Source: Eledone cirrhosa (taxonomy: Eukaryota). From it: a stretch of DNA of 64,000 nucleotides. The notes under the pieces were generated by a model, which made no database searches, was not told the origin of the DNA, and saw only the letters and a program-made list of their open reading frames with translations. How positions within the stretch are numbered: position 1 is the stretch's first letter; the number at the start of each line of letters is the position of its first letter. The position numbers and the translations under genes were made by a program. Location of the stretch: NCBI GenBank assembly GCA_964016885.1, contig OZ024742.1, positions 374,666,001-374,730,000 on the forward strand, written 5' to 3'. Below are positions 1 to 64,000 of this stretch, piece by piece.

Positions 1-839
1 TTGAGGAATGTAGCTGTGTACTTTTTGAATTCCCTTATTCTCGGGGAATGATTGAGGAGCGACGTAGTCATTTGTGTGAAAGCCAAGTTGGGATGTACGT
101 TTAAGTAGGGATATTGAGATGACGAAATCAGTGTGGCAATGCAGGTGCATCAGAAGGGGGTCATAGTGCAATTAGCACGAACGCTGGGCGGCACTGGTTG
201 CACTGCGTTTACACAGCAACAAAGGGGTCACCACGGAATTGGCACAACCGCTGTTCGGCATACTTGCGCAGGTCATTCATACTGCAGTCTAGGTGCAACA
301 ACAGGGGTCTTAGTAGAAGTAGCACAGAGGTGAGTTTTACGGTGTCAATAACACGACAATGTACACAGGACCCGGATTTGCGCGTGATGAAAGCATGAAG
401 CGTCAACAGGGCGCCGACAAAAATTTTAAGGTCCTCCTCATTTCCTCAATCCCCTGAAAATGGTCCTGCTTAAAAGTAAGTGTTGTGTCCTCTGTTAAAT
501 AAACCAAATTTTTAACGAAATATTATATGCTACTTACGATGTTTAAGTAGGATTTATATTGAAAATGAAAATGGCATGTAATGGCCAATACTAATTCGTA
601 AATTTCCTAGAAACCATAATGGAATCGGAAGAGGGGATTAACTAATGTGTGTTGCAAATTTTGAGGAAATTGGCTGGATTATCTTTAAGTTACACCTCAA
701 AAAAGCCTAAAAATGACTAAAAAATGTGGTTTTCGCCTAATGCTAGGGCAAAGTTTGAAAAAAATTGGTTGGGTATTTCTTGAGTTTTAGGGATTTACAC
801 AGACATCCTCTGTTTTATATATAGATATATATATATAGA
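1..839 (-). mobile_element. Probable Helitron-type element, 5' part (continues past the left window edge)
   Basis: Minus strand begins A|TCTATATATAAAACAGAGGATGTCTGTGT (TC at 825/824, or 839/838), like the 5' end of the Helitron at 6707. The GCAAATTTTGAGGAAATTGG motif (~654-673) resembles GCAAATTTGAGCGAGATCGG (~6031-6050) in that element. Bases 1-280 give broken minus-strand peptides (LCCCVNAV.., ..LAFTQM) that weakly resemble the RepHel N-terminal Cys region. No 3' end is visible. Confidence 0.5.
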
Positions 840-1175
840 TGTACAGTGGGACATCGGTTCACAAATGCCTCTTATCATGAACAAATCAGTTCATGAAAAG
901 TGTATTGAGTAACGAACACGTGAGTCGGCAACAACGGTTGACAACAAGCTTGGAGTATCGGCAGGAAAGTATCACTTTCTATATAGTAAGTTACTATGGT
1001 GATATCTGTCTTTCACATGCAGTCTCTCTCTCTCTCACTGTATTTCTCTCTCAACATTCGTATGGGAAAAGTAGTTTTGGTTTATGAACATTTTGGGGGA
1101 TGAATGGATTGTCATATTATGAGGGTTAGATGGATTATCACATTATGAGGCTAGCCTAGTCAGGTGACGATATCT

Positions 1176-1326
1176 TGCTCATACAGATCTCTTTTTGGTT
1201 TGGTTTCTATGATTGGATGCCCTTCCTAATGCCAACCACATTACTGTATGAACTAGGAGATTTATTTTTGTGACACCACCACTACCACTTTACAGGGTGG
1301 ACTGGGTGTTTTTCCTCATGGCACCA
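1176..1326 (-). mobile_element. Decayed RTE 3'UTR or RTE-tailed SINE fragment
   Basis: TTGGTTTCTATGATTGGATGCCCTTCCTAATGCCAACCAC..CCACTTTACAGGGTGGACTGGGTG matches the 3'UTR of the minus-strand RTE at ~10270-10345 in this window. Confidence 0.6.
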
Positions 1327-1819
1327 GAACAGCCACCTAACCGGGTGGATAGTATGCTTCTTGTCATGGAAAGCAGGCATGAAGCATGTCTAGCTTTCCA
1401 TATATGCATGGGTTGGATAGATGTATATCAGAGCAATGGATGGCAGGTGTGTGTTGGTGGGGGTACATCCTCATCATCATTAAATATCTATTATATATCA
1501 TTCCCATGTGCACATGGGTCAGATAAGCTGTCATGCTTTGAGACTAGGCCAGGCAGGAGACCACATCTAGTTCGTACCTTCTGTTTTTGTTTTGGCATGG
1601 CCTCTTCTATCACAAGTCTTTTTGAATCCTACCCAAGTATTTTATCCTGGTACAAGGCATGTTAGTATGGGTTGGATGTGTTGGGGTGCATCCATCTTTG
1701 TATGTTGATATAGGTGTCTGTTTGTGTGGGCAGGTGAATGATGCCTGTCCATGCCAGAGGGAGATGGACAAGCAGTGCGGAAACTATCTTTTCCTACTGG
1801 CAAGAGTTGTTGGGTGTTC

Positions 1820-2090
1820 AATGTGGGGGAAGGGATGGAGGAAGTGAGTGAGGGAGGACTAAGGGGAGATACTTGGATAATGAAGTGATGTGGAGGAATT
1901 ATGGAGGATGGAGATTGAGGAAATAGTTAGGGTGCTTAGACAATAAGGTGGGGGTTAGTTTGCAGGATGGGGATGGAGTAAATAAGTGAGGGAGATCTAA
2001 GGTAGGATATTTAGCTAATGAAGGTGTGAGGGGATGGGTGAGTATTAAAATAGGGGAAGGTGTATGGAGGAGATTGATGCTTGCTACCAT
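1820..2090. repeat. Purine-rich (G/A) low-complexity tract
   Basis: Strong G/A strand bias (GGGGAAGGGATGGAGGAAGTGAG...). The ORF on the opposite strand is only Pro/Leu/Ser/Thr-biased. Confidence 0.55.
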
Positions 2091-2705
2091 CCTCTCTCTC
2101 TGTTTGTTACATTATGTATGGGAAGGTGGGTCTTCTGCAGTATGGCATAGAGAACTCAATCTTGTGTCATCTTCTTTGAGAGGTTTAATTGTGCAAGGTT
2201 AACTTTTACTACATTATCCCAAACTTTCCTAGGTCTTCCTTAGACTCATGGGAGGATTTCAACTGTAATCTAATTAAATGTTCAATTGTTGTATTGAACT
2301 TCCATTAATGGTGGACTTCTGTTGTTGTGCAACTCTAGGTCATTTTCAATCAAGCAAAGGTATCAAAACGTTCCAGTTGTGACCATCCCATCTTTCTTTC
2401 AGATATAATGTATCCAAGAAGTTCTGAACTTCTACATTATCCAATGTCTCTTTTTTTTCTGAGATGGCAAGGTGTGTGTCAACTGAGATTTGGCTGCTAT
2501 TTCAAGTTGCAAATTAAGCAACCACCTAAACTCTTCTGTCCTCTGGTAGGTATTTAGGCTGGTTAGACTAGTGAGAGTTTAGTGTGTTGGTCAGTTGGTC
2601 ATGGATATGTGCTGTTCAGTAGCAATAATTGATACAACTAATGACCGATATCCTTTTCATACAAACTACTGTGGTTTTAATCTCACAAAGACCTATTATA
2701 AATTT

Positions 2706-2885
2706 AAGGCAGCAAATTTGCCGAGTCGCTAGAACATTAGATAGAATACTTTGTAATATTTCTTCTACCTCTCCGTGTTCTGAATTCAAAACCCACTGAG
2801 GTGAACTTTGTCTATAATCCTTTCGAGGTTGATAAAGAAAAAGTATAAATTCAGTTCTGGAGTGGGGGAGTCGATTCTTACTGTA
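2706..2885 (+). mobile_element. tRNA-derived SINE, decayed full-length copy (same family as the copies at 11.9-12.45 kb)
   Basis: A-box-like head, B-box-like TGAATTCAAAACCC, then GAGGTGAACTTTGTCTATAATCCTTTCGAGGTTGATAAA. This aligns by eye to the reverse complement of 11921-12045 and 12105-12237. Followed by C/(CT)n microsatellite. Confidence 0.7.
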
Positions 2886-2896
2886 TATATCTTTCT

Positions 2897-2927
<31 letters not shown>

Positions 2928-3119
2928 AAACATTGGTTGTGTTCAAACCTGGAGCTAGGAAGGGCTCTGCCAGTCGTAAATGTCACTACAGTTCCATCAG
3001 GAGTTACAGGTCCTGACCTCTGTTTATGGAGATATCAACATAATACATGTAGTGATAGTTTTGTGGGTTGGACCTCTGTTGGTTTCTATGACAACTGTTC
3101 CCGTTCATCCAATCAACAA

Positions 3120-3372
3120 AACAACCAGCTTGTGAAATTAAAGTGTAAGTGGCTGAGCATTCTTCAGGCATGTGTATCCTCAATCTAGTTCTCAGGGAGG
3201 TTCAGCACGACACAATATATAACAAGGCTGGCCCTTTGAATTACAGGTACAACTCAATTTTGCCAGCTGAGTGGAACTAGAGCAACGTAAAACAAAAGTG
3301 TCTTGCTGAAGGACGCAATGCACTGCTGGGGATTGAACTCATGACCTTATAATTGTGAGCCAAACATCCTTC
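3120..3372 (-). mobile_element. CORE-type tRNA-derived SINE (octopus OR-like)
   Basis: Minus strand reads B-box GAGTTCAATCCCC followed by TGCGTCCTTCAGCAAGACACTT, matching the CORE-domain consensus TGTGACCTTGGGCAAGTCACTT. Confidence 0.7.
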
Positions 3373-3388
3373 ACTGTTGTGATAGTAC

Positions 3389-4235
3389 ATCATCATTTAA
3401 CGTGTTTTCCCTGTTAGCAAGGGTCGTGACAGGCCACGTCTGTACCTAATTGGAGCCACTGTACTCTCAGATGGAGCAGAGGTTGCATCTTGTTTACATA
3501 CATTGCTGCACATTATAGAGGGCACCATGTATTTAATCACGATACCAGCACTATGAGGGTTGTCATGTCTTTGACATAACTGAAGAGTCCTCTCTGTATC
3601 ATCATCATTGTCATTTAACATCTATTTTCCATGCTTTCATAGATTAGATGGGTTGTCACGTTACATAGCTAGACAGTGTCTTGTCTTGCTGATATGATCC
3701 ATTTTAGGCTTGGTTTTCTAGGGTTGGATACCAACCATCTTACAGTATGTACAGGGAGCTTTTGTTGTGACACCAGCACTACCAATCATTATCATCATCA
3801 TAATCATCGTTTTAATGTCTGCTTTCCTTGCTAGCGGGGGTTGGATGGGTTTATATAGACCAAGTCAATATTGAAGCAGAGCCACTAATCTCCCAAGCAA
3901 CTCAAGGATGTGTCTTGCGTATGTACAGTCTCACATTCCATTGAATGCTCAGGAGAGGTTGTCATGCCTTTCACACAACTGAGGGTCTTCCCAAGCCTTT
4001 GTTTTGCAAGTTTTCTACGACTTGATGCCCTTCTTATCACCAACCACTTTACAGAGTGTACTGGGTGCATTTATCATGTAAATCACCAACACTAGGGAGG
4101 TTGTCATGCCCTTGACATGACTGGAGGTTCCTCCTGATCCTTTGTCTGGTTAGTTTTCTATGGCTGGATGCCCTTCCTACCACCAAACACTGGGAAGATG
4201 GTGATGTCAATGATACGACTGAAGTGTTCTCCCAA
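3389..4235 (-). mobile_element. Cluster of decayed RTE 3' tails or RTE-tailed SINEs
   Basis: Three (CAT)n-TTTAAYGT..TTTCC..GC tails (~3389, ~3598, ~3790) and repeated GATGCCCTTC(C/T)TA..ACCAA.CAC blocks (~4025, ~4167) match the RTE 3' end at 10158-10345. Confidence 0.6.
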
Positions 4236-4356
4236 CCCTTTGTTTAAATATTTCAATTTATAATCTACTAGCTGAATGACCCGGCGTTGCCCGGGTTACT
4301 GCTGTTTTTATTCAGATTAGGAAACAATAAATATGAAGAATTTTTTCTTCTCATAT

Positions 4357-4974
4357 TCACTTTACATAAAATATGTCAAAGTTGTAATGATAATAGAATT
4401 TAGAAATGTTCTGGGACCTTCGGATGGCTGTCTGTATCTCGGTCTGGGATGCTCTGGCAGCTGCGGTTGAGGCGGAGTCCTTGGACCTTCGGATGGCTGT
4501 CTGTATCCTGATCTGGGATGCTCTGGCAGCTGCCTTGGAGGCGGAGTCATTGGACCTTCGGATGGCTGTCTCCTGGTCGGTTTCTGCGGCACGGGAGGCG
4601 GCGGTTGAAGCAGCGTTCTTTGACCGTCTGGTGGCTGTTTGCTGTTTAGTTTCGGAGGCCCTTGCAGCAGCAGTAGTTGCAGCATTCCTAGCCCTACGAA
4701 GAGCTCTTTGGCTGTCACTCTCTGCTGCCCTAGAGGCAGCTGTTGCAACTGCATTCCGACAATTACGAATGGCACGATTCGAAGCGGTAACCGTAGATAG
4801 AGAGGCGCTGGGTTGGGCTGTGCTAGGAGTACTTAAGTTTGAAAGCGAAGTAACAGGGGTTTGTGGCCAAAAATGCAGTCCGGCATCCGTAGACTGCTCA
4901 TTCAATCGCCTCTTTTTTGAAACAACAGACGATGTTTTCCTACGGCTAAGGGTACTCTTTCTTTTCAGTGGCAT
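4357..4974 (-). CDS. Truncated Helitron RepHel N-terminus with 23-aa STPR-like repeats (205 aa; no Rep or helicase domain)
   Basis: Basic start MPLKRKSTLSRRK..KKRR, then 23-aa units ESDSQRALRRARNAATTAAARAS / ETKQQTATRRSKNAASTAASRAA / ETDQETAIRRSNDSASKAAARAS / QIRIQTAIRRSKDSASTAAARAS. At ~4406 it runs abruptly into the AT-rich 3' terminal segment. Confidence 0.7.
   Translation of the reverse strand: MPLKRKSTLSRRKTSSVVSKKRRLNEQSTDAGLHFWPQTPVTSLSNLSTPSTAQPSASLSTVTASNRAIRNCRNAVATAASRAAESDSQRALRRARNAATTAAARASETKQQTATRRSKNAASTAASRAAETDQETAIRRSNDSASKAAARASQIRIQTAIRRSKDSASTAAARASQTEIQTAIRRSQNISKFYYHYNFDIFYVK
4410..4790. repeat. 69-bp coding tandem repeat (about 5 units) underlying the STPR repeats
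   Basis: GGACCTTCGGATGGCTGTCT recurs at ~4414, 4483 and 4552 (69-bp spacing), with more diverged units beyond. Confidence 0.85.
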
Positions 4975-5454
4975 GGTTGCAATAGTACAGTAAACAGTAA
5001 AGGGGAAGCAGGTTTAGAGCAAAGGCAAAAAAGCGAAGGTGATAAGCAGTATTTTGGGGAAGGTAAAAAAAAGTGACAAATTGTTACAATTTTAAGCAAG
5101 AAAAAAGTAAACAAAAAACGTACTGGGAATGGCAAAGTCCGAAAGCGAGGTCACAAAATGTAATGCAGTGAGAGTGAAGCACACGCCTACACAGTAGCCT
5201 AACCAAGTAGCAAGTGTAGCGTTTGAAAACCAAAGCTTTGCAGGCCACTCAAATCAACGATAAGAGTCTGCAGAATTTTTTGATAGCAGTCTTGCTAAAA
5301 CAGAATAAAAGCTGCCACCTCCAGCCGTACAGGAAATTTTTTTGGGGATTCAAGGCGAAAATTTGTCCACTTCTTGACCGAAAGAAAGCAAAAACTGACT
5401 CAACTGGTGCCAGGTGGTCAGAACTGGCAGGAACTGGTTTGTGTCACGTGAAGC

Positions 5455-5760
5455 TGTAACTATAGCAACAGTGGTTCCCTCGGTCTCAAAGACCAAAGTA
5501 AGTGGAGAGGGGAAGGTGATGTTACTGTAACACCAACAACGTCTCTCTCTATATTCCTCGCTCAATAAAGAAGGGGGAGGGGGAAGGTAATGTTACTATA
5601 GCAACAGTGGTTCGCTCACTGACCAAAGTGGAGAGGGGAATGTAATATTTCTGTGACACCCAAAACTTCTCTCTCTATCTTCCTCTCTCTCTCTCTCTAA
5701 AGAAGGGGGAAGGGGAAGGTAATGTTACTATAAGACCTGTTATTCCTGTCTCTCTATATA
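5455..5760. repeat. Helitron-internal degenerate minisatellite (GGAGAGGGGAAGGTAATGTTACTATAGCAAC core)
   Basis: Core at ~5503, 5575, 5630 and 5707, alternating with (CT)n-containing spacers. A further copy lies at ~6486-6560. Confidence 0.75.
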
Positions 5761-6818
5761 CGAAGTGGAGATTCGACCTCGAGCTTCATTCTCGACCGAA
5801 TTTCGAAATGATTCGAGCACGTCAACAAAATTTAGACTCTTTTCTACCAATATTAGCAAAAAACCGGGTAAAAAAACTCAAAAGGAAAAATTTTTCACGC
5901 GTGATAAAATGCAACCTCATCTCCCGATTTCACCCAAAATAGACAAAAAGGTGGATTGCGGGCCCCTGTGGGGACCTATCAAAAAACAAAGTAGCTTAAG
6001 CAATGTAAAGGGTCATGAGGAGTGATGTATGCAAATTTGAGCGAGATCGGGCGAGCGGTGTAGACGCCAACCTCGAATAATGTTACATCCACACACACAA
6101 AACAAATGTTCAAAAGTTAAACTTCAATTTTTTGAATTATTTCCAATTTTTTCATGAAATTGAACACTGGACATTGGCTGCTGGAAATGGAAATTAAATC
6201 ATATTTAATTGTATTTAAATTTCTAACCTTATTTTATTATTTATATTTTTTCAATAAGAAATAAAAAAAAAACAACAAAAAAAATTGAAGAAAAAAATTG
6301 AACAAATCAAACGTAGGTTATGGAACTGCGCAATCTGATTAATAAATTACCTCATCAGCAGCAACCTTCTTCAAATGGTCCTTATTATCAGCAGCAACAA
6401 CCACAAATTCAATGGCAACCTTCTTCGCATGGTGTCAAGTCAGAACCGCCTCGAACTGGTTACTTCTGGCTTGTGCAAGGTGTCTCTATAGCAACCAGCG
6501 ATTCCCTCGGCCTCAGTGACCAAAGTCAGTGGAGAGGGGAAGGTAATGTTTCTATAGCACGTGTTTTAGCGGCTATTCACACTCTCTCTCTCCCTCTCTC
6601 CCCTCTCGTAGTTTGTCTCTTTCTTTCACTCTCACTCTCTCTCTACGCACGTGTTTCCACTGTCGGACAGACAGACAGAGAAATTGCTGGTTATATATAT
6701 AAGTAGATTATCTCTAATTCTATATTGTAACTGCATGTTATTTTCTACCAATAATATCTTTAAAGAAATATGTATAACATTGATGTGTTGTTTTCTTTCT
6801 TTCTCTCTTTATTTGTAG

Positions 6819-7507
6819 GTATCTTGATAATATTGAAGCCTTAATCAAGACCAGCAGACATCTGCAACATTTTGCTTTAGGTTGTGTTGAAGAGCTCCTA
6901 GAACACTCCAATGTTTTTGTCAACCTATTGGCAGAACACCATGCATCTACTTTAGAGTCTTTGCATCTTGCCAGTGTGAAAGAAGACTCAGAGAGTTATG
7001 GTATCATAGAGTTGAATGCTACTGACTTTTGTCGTTTTATGGCTCTCCGTAGTCTTAGCCTTGATTATGATTATTTAACTAACGACCTCCTGCAAATCTT
7101 TATCGACCCCAAGAAGTCTAAGCTCGAAAACTTGGTTATTAATGTCCATGGTATTGATGCTGACCACGAAGTGATTACAAATGAAACTTGGCGCCGGTTA
7201 CGTAACCATTCTCCACACCTAGAAGTGACCTTAAACCTGATTCACTCATTCGAGGGTGTTGCTGGCCTCTTGAATATCTTGCAGCCTTCGATGCCCTTAG
7301 CCAAATTTCGGCAGATGTTCTGTTCCAATATCAACATTGCTTCAATTAGTTATATATCTTCACATTACAACAACACGTTGAAAGAAATTCATATTATCGA
7401 TGGTTTTGCTAATGGAGATCCTATAGTCTATGAGATTGAAGCTGATGAAGATCCATTTGTGATGTTGGCTTGGCGTTGTCCAAAATTGATGCATTTCACA
7501 TTAATAG
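6819..7507 (+). CDS. FBXO33: Internal coding exon (689 nt) of F-box only protein 33-like gene
   Basis: Polypyrimidine tract plus TTTGTAG| acceptor (AG at 6817-6818). Open frame from 6820: YLDNIEALIKTSRHLQHFALGCVEELL...LRSLSLDYDYL...EDPFVMLAWRCPKLMHFTLIG. Donor G|GTATGA at 7508. The motif EDPFVMLAWRC.KL resembles vertebrate FBXO33 EDPLVLLAWRCTKL (recalled from memory, not searched). The ORF-track start (6928) and stop (7578) are not the true exon limits. Confidence 0.85.
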
Positions 7508-7794
7508 GTATGATTATCTTTAAACTATTTTCAAAATACTCCACTTTATATTGGGGGAATATAAAAACTGTTCATTAAGCTTGAATGTTTTGTAAATATG
7601 TATAAGCTGATTTTATATTTAAATTCATCATCATCTTCATTTAATGTCCATCTTCCACGCTAGTTTTTAGAAACCTTTTTTGGTATGTTTTACTTTTGAT
7701 CATATTTCTTATTCTCTCACCACTTCTACTTTGTCTCATCGCAGTATCTGCTGTTAAACATCTATAATGGTATTTCCTTGGAACTATTTAGCAA

Positions 7795-7930
7795 CTTTGC
7801 TTTATTCTCAAAGCAGCAGTAGATAATGTCTAGTATTGAAATAACGTTTCTTCAGATCACTTTACTCTATTCTCAAAACAGCATTATATAATGCTATGTC
7901 TAATATTGAAATAATGTTTCTTTGAATCAT
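7795..7930. repeat. Diverged two-copy tandem duplication of about 66-70 bp
   Basis: TATTCTCAAA.CAGCA...ATAATG..TCTA.TATTGAAATAA.GTTTCTT..ATCA occurs twice in tandem. Confidence 0.7.
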
Positions 7931-7976
7931 CATCATTTAATGCCTGTTTACCTTTAACAAGGGTGAGATGGGTCTT

Positions 7977-8228
7977 CAGGTTTGGGGGGCCCCTCATACA
8001 CAAAAAAATGAGAATACAAGGCGAAGCTCCCAATTTTACATATCAAAGTTAACTTGGTGCAAATAATTTGAATTGAAAAGTTATACAGGTATTAGATTTA
8101 AAAAACAATCTAACCATCCTAAAATTAAAAAGCCCAGAAGAGGGCACAAATGAATTGCTGGTGGGGCTCCCCACTGAAGGGGGCCTGGGACAATTGCCCC
8201 CTTTTCCCCCCTATTAAATCCAGCCCTG
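7977..8228. mobile_element. Probable MITE / hAT-type DNA transposon remnant
   Basis: GGGGGGCCCC and GGGGGCC subterminal motifs, and an end ...TTAAATCCAGCCCTG resembling CAGGGCCGGATTTAA-type TIRs. The left TIR and TSD are not clear. Confidence 0.4.
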
Positions 8229-8612
8229 GTTATTGTTACATTTACCATATTTCTAAGGTAATAACAAATGAAAACGATAATGATTAATGGTCAGTCCAAA
8301 CATTTCTGAGGCTGTAAGTTAATTTTCAGCTTGCTTTCAGTATGTTATTGATACTTAAATGTAATGATCTGGAAGGATAAATTGACCTTCGAGTCAGTGA
8401 TTGATTTGAACAATGAAAGCAACCATGCAGCACCATTGTAATGACCAGATCAAGCTGTGTTTCTCTGAACTGTCTTAATCACTCTAATAACTGTTGCTAT
8501 GTTACCAAGTAGAAGGAGGTCTCATTAATTGTCTGGTTAATGCCACCAGAACACTGTTGTACTTTACAACATTCTGTAGATGTTGGCTATCAGGCAGAAG
8601 GTATATATATAT

Positions 8613-9139
8613 AGTTTAGGGAGCTGCTTCCTCTGCTGGCGAAGAAGGGTTTCTCCCTGCGTACGAAAGGCCGGTTGTATGATGCCTGTGTGAGGAGCGT
8701 GATGCTGCATGGTAGTGAGACATGGGCAGCAACTGCAGAGGATATGCGACGCCTGGAGAGAAATGAGGCAAGCATGCTCCATTGGATGTGCAGTGTAAAT
8801 GTGCGTGAACGACCCAGCATGAATGTGTTGAGAGAGAAACTGTGTCTGAAAGGGATAGAATGTAGTGTACGAGAGAGGAGACTGAGGTGGTATGGACATG
8901 TGATGCGCATGGAGGATGACCGATGGGTGAAGAAGTGCCAGGAAATGCCAGTTGAAGGAAGACGTGGTAGAGGTAGACCACGAAAAACATGGGCGGAGGT
9001 GGTGAGAACAGACCTCAGATCATTGAAGCTCACGGTGGAGATGACGAGGGACCGTGACGAGTGGAGAGATGCTGTGCTGAATAAGACCCGTTCCACCCTT
9101 GCAAGCAGGGAAAAGCGGACGTAAAATGATGATGATGAT
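8613..9139 (+). mobile_element. 5'-truncated RTE-clade LINE, family A (open C-terminal ORF fragment)
   Basis: FRELLPLL..KGRLYDACVRSVMLHGSETW...RRLRWYGHVMRM...GRRGRGRPRKTW (RTE C-terminal motifs). Ends in a (GAT)n tail and is flanked by (TA)n on both sides. Confidence 0.92.
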
Positions 9140-9178
9140 ATATATATATATTTAATGTTTATTCTCCTGCTAATATGA

Positions 9179-9214
<36 letters not shown>
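9139..9214. repeat. (TA)n/(CA)n microsatellites
   Basis: Directly visible dinucleotide runs between two LINE copies. Confidence 0.9.
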
Positions 9215-9215
<1 letters not shown>

Positions 9216-10125
9216 GGTAGGAACTCCATCCTCTGCCCCAAATGCAAACAATGGGTACACAAGAGATATAGTGGGATCTCAGGAAGTTTAACTAAGAATG
9301 TAGGCTTCACATGTAGCAGCTGTGCTGGGGCAGCAAACGGCCACAGGAAACAAGTACCTCCAAAGTCTGGGAGGGCTCTGTAGAAACAGTAGACAGCTTC
9401 TGCTACCTCGGTGACCGAATTAGCAGCGGAGGTGGGTGTTCGGAAAGTACAATAACTAGGGTAAGAACAGGATGGAAGAAGTTCAGGGAGCTACTGCCAC
9501 TGCTAGGTGCAAAAGGCTTTTCCCTCAAAATGAAAGGCAGACTGTATGATGCGTGTATACGAACAGCAATGTTACATGGTAGTGAGACCTGGGCGCTGAA
9601 GGTGGAAGACTTACGCAGATTAGAAAGAAACGAAGCCTGCATGCTCCGGTAGATGTGTAATAGTAATATACGTGAACGGCAAAGCATAAATGAATTGAGA
9701 GAGAGACTGAGCATAAGAGGAATCAAATGCTGTGTGCAGGAGAGGAGGTTACGTTGGTATGGACATGTGATGTGTATGAAGGATGACAGCTGCATAAAAA
9801 GGTGCAGAGCAGTAGAAGTCGATGGAAGCCGCGGAGTGGGGAGACCCAAGAAGACCTGGGATGAGGTGATAAAGGCCGACCTTACCCAATTGCACCTCTC
9901 AAGAGCAATGACACACGACCGTGACCTCTGGCGTCACGCAGTAATACAGAAGACCCGAACCCCCACAGGAACAAGCTGAAGCATATAGACAATATGCCCT
10001 CAAACCCTCCCACTGCAAGGTGGTCATGGAGGTGCCACAGCAAAAAAAGCACCCAGCCCACACTGTAAAGAGGCTGTCTAACCCATGCTAGTGTGGAAGA
10101 ACGGACGTAAAACGGTGATGATGAT
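9215..10125 (+). mobile_element. 5'-truncated RTE-clade LINE, family B (disrupted)
   Basis: GRNSILCPKCKQWVHKR..., VDSFCYLGD, LYDACIRTAMLHGSETW, in-frame TAG at ~9650, RLRWYGHV, GRPKKTW, then a 3'UTR and a (GAT)n tail followed by (TA)n. Confidence 0.92.
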
Positions 10126-10157
10126 ATATATATATATATATAAATATGTGTGTGTGT

Positions 10158-11726
10158 ATCATCATCATCACCGTTTTACGTCCGTTCTTCCATGCTAGCA
10201 TGGGTTAGACGGGTTGTCTGTGGGCAGTGTCTGATTGGCTGACCATGCCTTGCTCATACAGGAACTGATTTTGGCTTGATTTCTACAGCTGGATGCCCTT
10301 CCTAACACCAACCTCATTTACAGTGAGTGCCGGGTGCTTTTTTCCGTGGCGCCTACACGTCCACTTTACAGTGTGGGCTGGGGGCATATTGTCTATATGC
10401 TTCAGCTTGTACCCATGGGAGGTCGGGTACTCTGTATTACTGCGTGACGCCAGAGGTCACGGTCGTGTGTCATCGCCTTTGAGAGGTGCAACTGGGTAAG
10501 GTCGGCCCCTATCACCTCATCCCAGGTCTTCTAGTGCTCTGCACCTTTTTATGCAGCTGTCATCTTTTATACGCATCACATGTCCATACCAACGCATCCG
10601 CCTCTCCTGCACACAGCATTTGATTCCTCTTATGCTCAGTCTCTCTCTCAATTCATTTATGCTTTGTCGTTCGCATATATTACTATTACACATCCATCGG
10701 AGCATGCAGGCTTCGTTTCTTTCTAATCTACGTAAGTCTTCCACCTTCAGCGCCCAGATCTCACTACCATGTTACATTGTTGTTCGGATACACGCATCAT
10801 ACAGTCTGCCTTTCATTTTTGGGGAGAAGCCTTTTGCAGCTAGCAGTGGTAGCAGTTCCCTGAACTTCTTCCATCCTGTTCTTACCCTAGTTATTGTACT
10901 TTCTGAACACCCACCTCCGCTGCTAATTCGGTCACCTAGGTAGCAGAAGCTGTCTACTGTCTCTACAGAGCCCTACCAGAGATTGGTGGTACTTGTTTCC
11001 TGTGGCTGTTTGCTGCTTGCTGTCCCAGCACAGCTGCTACATGTGAAGCCTACATTCTTAATTAAGCTTCCTGAGTTCCCGCTACATCTCTTGTGTACCC
11101 ATTGTTTGCATTTGGGGCAGAGAATGGAGTTCCTACCTACACCTTTCCTACATACTGAGCAAGGCCATTTACCTGAGGGGATCTGGGTTCTGTTTTCTCA
11201 GCTACTTACAAGGACCTTAGTCTTTGTCATGTTGACTTTGAGACTCTTTCTTTCTAGTCCCTGCTTCCAAGTTTGGAATTTCTTCTCTAGTTCTACCATA
11301 GATTCAGCTATAAGTGCGAGGTCATCTGCATACAGGAGTTTCTATGGGCATCCGGTCTTAAACTCCTCCGTTATTGCCTGCAGGACTATGATGAACAGGA
11401 GAGGGCTAAGAACAGAGCCCTTGGTGGACACCAAACTGTATGCTAAATTCCTCGCTATACTCATTGCTAATCCTAACTTTGCTGACTGCTCCCCTATACA
11501 TGGCTTATACAGCTTTCACAAGTCATTCATCTACTCCTAGTTTTCTAAGAGCCCACCAGATTATAGTACGTGGAACTCTGTCAAAGGCTTTCTCGAGATC
11601 GACGAATGCCAGGTAGAGTGGCTTACTTTTAGCTAGGTACTTTTCCTGTAACTGCCTCACAAGGAAGAGGGCATCAGTGGTGCCTCTTTCTGGTACAAAC
11701 CCAAATTGCATCTCATCTAGTTTCAT
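10158..11726 (-). mobile_element. 5'-truncated RTE-clade LINE, family B, with RT core (frameshifted)
   Basis: Minus strand: QFGFVPERGTTDALFLVRQLQEKY..AFVDLEKAFDRVPR, GVHQG/VLSPLLFIIVL, LLYADDLAL, VNMTKTKVL, a C4HC3 finger, FCYLG, RWYGHV. The (ATC)n at 10158 is the 3' tail. Confidence 0.95.
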
Positions 11727-11920
11727 GTGTATACATATAATGGATTATCTTGCTAATTTCGACATAGGGCCAACAAGTTAGTTCTTATTTTTCTCTAGTT
11801 CTAATACTTAAATTTCTCATGACATAAACATCCAACCAATGTAGATTAGTCGACAGATTGGATATAAAAGTGGATTGTTGTAGAAATTAGTTAGATGGAG
11901 ACTTTGTCTTTGCCTTAAGA

Positions 11921-12045
11921 CGACCCCGTAAGGATGAAAGCAAAGTTAACCTCAGCGGGATTTGAACTCAGACCATAAAGGGCCGTAACTCTTTGCTGCA
12001 AAGCATGGCGTCCGACGCTACCGATACTGCCAATCCACCGCCCTT
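11921..12045 (-). mobile_element. tRNA-derived SINE, 5' part
   Basis: Minus strand: GGCGGTGGATTGGCAGTATCGG (A box) ... GAGTTCAAATCCC (B box) GCTGAGGTTAACTTTGCTTTCATCCTTACGGGGTCG. Confidence 0.8.
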
Positions 12046-12104
12046 ATCTCTCTAATAATGGTCGCTATGTTATCAACAATAACAGTTCTCACTAATAATT
12101 CTGA

Positions 12105-12237
12105 TTTAGGCACAAGACCAACAATTTGGGGGGAGGGGGGAAGTCAATTAAATCGACCCCAGTGCATTACTGGTACTTCATTTTATCAACCCCGTAAGGA
12201 TGAAAGGCAAAGCTAACCTCAGCAGGATTTGAACTTG
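12105..12237 (-). mobile_element. tRNA-derived SINE, 3' part (same family)
   Basis: Minus strand: GTTCAAATCC..GCTTTGCCTTTCATCCTTACGGGGTTGATAAAATGAAGTACCAG..CTGGGGTCGATTTAATTGAC..CTTGTGCC. Confidence 0.8.
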
Positions 12238-12245
12238 GTTTCTAA

Positions 12246-12452
12246 TTGAAGCACAAGGCCAGCAATTTGAAGAGAAGGGCAAAGTCCATTAAATCGAATC
12301 CAGTGTGTTACTGGTACTTTATTTTATCGACCTTGTAAGGATGAAAGGTAAAGCATGCCTCGGCAGGACTTGAACTCAGGATATAAAGAGCCGTAACTCC
12401 ATGTTGCAAAGCATGTACGACACTGTACCAATTACTGCCAATCCACTGCCCT
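12246..12452 (-). mobile_element. tRNA-derived SINE, near full length (same family)
   Basis: A box TGGCAGTAATTGG, B box GAGTTCAAGTCC, central CCTTTCATCCTTACAAGGTCGATAAAATAAAGTACCAG, and tail GGCCTTGTGC. Confidence 0.8.
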
Positions 12453-12568
12453 GGTTCTGACTAATAATGGCAGCTATGTTATCACCAAATAGCTAGTCTC
12501 ACTAATTGTCTGGCTAATGCCACCACAGTTATGTTGTGCTTTACAACCAACATTTTGGATATATTGAC

Positions 12569-12952
12569 CATCATCATCATATCCATCATCATCCGTCTGT
12601 TCCATGCTTGTTTGTGTTGGCTATGTCTTTCTCAGTAAAGCATCTCACCACTTGTGTTCTTTTGTCATTTCTTCCATGAGCTGCAGTGATCTGAGATCAG
12701 CTCTTACCACTTCAATCCAGGTCATCCTTGGTCTTCCTCTACTGCAGTCTCCTTCCACTGGGATTACTTGGCACTTCTTCACCCAGCGATCATCATCCAT
12801 GTGCATCACATGTCCATACCAACGTCGTCTCCTCTCCTGCACATTACTACTGATTCCTCTTACACCCAGTTTCTCCCTCAGTTCATTCCTCTTTTGTCGT
12901 TCTCACACATTAACATTACACATCCATTGAAGCATACTTGTCTCATTTCTCT
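12569..12952 (-). mobile_element. Older 5'-truncated RTE LINE, family A-like
   Basis: QERRRRWYGHVMHMDDDRWVKKCQVIPVEGDCSRGRPRMTWIEVVRADLRSL is clearly homologous to the 8675-9124 peptide. (CAT)n tail at ~12569. Confidence 0.9.
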
Positions 12953-13422
12953 TTTGCGTATTATATATATTTTATATACATGTATATGGAATGTATATCG
13001 TTGGTGTAGGTCTTGGCTGGAGATGGCAAATTTTCCATCACACCCTTTTATCCTCCTTAGTTCTTCAGCCATTTTCCTCCAAGTGTTCTGCACTAATATT
13101 GAGGCCACACCTTCTGTCTTCTGTGTTCCTAGAAGTCGATGTTGGTGCTGTTCATTGTCTTGTTTCAGTTGGCCTTTGTAGTGTTACAAAGGGCCGCCAT
13201 GTGACTTCATGTTTATGCTGAGTTCACTGTAAAATAGTTGCTAATAAGAAGAGCATCTGAATAATGTACAACAGTCAGGGGAGTGAACAGTGTATGAGTC
13301 ATGAGATACACACACATGCGTGCTTGTGTATGGTAATCATAATAATGATGGCACTTTCTTATCATTACTCATCAATGTTTAGCATTTATTTTCTGTTTTC
13401 ATAGATTAGATAGATTAGCACT

Positions 13423-16400
13423 TTCTGGGGACAGACGGCTAAGATGACAGTGTCTCACTCATAGGACTGTCATGTTCTGGGGATAGACAGACAGCTAGGA
13501 TGACTGTGTCACACTCATAGGACTGTCATGTTCTGGGGACAGACACACAGCTAAGATGACTGTCTCACTGATATGACTGTCATGTTCTGGGGATAGAGCG
13601 CTAAGATGACTGTCTCACTCATAGGACTGTCATGTACTGGGGATAGACAGCTAAGATGACTGTGTCTCACTCATAGGACTGTCATGTTCTGGGGACAGAC
13701 AGCTAAGATGACTGCGTCTCACTCATAGGACTGTCATGTTCTGGGGACAGAGAGGACAGCTAAGATGACTGTCTCACTCATAGGACTGTCATGTTCTGTG
13801 GATAGACAGACAGCTAAGATGACTGTGTCTCACTCATAGGACTGTCATGTACTGGGGACAGAGAGCTAAGATGACTGCGTCTCACTCATAGGACTGTCAT
13901 GTTCTGGGGACAGACAGCTAAGATGACTGCGTCTCACTCATAGGACTGTCATGTTCTGGGGATAGACAGACAGCTAGGATGACTGTGTCTCACTCATAGG
14001 ACTGTCATGTTCTGGGGATAGACAGACAGCTAAGATGACTGTGTCTCACTCATAGGACTGTCATGTTCTGGGGATAGACAGACAGCTAAGATGACTGCGT
14101 CTCACTCATAGGACTGTCATTTACTGGGGATAGACAGCTAGGATGACGGTGTCTCACTCATAGCACTGTCATGTTCTGGGGGCAGACAGCTAAGATGACT
14201 GCGTCTCACTCAGAGGACTGTCATTTACTGGGGATAGACAGCTAGGATGACGGTGTCTCACTCATAGCACTGTCATGTTCTGGGGGCAGACAGCTAAGAT
14301 GACTGCGTCTCACTCAGAGGACTGTCATGTCTGGGGATAGACAGCTAAGATGACAGTGTCTCACTCATAGGACTGTCATGTTCTGGGGATAGATAGACAG
14401 CTAAGATGACTGTGTCTCACCCATAAGACTGTCCTATTCTGGAGATAGATAGAGAGCTAAGATGACTGTGTCACACTCATAGGACTGTCATGTTTCGGGG
14501 ATAGACAGCTAAGATGACTGTCTCACTCATAGGTCTGTCATGTTCTGGGGATAGATAGACAGCGAAGATGACTGTGTCACACTCATAGGTCTGTCATGTT
14601 CTGGGGACAGACAGACAGCTAAGATGACTGTGTCTCACTCATAGGACTGTCATGTTCTGGGGATAGATAGACAGCGAAGATGACTGTGTCACACTCATAG
14701 GTCTGTCATGTTCTGGGGACAGACAGACAGCTAAGATGACTGTCTCACTCATAGGACTGTCATGTTCTGGGGATAGATAGACAGCTAAGATGACTGTGTC
14801 TCACTCATAGGTCTGTCATGTTCTGGGGATAGATAGACAGCGAAGATGACTGTGTCACACTCATAGGTCTGTCATGTTCTGGGGACAGACAGACAGCTAA
14901 GATGACTGTCTCACTCATAGGACTGTCATGTTCTGGGGATAGATAGACAGCGAAGATGACTGTGTCACACTCATAGGTCTGTCATGTTCTGGGGACAGAC
15001 AGACAGCTAAGATGACTGTGTCTCACTCATAGGACTGTCATGTTCTGGGGATAGATAGACAGCTAAGATGACTGTGTCTCACTCATAGGTCTGTCATGTT
15101 CTGGGGACAGACAGACAGCTAAGATGACTGTGTCTCACTCATAGGTCTGTCATGTTCTGGGGACAGACAGACAGCTAAGATGACTGTGTCTCACTCATAG
15201 GACTGTCATGTTCTGGGGATAGACAGACAGCTAAGATGACTGTGTCTCACTCATAGGACTGTCATGTTCTGGGGACAGACAGACAGCTAAGATGACTGTG
15301 TCTCACTGATAGGACTGTCCTGTTCTGGGGATAGACAGACAGCTAAGATGACTGTGTCTCACTCATAGGACTGTCATGTTGTTGCGATAGACAGCTAAGA
15401 TGACTGTCACACTCATAGGACTTTCCTGTTCTGGGGATAGACAGCTAAAAAGACTGTGTCTCCCTGATAGGACTGTCATGTTCTGGGGACAGACAGACAG
15501 CTAAGATGACTGTCACACTCATAGGACTGTCATGTTCTGGGGATAGACAGCTAAGATGAATGTGTCTCACTCATAGGACTGTCATGTTGTTGCGATAGAC
15601 AGCTAAGATGACTGTCACACTCATAGGACTTTCCTGTTCTGGGGATAGACAGCTAAGATGACTGTGTCACTCATAGGACTGTCATGTTCTGGGGATAGAC
15701 AGATAAGATGTCTGTGTCTCACTCATAGGACTGTCATCTTCTGGGGATAGACAGACAGCTAAGATGACTGAGTCTCACTCATAGGACTGTCATGTTCTGG
15801 GGATAGACAGCTAAGATGTCTGTGTCTCACTCATAGGACTGTCATGTTCTGGGGATAGATAGACAGCTAAGATGACTGTGTCTCAATCATAGGACTGTCA
15901 TGTTCTGGGGATAGACAGACAGCTAAGATGACTGAGTCTCACTCATAGGACTGTCATGTTCTGGAGAGAGACAGCTAAGATGACTGTGTCTCACTCATAG
16001 GACTGTCATGTTCTGGGCACAGACAGACAGCTAAGATGACTGTGTCTCACTCATAGGACTGTCATGTTCTGGGGACAGACAGCTAAGATGACTGTGTCTC
16101 ACTCATAGGACTGTCATGTTCTGGGACAGACAGACAGCTAAGATGACTGTGTCTCACTCATAGGATTGTCATGTTCTGGGGATAGATAGACAGCTAAGAT
16201 GACTGTGTCTCACTCATAGGACTGTCATGTTCTGGGGATAGATAGACAGCTAAGATGACTGTGTCTCACTGATAGGACTGTCATGTTCTGGAGAGAGACA
16301 GCTAAGATGACTGTGTCTCACTCATAGGACTGTCATGTTCTGGGGACAGAGAGGACAGCTAAGATGACTGTCTCACTCATAGGACTGTGATGTTCCGGGG

Positions 16401-19400
16401 ACAGACAGACAGCTAAGATGACTGTGTCTCACTCATAGGACTGTCATGTTCTGGGGATAGACAGACAACTAAGATGACTGTTTCTGACTCATAGGACTGT
16501 CATGTTCTGGGGATAGACAGACAGCTAAGATGAATGTCTCACTCATAGGACTGTCATGTTCTGGGGATAGACAGCTAAGATGACTGTGTCTCACTGATCG
16601 GACTGTCATGTTCTGGGGATAGACAGCTAAGATGACTGTCTCACTCATAGGACCGTCATGTACTTGGGATAGACAGACAGCTAAGATGACTGTCTCACTC
16701 ATAGGACTGTCATGTTCTGGGGATAGACAGCTAAGATGACTGTCTCACTCATAGGACTGTCCTGTTCTGCGGACAGACAGCTAAGATGACAGTGTCTCAC
16801 TCATAGGACTGTCCTGTTCTGGGGACAGACAGCTAAGATGACTGTGTCTCACTCATAGGACTTTCATGTTCTGGGGATAGACAGAGAGCTAAGATGAATG
16901 TCTCACTCATAGGACTGTCATGTACTGGGGATAGATAGACAGCTAAGATGACTGTCTCACTCATAGGACTGTCATGTTCTGGGGATAGATAGACAGCTAA
17001 GATGACAGTGTCTCACTCATAGGACTGTCCTGTTCTGCGGACAGACAGCTAAGATGACAGTGTCTCACTCATAGGACTGTCATGTTCTGGGGATAGATAG
17101 ACAGCTAAGATGACTGTCTCACTCATAGGACTGTCATGTACTGGGGATAGATAGACAGCTAAGATGACTGTCTCACTCATAGGACTGTCCTGTTCTGCGG
17201 ACAGACAGCTAAGATGACAGTGTCTCACTCATAGGACTGTCCTGTTCTGGGGACAGACAGCTAAGATGACTGTGTCTCACTCATAGGACTTTCATGTTCT
17301 GGGGATAGACAGAGAGCTAAGATGAATGTCTCACTCATAGGACTGTCATGTACTGGGGATAGATAGACAGCTAAGATGACTGTCTCACTCATAGGACTGT
17401 CATGTTCTGGGGATAGATAGACAGCTAAGATGACAGTGTCTCACTCATAGGACTGTCCTGTTCTGCGGACAGACAGCTAAGATGACAGTGTCTCACTCAT
17501 AGGACTGTCCTGTTCTGGGGACAGACAGCTAAGATGACTGTGTCTCACTCATAGGACTTTCATGTTCTGGGGATAGACAGAGAGCTAAGATGAATGTCTC
17601 ACTCATAGGACTGTCATGTACTGGGGATAGATAGACAGCTAAGATGACTGTCTCACTCATAGGACTGTCATGTTCTGGGGATAGATAGACAGCTAAGATG
17701 ACAGTGTCTCACTCATAGGACTGTCCTGTTCTGCGGACAGACAGCTAAGATGACAGTGTCTCACTCATAGGACTGTCCTGTTCTGGGGACAGACAGCTAA
17801 GATGACTGTGTCTCACTCATAGGACTTTCATGTTCTGGGGATAGACAGAGAGCTAAGATGAATGTCTCACTCATAGGACTGTCATGTACTGGGGATAGAT
17901 AGACAGCTAAGATGACTGTCTCACTCATAGGACTGTCATGTTCTGGGGATAGATAGACAGCTAAGATGACAGTGTCTCACTCATAGGACTGTCCTGTTCT
18001 GCGGACAGACAGCTAAGATGACAGTGTCTCACTCATAGGACTGTCCTGTTCTGGGGATAGACAGCTAAGATGACTGTGTCTCACTCATAGGACTCTCATG
18101 TTCTGGGGATAGACAGACAGCTAAGATGACCGTTTCACTGATAGGACTGTCATGTTCTGGGGATAGATAGACAGCTAAGATGACTGTCTCACTCATAGGA
18201 CTGTCATGTTCTGGGGATAGATAGACAGCTAAGATGACTGTGTCTCACTCACAGGACTGTCATGTTCTGGGGATAGATAGACAGCTAAGATGACTGTGTC
18301 TCACTCATAGGACTGTCATGTTCTGGGGATAGACAGACAGCTAAGATGACTGTGTCTCACTCATAGGACTGTCATGTTCTGGGGATAGATAGACAGCTAA
18401 GATGACTGTGTCTCACTCATAGGACTGTCATGTTCTGGGGACAGACAGACAGCTAAGATGACTGTCACACTCATAGGACTGTCCTGTTCTGGGGACAGAC
18501 AGCTAAGATGACTGTGTCTCACTCATAGGACTTTCATGTTCTGGGGATAGACAGAGAGCTAAGATGAATGTCTCACTCATAGGACTGTCATGTACTGGGG
18601 ATAGACAGCTAAGATGGCTGCGTCTCACTCATAGTAGTCATCTTCTGGGGATAGACAGACAGCTAAGATGACTGTCTCACACATAGGACTGTCATGTACT
18701 TGGGATAGACAGCTAAGATGACTGTGTCTCACTCATAGGACTGTCATGTTCTGGGGACAGACAGCTAAGATGACAGTGTCTCACTCATAGGACTGTCCTG
18801 TTCTGGGGACAGACAGACAGCCAAGATGACTGTGTCTCACGCATAGGACTGTCTTTTTCTGGGGATAGACTGCTAAGATGACTGTGTCTCACTCATAGGA
18901 CTGTCATGTTCTGGAGAGACACAGCTAAGATGACTGTGTCTCACTCATAGGACTGTCATGTTCTGGGGACAGACAGACAGCTAAGATGACTGTGTCTCAC
19001 TCATAGTACTGTCATGTTCTGGGGACAGACAGACAGCTAAGATGACTGTGTCTCACTCATAGGACTGTCATGTACTGGGGATAGATAGACAGCTAAGATG
19101 ACTGTGTCTCACTCATAGGACTGTCATGTACTGGGGATAGATAGACAGCTAAGATGACTGTCTCACTCATAGGTCTGTCATGTTCTGGGGATAGACAGCT
19201 AAGATGACTGTGTCACTCATAGGACTGTCATGTTCTGGGGATAGACAGATAAGATGTCTGTGTCTCACTCATAGGACTGTCATCTTCTGGGGATAGACAG
19301 ACAGCTAAGATGACTGTGTCTCAATCATAGGACTGTCATGTTCTGGGGACAGACAGACAGCTAGGATGACTGTGTCTCACTCATAGGACTGTCATGTTCT

Positions 19401-22400
19401 GGGGATAGACAGCTAAGATGACTGTGTCACTCATAGGACTGTCATGTTCTGGAGATAGACAGCTAAGATGACAGTGTCTCACTCATAGTATTGTCATGTT
19501 CTGGGGATAGACAGACAGCTAGGATGAATGTGTCTCACTCATAGGACTGTCCTGTTCTGGGGACAGACAGCTAAGATGACTGCGTCTCACTCATAGGACT
19601 GTCATTTACTGGGGACAGACAGCTAAGATGAGTGTCTCACTCATAGGACTGTCATGTACTGGGGATAGACAGCTAGGATGACGGTGTCTCACTCATAGCA
19701 CTGTCATGTTCTGGGGGCAGACAGCTAAGATGACTGCGTCTCACTCAGAGGACTGTCATGTCTGGGGATAGACAGCTAAGATGACAGTGTCTCACTCATA
19801 GGACTGTCATGTTCTGGGGATAGACAGCTAAGATGACTGTGTCTCACCCATAAGACTGTCCTATTCTGGAGATAGATAGAGAGCTAAGATGACTGTGTCA
19901 CACTCATAGGACTGTCATGTTTCGGGGATAGACAGCTAAGATGACTGTCTCACTCATAGGTCTGTCATGTTCTGGGGATAGATAGACAGCGAAGATGACT
20001 GTGTCACACTATTAGGACTGTTCATGTTCCGGGAATAGACGGCTACAATGACTGTGTCTCACTGATAGGACTGTCATGTTCTAGGGAGACACAGCTAAGA
20101 TGACTGTCATGTTCTGGGGATAGACAGACAGCTAAGATGACTGTGTCTCACTCATAGGACTGTCATGTTCTGGGGACAGACATACAGCTAAGATGACTGT
20201 GTCTCACTCATAGGACTGTCATGTTCTAGGGACAGACAGACAGCTAAGATGACTGTGTCTCACTCATAGGACTGTCATGTTCTAGGGATAGATAGACAGC
20301 TAAGATGACTGTGTCTCACTCATAGGACTGTCATGTTCTGGGGACAGACAGACAGCTAAGATGACTGTGTCTCACTCATAGGACTGTCATGTTCTGGGGA
20401 CAGACAGACAGCTAAGATGACTGTGTCACACTCATAGGACTGTCATGTTCTGGGGATAGACAGACAGCTAAGATGACTGTGTCTCACTGATAGGACTGTC
20501 ATGTACTGGGGATAGATAGACAGCTAAGGTGACTGTCTCACTGATAGGACTGTCATGTACTGGGGATAGATAGACAGCTAAGATGACTGTCTCACTGATA
20601 GGACTGTCCTGTTCTGGGGATAGACAGACAGCTAAGATGACTGTCTCACTGATAGGACTGTCATGTTCTGGGGATAGACAGACAGCTAAGATGACTGTGT
20701 CTCACTCATAGGACTGTCATGTACTGGGGATAGATAGACAGCTAAGGTGACTGTCTCACTGATAGGACTGTCATGTACTGGGGATAGATAGACAGCTAAG
20801 ATGACAGTCTCACTGATAGGACTGTCCTGTTCTGGGGATAGACAGACAGCTAAGATGACTGTCTCACTGATAGGACTGTCATGTTCTGGGGATAGACAGA
20901 CAGCTAAGATGACTGTCTCACTGATAGGACTGTCATGTTCAGGGGATAGACAGCTAAGATGGCTGCGTCTCACTCATAGGACTGTCATGTTCTGGGGACA
21001 GACAGCTAAGATGACTGTCATGTACTGGGGAGAGACAGCTAAGATGACAGTGTCTCACTCATAGGACTGTCCTGTTCTGGGGACAGACAGACAGCTAAGA
21101 TGACTGTGTCTCACTCATAGGACTGTCTTTTTCTGGGGATAGACAGCTAAGATGACTGTGTCTCACTCACAGGACTGTCATGTTCTGGAGATAGATAGAC
21201 AGCTAAGATGACTGTCTCACTCATAGGACTGTCATGTTCTGGAGAGACACAGCTAAGATGACTGTGTCTCACTCATAGGACTGTCATGTTCTGTTGACAG
21301 ACAGACAGCTAAGATGACTGTGTCTCACTCATAGGACTGTCATGTACTGGGGATAGATAGACAGCTAAGATGACAGTGTCTCACTGATAGGACTGTCATG
21401 TTCTAGGGACAGACAGACAGCTAAGATGACTGTGTCTCACTGATAGGACTGTCATGTTCTGGGGATAGATAGACAGCTAAGATGACTGTGTCTCACTGAT
21501 AGGACTGTCCTGTTCTGGGGATAGACAGACAGCTAAGATGACTGTCTCACTCATAGGACTGTCATGTTCTGGGGATAGATAGACAGCTAAGATGACTGTG
21601 TCTCACTGATAGGACTGTCATGTTCTGGGGACAGACAGACAGCTAAGATGACTGTCACACTCATAGGACTGTCCTGTTCTGGGGATAGACAGCTAAGATG
21701 GCTGCGTCTCACTCATAGGACTGTCATGTTCTGGGGACAGACAGCTAAGATGACTGTGTCTCACTCATAGGACTGTCATGTACTGGGGACAGACAGACAG
21801 CTAAGATGACTGTGTCTCACTCATAGGACTGTCTTTTTCTGGGGATAGACAGCTAAGATGACTGTGTCTCACTCATAGGACTGTCATGTTCTGGAGAGAC
21901 ACAGCTAAGATGACTGTGTCTCACTCATAGGACTGTCATGTTCTGGGGACAGACAGACAGCTAAGATGACTGTGTCTCACTCATAATACTGTCATCTTCT
22001 GGGGACAGACAGACAGCTAAGATGACTGTGTCTCACTCATAGGACTGTCATGTTCTGGGGACAGACAGACAGCTAAGATGACTGTGTCTCACTCATAGTA
22101 CTGTCATGTTCTGGGGACAGACAGACAGCTAAGATGACTGTGTCTCACTCATAGGACTGTCATGTTCTGGAGACAGACAGACAGCTAAGATGACTGTGTC
22201 TCACTCATAGGACTGTCATGTTCTGGGGTTAGACAGCTAAGATGAATGTGTCTCACTCATAGGACTGTCATGTTGTTGCGATAGACAGCTAAGATGACTA
22301 TCACACTCATAGGACTGTCCTGTTCTGGGGATAGACAGCTAAGATGACTGTGTCACTCATAGGACTGTCATGTTCTGGGGATAGACAGATAAGATGTCTG

Positions 22401-25400
22401 TGTCTCACTCATAGGACTGTCATGTTCTGGGGATAGACAGACAGCTAAGATGACTGAGTCTCACTCATAGGACTGTCATGTTCTGGAGAGAGACAGACAG
22501 CTAAGATGACTGTGTCTCACTCATAGGACTGTCATGTTCTGGGGATAGACAGACAGCTAAGATGACTGTCTCACTCATAGGACTATCATGTACTGGGGAT
22601 AGACAGCTAAGATGGCTGCGTCTCACTCATAGGACTGTCATGTACTGGGGACAGACAGCTAAGATGACAGTGTCTCACTCATAGGACTGTCCTGTTCTGG
22701 GGACAGACAGAGAGCTAAGATGACTGTGTCTCACTCATAGGACTGTCTTTTTCTGGGGATAGACAGCTAAGATGACTGTGTCTCACTCATAGGACTGTCA
22801 TGTTCTGGAGAGACACAGCTAAGATGACTGTGTCTCACTGATAGGACTGTCATGTTCTGGGGATAGACAGACAGCTAGGATGAATGTGTCTCACTCATAG
22901 GACTGTCCTGTTCTGGGGACAGACAGCTAAGATGACTGCGTCTCACTGATAGGACTGTCATGTTCTGGGGATAGACAGCTAGGATGACTGTCTCACTCAT
23001 AGGATTGTCATGTACTGGGGATAGACAGCTAGGATGACGGTGTCTCACTCAGAGGACTGTCATGTCTGGGGATAGACAGCTAAGATGACAGTGTCTCACT
23101 CATAGGACTGTCATGTTCTGGGGATAGACAGCTAAGATGACAGTGTCTCACTCATAGGACTGTCATGTTCTGGGGATAGAGAGCTAAGATGACTGTGTCA
23201 CACTCATAGGACTGTCATGTTTCGGGGATAGACAGCTAAGATGACTGTCTCACTCATAGGTCTGTCATGTTCTGGGGATAGACAGCTAAGATGACTGTCT
23301 CACTCACAGGACTGTCATGTTCTGGGGACAGACATACAGCTAAGATGACTGTGTCTCACTGATAGGACTGTCATGTTCTAGGGAGACACAGCTAAGATGA
23401 CTGTGTCACACTCTTAGGACTGTTCATGTTCCGGGAATAGACGGCTACGATGACTGTGTCTCACTCATAGGACTGTCATGTTCTGGGGACAGACAGACAG
23501 CTAAGATGACTGTGTCTCACTCATAGGACTGTCATGTTCTGGGGACAGACAGACAGCTAAGATGACTGTGTCTCACTGATAGGACTGTCATGTTCTGGGG
23601 ACAGACAGACAGCTAAGATGACTGTGTCTCACTGATAGGACTGTCATGTTCTGGGGATAGATAGACAGCTAAGATGACTGTGTCACACTCATAGGACTGT
23701 CATGTTCTGGGGATAGACAGCTAAGATGACTGTGTCTCACTCATAGGACTGTCATGTTCTGGGGATAGACAGACAGCTAAGATGACTGTGTCTCACTCAT
23801 AGGACTGTCATGTTCTGGGGATAGATAGACAGCTAAGATGACTGTGTCTCACTGATAGGACTGTCATGTTCTGGGGATAGATAGACAGCTAAGATGACTG
23901 TGTCTCACTGATAGGACTGTCCTGTTCTGGGGATAGACAGACAGCTAAGATGACTGTCTCACTCATAGGACTGTCATGTTCTGGGGATAGATAGACAGCT
24001 AAGATGACTGTGTCTCACTGATAGGACTGTCATGTTCTGGGGACAGACAGACAGCTAAGATGACTGTCACACTCATAGGACTGTCCTGTTCTGGGGATAG
24101 ACAGCTAAGATGGCTGCGTCTCACTCATAGGACTGTCATGTTCTGGGGACAGACAGCTAAGATGACTGTGTCTCACTCATAGGACTGTCATGTACTGGGG
24201 ACAGACAGACAGCTAAGATGACTGTGTCTCACTCATAGGACTGTCTTTTTCTGGGGATAGACAGCTAAGATGACTGTGTCTCACTCATAGGACTGTCATG
24301 TTCTGGAGAGACACAGCTAAGATGACTGTGTCTCACTCATAGGACTGTCATGTTCTGGGGACAGACAGACAGCTAAGATGACTGTGTCTCACTCATAATA
24401 CTGTCATGTTCTGGGGACAGACAGACAGCTAAGATGACTGTGTCTCACTCATAGGACTGTCATGTTCTGGGGACAGACAGACAGCTAAGATGACTGTGTC
24501 TCACTCATAGTACTGTCATGTTCTGGGGACAGACAGACAGCTAAGATGACTGTGTCTCACTCATAGGACTGTCATGTTCTGGGGACAGACAGACAGCTAA
24601 GATGACTGTGTCTCACTCATAGGACTGTCATGTTCTGGGGTTAGACAGCTAAGATGAATGTGTCTCACTCATAGGACTGTCATGTTGTTGCGATAGACAG
24701 CTAAGATGACTATCACACTCATAGGACTGTCCTGTTCTGGGGATAGACAGCTAAGATGACTGTGTCACTCATAGGACTGTCATGTTCTGGGGATAGACAG
24801 ATAAGATGTCTGTGTCTCACTCATAGGACTGTCATGTTCTGGGGATAGACAGACAGCTAAGATGACTGAGTCTCACTCATAGGACTGTCATGTTCTGGAG
24901 AGAGACAGACAGCTAAGATGACTGTGTCTCACTCATAGGACTGTCATGTTCTGGGGATAGACAGCTAAGATGACTGTGTCTCACTCATAGGACTGTCATG
25001 TTCTGGGGATAGACAGACAGCTAAGATGACTGTCTCACTCATAGGACTATCATGTACTGGGGATAGACAGCTAAGATGGCTGCGTCTCACTCATAGGACT
25101 GTCATGTACTGGGGACAGACAGCTAAGATGACTGTGTCTCACTCATAGGACTGTCATGTTCTGGGAATAGATAGACAGCTAAGATGACTGTGTCTCACTC
25201 ATAGGACTGTCATGTTCTGGGGATAGACAGACAGCTAAGATGACTGTGTCTCACTGATAGGACTGTCATGTTCTGGGGATAGACAGACAGCTAAGATGAC
25301 TGTGTCTCACTCATAGGACTGTCATGTTCTGGGGATAGACAGACAGCTAAGATGACTGTGTCTCACTCATAGGACTGTCATGTTCTGGGGATAGATAGAC

Positions 25401-28400
25401 AGCTAAGATGACTGTGTCACACTCATAGGACTGTCATGTTCTGGGGATAGATAGACAGCTAAGATGACTGTGTCTCACTCATAGGACTGTCATGTTCTGG
25501 GGATAGACAGACAGCTAAGATGACTGTGTCTCACTGATAGGACTGTCATGTTCTGGGGATAGACAGACAGCTAAGATGACTGTGTCTCACTCATAGGACT
25601 GTCATGTTCTGGGGATAGATAGACAGCTAAGATGACTGTGTCACACTCATAGGATTGTCATGTTCTGGGGATAGATAGACAGCTAAGATGACCGTGTCTC
25701 ACTCATAGGACTGTCATGTTCTGGGGATAGACAGACAGCTAAGATGACTGTGTCTCACTCATAGGACTGTCATGTTCTGGGGATAGATAGACAGCTAAGA
25801 TGACTGTGTCTCACTCATAGGACTGTCCTGTTCTGGGGACAGACAGAGAGCTAAGATGACTGTGTCTCACTCATAGGACTGTCTTTTTCTGGGGATAGAC
25901 AGCTAAGATGACTGTGTCTCACTCATAGGACTGTCATGTTCTGGAGAGACACAGCTAAGATGACTGTGTCTCACTGATAGGACTGTCATGTTCTGGGGAT
26001 AGACAGACAGCTAGGATGAATGTGTCTCACTCATAGGACTGTCCTGTTCTGGGGACAGACAGCTAAGATGACTGCGTCTCACTCATAGGACTGTCATTTA
26101 ATGGGGACAGACAGCTAAGATGACTGTCTCACTCATAGGATTGTCATGTACTGGGGATAGACAGCTAGGATGACGGTGTCTCACTCAGAGGACTGTCATG
26201 TCTGGGGATAGACAGCTAAGATGACAGTGTCTCACTCATAGGACTGTCATGTTCTGGGGATAGAGAGCTAAGATGACTGTGTCACACTCATAGGACTGTC
26301 ATGTTTCGGGGATAGACAGCTAAGATGACTGTCTCACTCATAGGTCTGTCATGTTCTGGGGATAGACAGCTAAGATGACTGTCTCACTCACAGGACTGTC
26401 ATGTTCTGGGGACAGACATACAGCTAAGATGACTGTGTCTCACTGATAGGACTGTCATGTTCTAGGGAGATACAGCTAAGATGACTGTGTCACACTCTTA
26501 GGACTGTTCATGTTCCGGGAATAGACGGCTACGATGACTGTGTCTCACTCATAGGACTGTCATGTTCTGGGGACAGACAGACAGCTAAGATGACTGTGTC
26601 TCACTCATAGGACTGTCATGTTCTGGGGACAGACAGACAGCTAAGATGACTGTGTCTCACTGATAGGACTGTCATGTTCTGGGGACAGACAGACAGCTAA
26701 GATGACTGTGTCTCACTGATAGTACTGTCATGTTCTGGGGATAGATAGACAGCTAAGATGACTGTGTCACACTCATAGGACTGTCATGTTCTGGGGATAG
26801 ACAGCTAAGATGACTGTGTCTCACTCATAGGACTGTCATGTTCTGGGGATAGACAGACAGCTAAGATGACTGTGTCTCACTCATAGGACTGTCATGTTCT
26901 GGGGATAGATAGACAGCTAAGATGACTGTCTCACTCATAGGACTGTCATGTTCTGGGGATAGACAGACAGCTAAGATGACTGTGTCTCACTGATAGGACT
27001 GTCATGTTCTGGGGATAGACAGACAGCTAAGATGACTGTGTCTCACTCATAGGACTGTCATGTTCTGGGGATAGATAGACAGCTAAGATGACTGTGTCTC
27101 ACTGATAGGACTGTCATGTTCTGGGGATAGATAGACAGCTAAGATGACTGTGTCTCACTCATAGGACTGTCCTGTTCTGGGGACAGACAGCTAAGATGAC
27201 TGTCTCACTCATAGGACTGTCATGTACTGGGGATAGACAGCTAGGATGACGGTGTCTCACTCATAGCACTGTCATGTTCTGGGGGCAGACAGCTAAGATG
27301 ACTGTGTCTCACTCATAGGACTGTCATTTTCTTGGGATAGACAGCTAAGACGACTGTGTCTCACTCATAGGACTGTCATGTTCTGGGGACAGACAGACAG
27401 CTAAGATGACTGTGTCACACTCATAGGACTGTCATGTTCTGGGGATAGATAGACAGCTAAGATGACTGTGTCTCACTCATAGGACTGTCATGTTCTGGGG
27501 ATAGACAGACAGCTAAGATGACTGTGTCTCACTGATAGGACTGTCATGTTCTGGGGACAGACACACAGCTAAGATGACTGTCACACTCATAGGACTGTCC
27601 TGTTCTGGGGATAGACAGATAAGATGACTGTGTCTCACTCATAGGAGTCATCTTCTGGGGATAGACAGACAGCTAAGATGACTGTCTCACTCATAGGACT
27701 GTCATGTACTTGGGATAGACAGCTAAGATGGCTGCGTCTCACTCATAGGACTGTCCTGTTCTGGGGACAGACAGCTAAGATGAATGTCTCACTCATAGGA
27801 CTGTCATGTACTGGGGATAGACATCTAAGATGGCTGCGTCTCACTCATAGGACTGTCATGTTCTAGGGAGACACAGCTAAGATGACTGTGTCTCACTCAT
27901 AGGACTGTCATGTTCTGGGGACAGACAGACAGCTAAGATGACTGTGTCTCACTGATAGGACTGTCATGTTCTGGGGATAGACAGACAGCTAAGATGACTG
28001 TGTCTCACTGATAGGACTGTCATGTTCTGGGGATAGACAGACAGCTAAGATGACTGTGTCTCACTGATAGGACTGTCATGTTCTGGGGATAGACAGACAG
28101 CTAAGATGACTGTCTCACTCATAAGACTGTCATGTTCTGGGGATAGATAGACAGCTAAGATGACTGTGTCTCACTCATAGGACTGTCATGTTCTGGGGAT
28201 AGACAGCTAAGATGACTGTGTCTCACTGATAGGACTGTCATGTTCTGGGGATAGATAGACAGCTAAGATGACTGTGTCACACTCATAGGACTGTCATGTT
28301 CTGGGGATAGACAGCTAAGATGACTGTGTCTCACTCATAGGACTGTCATGTTCTGGGGATAGACAGACAGCTAAGATGACTGTGTCTCACTCATAGGACT

Positions 28401-31400
28401 GTCATGTTCTGGGGATAGATAGACAGCTAAGATGACTGTCTCACTCATAGGACTGTCATGTTCTGGGGACAGACAGACAGCTAAGATGACTGTGTCTCAC
28501 TGATTGGACTGTCATGTTCTGGGGATAGACAGACAGCTAAGATGACTGTGTCTCACTCATAGGACTGTCATGTTCTGGGGATAGATAGACAGCTAAGATG
28601 ACTGTGTCTCACTCATAGGACTGTCATGTTCTGGAGATAGACGGCTAAGATGACTGTCTCACTCATAGGACTGTCATGTACTGGGGATAGATAGACAGCG
28701 AAGATGACTGTGTCACACTCATAGGACTGTCATGTTCTGGGGACAGACAAACAGCTAAGATGACTGTGTCTCACTGATAGGACTGTCATGTTCTAGGGAG
28801 ACACAGCTAAGATGACTGTGTCTCACTCATAGGACTGTCATGTTCTGGGGATAGATCGACAGCTAAGATGACTGTGTCTCACTCATAGGACTGTCATGTT
28901 CTGGGGACAGACAGACAGCTAAGATGACTGTGTCTCACTGATAGGACTGTCATGTTCTGGGGATAGACAGACAGCTAAGATGACTGTGTCTCACTGATAG
29001 GACTGTCATGTTCTGGGGATAGACAGACAGCTAAGATGACTGTCTCACTCATAGGACTGTCATGTTCTGGGGATAGATAGACAGCTAAGATGACTGTGTC
29101 TCACTCATAGGACTGTCATGTTCTGGGGATAGACAGCTAAGATGACTGTGTCTCACTGATAGGACTGTCATGTTCTGGGGATAGACAGACAGCTAAGATG
29201 ACTGTGTCTCACTCATAGGACTGTCATGTTCTGGGGATAGATAGACAGCTAAGATGACTGTGTCTCACTCATAGGACTGTCATGTTCTGGGGATAGATAG
29301 ACAGCTAAGATGACTGTGTCACACTCATAGGACTGTCATGTTCTGGGGATAGATAGACAGCTAAGATGACTGTGTCTCACTCATAGGACTGTCATGTTCT
29401 GGGGATAGACAGACAGCTAAGATGACTGTGTCTCACTGATAGGACTGTCATGTTCTGGGGATAGACAGACAGCTAAGATGACTGTGTCTCACTCATAGGA
29501 CTGTCATGTTCTGGGGATAGATAGACAGCTAAGATGACTGTGTCACACTCATAGGATTGTCATGTTCTGGGGATAGATAGACAGCTAAGATGACCGTGTC
29601 TCACTCATAGGACTGTCATGTTCTGGGGATAGACAGACAGCTAAGATGACTGTGTCTCACTCATAGGACTGTCATGTTCTGGGGATAGATAGACAGCTAA
29701 GATGACTGTGTCTCACTCATAGGACTGTCCTGTTCTGGGGACAGACAGAGAGCTAAGATGACTGTGTCTCACTCATAGGACTGTCTTTTTCTGGGGATAG
29801 ACAGCTAAGATGACTGTGTCTCACTCATAGGACTGTCATGTTCTGGAGAGACACAGCTAAGATGACTGTGTCTCACTGATAGGACTGTCATGTTCTGGGG
29901 ATAGACAGACAGCTAGGATGAATGTGTCTCACTCATAGGACTGTCCTGTTCTGGGGACAGACAGCTAAGATGACTGCGTCTCACTCATAGGACTGTCATT
30001 TAATGGGGACAGACAGCTAAGATGACTGTCTCACTCATAGGATTGTCATGTACTGGGGATAGACAGCTAGGATGACGGTGTCTCACTCAGAGGACTGTCA
30101 TGTCTGGGGATAGACAGCTAAGATGACAGTGTCTCACTCATAGGACTGTCATGTTCTGGGGATAGAGAGCTAAGATGACTGTGTCACACTCATAGGACTG
30201 TCATGTTTCGGGGATAGACAGCTAAGATGACTGTCTCACTCATAGGTCTGTCATGTTCTGGGGATAGACAGCTAAGATGACTGTCTCACTCACAGGACTG
30301 TCATGTTCTGGGGACAGACATACAGCTAAGATGACTGTGTCTCACTGATAGGACTGTCATGTTCTAGGGAGACACAGCTAAGATGACTGTGTCACACTCT
30401 TAGGACTGTTCATGTTCCGGGAATAGACGGCTACGATGACTGTGTCTCACTCATAGGACTGTCATGTTCTGGGGACAGACAGACAGCTAAGATGACTGTG
30501 TCTCACTCATAGGACTGTCATGTTCTGGGGACAGACAGACAGCTAAGATGACTGTGTCTCACTGATAGGACTGTCATGTTCTGGGGACAGACAGACAGCT
30601 AAGATGACTGTGTCTCACTGATAGGACTGTCATGTTCTGGGGATAGATAGACAGCTAAGATGACTGTGTCACACTCATAGGACTGTCATGTTCTGGGGAT
30701 AGACAGCTAAGATGACTGTGTCTCACTCATAGGACTGTCATGTTCTGGGGATAGACAGACAGCTAAGATGACTGTGTCTCACTCATAGGACTGTCATGTT
30801 CTGGGGATAGATAGACAGCTAAGATGACTGTCTCACTCATAGGACTGTCATGTTCTGGGGATAGACAGACAGCTAAGATGACTGTGTCTCACTGATAGGA
30901 CTGTCATGTTCTGGGGATAGACAGACAGCTAAGATGACTGTGTCTCACTCATAGGACTGTCATGTTCTGGGGATAGATAGACAGCTAAGATGACTGTGTC
31001 TCACTGATAGGACTGTCATGTTCTGGGGATAGATAGACAGCTAAGATGACTGTGTCTCACTCATAGGACTGTCCTGTTCTGGGGACAGACAGCTAAGATG
31101 ACTGTCTCACTCATAGGACTGTCATGTACTGGGGATAGACAGCTAGGATGACGGTGTCTCACTCATAGCACTGTCATGTTCTGGGGGCAGACAGCTAAGA
31201 TGACTGTGTCTCACTCATAGGACTGTCATTTTCTTGGGATAGACAGCTAAGACGACTGTGTCTCACTCATAGGACTGTCATGTTCTGGGGACAGACAGAC
31301 AGCTAAGATGACTGTGTCACACTCATAGGACTGTCATGTTCTGGGGATAGATAGACAGCTAAGATGACTGTGTCTCACTCATAGGACTGTCATGTTCTGG

Positions 31401-34400
31401 GGATAGACAGACAGCTAAGATGACTGTGTCTCACTGATAGGACTGTCATGTTCTGGGGACAGACACACAGCTAAGATGACTGTCACACTCATAGGACTGT
31501 CCTGTTCTGGGGATAGACAGATAAGATGACTGTGTCTCACTCATAGGAGTCATCTTCTGGGGATAGACAGACAGCTAAGATGACTGTCTCACTCATAGGA
31601 CTGTCATGTACTTGGGATAGACAGCTAAGATGGCTGCGTCTCACTCATAGGACTGTCCTGTTCTGGGGACAGACAGCTAAGATGAATGTCTCACTCATAG
31701 GACTGTCATGTACTGGGGATAGACATCTAAGATGGCTGCGTCTCACTCATAGGACTGTCATGTTCTAGGGAGACACAGCTAAGATGACTGTGTCTCACTC
31801 ATAGGACTGTCATGTTCTGGGGACAGACAGACAGCTAAGATGACTGTGTCTCACTGATAGGACTGTCATGTTCTGGGGATAGACAGACAGCTAAGATGAC
31901 TGTGTCTCACTGATAGGACTGTCATGTTCTGGGGATAGACAGACAGCTAAGATGACTGTGTCTCACTGATAGGACTGTCATGTTCTGGGGATAGACAGAC
32001 AGCTAAGATGACTGTCTCACTCATAAGACTGTCATGTTCTGGGGATAGATAGACAGCTAAGATGACTGTGTCTCACTCATAGGACTGTCATGTTCTGGGG
32101 ATAGACAGCTAAGATGACTGTGTCTCACTGATAGGACTGTCATGTTCTGGGGATAGATAGACAGCTAAGATGACTGTGTCACACTCATAGGACTGTCATG
32201 TTCTGGGGATAGACAGCTAAGATGACTGTGTCTCACTCATAGGACTGTCATGTTCTGGGGATAGACAGACAGCTAAGATGACTGTGTCTCACTCATAGGA
32301 CTGTCATGTTCTGGGGATAGATAGACAGCTAAGATGACTGTCTCACTCATAGGACTGTCATGTTCTGGGGACAGACAGACAGCTAAGATGACTGTGTCTC
32401 ACTGATTGGACTGTCATGTTCTGGGGATAGACAGACAGCTAAGATGACTGTGTCTCACTCATAGGACTGTCATGTTCTGGGGATAGATAGACAGCTAAGA
32501 TGACTGTGTCTCACTCATAGGACTGTCATGTTCTGGAGATAGACGGCTAAGATGACTGTCTCACTCATAGGACTGTCATGTACTGGGGATAGATAGACAG
32601 CGAAGATGACTGTGTCACACTCATAGGACTGTCATGTTCTGGGGACAGACAAACAGCTAAGATGACTGTGTCTCACTGATAGGACTGTCATGTTCTAGGG
32701 AGACACAGCTAAGATGACTGTGTCTCACTCATAGGACTGTCATGTTCTGGGGATAGATCGACAGCTAAGATGACTGTGTCTCACTCATAGGACTGTCATG
32801 TTCTGGGGACAGACAGACAGCTAAGATGACTGTGTCTCACTGATAGGACTGTCATGTTCTGGGGATAGACAGACAGCTAAGATGACTGTGTCTCACTGAT
32901 AGGACTGTCATGTTCTGGGGATAGACAGACAGCTAAGATGACTGTCTCACTCATAGGACTGTCATGTTCTGGGGATAGATAGACAGCTAAGATGACTGTG
33001 TCTCACTCATAGGACTGTCATGTTCTGGGGATAGACAGCTAAGATGACTGTGTCTCACTGATAGGACTGTCATGTTCTGGGGATAGATAAACAGCTAAGA
33101 TGACTGTGTCTCACTCATAGGACTGTCATGTTCTGGGGATAGACAGCTAAGATGACTGTGTCTCACTGATAGGACTGTCATGTTCTGGGGATAGATAGAC
33201 AGCTAAGATGACTGTGTCACACTCATAGGACTGTCATGTTCTGGGGATAGACAGCTAAGATGACTGTGTCTCACTCATAGGACTGTCATGTTCTGGGGAT
33301 AGACAGACAGCTAAGATGACTGTGTCTCACTCATAGGACTGTCATGTTCTGGGGATAGATAGACAGCTAAGATGACTGTCTCACTCATAGGACTGTCATG
33401 TTCTGGGGATAGACAGACAGCTAAGATGACTGTGTCTCACTGATAGGACTGTCATGTTCTGGGGATAGACAGACAGCTAAGATGACTGTGTCTCACTCAT
33501 AGGACTGTCATGTTCTGGGGATAGATAGACAGCTAAGATGACTGTGTCTCACTGATAGGACTGTCTTGTTCTGGGGATAGATAGACAGCTAAGATGACTG
33601 TGTCTCACTCATAGGACTGTCATGTTCTGGGGATAGATAGACAGCTAAGAGTACTGTGTCACACTCATAGGACTGTCATGTTCTGGGGATAGACAGACAG
33701 CTAAGATGACTGTCTCACTCATAGGACTGTCATGTTCTGGGGATAGACAGACAGCTAAGATGACTGTGTCTCTCTGATAGGACTGTCATGTTCTGGGGAT
33801 AGACAGACAGCTAAGATGACTGTGTCTCACTCATAGGACTGTCATGTTCTGGGGATAGATAGACAGCTAAGATGACTGTGTCTCACTCATAGGACTGTCA
33901 TGTTCTGGGGATAGATAGACAGCTAAGATGACTGTGTCTCACTCATAGGACTGTCATGTTCTGGGGATAGACACACAGCTAAGATGACTGTGTCTCACTC
34001 ATAGGACTGTCATGTTCTGGGGATAGATAGACAGCTAAGATGACTGTGTCACACTCATAGGACTGTCATGTTCTGGGGATAGATAGACAGCTAAGATGAC
34101 TGTCTCACTCATAGGACTGTCATGTTCTGGGAATAGATAGACAGCTAAGATGACTGTGTCTCACTCATAGGACTGTCATGTTCTGGGGATAGACAGACAG
34201 CTAAGATGACTGTGTCTCACTGATAGGACTGTCATGTTCTGGGGATAGACAGACAGCTAAGATGACTGTGTCTCACTCATAGGACTGTCATGTTCTGGGG
34301 ATAGATAGACAGCTAAGATGACTGTGTCACACTCATAGGACTGTCATGTTCTGGGGATAGATAGACAGCTAAGATGACTGTGTCTCACTCATAGAACTGT

Positions 34401-37400
34401 CATGTTCTGGGGATAGACAGACAGCTAAGATGACTGTGTCTCACTGATAGGACTGTCATGTTCTGGGGATAGACAGACAGCTAAGATGACTGTGTCTCAC
34501 TCATAGGACTGTCATGTTCTGGGGATAGATAGACAGCTAAGATGACTGTGTCTCACTCATAGGACTGTCATGTTCTGGGGATAGATAGACAGCTAAGATG
34601 ACTGTGTCTCACTCATAGGACTGCCATGTTCTGGGGATAGACAGACAGCTAAGATGACTGTGTCTCACTCATAGGATTGTCATGTTCTGGGGATAGATAG
34701 ACAGCTAAGATGACTGTGTCACACTCATGGGACTGTCATGTTCCGGGGATAGATAGACAGCTAAATGACTGTGTCTCACTCATAGGACTGTCATGTTCTG
34801 GGGATAGACAGACAGCTAAGATGACTGTGTCTCACTGATAGGACTGTCATGTTCTGGGGATAGACAGACAGCTAAGATGACTGTGTCTCACTCATAGGAC
34901 TGTCATGTTCTGGGGATAGATAGACAGCTAAGATGACTGTGTCTCACTCATAGGTCTGTCATGTTTTGGGGATAGATAGACAGCTAAGATGACTGTGTCT
35001 CACTCATAGGGCTGTCATGTTCTGGGGATAGACAGACAGCTAAGATGACTGTCTCACTCATAGGACTGTCATGTTCTGGGGATAGATAGACAGCTAAGAT
35101 GACTGTGTCTCACTCATAGGACTGTCATGTTCTGGGGATAGATAGACAGCTAAGATGACTGTGTCTCACTCATAGGACTGTCATGTTCTGGGGATAGACA
35201 GACAGCTAAGATGACTGTGTCTCACTCATAGGACTGTCATGTTCTGGGGATAGATAGACAGCTAAGATGACTGTGTCACACTCATTGGACTGTCATGTTC
35301 TGGGGATAGATAGACAGCTAAGATGACTGTGTCTCACTCATAGGACTGTCATGTTCTGGGGATAGACAGACAGCTAAGATGACTGTGTCTCACTGATAGG
35401 ACTGTCATGTTCTGCTGATAGACAGACAGCTAAGATGACTGTGTCTCACTCATAGGACTGTCATGTTCTGGGGATAGATAGACAGCTAAGATGAATGTCT
35501 CACTCATAGGTCTGTCATGTTCTGGGGATAGATAGACAGTTAAGATGACTGTGTCTCACTCATAGGACTGTCATGTTCTGGGGATAGACAGACAGCTAAG
35601 ATGACTGTGTCTCACTCATAGGACTGTCATGTTCTGGGGATAGATAGACAGCTAAGATGACTGTGTCTCACTCATAGGACTGTTATGTTCTGGGGATAGA
35701 TAGACAGCTAAGATGACTGTGTCTCACTCATAGGACTGTCATGTTCTGGGGATAGACAGACAGCTTAGATGACTGTGTCTCACTCATAGGACTGTCATGT
35801 TCTGGGGATAGATAGACAGCTAAGATGACTGTGTCACACTCATAGGACTGTCATGTTCTGGGGATAGATAGACAGCTAAGATGACTGTGTCTCACTGATA
35901 GGACTGTCATGTTCTGGGGATAGACAGACAGCTAAGATGACTGTGTCTCACTGATAGGACTGTCATGTTCTGGGGATAGACAGACAGCTAAGATGACTGT
36001 GTCTCACTCATAGGACTGTCATGTTCTGGGGATAGACAGACAGCTAAGATGACTGTGTCTCACTCATAGGACTGTCATGTTCTGGGGATAGATAGACAGC
36101 TAAGATGACTGTGTCTCACTCATAGGACTGTCATGTTCTGGGGATAGATAGACAGCTAAGATGACTGTGTCTCACTCATAGGACTGTCATGTTCTGGGGA
36201 TAGACAGACAGCTAAGATGACTGTGTCTCACTCATAGGACTGTCATGTTCTGGGGATAGATAGACAGCTAAGATGACTGTGTCACACTCATAGGATTGTC
36301 ATGTTCTGGGGATAGATAGACAGCTAAATGACTGTGTCTCACTCATAGGACTGTCATGTTCTGGGGATAGACAGACAGCTAAGATGACTGTGTCTCACTG
36401 ATAGGACTGTCATGTTCTGGGGACAGACACACAGCTAAGATGACTGTCACACTCATAGGACTGTCCTGTTCTGGGGATAGACAGCTAAGATGACTGTGTC
36501 TCACTCATAGGAGTCATCTTCTGGGGATAGACAGACAGCTAAGATAACTGTCTCACTCATAGGACTGTCATGTACTTGGGATAGACAGCTAAGATGGCTG
36601 CGTCTCACTCATAGGACTGTCCTGTTCTGGGGACAGACAGCTAAGATGAATGTCTCACTCATAGGACTGTCATGTACTGGGAATAGACAGCTAAGATGGC
36701 TGCGTCTCACTCATAGGAGTCATCTTCTGGGGATAGACAGCTAAGTTGACTGTCTCACTCATAGGACTGTCATGTACTTGGGATAGACAGCTAAGATGAC
36801 AGTGTCTCACTCATAGGACTGTCCTGTTCTGGGGACAGACAGCTAAGATGACTGTCTCACTCATAGGACTGTCATGTTCTGGGGATAGACATCTAAGATG
36901 GCTGCGTCTCACTCATAGGACTGTCATGTTCTAGGGAGACACAGCTAAGATGACTGTGTCTCACTCATAGGACTGTCATGTTCTGGGGATAGATAGACAG
37001 CTAAGATAACTGTGTCTCACTCATAGGACTGTCATGTTCTGGGGATAGATAGACAGCTAAGATTACTGTGTCTCACTGATAGGACTGTCATGTTCTGGGG
37101 ATAGATAGACAGCTAAGATGACTGTGTCTCACTCATAGGACTGTCATGTTCTGGGGACAGACAGATAGCTAAGATGACTGTGTCTCACTGATAGGACTGT
37201 CATGTTCTGGGGATAGACAGACAGCTAAGATGACTGTCTCACTCATAGGACTGTCATGTTCTGGGGATAGATAGACAGCTAAGATGACTGTGTCTCACTC
37301 ATAGGACTGTCATGTTCTGGGGATAGACAGCTAAGATGACTGTGTCTCACTGATAGGACTGTCATGGTCTGGGGATAGATAAACAGCTAAGATGACTGTG

Positions 37401-40400
37401 TCTCACTCATAGGACTGTCATGTTCTGGGGATAGACAGCTAAGATGACTGTGTCTCACTGATAGGACTGTCATGTTCTGGGGATAGATAGACAGCTAAGA
37501 TGACTGTGTCTCACTAATAGGACTGTCATGTACTGGGGATAGACAGACAGCTAAGATGACTGTGTCTCACTAATAGGACTGTCATGTTCTGGGGATAGAC
37601 AGACAGCTAAGATGACTGTGTCTCACTGATAGGACTGTCATGTTCTGGGGATAGACAGCTAAGATGACAGTGTCTCACTGATAGGACTGTCATGTACTGG
37701 GGATAGACAGACAGCTAAGATGACTGTGTCACACTCATAGGACTGTCATGTTCTGGGGATAGACAGACAGCTAAGATGACTGTGTCTCACTCATAGGACT
37801 GTCATGTTCTGGGGATAGATAGACAGCTAAGATGACTGTCTCACTCATAGGACTGTCATGTTCTGGGGATAGACAGACAGCTAAGATGACTGTGTCTCAC
37901 TCATAGGACTGTCATGTTCTGGGGATAGACAGACAGCTAAGATGACTGTGTCTCACTCATAGGACTGTCATGTTCTGGGGATAGACAGACAGCTAAGATG
38001 ACTGTGTCTCACTCATAGGACTGTCATGTTCTGGGGATAGATAGAGAGCTAAGATGACTGTCTCACTCATAGGACTGTCATGTTCTGGGGATAGACAGAC
38101 AGCTAAGATGACTGTGTCTCACTCATAGAACTGTCATGTTCTGGGGATAGACAGACAGCTAAGATGACTGTGTCTCACTCATAGGACTGTCATGTTCTGG
38201 GGATAGATAGACAGCTAAGATGACTGTCTCACTCATAGGACTGTCATGTTCTGGGGACAGACAGACAGCTAAGATGACTGTGTCTCACTGATAGGACTGT
38301 CATGTTCTGGGGATAGACAGACAGCTAAGATGACTGTGTCTCACTCATAGGACTGTCATGTTCTGGGGATAGATAGACAGCTAAGATGACTGTGTCTCAC
38401 TAATAGGACTGTCATGTACTGGGGATAGACAGACAGCTAAGATGACTGTGTCACACTCATAGGACTGTCATGTTCTGGGGATAGACAGACAGCTAAGATG
38501 ACTGTGTCTCACTCATAGGACTGTCATGTTCTGGGGATAGATAGACAGCTAAGATGACTGTCTCACTCATAGGACTGTCATGTTCTGGGGATAGACAGAC
38601 AGCTAAGATGACTGTGTCTCACTCATAGGACTGTCATGTTCTGGGGATAGACAGACAGCTAAGATGACTGTGTCTCACTCATAGGACTGTCATGTTCTGG
38701 GGATAGACAGACAGCTAAGATGACTGTGTCTCACTCATAGGACTGTCATGTTCTGGGGATAGATAGACAGCTAAGATGACTGTCTCACTCATAGGACTGT
38801 CATGTTCTGGGGATAGACAGACAGCTAAGATGACTGTGTCTCACTCATAGGACTGTCATGTTCTGGGGATAGACAGACAGCTAAGATGACTGTGTCTCAC
38901 TCATAGGACTGCCATGTTCTGGGGATAGATAGACAGCTAAGATGACTGTCTCACTCATAGGACTGTCATGTTCTGGGGACAGACAGACAGCTAAGATGAC
39001 TGTGTCTCACTGATAGGACTGTCATGTTCTGGGGATAGACAGACAGCTAAGATGACTGTGTCTCACTCATAGGACTGTCATGTTCTGGGGATAGATAGAC
39101 AGCTAAGATGACTGTGTCTCACTAATAGGACTGTCATGTACTGGGGATAGACAGACAGCTAAGATGACTGTGTCACACTCATAGGACTGTCATGTTCTGG
39201 GGATAGACAGACAGCTAAGATGACTATCTCACTCATAGGACTGTCATGTTCTGGGGATAGACAGACAGCTAAGATGACTGTGTCTCACTCATAGGACTGT
39301 CATGTTCTGGGGATAGACAGACAGCTAAGATGACTGTGTCTCACTCATAGGACTGTCATGTTCTGGGGATAGACAGACAGCTAAGATGACTGTGTCTCAC
39401 TCATAGGACTGTCATGTTCTGGGGATAGATAGACAGCTAAGATGACTGTCTCACTCATAGGACTGTCATGTTCTGGGGATAGACAGACAGCTAAGATGAC
39501 TGTGTCTCACTCATAGGACTGTCATGTTCTGGGGATAGACAGACAGCTAAGATGACTGTGTCTCACTCATAGGACTGTCATGTTCTGGGGATAGACAGAC
39601 AGCTAAGATGACTGTGTCTCACTCATAGGACTGTCATGTTCTGGGGATAGATAGACAGCTAAGATGACTGTCTCACTCATAGGACTGTCATGTTCTGGGG
39701 ATAGACAGACAGCTAAGATGACTGTGTCTCACTCATAGGACTGTCATGTTCTGGGGATAGACAGACAGCTAAGATGACTGTGTCTCACTCATAGGACTGT
39801 CATGTTCTGGGGATAGATAGACAGCTAAGATGACTGTCTCACTCATAGGACTGTCATGTTCTGGGGACAGACAGACAGCTAAGATGACTGTGTCTCACTG
39901 ATAGGACTGTCATGTTCTGGGGATAGACAGACAGCTAAGATGACTGTGTCTCACTCATAGGACTGTCATGTTCTGGGGATAGATAGACAGCTAAGATGAC
40001 TGTGTCTCACTAATAGGACTGTCATGTACTGGGGATAGACAGACAGCTAAGATGACTGTGTCACACTCATAGGACTGTCATGTTCTGGGGATAGACAGAC
40101 AGCTAAGATGACTGTGTCTCACTCATAGGACTGTCATGTTCTGGGGATAGATAGACAGCTAAGATGACTGTCTCACTCATAGGACTGTCATGTTCTGGGG
40201 ATAGACAGACAGCTAAGATGACTGTGTCTCACTCATAGGACTGTCATGTTCTGGGGATAGACAGACAGCTAAGATGACTGTGTCTCACTCATAGGACTGT
40301 CATGTTCTGGGGATAGACAGACAGCTAAGATGACTGTGTCTCACTCATAGGACTGTCATGTTCTGGGGATAGATAGACAGCTAAGATGACTGTCTCACTC

Positions 40401-43400
40401 ATAGGACTGTCATGTTCTGGGGATAGACAGACAGCTAAGATGACTGTGTCTCACTCATAGGACTGTCATGTTCTGGGGATAGACAGACAGCTAAGATGAC
40501 TGTGTCTCACTCATAGGACTGCCATGTTCTGGGGATAGATAGACAGCTAAGATGACTGTCTCACTCATAGGACTGTCATGTTCTGGGGACAGACAGACAG
40601 CTAAGATGACTGTGTCTCACTGATAGGACTGTCATGTTCTGGGGATAGACAGACAGCTAAGATGACTGTGTCTCACTCATAGGACTGTCATGTTCTGGGG
40701 ATAGATAGACAGCTAAGATGACTGTGTCTCACTAATAGGACTGTCATGTACTGGGGATAGACAGACAGCTAAGATGACTGTGTCACACTCATAGGACTGT
40801 CATGTTCTGGGGATAGACAGACAGCTAAGATGACTGTCTCACTCATAGGACTGTCATGTTCTGGGGATAGACAGACAGCTAAGATGACTGTGTCTCACTC
40901 ATAGGACTGTCATGTTCTGGGGATAGACAGACAGCTAAGATGACTGTGTCTCACTCATAGGACTGTCATGTTCTGGGGATAGACAGACAGCTAAGATGAC
41001 TGTGTCTCACTCATAGGACTGTCATGTTCTGGGGATAGATAGACAGCTAAGATGACTGTCTCACTCATAGGACTGTCATGTTCTGGGGATAGACAGACAG
41101 CTAAGATGACTGTGTCTCACTCATAGGACTGTCATGTTCTGGGGATAGACAGACAGCTAAGATGACTGTGTCTCACTCATAGGACTGTCATGTTCTGGGG
41201 ATAGATAGACAGCTAAGATGACTGTCTCACTCATAGGACTGTCATGTTCTGGGGACAGACAGACAGCTAAGATGACTGTGTCTCACTGATAGGACTGTCA
41301 TGTTCTGGGGATAGACAGACAGCTAAGATGACTGTGTCTCACTCATAGGACTGTCATGTTCTGGGGATAGATAGACAGCTAAAATGACTGTGTCTCACTC
41401 ACAGGACTGTCATGTTCTGGAGATAGACGGCTAAGATGACTGTCTCACTCATAGGACTGTCATGTACTGGGGATAGATAGACAGCGAAGATGACTGTGTC
41501 ACACTCATAGGACTGTCATGTTCTGGGGATAGACAGACAGCTAAGATGACTGTCTCACTCATAGGACTGTCATGTTCTGGGGATAGATAGACAGCTAAGA
41601 TGACTGTGTCTCACTCATAGGACTGTCATGTTCTGGGGATAGACAGCTAAGATGACTGTGTCTCACTGATAGGACTGTCATGGTCTGGGGATAGATAAAC
41701 AGCTAAGATGACTGTGTCTCACTCATAGGACTGTCATGTTCTGGGGATAGACAGCTAAGATGACTGTGTCTCACTGATAGGACTGTCATGTTCTGGGGAT
41801 AGATAGACAGCTAAGATGACTGTGTCTCACTAATAGGACTGTCATGTACTGGGGATAGACAGACAGCTAAGATGACTGTGTCTCACTAATAGGACTGTCA
41901 TGTTCTGGGGATAGACAGACAGCTAAGATGACTGTGTCTCACTGATAGGACTGTCATGTTCTGGGGATAGACAGCTAAGATGACAGTGTCTCACTGATAG
42001 GACTGTCATGTACTGGGGATAGACAGACAGCTAAGATGACTGTGTCACACTCATAGGACTGTCATGTTCTGGGGATAGACAGACAGCTAAGATGACTGTG
42101 TCTCACTCATAGGACTGTCATGTTCTGGGGATAGATAGACAGCTAAGATGACTGTCTCACTCATAGGACTGTCATGTTCTGGGGATAGACAGACAGCTAA
42201 GATGACTGTGTCTCACTCATAGGACTGTCATGTTCTGGGGATAGACAGACAGCTAAGATGACTGTGTCTCACTCATAGGACTGTCATGTTCTGGGGATAG
42301 ACAGACAGCTAAGATGACTGTGTCTCACTCATAGGACTGTCATGTTCTGGGGATAGATAGACAGCTAAGATGACTGTCTCACTCATAGGACTGTCATGTT
42401 CTGGGGATAGACAGACAGCTAAGATGACTGTGTCTCACTCATAGGACTGTCATGTTCTGGGGATAGACAGACAGCTAAGATGACTGTGTCTCACTCATAG
42501 GACTGTCATGTTCTGGGGATAGATAGACAGCTAAGATGACTGTCTCACTCATAGGACTGTCATGTTCTGGGGACAGACAGACAGCTAAGATGACTGTGTC
42601 TCACTGATAGGACTGTCATGTTCTGGGGATAGACAGACAGCTAAAATGACTGTGTCTCACTCATAGGACTGTCATGTTCTGGGGATAGATAGACAGCTAA
42701 GATGACTGTGTCTCACTAATAGGACTGTCATGTACTGGGGATAGACAGACAGCTAAGATGACTGTGTCACACTCATAGGACTGTCATGTTCTGGGGATAG
42801 ACAGACAGCTAAGATGACTGTGTCTCACTCATAGGACTGTCATGTTCTGGGGATAGATAGACAGCTAAGATGACTGTCTCACTCATAGGACTGTCATGTT
42901 CTGGGGACAGACAGACAGCTAAGATGACTGTGTCTCACTGATAGGACTGTCATGTTCTGGGGATAGACAGACAGCTAAGATGACTGTGTCTCACTCATAG
43001 GACTGTCATGTTCTGGGGATAGATAGACAGCTAAGATGACTGTGTCTCACTAATAGGACTGTCATGTACTGGGGATAGACAGACAGCTAAGATGACTGTG
43101 TCACACTCATAGGACTGTCATGTTCTGGGGATAGACAGACAGCTAAGATGACTGTGTCTCACTCATAGGACTGTCATGTTCTGGGGATAGATAGACAGCT
43201 AAGATGACTGTCTCACTCATAGGACTGTCATGTTCTGGGGATAGACAGACAGCTAAGATGACTGTGTCTCACTCATAGGACTGTCATGTTCTGGGGATAG
43301 ACAGACAGCTAAGATGACTGTGTCTCACTCATAGGACTGTCATGTTCTGGGGATAGACAGACAGCTAAGATGACTGTGTCTCACTCATAGGACTGTCATG

Positions 43401-46400
43401 TTCTGGGGATAGATAGACAGCTAAGATGACTGTCTCACTCATAGGACTGTCATGTTCTGGGGATAGACAGACAGCTAAGATGACTGTGTCTCACTCATAG
43501 GACTGTCATGTTCTGGGGATAGACAGACAGCTAAGATGACTGTGTCTCACTCATAGGACTGCCATGTTCTGGGGATAGATAGACAGCTAAGATGACTGTC
43601 TCACTCATAGGACTGTCATGTTCTGGGGACAGACAGACAGCTAAGATGACTGTGTCTCACTGATAGGACTGTCATGTTCTGGGGATAGACAGACAGCTAA
43701 GATGACTGTGTCTCACTCATAGGACTGTCATGTTCTGGGGATAGATAGACAGCTAAGATGACTGTGTCTCACTAATAGGACTGTCATGTACTGGGGATAG
43801 ACAGACAGCTAAGATGACTGTGTCACACTCATAGGACTGTCATGTTCTGGGGATAGACAGACAGCTAAGATGACTATCTCACTCATAGGACTGTCATGTT
43901 CTGGGGATAGACAGACAGCTAAGATGACTGTGTCTCACTCATAGGACTGTCATGTTCTGGGGATAGACAGACAGCTAAGATGACTGTGTCTCACTCATAG
44001 GACTGTCATGTTCTGGGGATAGACAGACAGCTAAGATGACTGTGTCTCACTCATAGGACTGTCATGTTCTGGGGATAGATAGACAGCTAAGATGACTGTC
44101 TCACTCATAGGACTGTCATGTTCTGGGGATAGACAGACAGCTAAGATGACTGTGTCTCACTCATAGGACTGTCATGTTCTGGGGATAGACAGACAGCTAA
44201 GATGACTGTGTCTCACTCATAGGACTGTCATGTTCTGGGGATAGACAGACAGCTAAGATGACTGTGTCTCACTCATAGGACTGTCATGTTCTGGGGATAG
44301 ATAGACAGCTAAGATGACTGTCTCACTCATAGGACTGTCATGTTCTGGGGATAGACAGACAGCTAAGATGACTGTGTCTCACTCATAGGACTGTCATGTT
44401 CTGGGGATAGACAGACAGCTAAGATGACTGTGTCTCACTCATAGGACTGTCATGTTCTGGGGATAGATAGACAGCTAAGATGACTGTCTCACTCATAGGA
44501 CTGTCATGTTCTGGGGACAGACAGACAGCTAAGATGACTGTGTCTCACTGATAGGACTGTCATGTTCTGGGGATAGACAGACAGCTAAGATGACTGTGTC
44601 TCACTCATAGGACTGTCATGTTCTGGGGATAGATAGACAGCTAAGATGACTGTGTCTCACTAATAGGACTGTCATGTACTGGGGATAGACAGACAGCTAA
44701 GATGACTGTGTCACACTCATAGGACTGTCATGTTCTGGGGATAGACAGACAGCTAAGATGACTGTGTCTCACTCATAGGACTGTCATGTTCTGGGGATAG
44801 ATAGACAGCTAAGATGACTGTCTCACTCATAGGACTGTCATGTTCTGGGGATAGACAGACAGCTAAGATGACTGTGTCTCACTCATAGGACTGTCATGTT
44901 CTGGGGATAGACAGACAGCTAAGATGACTGTGTCTCACTCATAGGACTGTCATGTTCTGGGGATAGACAGACAGCTAAGATGACTGTGTCTCACTCATAG
45001 GACTGTCATGTTCTGGGGATAGATAGACAGCTAAGATGACTGTCTCACTCATAGGACTGTCATGTTCTGGGGATAGACAGACAGCTAAGATGACTGTGTC
45101 TCACTCATAGGACTGTCATGTTCTGGGGATAGACAGACAGCTAAGATGACTGTGTCTCACTCATAGGACTGCCATGTTCTGGGGATAGATAGACAGCTAA
45201 GATGACTGTCTCACTCATAGGACTGTCATGTTCTGGGGACAGACAGACAGCTAAGATGACTGTGTCTCACTGATAGGACTGTCATGTTCTGGGGATAGAC
45301 AGACAGCTAAGATGACTGTGTCTCACTCATAGGACTGTCATGTTCTGGGGATAGATAGACAGCTAAGATGACTGTGTCTCACTAATAGGACTGTCATGTA
45401 CTGGGGATAGACAGACAGCTAAGATGACTGTGTCACACTCATAGGACTGTCATGTTCTGGGGATAGACAGACAGCTAAGATGACTGTCTCACTCATAGGA
45501 CTGTCATGTTCTGGGGATAGACAGACAGCTAAGATGACTGTGTCTCACTCATAGGACTGTCATGTTCTGGGGATAGACAGACAGCTAAGATGACTGTGTC
45601 TCACTCATAGGACTGTCATGTTCTGGGGATAGACAGACAGCTAAGATGACTGTGTCTCACTCATAGGACTGTCATGTTCTGGGGATAGATAGACAGCTAA
45701 GATGACTGTCTCACTCATAGGACTGTCATGTTCTGGGGATAGACAGACAGCTAAGATGACTGTGTCTCACTCATAGGACTGTCATGTTCTGGGGATAGAC
45801 AGACAGCTAAGATGACTGTGTCTCACTCATAGGACTGTCATGTTCTGGGGATAGATAGACAGCTAAGATGACTGTCTCACTCATAGGACTGTCATGTTCT
45901 GGGGACAGACAGACAGCTAAGATGACTGTGTCTCACTGATAGGACTGTCATGTTCTGGGGATAGACAGACAGCTAAGATGACTGTGTCTCACTCATAGGA
46001 CTGTCATGTTCTGGGGATAGATAGACAGCTAAAATGACTGTCTCACTCACAGGACTGTCATGTTCTGGAGATAGACGGCTAAGATGACTGTCTCACTCAT
46101 AGGACTGTCATGTACTGGGGATAGATAGACAGCGAAGATGACTGTGTCACACTCATAGGACTGTCATGTTCTGGGGATAGACAGACAGCTAAGATGACTG
46201 TCTCACTCATAGGACTGTCATGTTCTGGGGATAGATAGACAGCTAAGATGACTGTGTCTCACTCATAGGACTGTCATGTTCTGGGGATAGACAGCTAAGA
46301 TGACTGTGTCTCACTGATAGGACTGTCATGGTCTGGGGATAGATAAACAGCTAAGATGACTGTGTCTCACTCATAGGACTGTCATGTTCTGGGGATAGAC

Positions 46401-49400
46401 AGCTAAGATGACTGTGTCTCACTGATAGGACTGTCATGTTCTGGGGATAGATAGACAGCTAAGATGACTGTGTCTCACTAATAGGACTGTCATGTACTGG
46501 GGATAGACAGACAGCTAAGATGACTGTGTCTCACTAATAGGACTGTCATGTTCTGGGGATAGACAGACAGCTAAGATGACTGTGTCTCACTGATAGGACT
46601 GTCATGTTCTGGGGATAGACAGCTAAGATGACAGTGTCTCACTGATAGGACTGTCATGTACTGGGGATAGACAGACAGCTAAGATGACTGTGTCACACTC
46701 ATAGGACTGTCATGTTCTGGGGATAGACAGACAGCTAAGATGACTGTGTCTCACTCATAGGACTGTCATGTTCTGGGGATAGATAGACAGCTAAGATGAC
46801 TGTCTCACTCATAGGACTGTCATGTTCTGGGGATAGACAGACAGCTAAGATGACTGTGTCTCACTCATAGGACTGTCATGTTCTGGGGATAGACAGACAG
46901 CTAAGATGACTGTGTCTCACTCATAGGACTGTCATGTTCTGGGGATAGACAGACAGCTAAGATGACTGTGTCTCACTCATAGGACTGTCATGTTCTGGGG
47001 ATAGATAGACAGCTAAGATGACTGTCTCACTCATAGGACTGTCATGTTCTGGGGATAGACAGACAGCTAAGATGACTGTGTCTCACTCATAGGACTGTCA
47101 TGTTCTGGGGATAGACAGACAGCTAAGATGACTGTGTCTCACTCATAGGACTGTCATGTTCTGGGGATAGATAGACAGCTAAGATGACTGTCTCACTCAT
47201 AGGACTGTCATGTTCTGGGGACAGACAGACAGCTAAGATGACTGTGTCTCACTGATAGGACTGTCATGTTCTGGGGATAGACAGACAGCTAAAATGACTG
47301 TGTCTCACTCATAGGACTGTCATGTTCTGGGGATAGATAGACAGCTAAGATGACTGTGTCTCACTAATAGGACTGTCATGTACTGGGGATAGACAGACAG
47401 CTAAGATGACTGTGTCACACTCATAGGACTGTCATGTTCTGGGGATAGACAGACAGCTAAGATGACTGTGTCTCACTCATAGGACTGTCATGTTCTGGGG
47501 ATAGATAGACAGCTAAGATGACTGTCTCACTCATAGGACTGTCATGTTCTGGGGATAGACAGACAGCTAAGATGACTGTGTCTCACTCATAGGACTGTCA
47601 TGTTCTGGGGATAGACAGACAGCTAAGATGACTGTGTCTCACTCATAGGACTGTCATGTTCTGGGGATAGACAGACAGCTAAGATGACTGTGTCTCACTC
47701 ATAGGACTGTCATGTTCTGGGGATAGATAGACAGCTAAGATGACTGTCTCACTCATAGGACTGTCATGTTCTGGGGATAGACAGACAGCTAAGATGACTG
47801 TGTCTCACTCATAGGACTGTCATGTTCTGGGGATAGACAGACAGCTAAGATGACTGTGTCTCACTCATAGGACTGCCATGTTCTGGGGATAGATAGACAG
47901 CTAAGATGACTGTCTCACTCATAGGACTGTCATGTTCTGGGGACAGACAGACAGCTAAGATGACTGTGTCTCACTGATAGGACTGTCATGTTCTGGGGAT
48001 AGACAGACAGCTAAGATGACTGTGTCTCACTCATAGGACTGTCATGTTCTGGGGATAGATAGACAGCTAAGATGACTGTGTCTCACTAATAGGACTGTCA
48101 TGTACTGGGGATAGACAGACAGCTAAGATGACTGTGTCACACTCATAGGACTGTCATGTTCTGGGGATAGACAGACAGCTAAGATGACTGTGTCTCACTC
48201 ATAGGACTGTCATGTTCTGGGGATAGATAGACAGCTAAGATGACTGTCTCACTCATAGGACTGTCATGTTCTGGGGATAGACAGACAGCTAAGATGACTG
48301 TGTCTCACTCATAGGACTGTCATGTTCTGGGGATAGACAGACAGCTAAGATGACTGTGTCTCACTCATAGGACTGTCATGTTCTGGGGATAGACAGACAG
48401 CTAAGATGACTGTGTCTCACTCATAGGACTGTCATGTTCTGGGGATAGATAGACAGCTAAGATGACTGTCTCACTCATAGGACTGTCATGTTCTGGGGAC
48501 AGACAGACAGCTAAGATGACTGTGTCTCACTCATAGGACTGTCATGTTCTGGGGATAGACAGACAGCTAAGATGACTGTGTCTCACTCATAGGACTGTCA
48601 TGTTCTGGGGATAGATAGACAGCTAAAATGACTGTGTCTCACTCATAGGACTGTCATGTTCTGGGGATAGATAGACAGCTAAAATGACTGTGTCTCACTC
48701 ACAGGACTGTCATGTTCTGGAGATAGACGGCTAAGATGACTGTCTCACTCATAGGACTGTCATGTTCTGGGGACAGACAGACAGCTAAGATGACTGTGTC
48801 TCACTCATAGGACTGTTATGTTCTGGGGATAGATAGACAGCTAAGATGACTGTGTCTCACTCATAGGACTGTCATGTTCTGGGGATAGACAGACAGCTTA
48901 GATGACTGTGTCTCACTCATAGGACTGTCATGTTCTGGGGATAGATAGACAGCTAAGATGACTGTGTCACACTCATAGGACTGTCATGTTCTGGGGATAG
49001 ATAGACAGCTAAGATGACTGTGTCTCACTGATAGGACTGTCATGTTCTGGGGATAGACAGACAGCTAAGATGACTGTGTCTCACTGATAGGACTGTCATG
49101 TTCTGGGGATAGACAGACAGCTAAGATGACTGTGTCTCACTCATAGGACTGTCATGTTCTGGGGATAGACAGACAGCTAAGATGACTGTGTCTCACTCAT
49201 AGGACTGTCATGTTCTGGGGATAGATAGACAGCTAAGATGACTGTGTCTCACTCATAGGACTGTCATGTTCTGGGGATAGATAGACAGCTAAGATGACTG
49301 TGTCTCACTCATAGGACTGTCATGTTCTGGGGATAGACAGACAGCTAAGATGACTGTGTCTCACTCATAGGACTGTCATGTTCTGGGGATAGATAGACAG

Positions 49401-52400
49401 CTAAGATGACTGTGTCACACTCATAGGATTGTCATGTTCTGGGGATAGATAGACAGCTAAATGACTGTGTCTCACTCATAGGACTGTCATGTTCTGGGGA
49501 TAGACAGACAGCTAAGATGACTGTGTCTCACTGATAGGACTGTCATGTTCTGGGGACAGACACACAGCTAAGATGACTGTCACACTCATAGGACTGTCCT
49601 GTTCTGGGGATAGACAGCTAAGATGACTGTGTCTCACTCATAGGAGTCATCTTCTGGGGATAGACAGACAGCTAAGATAACTGTCTCACTCATAGGACTG
49701 TCATGTACTTGGGATAGACAGCTAAGATGGCTGCGTCTCACTCATAGGACTGTCCTGTTCTGGGGACAGACAGCTAAGATGAATGTCTCACTCATAGGAC
49801 TGTCATGTACTGGGAATAGACAGCTAAGATGGCTGCGTCTCACTCATAGGAGTCATCTGCTGGGGATAGACAGCTAAGTTGACTGTCTCACTCATAGGAC
49901 TGTCATGTACTTGGGATAGACAGCTAAGATGGCAGTGTCTCACTCATAGGACTGTCCTGTTCTGGGGACAGACAGCTAAGATGACTGTCTCACTCATAGG
50001 ACTGTCATGTTCTGGGGATAGACATCTAAGATGGCTGCGTCTCACTCATAGGACTGTCATGTTCTAGGGAGACACAGCTAAGATGACTGTGTCTCACTCA
50101 TAGGACTGTCATGTTCTGGGGATAGATAGACAGCTAAGATAACTGTGTCTCACTCATAGGACTGTCATGTTCTGGGGATAGATAGACAGCTAAGATTACT
50201 GTGTCTCACTGATAGGACTGTCATGTTCTGGGGATAGATAGACAGCTAAGATGACTGTGTCTCACTCATAGGACTGTCATGTTCTGGGGACAGACAGATA
50301 GCTAAGATGACTGTGTCTCACTGATAGGACTGTCATGTTCTGGGGATAGACAGACAGCTAAGATGACTGTCTCACTCATAGGACTGTCATGTTCTGGGGA
50401 TAGATAGACAGCTAAGATGACTGTGTCTCACTCATAGGACTGTCATGTTCTGGGGATAGACAGCTAAGATGACTGTGTCTCACTGATAGGACTGTCATGG
50501 TCTGGGGATAGATAAACAGCTAAGATGACTGTGTCTCACTCATAGGACTGTCATGTTCTGGGGATAGACAGCTAAGATGACTGTGTCTCACTGATAGGAC
50601 TGTCATGTTCTGGGGATAGATAGACAGCTAAGATGACTGTGTCTCACTAATAGGACTGTCATGTACTGGGGATAGACAGACAGCTAAGATGACTGTGTCT
50701 CACTAATAGGACTGTCATGTTCTGGGGATAGACAGACAGCTAAGATGACTGTGTCTCACTGATAGGACTGTCATGTTCTGGGGATAGACAGCTAAGATGA
50801 CAGTGTCTCACTGATAGGACTGTCATGTACTGGGGATAGACAGACAGCTAAGATGACTGTGTCACACTCATAGGACTGTCATGTTCTGGGGATAGACAGA
50901 CAGCTAAGATGACTGTGTCTCACTCATAGGACTGTCATGTTCTGGGGATAGATAGACAGCTAAGATGACTGTCTCACTCATAGGACTGTCATGTTCTGGG
51001 GATAGACAGACAGCTAAGATGACTGTGTCTCACTCATAGGACTGTCATGTTCTGGGGATAGACAGACAGCTAAGATGACTGTGTCTCACTCATAGGACTG
51101 TCATGTTCTGGGGATAGACAGACAGCTAAGATGACTGTGTCTCACTCATAGGACTGTCATGTTCTGGGGATAGATAGACAGCTAAGATGACTGTCTCACT
51201 CATAGGACTGTCATGTTCTGGGGATAGACAGACAGCTAAGATGACTGTGTCTCACTCATAGGACTGTCATGTTCTGGGGATAGACAGACAGCTAAGATGA
51301 CTGTGTCTCACTCATAGGACTGTCATGTTCTGGGGATAGATAGACAGCTAAGATGACTGTCTCACTCATAGGACTGTCATGTTCTGGGGACAGACAGACA
51401 GCTAAGATGACTGTGTCTCACTGATAGGACTGTCATGTTCTGGGGATAGACAGACAGCTAAGATGACTGTGTCTCACTCATAGGACTGTCATGTTCTGGG
51501 GATAGATAGACAGCTAAGATGACTGTGTCTCACTAATAGGACTGTCATGTACTGGGGATAGACAGACAGCTAAGATGACTGTGTCACACTCATAGGACTG
51601 TCATGTTCTGGGGATAGACAGACAGCTAAGATGACTGTGTCTCACTCATAGGACTGTCATGTTCTGGGGATAGATAGACAGCTAAGATGACTGTCTCACT
51701 CATAGGACTGTCATGTTCTGGGGATAGACAGACAGCTAAGATGACTGTGTCTCACTCATAGGACTGTCATGTTCTGGGGATAGACAGACAGCTAAGATGA
51801 CTGTGTCTCACTCATAGGACTGTCATGTTCTGGGGATAGACAGACAGCTAAGATGACTGTGTCTCACTCATAGGACTGTCATGTTCTGGGGATAGATAGA
51901 CAGCTAAGATGACTGTCTCACTCATAGGACTGTCATGTTCTGGGGATAGACAGACAGCTAAGATGACTGTGTCTCACTCATAGGACTGTCATGTTCTGGG
52001 GATAGACAGACAGCTAAGATGACTGTGTCTCACTCATAGGACTGCCATGTTCTGGGGATAGATAGACAGCTAAGATGACTGTCTCACTCATAGGACTGTC
52101 ATGTTCTGGGGACAGACAGACAGCTAAGATGACTGTGTCTCACTGATAGGACTGTCATGTTCTGGGGATAGACAGACAGCTAAGATGACTGTGTCTCACT
52201 CATAGGACTGTCATGTTCTGGGGATAGATAGACAGCTAAGATGACTGTGTCTCACTAATAGGACTGTCATGTACTGGGGATAGACAGACAGCTAAGATGA
52301 CTGTGTCACACTCATAGGACTGTCATGTTCTGGGGTTAGACAGACAGCTAAGATGACTGTGTCTCACTCATAGGACTGTCATGTTCTGGGGATAGATAGA

Positions 52401-55400
52401 CAGCTAAGATGACTGTCTCACTCATAGGACTGTCATGTTCTGGGGATAGACAGACAGCTAAGATGACTGTGTCTCACTCATAGGACTGTCATGTTCTGGG
52501 GATAGACAGACAGCTAAGATGACTGTGTCTCACTCATAGGACTGTCATGTTCTGGGGATAGACAGACAGCTAAGATGACTGTGTCTCACTCATAGGACTG
52601 TCATGTTCTGGGGATAGATAGACAGCTAAGATGACTGTCTCACTCATAGGACTGTCATGTTCTGGGGATAGACAGACAGCTAAGATGACTGTGTCTCACT
52701 CATAGGACTGTCATGTTCTGGGGATAGACAGACAGCTAAGATGACTGTGTCTCACTCATAGGACTGTCATGTTCTGGGGATAGATAGACAGCTAAGATGA
52801 CTGTCTCACTCATAGGACTGTCATGTTCTGGGGACAGACAGACAGCTAAGATGACTGTGTCTCACTGATAGGACTGTCATGTTCTGGGGATAGACAGACA
52901 GCTAAGATGACTGTGTCTCACTCATAGGACTGTCATGTTCTGGGGATAGATAGACAGCTAAAATGACTGTGTCTCACTCATAGGACTGTCATGTTCTGGG
53001 GATAGATAGACAGCTAAAATGACTGTGTCTCACTCACAGGACTGTCATGTTCTGGAGATAGACGGCTAAGATGACTGTCTCACTCATAGGACTGTCATGT
53101 ACTGGGGATAGATAGACAGCGAAGATGACTGTGTCACACTCATAGGACTGTCATGTTCTGGGGACAGACAAACAGCTAAGATGACTGTGTCTCACTGATA
53201 GGACTGTCATGTTCTAGGGAGACACAGCTAAGATGACTGTGTCTCACTCATAGGACTGTCATGTTCTGGGGATAGATAGACAGCTAAGATGACTGTGTCT
53301 CACTCATAGGACTGTCATGCTCTGGGGATAGATAGACAGCTAAGATGACTGTGTCTCACTGATAGGACTGTCATGTTCTGGGGATAGTTCGACAGCTAAG
53401 ATGACTGTGTCTCACTCATAGGACTGTCATGTTCTGGGGACAGACAGACAGCTAAGATGACTGTGTCTCACTGATAGGACTGTCATGTTCTGGGGATAGA
53501 CAGACAGCTAAGATGACTGTGTCTCACTGATAGGACTGTCATGTTCTGGGGATAGACAGACAGCTAAGATGACTGTGTCTCACTCATAGGACTGTCATGT
53601 TCTGGGGATAGACAGCTAAGATGACTGTGTCTCACTGATAGGACTGTCATGTTCTGGGGATAGATAAACAGCTAAGATGACTGTGTCTCACTCATAGGAC
53701 TGTCATGTTCTGGGGATAGACAGCTAAGATGACTGTGTCTCACTGATAGGACTGTCATGTTCTGGGGATAGATAGACAGCTAAGATGACTGTGTCACACT
53801 CATAGGACTGTCATGTTCTGGGGATAGACAGCTAAGATGACTGTGTCTCACTCATAGGACTGTCATGTTCTGGGGATAGACAGACAGCTAAGATGACTGT
53901 GTCTCACTCATAGGACTGTCATGTTCTGGGGATAGATAGACAGCTAAGATGACTGTCTCACTCATAGGACTGTCATGTTCTGGGGATAGACAGACAGCTA
54001 AGATGACTGTGTCTCACTGATAGGACTGTCATGTTCTGGGGATAGACAGACAGCTAAGATGACTGTGTCTCACTCATAGGACTGTCATGTTCTGGGGATA
54101 GATAGACAGCTAAGATGACTGTGTCTCACTGATAGGACTGTCATGTTTTGGGATAGATAGACAGCTAAGATGACTGTGTCTCACTCATAGGACTGTCATG
54201 TTCTGGGGATAGATAGAGAGCTAAGATGACTGTGTCACACTCATAGGACTGTCATGTTCTGGGGATAGACAGACAGCTAAGATGACTGTCTCACTCATAG
54301 GACTGTCATGTTCTGGGGATAGACAGACAGCTAAGATGACTGTGTCTCTCTGATAGGACTGTCATGTTCTGGGGATAGACAGACAGCTAAGATGACTGTG
54401 TCTCACTCATAGGACTGTCATGTTCTGGGGATAGATAGACAGCTAAGATGACTGTGTCTCACTCATAGGACTGTCATGTTCTGGGGATAGATAGACAGCT
54501 AAGATGACTGTGTCTCACTCATAGGACTGTCATGTTCTGGGGATAGACACACAGCTAAGATGACTGTGTCTCACTCATAGGACTGTCATGTTCTGGGGAT
54601 AGATAGACAGCTAAGATGACTGTGTCACACTCATAGGACTGTCATGTTCTGGGGATAGATAGACAGCTAAGATGACTGTGTCTCACTCATAGGACTGTCA
54701 TGTTCTGGGAATAGATAGACAGCTAAGATGACTGTGTCTCACTCATAGGACTGTCATGTTCTGGGGATAGACAGACAGCTAAGATGACTGTGTCTCACTG
54801 ATAGGACTGTCATGTTCTGGGGATAGACAGACAGCTAAGATGACTGTGTCTCACTCATAGGACTGTCATGTTCTGGGGATAGACAGACAGCTAAGATGAC
54901 TGTGTCTCACTCATAGGACTGTCATGTTCTGGGGATAGATAGACAGCTAAGATGACTGTGTCACACTCATAGGACTGTCATGTTCTGGGGATAGATAGAC
55001 AGCTAAGATGACTGTGTCTCACTCATAGGACTGTCATGTTCTGGGGATAGACAGACAGCTAAGATGACTGTGTCTCACTGATAGGACTGTCATGTTCTGG
55101 GGATAGACAGACAGCTAAGATGACTGTGTCTCACTCATAGGACTGTCATGTTCTGGGGATAGATAGACAGCTAAGATGACTGTGTCACACTCATAGGATT
55201 GTCATGTTCTGGGGATAGATAGACAGCTAAGATGACCGTGTCTCACTCATAGGACTGTCATGTTCTGGGGATAGATAGACAGCTAAGATGACTGTGTCTC
55301 ACTCATAGGACTGTCATGTTCTGGGGACAGACAGATAGCTAAGATGACTGTGTCTCACTGATAGGACTGTCATGTTCTGGGGATAGACAGACAGCTAAGA

Positions 55401-58400
55401 TGACTGTCTCACTCATAGGACTGTCATGTTCTGGGGATAGATAGACAGCTAAGATGACTGTGTCTCACTCATAGGACTGTCATGTTCTGGGGATAGACAG
55501 CTAAGATGACTGTGTCTCACTGATAGGACTGTCATGGTCTGGGGATAGATAAACAGCTAAGATGACTGTGTCTCACTCATAGGACTGTCATGTTCTGGGG
55601 ATAGACAGCTAAGATGACTGTGTCTCACTGATAGGACTGTCATGTTCTGGGGATAGATAGACAGCTAAGATGACTGTGTCTCACTAATAGGACTGTCATG
55701 TACTGGGGATAGACAGACAGCTAAGATGACTGTGTCTCACTAATAGGACTGTCATGTTCTGGGGATAGACAGACAGCTAAGATGACTGTGTCTCACTGAT
55801 AGGACTGTCATGTTCTGGGGATAGACAGCTAAGATGACAGTGTCTCACTGATAGGACTGTCATGTACTGGGGATAGACAGACAGCTAAGATGACTGTGTC
55901 ACACTCATAGGACTGTCATGTTCTGGGGATAGACAGACAGCTAAGATGACTGTGTCTCACTCATATGACTGTCATGTTCTGGGGATAGATAGACAGCTAA
56001 GATGACTGTCTCACTCATAGGACTGTCATGTTCTGGGGATAGACAGACAGCTAAGATGACTGTGTCTCACTCATAGGACTGTCATGTTCTGGGGATAGAC
56101 AGACAGCTAAGATGACTGTGTCTCACTCATAGGACTGTCATGTTCTGGGGATAGACAGACAGCTAAGATGACTGTGTCTCACTCATAGGACTGTCATGTT
56201 CTGGGGATAGATAGACAGCTAAGATGACTGTCTCACTCATAGGACTGTCATGTTCTGGGGATAGACAGACAGCTAAGATGACTGTGTCTCACTCATAGGA
56301 CTGTCATGTTCTGGGGATAGACAGACAGCTAAGATGACTGTGTCTCACTCATAGGACTGTCATGTTCTGGGGATAGATAGACAGCTAAGATGACTGTCTC
56401 ACTCATAGGACTGTCATGTTCTGGGGACAGACAGACAGCTAAGATGACTGTGTCTCACTGATAGGACTGTCATGTTCTGGGGATAGACAGACAGCTAAGA
56501 TGACTGTGTCTCACTCATAGGACTGTCATGTTCTGGGGATAGATAGACAGCTAAGATGACTGTGTCTCACTAATAGGACTGTCATGTACTGGGGATAGAC
56601 AGACAGCTAAGATGACTGTGTCACACTCATAGGACTGTCATGTTCTGGGGATAGACAGACAGCTAAGATGACTGTGTCTCACTCATAGGACTGTCATGTT
56701 CTGGGGATAGATAGACAGCTAAGATGACTGTCTCACTCATAGGACTGTCATGTTCTGGGGATAGACAGACAGCTAAGATGACTGTGTCTCACTCATAGGA
56801 CTGTCATGTTCTGGGGATAGACAGACAGCTAAGATGACTGTGTCTCACTCATAGGACTGTCATGTTCTGGGGATAGACAGACAGCTAAGATGACTGTGTC
56901 TCACTCATAGGACTGTCATGTTCTGGGGATAGATAGACAGCTAAGATGACTGTCTCACTCATAGGACTGTCATGTTCTGGGGATAGACAGACAGCTAAGA
57001 TGACTGTGTCTCACTCATAGGACTGTCATGTTCTGGGGATAGACAGACAGCTAAGATGACTGTGTCTCACTCATAGGACTGCCATGTTCTGGGGATAGAT
57101 AGACAGCTAAGATGACTGTCTCACTCATAGGACTGTCATGTTCTGGGGACAGACAGACAGCTAAGATGACTGTGTCTCACTGATAGGACTGTCATGTTCT
57201 GGGGATAGACAGACAGCTAAGATGACTGTGTCTCACTCATAGGACTGTCATGTTCTGGGGATAGATAGACAGCTAAGATGACTGTGTCTCACTAATAGGA
57301 CTGTCATGTACTGGGGATAGACAGACAGCTAAGATGACTGTGTCACACTCATAGGACTGTCATGTTCTGGGGTTAGACAGACAGCTAAGATGACTGTGTC
57401 TCACTCATAGGACTGTCATGTTCTGGGGATAGATAGACAGCTAAGATGACTGTCTCACTCATAGGACTGTCATGTTCTGGGGATAGACAGACAGCTAAGA
57501 TGACTGTGTCTCACTCATAGGACTGTCATGTTCTGGGGATAGACAGACAGCTAAGATGACTGTGTCTCACTCATAGGACTGTCATGTTCTGGGGATAGAC
57601 AGACAGCTAAGATGACTGTGTCTCACTCATAGGACTGTCATGTTCTGGGGATAGATAGACAGCTAAGATGACTGTCTCACTCATAGGACTGTCATGTTCT
57701 GGGGATAGACAGACAGCTAAGATGACTGTGTCTCACTCATAGGACTGTCATGTTCTGGGGATAGACAGACAGCTAAGATGACTGTGTCTCACTCATAGGA
57801 CTGTCATGTTCTGGGGATAGATAGACAGCTAAGATGACTGTCTCACTCATAGGACTGTCATGTTCTGGGGACAGACAGACAGCTAAGATGACTGTGTCTC
57901 ACTGATAGGACTGTCATGTTCTGGGGATAGACAGACAGCTAAGATGACTGTGTCTCACTCATAGGACTGTCATGTTCTGGGGATAGATAGACAGCTAAAA
58001 TGACTGTGTCTCACTCATAGGACTGTCATGTTCTGGGGATAGATAGACAGCTAAAATGACTGTGTCTCACTCACAGGACTGTCATGTTCTGGAGATAGAC
58101 GGCTAAGATGACTGTCTCACTCATAGGACTGTCATGTACTGGGGATAGATAGACAGCGAAGATGACTGTGTCACACTCATAGGACTGTCATGTTCTGGGG
58201 ACAGACAAACAGCTAAGATGACTGTGTCTCACTGATAGGACTGTCATGTTCTAGGGAGACACAGCTAAGATGACTGTGTCTCACTCATAGGACTGTCATG
58301 TTCTGGGGATAGATAGACAGCTAAGATGACTGTGTCTCACTCATAGGACTGTCATGCTCTGGGGATAGATAGACAGCTAAGATGACTGTGTCTCACTGAT

Positions 58401-61400
58401 AGGACTGTCATGTTCTGGGGATAGTTCGACAGCTAAGATGACTGTGTCTCACTCATAGGACTGTCATGTTCTGGGGACAGACAGACAGCTAAGATGACTG
58501 TGTCTCACTGATAGGACTGTCATGTTCTGGGGATAGACAGACAGCTAAGATGACTGTGTCTCACTGATAGGACTGTCATGTTCTGGGGATAGACAGACAG
58601 CTAAGATGACTGTGTCTCACTCATAGGACTGTCATGTTCTGGGGATAGACAGCTAAGATGACTGTGTCTCACTGATAGGACTGTCATGTTCTGGGGATAG
58701 ATAGACAGCTAAGATGACTGTGTCTCACTCATAGGACTGTCATGTTCTGGGGATAGACAGACAGCTAAGATGACTGTGTCTCACTCATAGGACTGTCATG
58801 TTCTGGGGATAGATAGACAGCTAAGATGACTGTCTCACTCATAGGACTGTCATGTTCTGGGGATAGACAGACAGCTAAGATGACTGTGTCTCACTCATAG
58901 GACTGTCATGTTCTGGGGATAGACAGACAGCTAAGATGACTGTGTCTCACTCATAGGACTGTCATGTTCTGGGGATAGATAGACAGCTAAGATGACTGTC
59001 TCACTCATAGGACTGTCATGTTCTGGGGACAGACAGACAGCTAAGATGACTGTGTCTCACTGATAGGACTGTCATGTTCTGGGGATAGACAGACAGCTAA
59101 GATGACTGTGTCTCACTCATAGGACTGTCATGTTCTGGGGATAGATAGACAGCTAAAATGACTGTGTCTCACTCATAGGACTGTCATGTTCTGGGGATAG
59201 ATAGACAGCTAAAATGACTGTGTCTCACTCACAGGACTGTCATGTTCTGGAGATAGACGGCTAAGATGACTGTCTCACTCATAGGACTGTCATGTACTGG
59301 GGATAGATAGACAGCGAAGATGACTGTGTCACACTCATAGGACTGTCATGTTCTGGGGACAGACAAACAGCTAAGATGACTGTGTCTCACTGATAGGACT
59401 GTCATGTTCTAGGGAGACACAGCTAAGATGACTGTGTCTCACTCATAGGACTGTCATGTTCTGGGGATAGATAGACAGCTAAGATGACTGTGTCTCACTC
59501 ATAGGACTGTCATGCTCTGGGGATAGATAGACAGCTAAGATGACTGTGTCTCACTGATAGGACTGTCATGTTCTGGGGATAGTTCGACAGCTAAGATGAC
59601 TGTGTCTCACTCATAGGACTGTCATGTTCTGGGGACAGACAGACAGCTAAGATGACTGTGTCTCACTGATAGGACTGTCATGTTCTGGGGATAGACAGAC
59701 AGCTAAGATGACTGTGTCTCACTGATAGGACTGTCATGTTCTGGGGATAGACAGACAGCTAAGATGACTGTGTCTCACTCATAGGACTGTCATGTTCTGG
59801 GGATAGACAGCTAAGATGACTGTGTCTCACTGATAGGACTGTCATGTTCTGGGGATAGATAAACAGCTAAGATGACTGTGTCTCACTCATAGGACTGTCA
59901 TGTTCTGGGGATAGACAGCTAAGATGACTGTGTCTCACTGATAGGACTGTCATGTTCTGGGGATAGATAGACAGCTAAGATGACTGTGTCACACTCATAG
60001 GACTGTCATGTTCTGGGGATAGACAGCTAAGATGACTGTGTCTCACTCATAGGACTGTCATGTTCTGGGGATAGACAGACAGCTAAGATGACTGTGTCTC
60101 ACTCATAGGACTGTCATGTTCTGGGGATAGATAGACAGCTAAGATGACTGTCTCACTCATAGGACTGTCATGTTCTGGGGATAGACAGACAGCTAAGATG
60201 ACTGTGTCTCACTGATAGGACTGTCATGTTCTGGGGATAGACAGACAGCTAAGATGACTGTGTCTCACTCATAGGACTGTCATGTTCTGGGGATAGATAG
60301 ACAGCTAAGATGACTGTGTCTCACTGATAGGACTGTCATGTTTTGGGATAGATAGACAGCTAAGATGACTGTGTCTCACTCATAGGACTGTCATGTTCTG
60401 GGGATAGATAGAGAGCTAAGATGACTGTGTCACACTCATAGGACTGTCATGTTCTGGGGATAGACAGACAGCTAAGATGACTGTCTCACTCATAGGACTG
60501 TCATGTTCTGGGGATAGACAGACAGCTAAGATGACTGTGTCTCTCTGATAGGACTGTCATGTTCTGGGGATAGACAGACAGCTAAGATGACTGTGTCTCA
60601 CTCATAGGACTGTCATGTTCTGGGGATAGATAGACAGCTAAGATGACTGTGTCTCACTCATAGGACTGTCATGTTCTGGGGATAGATAGACAGCTAAGAT
60701 GACTGTGTCTCACTCATAGGACTGTCATGTTCTGGGGATAGACACACAGCTAAGATGACTGTGTCTCACTCATAGGACTGTCATGTTCTGGGGATAGATA
60801 GACAGCTAAGATGACTGTGTCACACTCATAGGACTGTCATGTTCTGGGGATAGATAGACAGCTAAGATGACTGTGTCTCACTCATAGGACTGTCATGTTC
60901 TGGGAATAGATAGACAGCTAAGATGACTGTGTCTCACTCATAGGACTGTCATGTTCTGGGGATAGACAGACAGCTAAGATGACTGTGTCTCACTGATAGG
61001 ACTGTCATGTTCTGGGGATAGACAGACAGCTAAGATGACTGTGTCTCACTCATAGGACTGTCATGTTCTGGGGATAGACAGACAGCTAAGATGACTGTGT
61101 CTCACTCATAGGACTGTCATGTTCTGGGGATAGATAGACAGCTAAGATGACTGTGTCACACTCATAGGACTGTCATGTTCTGGGGATAGATAGACAGCTA
61201 AGATGACTGTGTCTCACTCATAGGACTGTCATGTTCTGGGGATAGACAGACAGCTAAGATGACTGTGTCTCACTGATAGGACTGTCATGTTCTGGGGATA
61301 GACAGACAGCTAAGATGACTGTGTCTCACTCATAGGACTGTCATGTTCTGGGGATAGATAGACAGCTAAGATGACTGTGTCACACTCATAGGATTGTCAT

Positions 61401-64000
61401 GTTCTGGGGATAGATAGACAGCTAAGATGACCGTGTCTCACTCATAGGACTGTCATGTTCTGGGGATAGATAGACAGCTAAGATGACTGTGTCTCACTCA
61501 TAGGACTGTCATGTTCTGGGGACAGACAGATAGCTAAGATGACTGTGTCTCACTGATAGGACTGTCATGTTCTGGGGATAGACAGACAGCTAAGATGACT
61601 GTCTCACTCATAGGACTGTCATGTTCTGGGGATAGATAGACAGCTAAGATGACTGTGTCTCACTCATAGGACTGTCATGTTCTGGGGATAGACAGCTAAG
61701 ATGACTGTGTCTCACTGATAGGACTGTCATGGTCTGGGGATAGATAAACAGCTAAGATGACTGTGTCTCACTCATAGGACTGTCATGTTCTGGGGATAGA
61801 CAGCTAAGATGACTGTGTCTCACTGATAGGACTGTCATGTTCTGGGGATAGATAGACAGCTAAGATGACTGTGTCTCACTAATAGGACTGTCATGTACTG
61901 GGGATAGACAGACAGCTAAGATGACTGTGTCTCACTAATAGGACTGTCATGTTCTGGGGATAGACAGACAGCTAAGATGACTGTGTCTCACTGATAGGAC
62001 TGTCATGTTCTGGGGATAGACAGCTAAGATGACAGTGTCTCACTGATAGGACTGTCATGTACTGGGGATAGACAGACAGCTAAGATGACTGTGTCACACT
62101 CATAGGACTGTCATGTTCTGGGGATAGACAGACAGCTAAGATGACTGTGTCTCACTCATAGGACTGTCATGTTCTGGGGATAGATAGACAGCTAAGATGA
62201 CTGTCTCACTCATAGGACTGTCATGTTCTGGGGATAGACAGACAGCTAAGATGACTGTGTCTCACTCATAGGACTGTCATGTTCTGGGGATAGACAGACA
62301 GCTAAGATGACTGTGTCTCACTCATAGGACTGTCATGTTCTGGGGATAGACAGACAGCTAAGATGACTGTGTCTCACTCATAGGACTGTCATGTTCTGGG
62401 GATAGATAGACAGCTAAGATGACTGTCTCACTCATAGGACTGTCATGTTCTGGGGATAGACAGACAGCTAAGATGACTGTGTCTCACTCATAGGACTGTC
62501 ATGTTCTGGGGATAGACAGACAGCTAAGATGACTGTGTCTCACTCATAGGACTGTCATGTTCTGGGGATAGATAGACAGCTAAGATGACTGTCTCACTCA
62601 TAGGACTGTCATGTTCTGGGGACAGACAGACAGCTAAGATGACTGTGTCTCACTGATAGGACTGTCATGTTCTGGGGATAGACAGACAGCTAAGATGACT
62701 GTGTCTCACTCATAGGACTGTCATGTTCTGGGGATAGATAGACAGCTAAGATGACTGTCTCACTCATAGGACTGTCATGTTCTGGGGATAGACAGACAGC
62801 TAAGATGACTGTGTCTCACTCATAGGACTGTCATGTTCTGGGGATAGACAGACAGCTAAGATGACTGTGTCTCACTCATAGGACTGTCATGTTCTGGGGA
62901 TAGACAGACAGCTAAGATGACTGTGTCTCACTCATAGGACTGTCATGTTCTGGGGATAGATAGACAGCTAAGATGACTGTCTCACTCATAGGACTGTCAT
63001 GTTCTGGGGATAGACAGACAGCTAAGATGACTGTGTCTCACTCATAGGACTGTCATGTTCTGGGGATAGACAGACAGCTAAGATGACTGTGTCTCACTCA
63101 TAGGACTGCCATGTTCTGGGGATAGATAGACAGCTAAGATGACTGTCTCACTCATAGGACTGTCATGTTCTGGGGACAGACAGACAGCTAAGATGACTGT
63201 GTCTCACTGATAGGACTGTCATGTTCTGGGGATAGACAGACAGCTAAGATGACTGTGTCTCACTCATAGGACTGTCATGTTCTGGGGATAGATAGACAGC
63301 TAAGATGACTGTGTCTCACTAATAGGACTGTCATGTACTGGGGATAGACAGACAGCTAAGATGACTGTGTCACACTCATAGGACTGTCATGTTCTGGGGT
63401 TAGACAGACAGCTAAGATGACTGTGTCTCACTCATAGGACTGTCATGTTCTGGGGATAGATAGACAGCTAAGATGACTGTCTCACTCATAGGACTGTCAT
63501 GTTCTGGGGATAGACAGACAGCTAAGATGACTGTGTCTCACTCATAGGACTGTCATGTTCTGGGGATAGACAGACAGCTAAGATGACTGTGTCTCACTCA
63601 TAGGACTGTCATGTTCTGGGGATAGACAGACAGCTAAGATGACTGTGTCTCACTCATAGGACTGTCATGTTCTGGGGATAGATAGACAGCTAAGATGACT
63701 GTCTCACTCATAGGACTGTCATGTTCTGGGGATAGACAGACAGCTAAGATGACTGTGTCTCACTCATAGGACTGTCATGTTCTGGGGATAGACAGACAGC
63801 TAAGATGACTGTGTCTCACTCATAGGACTGTCATGTTCTGGGGATAGATAGACAGCTAAGATGACTGTCTCACTCATAGGACTGTCATGTTCTGGGGACA
63901 GACAGACAGCTAAGATGACTGTGTCTCACTGATAGGACTGTCATGTTCTGGGGATAGACAGACAGCTAAGATGACTGTGTCTCACTCATAGGACTGTCAT
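13423..64000. repeat. Satellite array, 56-bp consensus monomer (50/52/54/56-bp variants), roughly 900 head-to-tail copies, extending past the window end
   Basis: Consensus TTCTGGGGATAGAYAGACAGCTAAGATGACTGTGTCTCACTCATAGGACTGTCATG (e.g. CTGG at 38641 and 38697 = 56 bp). Length variants come from +/- one GAYA unit and +/- one GT. Single orientation throughout, with no non-satellite insertion seen. Copy number is estimated as ~50.6 kb / ~55 bp. Confidence 0.99.

What the first reader, a model, noticed from the sequence alone, without database searches (positions are those of the whole stretch)
6819..64000. A >50-kb satellite array may sit inside an intron of the conserved gene FBXO33
Seen: the exon ends in a clean phase-1 donor (G|GTATGA, 7508) right after ...AWRCPKLMHFTLIG. 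Nearly all of 7508-13422 is TE or microsatellite, and pure satellite follows to the window end. Knowledge (recalled): FBXO33 continues past this point (GY....NLIAIARLRG-like segment). I could not find that segment on the + strand. Inference: the next exon is >56 kb downstream, so Pol II would transcribe about 900 or more satellite units. That would be satellite-driven intron gigantism in an ordinary ubiquitin-ligase gene, as known for Drosophila Y fertility genes.
Basis: partly seen in the sequence, partly recalled or inferred. Interest (0 to 1): 0.75.

Follow-up and report, generated by a model that had tools for sequence, protein, structure and literature searches.

The report
Satellite-filled giant intron in octopod FBXO33
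In an octopus-group animal, one intron of the intact, single-copy gene FBXO33 is 126,000 bases long because it holds about 2,160 copies of a 56-base repeat that likely grew out of a retrotransposon tail; the same repeat lies the other way round in a second gene, and such repeat blocks are common near this chromosome end, so this is likely tolerated local repeat growth that the cell would transcribe and splice out, not a control device.

Summary
Confirmed in the assembly. FBXO33 is single-copy, with four in-frame coding exons. Intron 2 is 125,660 bp and holds a gap-free 118.7-kb array of about 2,160 56-bp units. Contigs of three related organisms join exon 2 to exon 3. No RNA of this species was available, so transcription through the array is inferred.

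The unit matches an inner segment of a dispersed retrotransposon-tail element, and both flanks carry the rest of it, so the array likely grew in place. A close relative lacks the repeat at 90% likeness, so it is likely young. The same unit fills 12.6 kb of a VPS33B intron 27 Mb away, in the opposite orientation to transcription.

FBXO33 is not special: 9 of 20 samples from the chromosome's last 30 Mb are wholly tandem array, and VPS33B has a 171-kb array-filled intron. The scan noted satellite-filled introns and retrotransposon-tail satellites before on other DNA of this genome. It works like avian intron 'stuttering' and reptile SINE-derived satellites at larger scale, not like Drosophila Y-loop genes.

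The parts
6819..7507 (+). FBXO33 coding exon 2 (689 bp). Exon 1, with the F-box, lies 75.4 kb upstream at C3:374,596,467-374,597,416. Exon 3 (C3:374,799,168-374,799,328) and exon 4 (from C3:374,800,927) lie beyond the window.
7508..64000 (+). First 56.5 kb of intron 2 (125,660 bp in all, GT-AG, phase 1); 94.8% of the intron is tandem repeat
   Evidence: join to exon 3 seen in relatives' contigs
8615..9130 (+). 3' fragment of a LINE (C-terminal ORF piece and short-repeat tail); RTE label recalled
   Evidence: relatives found, none named as a retrotransposon
9214..10130 (+). LINE 3' fragment, 87% identical over 871 bases to the minus-strand copy that follows; the two face tail to tail
10156..11744 (-). 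Broken LINE with a reverse-transcriptase piece (RVT_1, E 2.4e-7) and a PHD-finger piece; its 3' tail is homologous to both flanks of the array
13356..13422 (-). Tail end of the host element in which the array likely grew; the rest of the element follows the array's far end
13430..64000 (+). First 50.6 kb (924 units) of a 118,684-bp array of about 2,160 units of 56 bp (length variants 50, 52, 54); it continues to C3:374,798,113

Best explanation
A 118.7-kb array of a 56-bp unit fills 94% of intron 2 of an intact, single-copy octopod FBXO33 gene; it likely arose in place and recently from one segment of a retrotransposon-tail element, and it would be transcribed and spliced out as tolerated filler. 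Likely steps: (1) an element carrying a LINE 3' tail sat in the intron, antisense to the gene; (2) an inner segment of about 56 bp duplicated in tandem; (3) unequal exchange or slippage, including block duplications of 2-11 kb, grew it to about 2,160 units between the two halves of the element; (4) an early version of the array was copied by DNA recombination into another element copy in an intron of VPS33B, 27 Mb away. The likely driver is position: this chromosome end is about half made of locus-specific arrays. Shown: gene structure, array extent, homology of unit and flanks, second array, regional baseline. Inferred: order of events, mechanism, transcription in this species, lack of function.
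For: Gene. There is one match for exon 2 in the genome and four exons in order on one strand. The spliced frame is 648 aa without a stop, all three introns are GT-AG, and residues 284-648 are 83% identical to an unnamed relative's protein. In 3 of 4 runs of related organisms, a contig runs from the end of exon 2 straight into the first bases of exon 3. Array. There is no N and one orientation. The longest run of identical units is 116 (about 6.4 kb), among 322 unit types in 2,159 units. Contig depth in a run of the same organism is about 33,000-37,000 on the unit against 11-12 on single-copy flank, in line with about 2,400 assembled units (rough). Origin. Two single-unit element copies match the unit (0 of 500 shuffles each), the right flank (0 of 500 each) and the left flank (4 and 0 of 500), in that order. 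Both flanks match the tail of a LINE with an RVT_1 piece. Youth. A close relative (37 differences over about 520 bases around exon 3) has zero depth on the unit at 90% likeness. Spread. Of 1,085 exact 30-mer matches genome-wide, 972 are here and 101 in a 12.6-kb array inside a 39-kb intron of VPS33B; 76 of its 228 units occur exactly in the FBXO33 array. Baseline. 9 of 20 distal 10-kb samples are wholly array, against 1 of 20 along the rest of the chromosome. VPS33B has a 171-kb intron in which 6 of 6 samples are one 34-bp array.
Against: No RNA of this species was found, so expression and splicing across the array are untested. Of the three relatives' runs, only one is on record as RNA. No listed contig bridges an array junction; only the right junction was laid, and 10,501 pieces were not shown. 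The run that supports copy number may be the assembly's own sample, and the tool warns that depth is no copy number. The two single-unit copies were found with a pattern made from the unit and the right flank, so part of their match is by construction. The unit itself does not match the tail of the LINE at 10,156-10,480 beyond chance (134 of 500). The left flank of the second array does not match the element (94 and 355 of 500), so pure growth in place does not explain it. Only 4 of 25 array rows match this element, so it seeds a minority of arrays. The baseline is 40 evenly spaced samples from one chromosome.
Confidence: 0.72

Rival explanations
1. The array is a selected regulatory device, as proposed for Drosophila Y-loop genes: it delays or limits FBXO33 expression, or its RNA builds a nuclear structure that needs special RNA-binding proteins.
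For: The intron is more than 20 times the 5.4-kb mean reported for Octopus minor (PMC6279123, passage). The transcribed strand of the array has no AATAAA and only 2 GTRAG in 118.7 kb, against 1,882 GTRAG on the other strand.
Against: The repeat is absent at 90% likeness from a close relative. Unrelated arrays fill about half of the region and other genes' introns. The same unit sits in VPS33B the other way round, with 226 GTRAG on the transcribed strand, so orientation does not look constrained.
Confidence: 0.08
2. The array silences or truncates this gene: FBXO33 is intact but poorly expressed, or polymerase stops in the array, and the gene is on its way to loss.
For: No RNA of this species was seen. 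Satellite arrays are often heterochromatic (general knowledge). In birds, stuttering co-localises with gene loss (PMC12954441, Discussion).
Against: All four exons are in frame with canonical sites, exons 3 and 4 are 82% and 88% identical to the relative's protein, and no second copy exists. The transcribed strand has no AATAAA or ATTAAA. VPS33B keeps its exons in order around three arrays.
Confidence: 0.08
3. Assembly artefact: the array is misplaced into the intron or its length is much inflated.
For: No spanning long read was seen. Identical blocks of up to 6.4 kb exist. A reduced-representation run under the same species label has no read on the unit.
Against: There is no gap, and exons flank the array in the right order. 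The two flanks are the two halves of one element. Unit variants form a gradient, with shared types at both ends. Depth fits thousands of units. The array has no PstI, SbfI, EcoRI or SphI site, so a RAD library could miss it.
Confidence: 0.07
4. The array was born elsewhere (in VPS33B or at the unlocated third site), or moved through an RNA copy, and was inserted into the FBXO33 intron ready-made.
For: The VPS33B array is rich in the variants found at the two ends of the FBXO33 array, which may be the older types. Twelve exact matches lie at a place I could not locate.
Against: Only the FBXO33 array has both halves of the host element. The VPS33B array lacks the element's tail, where LINE-driven copying would start (recalled mechanism), and its right flank is only 73% identical to the FBXO33 one while units are near-identical.
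Confidence: 0.05

Closest known systems
Intron 'sequence stuttering' on avian dot chromosomes (Hron et al. 2026, PMC12954441; read: abstract, part 1 of 2 of two Results sections, whole Discussion)
   Same: Locally expanded imperfect tandem repeats of tens of bases, confined to introns, with coding exons intact. They are a property of a chromosomal region rather than a gene class, and differ between related species.
   Different: The example intron there is 1.6-2.9 kb; here one array is 118.7 kb and regular. The array is 46% GC, whereas that paper links stuttering to GC-rich sequence. The unit comes from a retrotransposon tail, while dot euchromatin is described as devoid of interspersed repeats. 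The array has seeded a second gene 27 Mb away. Length polymorphism was not tested.
SINE-derived satellites (sSat) of squamate reptiles (Vassetzky et al. 2023, PMC10702118; read: abstract, passages, Discussion)
   Same: A tandem unit taken from part of a retroposon, with terminal units that run on into the rest of the element (both ends in minor variants). Long loci are homogeneous, and subtelomeric regions are preferred.
   Different: The unit is 56 bp (70-290 nt there) and there are about 2,160 copies (up to about 1,000 there). The host is a LINE-tail element not shown to be a tRNA-headed SINE. The array lies in introns of conserved genes; the word 'intron' does not occur in that paper's main text.
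Intron gigantism of Drosophila Y-loop genes kl-3, kl-5, ks-1 (Fingerhut et al. 2019, PMC6508621, author summary and introduction read; Fingerhut et al. 2024, PMC11207136, abstract read)
   Same: An intron dominated by satellite DNA that polymerase would have to cross; coding DNA is about 1% of the 205-kb span from start to stop codon.
   Different: 0.13 Mb rather than megabases; a complex 56-bp unit rather than 5-bp satellites; an F-box gene on a 379-Mb chromosome; no evidence of testis-only expression, loops or dedicated RNA-binding proteins.
FBXO33 (F-box only protein 33), SCF substrate adaptor
   Same: N-terminal F-box (PF12937, PF00646 over cut-off) and a conserved C-terminal region 54-58% identical to named mollusc FBXO33-like proteins.
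   Different: A long low-complexity insert (Thr, Asn, Asp, His runs; roughly 170 aa more than the three named mollusc homologues aligned) at the end of exon 1; a shorter version is in the unnamed relative.

Membership tests
FBXO33 orthologues | N-terminal F-box domain | tested here: met
   Exon 1 scores 43.5 bits on PF12937 (cut-off 24.3)
FBXO33 orthologues | Best sequence matches are FBXO33 proteins, over the whole length; single copy | tested here: met
   the informative source names among the 32 hits are FBXO33 or FBXO33-like, the rest unnamed, hypothetical or generic F-box; no tree was built
Avian-type intron stuttering | Repeat clusters confined to introns, exons intact | tested here: met
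   The array ends 1,054 bases before exon 3; the frame is intact
Avian-type intron stuttering | Local origin of the repeat | tested here: inconclusive
   The flanks support growth in place for FBXO33, but the same unit also fills a VPS33B intron 27 Mb away
Avian-type intron stuttering | Extensive intron length variation among individuals | not testable with these tools
   No long reads of other individuals were offered
Avian-type intron stuttering | Occasional copying of exon edges into the intron | tested here: not met
   For this intron the unit matches the retroelement, and the exon 3-4 protein has no hit in the array; exon 2 has one match in the genome
Retroposon-derived satellites (sSat type) | Unit homologous to part of an interspersed element | tested here: met
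   Scores 58 and 59 against shuffle means near 18, 0 of 500 each; not met against the more distant LINE tail in the window
Retroposon-derived satellites (sSat type) | Terminal units extend into the rest of the element | tested here: met
   Both flanks of the FBXO33 array; right flank only for the VPS33B array
Retroposon-derived satellites (sSat type) | Parent is a SINE (RNA-derived head, non-autonomous) | not tested
   The parent shares a LINE 3' tail; I did not look for a tRNA head, so it may be a truncated LINE
Retroposon-derived satellites (sSat type) | Preference for subtelomeric regions | tested here: met
   4.1 Mb and 31.6 Mb from the end of a 378.9-Mb contig; arrays enriched distally
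Drosophila Y-loop intron gigantism | Megabase introns of simple satellites | tested here: not met
   125,660 bp; 56-bp unit
Drosophila Y-loop intron gigantism | Y-linked and expressed only in spermatocytes | not testable with these tools
   No tissue RNA of this species; sex linkage of C3 not tested
Drosophila Y-loop intron gigantism | Lampbrush-like loops and dedicated RNA-binding proteins (Blanks, Heph) | not testable with these tools
   Needs RNA FISH and genetics

The most novel reading that the evidence does not exclude
One young satellite now sits in two housekeeping genes in opposite orientations: 118.7 kb sense in FBXO33 and 12.6 kb antisense in VPS33B. Their pre-mRNAs would be complementary over kilobases and could pair into long double-stranded RNA in an animal group known for heavy A-to-I editing, coupling the two genes or feeding small-RNA control of the array. 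More broadly, octopods would have a general, non-germline way to transcribe 100-170 kb of pure satellite in essential genes, with transcribed introns at chromosome ends acting as nurseries from which satellites spread.
Probability: 0.12. Interest if true: 0.75.

Novelty: new variant of a known kind. Interest (0 to 1): 0.45.

Why it matters
If these genes are expressed as their intact frames suggest, ordinary cells of this octopod routinely transcribe and splice more than 100 kb of near-perfect tandem repeat. That has mostly been studied in fly sperm cells and, at kilobase scale, in bird dot chromosomes. This locus keeps its history readable: parent element on both sides, a young age, and one offshoot in another gene in reverse orientation. 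That offshoot is a natural control for whether repeat orientation, cryptic splice donors or sense-antisense pairing matter. It also warns that short-read cephalopod assemblies will break such genes and understate intron sizes. I found no cephalopod report of this in the listings of five library searches, which miss most subscription journals. FBXO33 itself does not look special.

Tried and rejected
Next exon hidden in 7508-13422 or on the other strand: rejected. Orphan duplicate exon: rejected. Array orientation selected to avoid splice donors: suggested, rejected by the reverse case in VPS33B. A fixed higher-order repeat: not supported; the best offsets reach only about 10% identical units and the pattern is irregular block duplication. 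A coding role for the array: the longest stop-free frames are 90 and 95 codons. Shared origin of the two arrays by segmental duplication: rejected, since the flanks share only dispersed repeats. Locating the 12 reverse-strand matches: failed; one search repeated one search's list, and one search scored 40 of 223 candidates, all listed hits in this array. Run X15 did not cover the exon 2 donor. RAD run X23 had no read on the unit; uninformative. Naming the LINE clade by homologues gave no informative name. SRA1 check: one weak exon hit (E 0.19) with a 7-kb or longer array 13 kb away, too little to confirm an intron. Cluster look-up of the closest protein gave no names. Pfam scan near the second array covered 77 of 137 open frames. 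The FBXO33 paper search was seen as a listing only. No supplementary files were read; those of PMC12954441 and PMC13282606 may bear on intron and satellite sizes.

Full report
Observation. The exon at 6819-7507 translates without a stop and ends in a phase-1 donor at 7508. Among 32 longer homologues, the informative names are FBXO33 or FBXO33-like, and the closest is an unnamed 549-aa protein at 89% identity. One tandem array with a 56-bp period runs from 13,430 to the end of the window. Between exon and array lie LINE fragments, one with a reverse-transcriptase piece. The organism is an octopod by inference: a neighbouring gene matches VPS33B of Octopus bimaculoides and Argonauta at 97% and 91% over one exon.

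The gene. The window is G000:C3:374,666,001-374,730,000, about 4 Mb from the end of a 378.9-Mb contig. Exon 2 has one match in the genome. The relative's full protein finds four exons in order on the plus strand; all other hits are weak (E 3.4e-5 or worse). The introns are 75,402, 125,660 and 1,598 bp, all GT-AG. The spliced frame is 648 aa, and residues 284-648 are 83% identical to the relative. Exon 1 carries the F-box. The C-terminal part has no hit in the window. In 3 of 4 runs of related organisms laid on exon 2, a contig leaves the exon at the donor and continues with the first bases of exon 3; the fourth did not cover the donor. One of the three is on record as RNA, one is guessed to be RNA and one has no record. 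No RNA run of this species was listed among 24 runs, so transcription through the array is an inference from an intact single-copy gene.

The array. It spans C3:374,679,430-374,798,113: 118,684 bp and 2,164 copies, with no N in the 260 kb examined and a single orientation. Intron 2 is 94.8% tandem repeat, intron 1 is 15.3% and intron 3 is 0%. There are 322 unit types among 2,159 units, with 1.0-2.1 mismatches on average to the commonest type, lowest in the inner left part. Identical runs of 37-116 units recur at offsets of 41-200 units, which points to recent block duplications rather than a fixed higher-order repeat; some variants are enriched at both ends. In a run of the same organism, summed contig depth is 33,000-37,000 on the unit and 11-12 on unique flank, in line with about 2,400 assembled units. 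That run may be the assembly's own sample, depth is a rough measure, and no listed contig bridged the right junction. A close relative with 37 differences over about 520 bases around exon 3 has no depth on the unit at 90% likeness, nor has a more distant one. The array is therefore likely young.

Origin of the unit. The sequence right after the array seeds 34 hits to a dispersed element in the 380 kb at hand. Two genomic copies found by a unit-plus-flank pattern hold one unit each. Against them the unit scores 58 and 59 (0 of 500 shuffles each), the right flank 86 and 70 (0 of 500 each) and the left flank 33 and 47 (4 and 0 of 500), in the order left flank, unit, right flank. Part of the unit and right-flank match is by construction; the left-flank match and the order are not. 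Both flanks also match the 3' tail of the LINE at 10,156-11,744 (0 of 500 each), while the unit does not (134 of 500), so the parent is a different subfamily. The RTE label for this LINE is recalled and matches earlier scan notes; no call named it. The simplest reading is tandem duplication of one inner segment inside a resident element, then growth in place.

A second site. An exact 30-mer of the unit has 1,085 matches in the genome: 972 in this array, 101 in a 12.6-kb array of 230 units at C3:347,338,711-347,351,333, and 12 on the reverse strand that I could not place. Of 228 units of the second array, 76 occur exactly in the first, and it resembles the end-type variants. Its right flank is another copy of the element (73% identical), and its left flank does not match the element. 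It lies in a 39-kb intron of a VPS33B gene on the minus strand, whose exons run in order over 254 kb. I infer DNA-level recombination into a second element copy; LINE-driven copying is less likely because the tail is missing. This site is a natural control. In FBXO33 the transcribed strand has 0 AATAAA and 2 GTRAG; in VPS33B it has 226 GTRAG. Orientation does not look selected, on a sample of two.

Is FBXO33 special? No. Of 20 evenly spaced 10-kb samples from the last 30 Mb of C3, 9 are at least 95% tandem array and 11 hold 1 kb or more; 52% of sampled bases are in such arrays, with different units. Of 20 samples along the rest of C3, 1 is at least 95% array and another 91%, both towards the other end (13% of bases). 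VPS33B has a 171-kb intron in which 6 of 6 samples are one 34-bp array, and a 20-kb intron filled by a 48-bp array. A HAD-family gene 5.5 Mb from the end of C2, called LHPP in an earlier scan note, has a 31.8-kb array between exon hits. Four of 25 array rows match this same element, one being the second array itself. Earlier scan notes report satellite-filled introns in several other genes and retrotransposon-tail satellites elsewhere in this genome; none matched this unit. These notes are leads, not support.

How it most likely works. The array is likely a by-product of a repeat-prone chromosome end. Retrotransposon tails supply some seeds, unequal exchange or slippage grows them, exons are protected by selection, and introns swell. 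Polymerase would cross 126 kb, at a cost of roughly half an hour to two hours at recalled rates of 1-4 kb per minute, and the transcribed strand offers no canonical poly(A) signal. Rivals are a selected timing or structural role (0.08), silencing of the gene (0.08), misassembly (0.07) and birth elsewhere (0.05).

Comparison. It works like avian sequence stuttering (PMC12954441) but at a far larger scale, without GC richness, and with a jump to a second gene; length polymorphism is untested, so I do not file it as a member. It fits SINE-derived satellites of reptiles in anatomy and position (PMC10702118), though the parent was not shown to be a SINE. It fails the size and repeat-type features of Drosophila Y-loop genes (PMC6508621, PMC11207136). 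Mean intron length in Octopus minor is given as 5.4 kb (PMC6279123, passage). Part 1 of 3 of a repeat annotation of O. vulgaris lists RTE among active LINEs and does not discuss intronic arrays (PMC13282606). A 2026 coleoid genome-architecture paper has no occurrence of 'satellite' or 'tandem' (PMC13652810). The listings of five searches showed no cephalopod report of satellite-filled introns.

Verdict. The gene is one case of a regional pattern. The added value here is a readable origin and a reverse-orientation twin in a second gene. Interest 0.45.

Noticed in passing
G000:C3:347,333,315-347,587,017 (L034-L042, L096-L101), minus strand: VPS33B gene spread over 254 kb, with a 171-kb intron filled by a 34-bp array, a 20-kb intron filled by a 48-bp array, and a 39-kb intron holding 12.6 kb of the FBXO33 unit in antisense.
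   Followed up: yes
G000:C3 distal 30 Mb (L045-L064): About half of the sampled DNA is locus-specific tandem arrays with units of 18-65 bp; arrays also appear at 17 and 34 Mb, towards the other end.
   Followed up: partly
G000:C2:410,670,000-410,782,000 (L085-L092): HAD-family (LHPP-like) gene with a 31.8-kb 37-bp array between exon hits and a 28-bp array seen in three samples over 60 kb beyond the last hit.
   Followed up: partly
L003:1900-2445 (FBXO33 exon 1): The coding exon carries a long in-frame trinucleotide-like expansion (runs of Thr, Asn, Asp, His), about 100 aa longer than in the closest relative and absent in the three named mollusc homologues aligned.
   Followed up: no
L032:7310 to L033:3415 (C3:347,317,310-347,323,415): 6.1-kb array of a 59-bp unit taken from the neighbouring segment of the same retrotransposon-tail element; two 48-bp arrays (L056, L059) also match it.
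   Followed up: partly
L032:2920-5757 (+): 946-codon stop-free frame with WD40 repeats, a single large exon or gene just beyond the end of VPS33B.
   Followed up: no
L036:3696-6185 (+): 830-codon stop-free frame without a Pfam hit, inside the same VPS33B intron, just after the second array.
   Followed up: no
window 9214-11744: Two related LINE 3' fragments (87% identical over 871 bases) face tail to tail in intron 2 and could form a long hairpin in the pre-mRNA, a possible editing substrate.
   Followed up: no
window 4414-4975: 69-bp repeat of 2.3 copies beside what looks like an open frame on the minus strand, flanked by a further repeat at 5460-5740; probably part of a mobile element in intron 1.
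   Followed up: no
G000, place unknown: Twelve reverse-strand exact matches to the unit suggest a third small array.
   Followed up: partly
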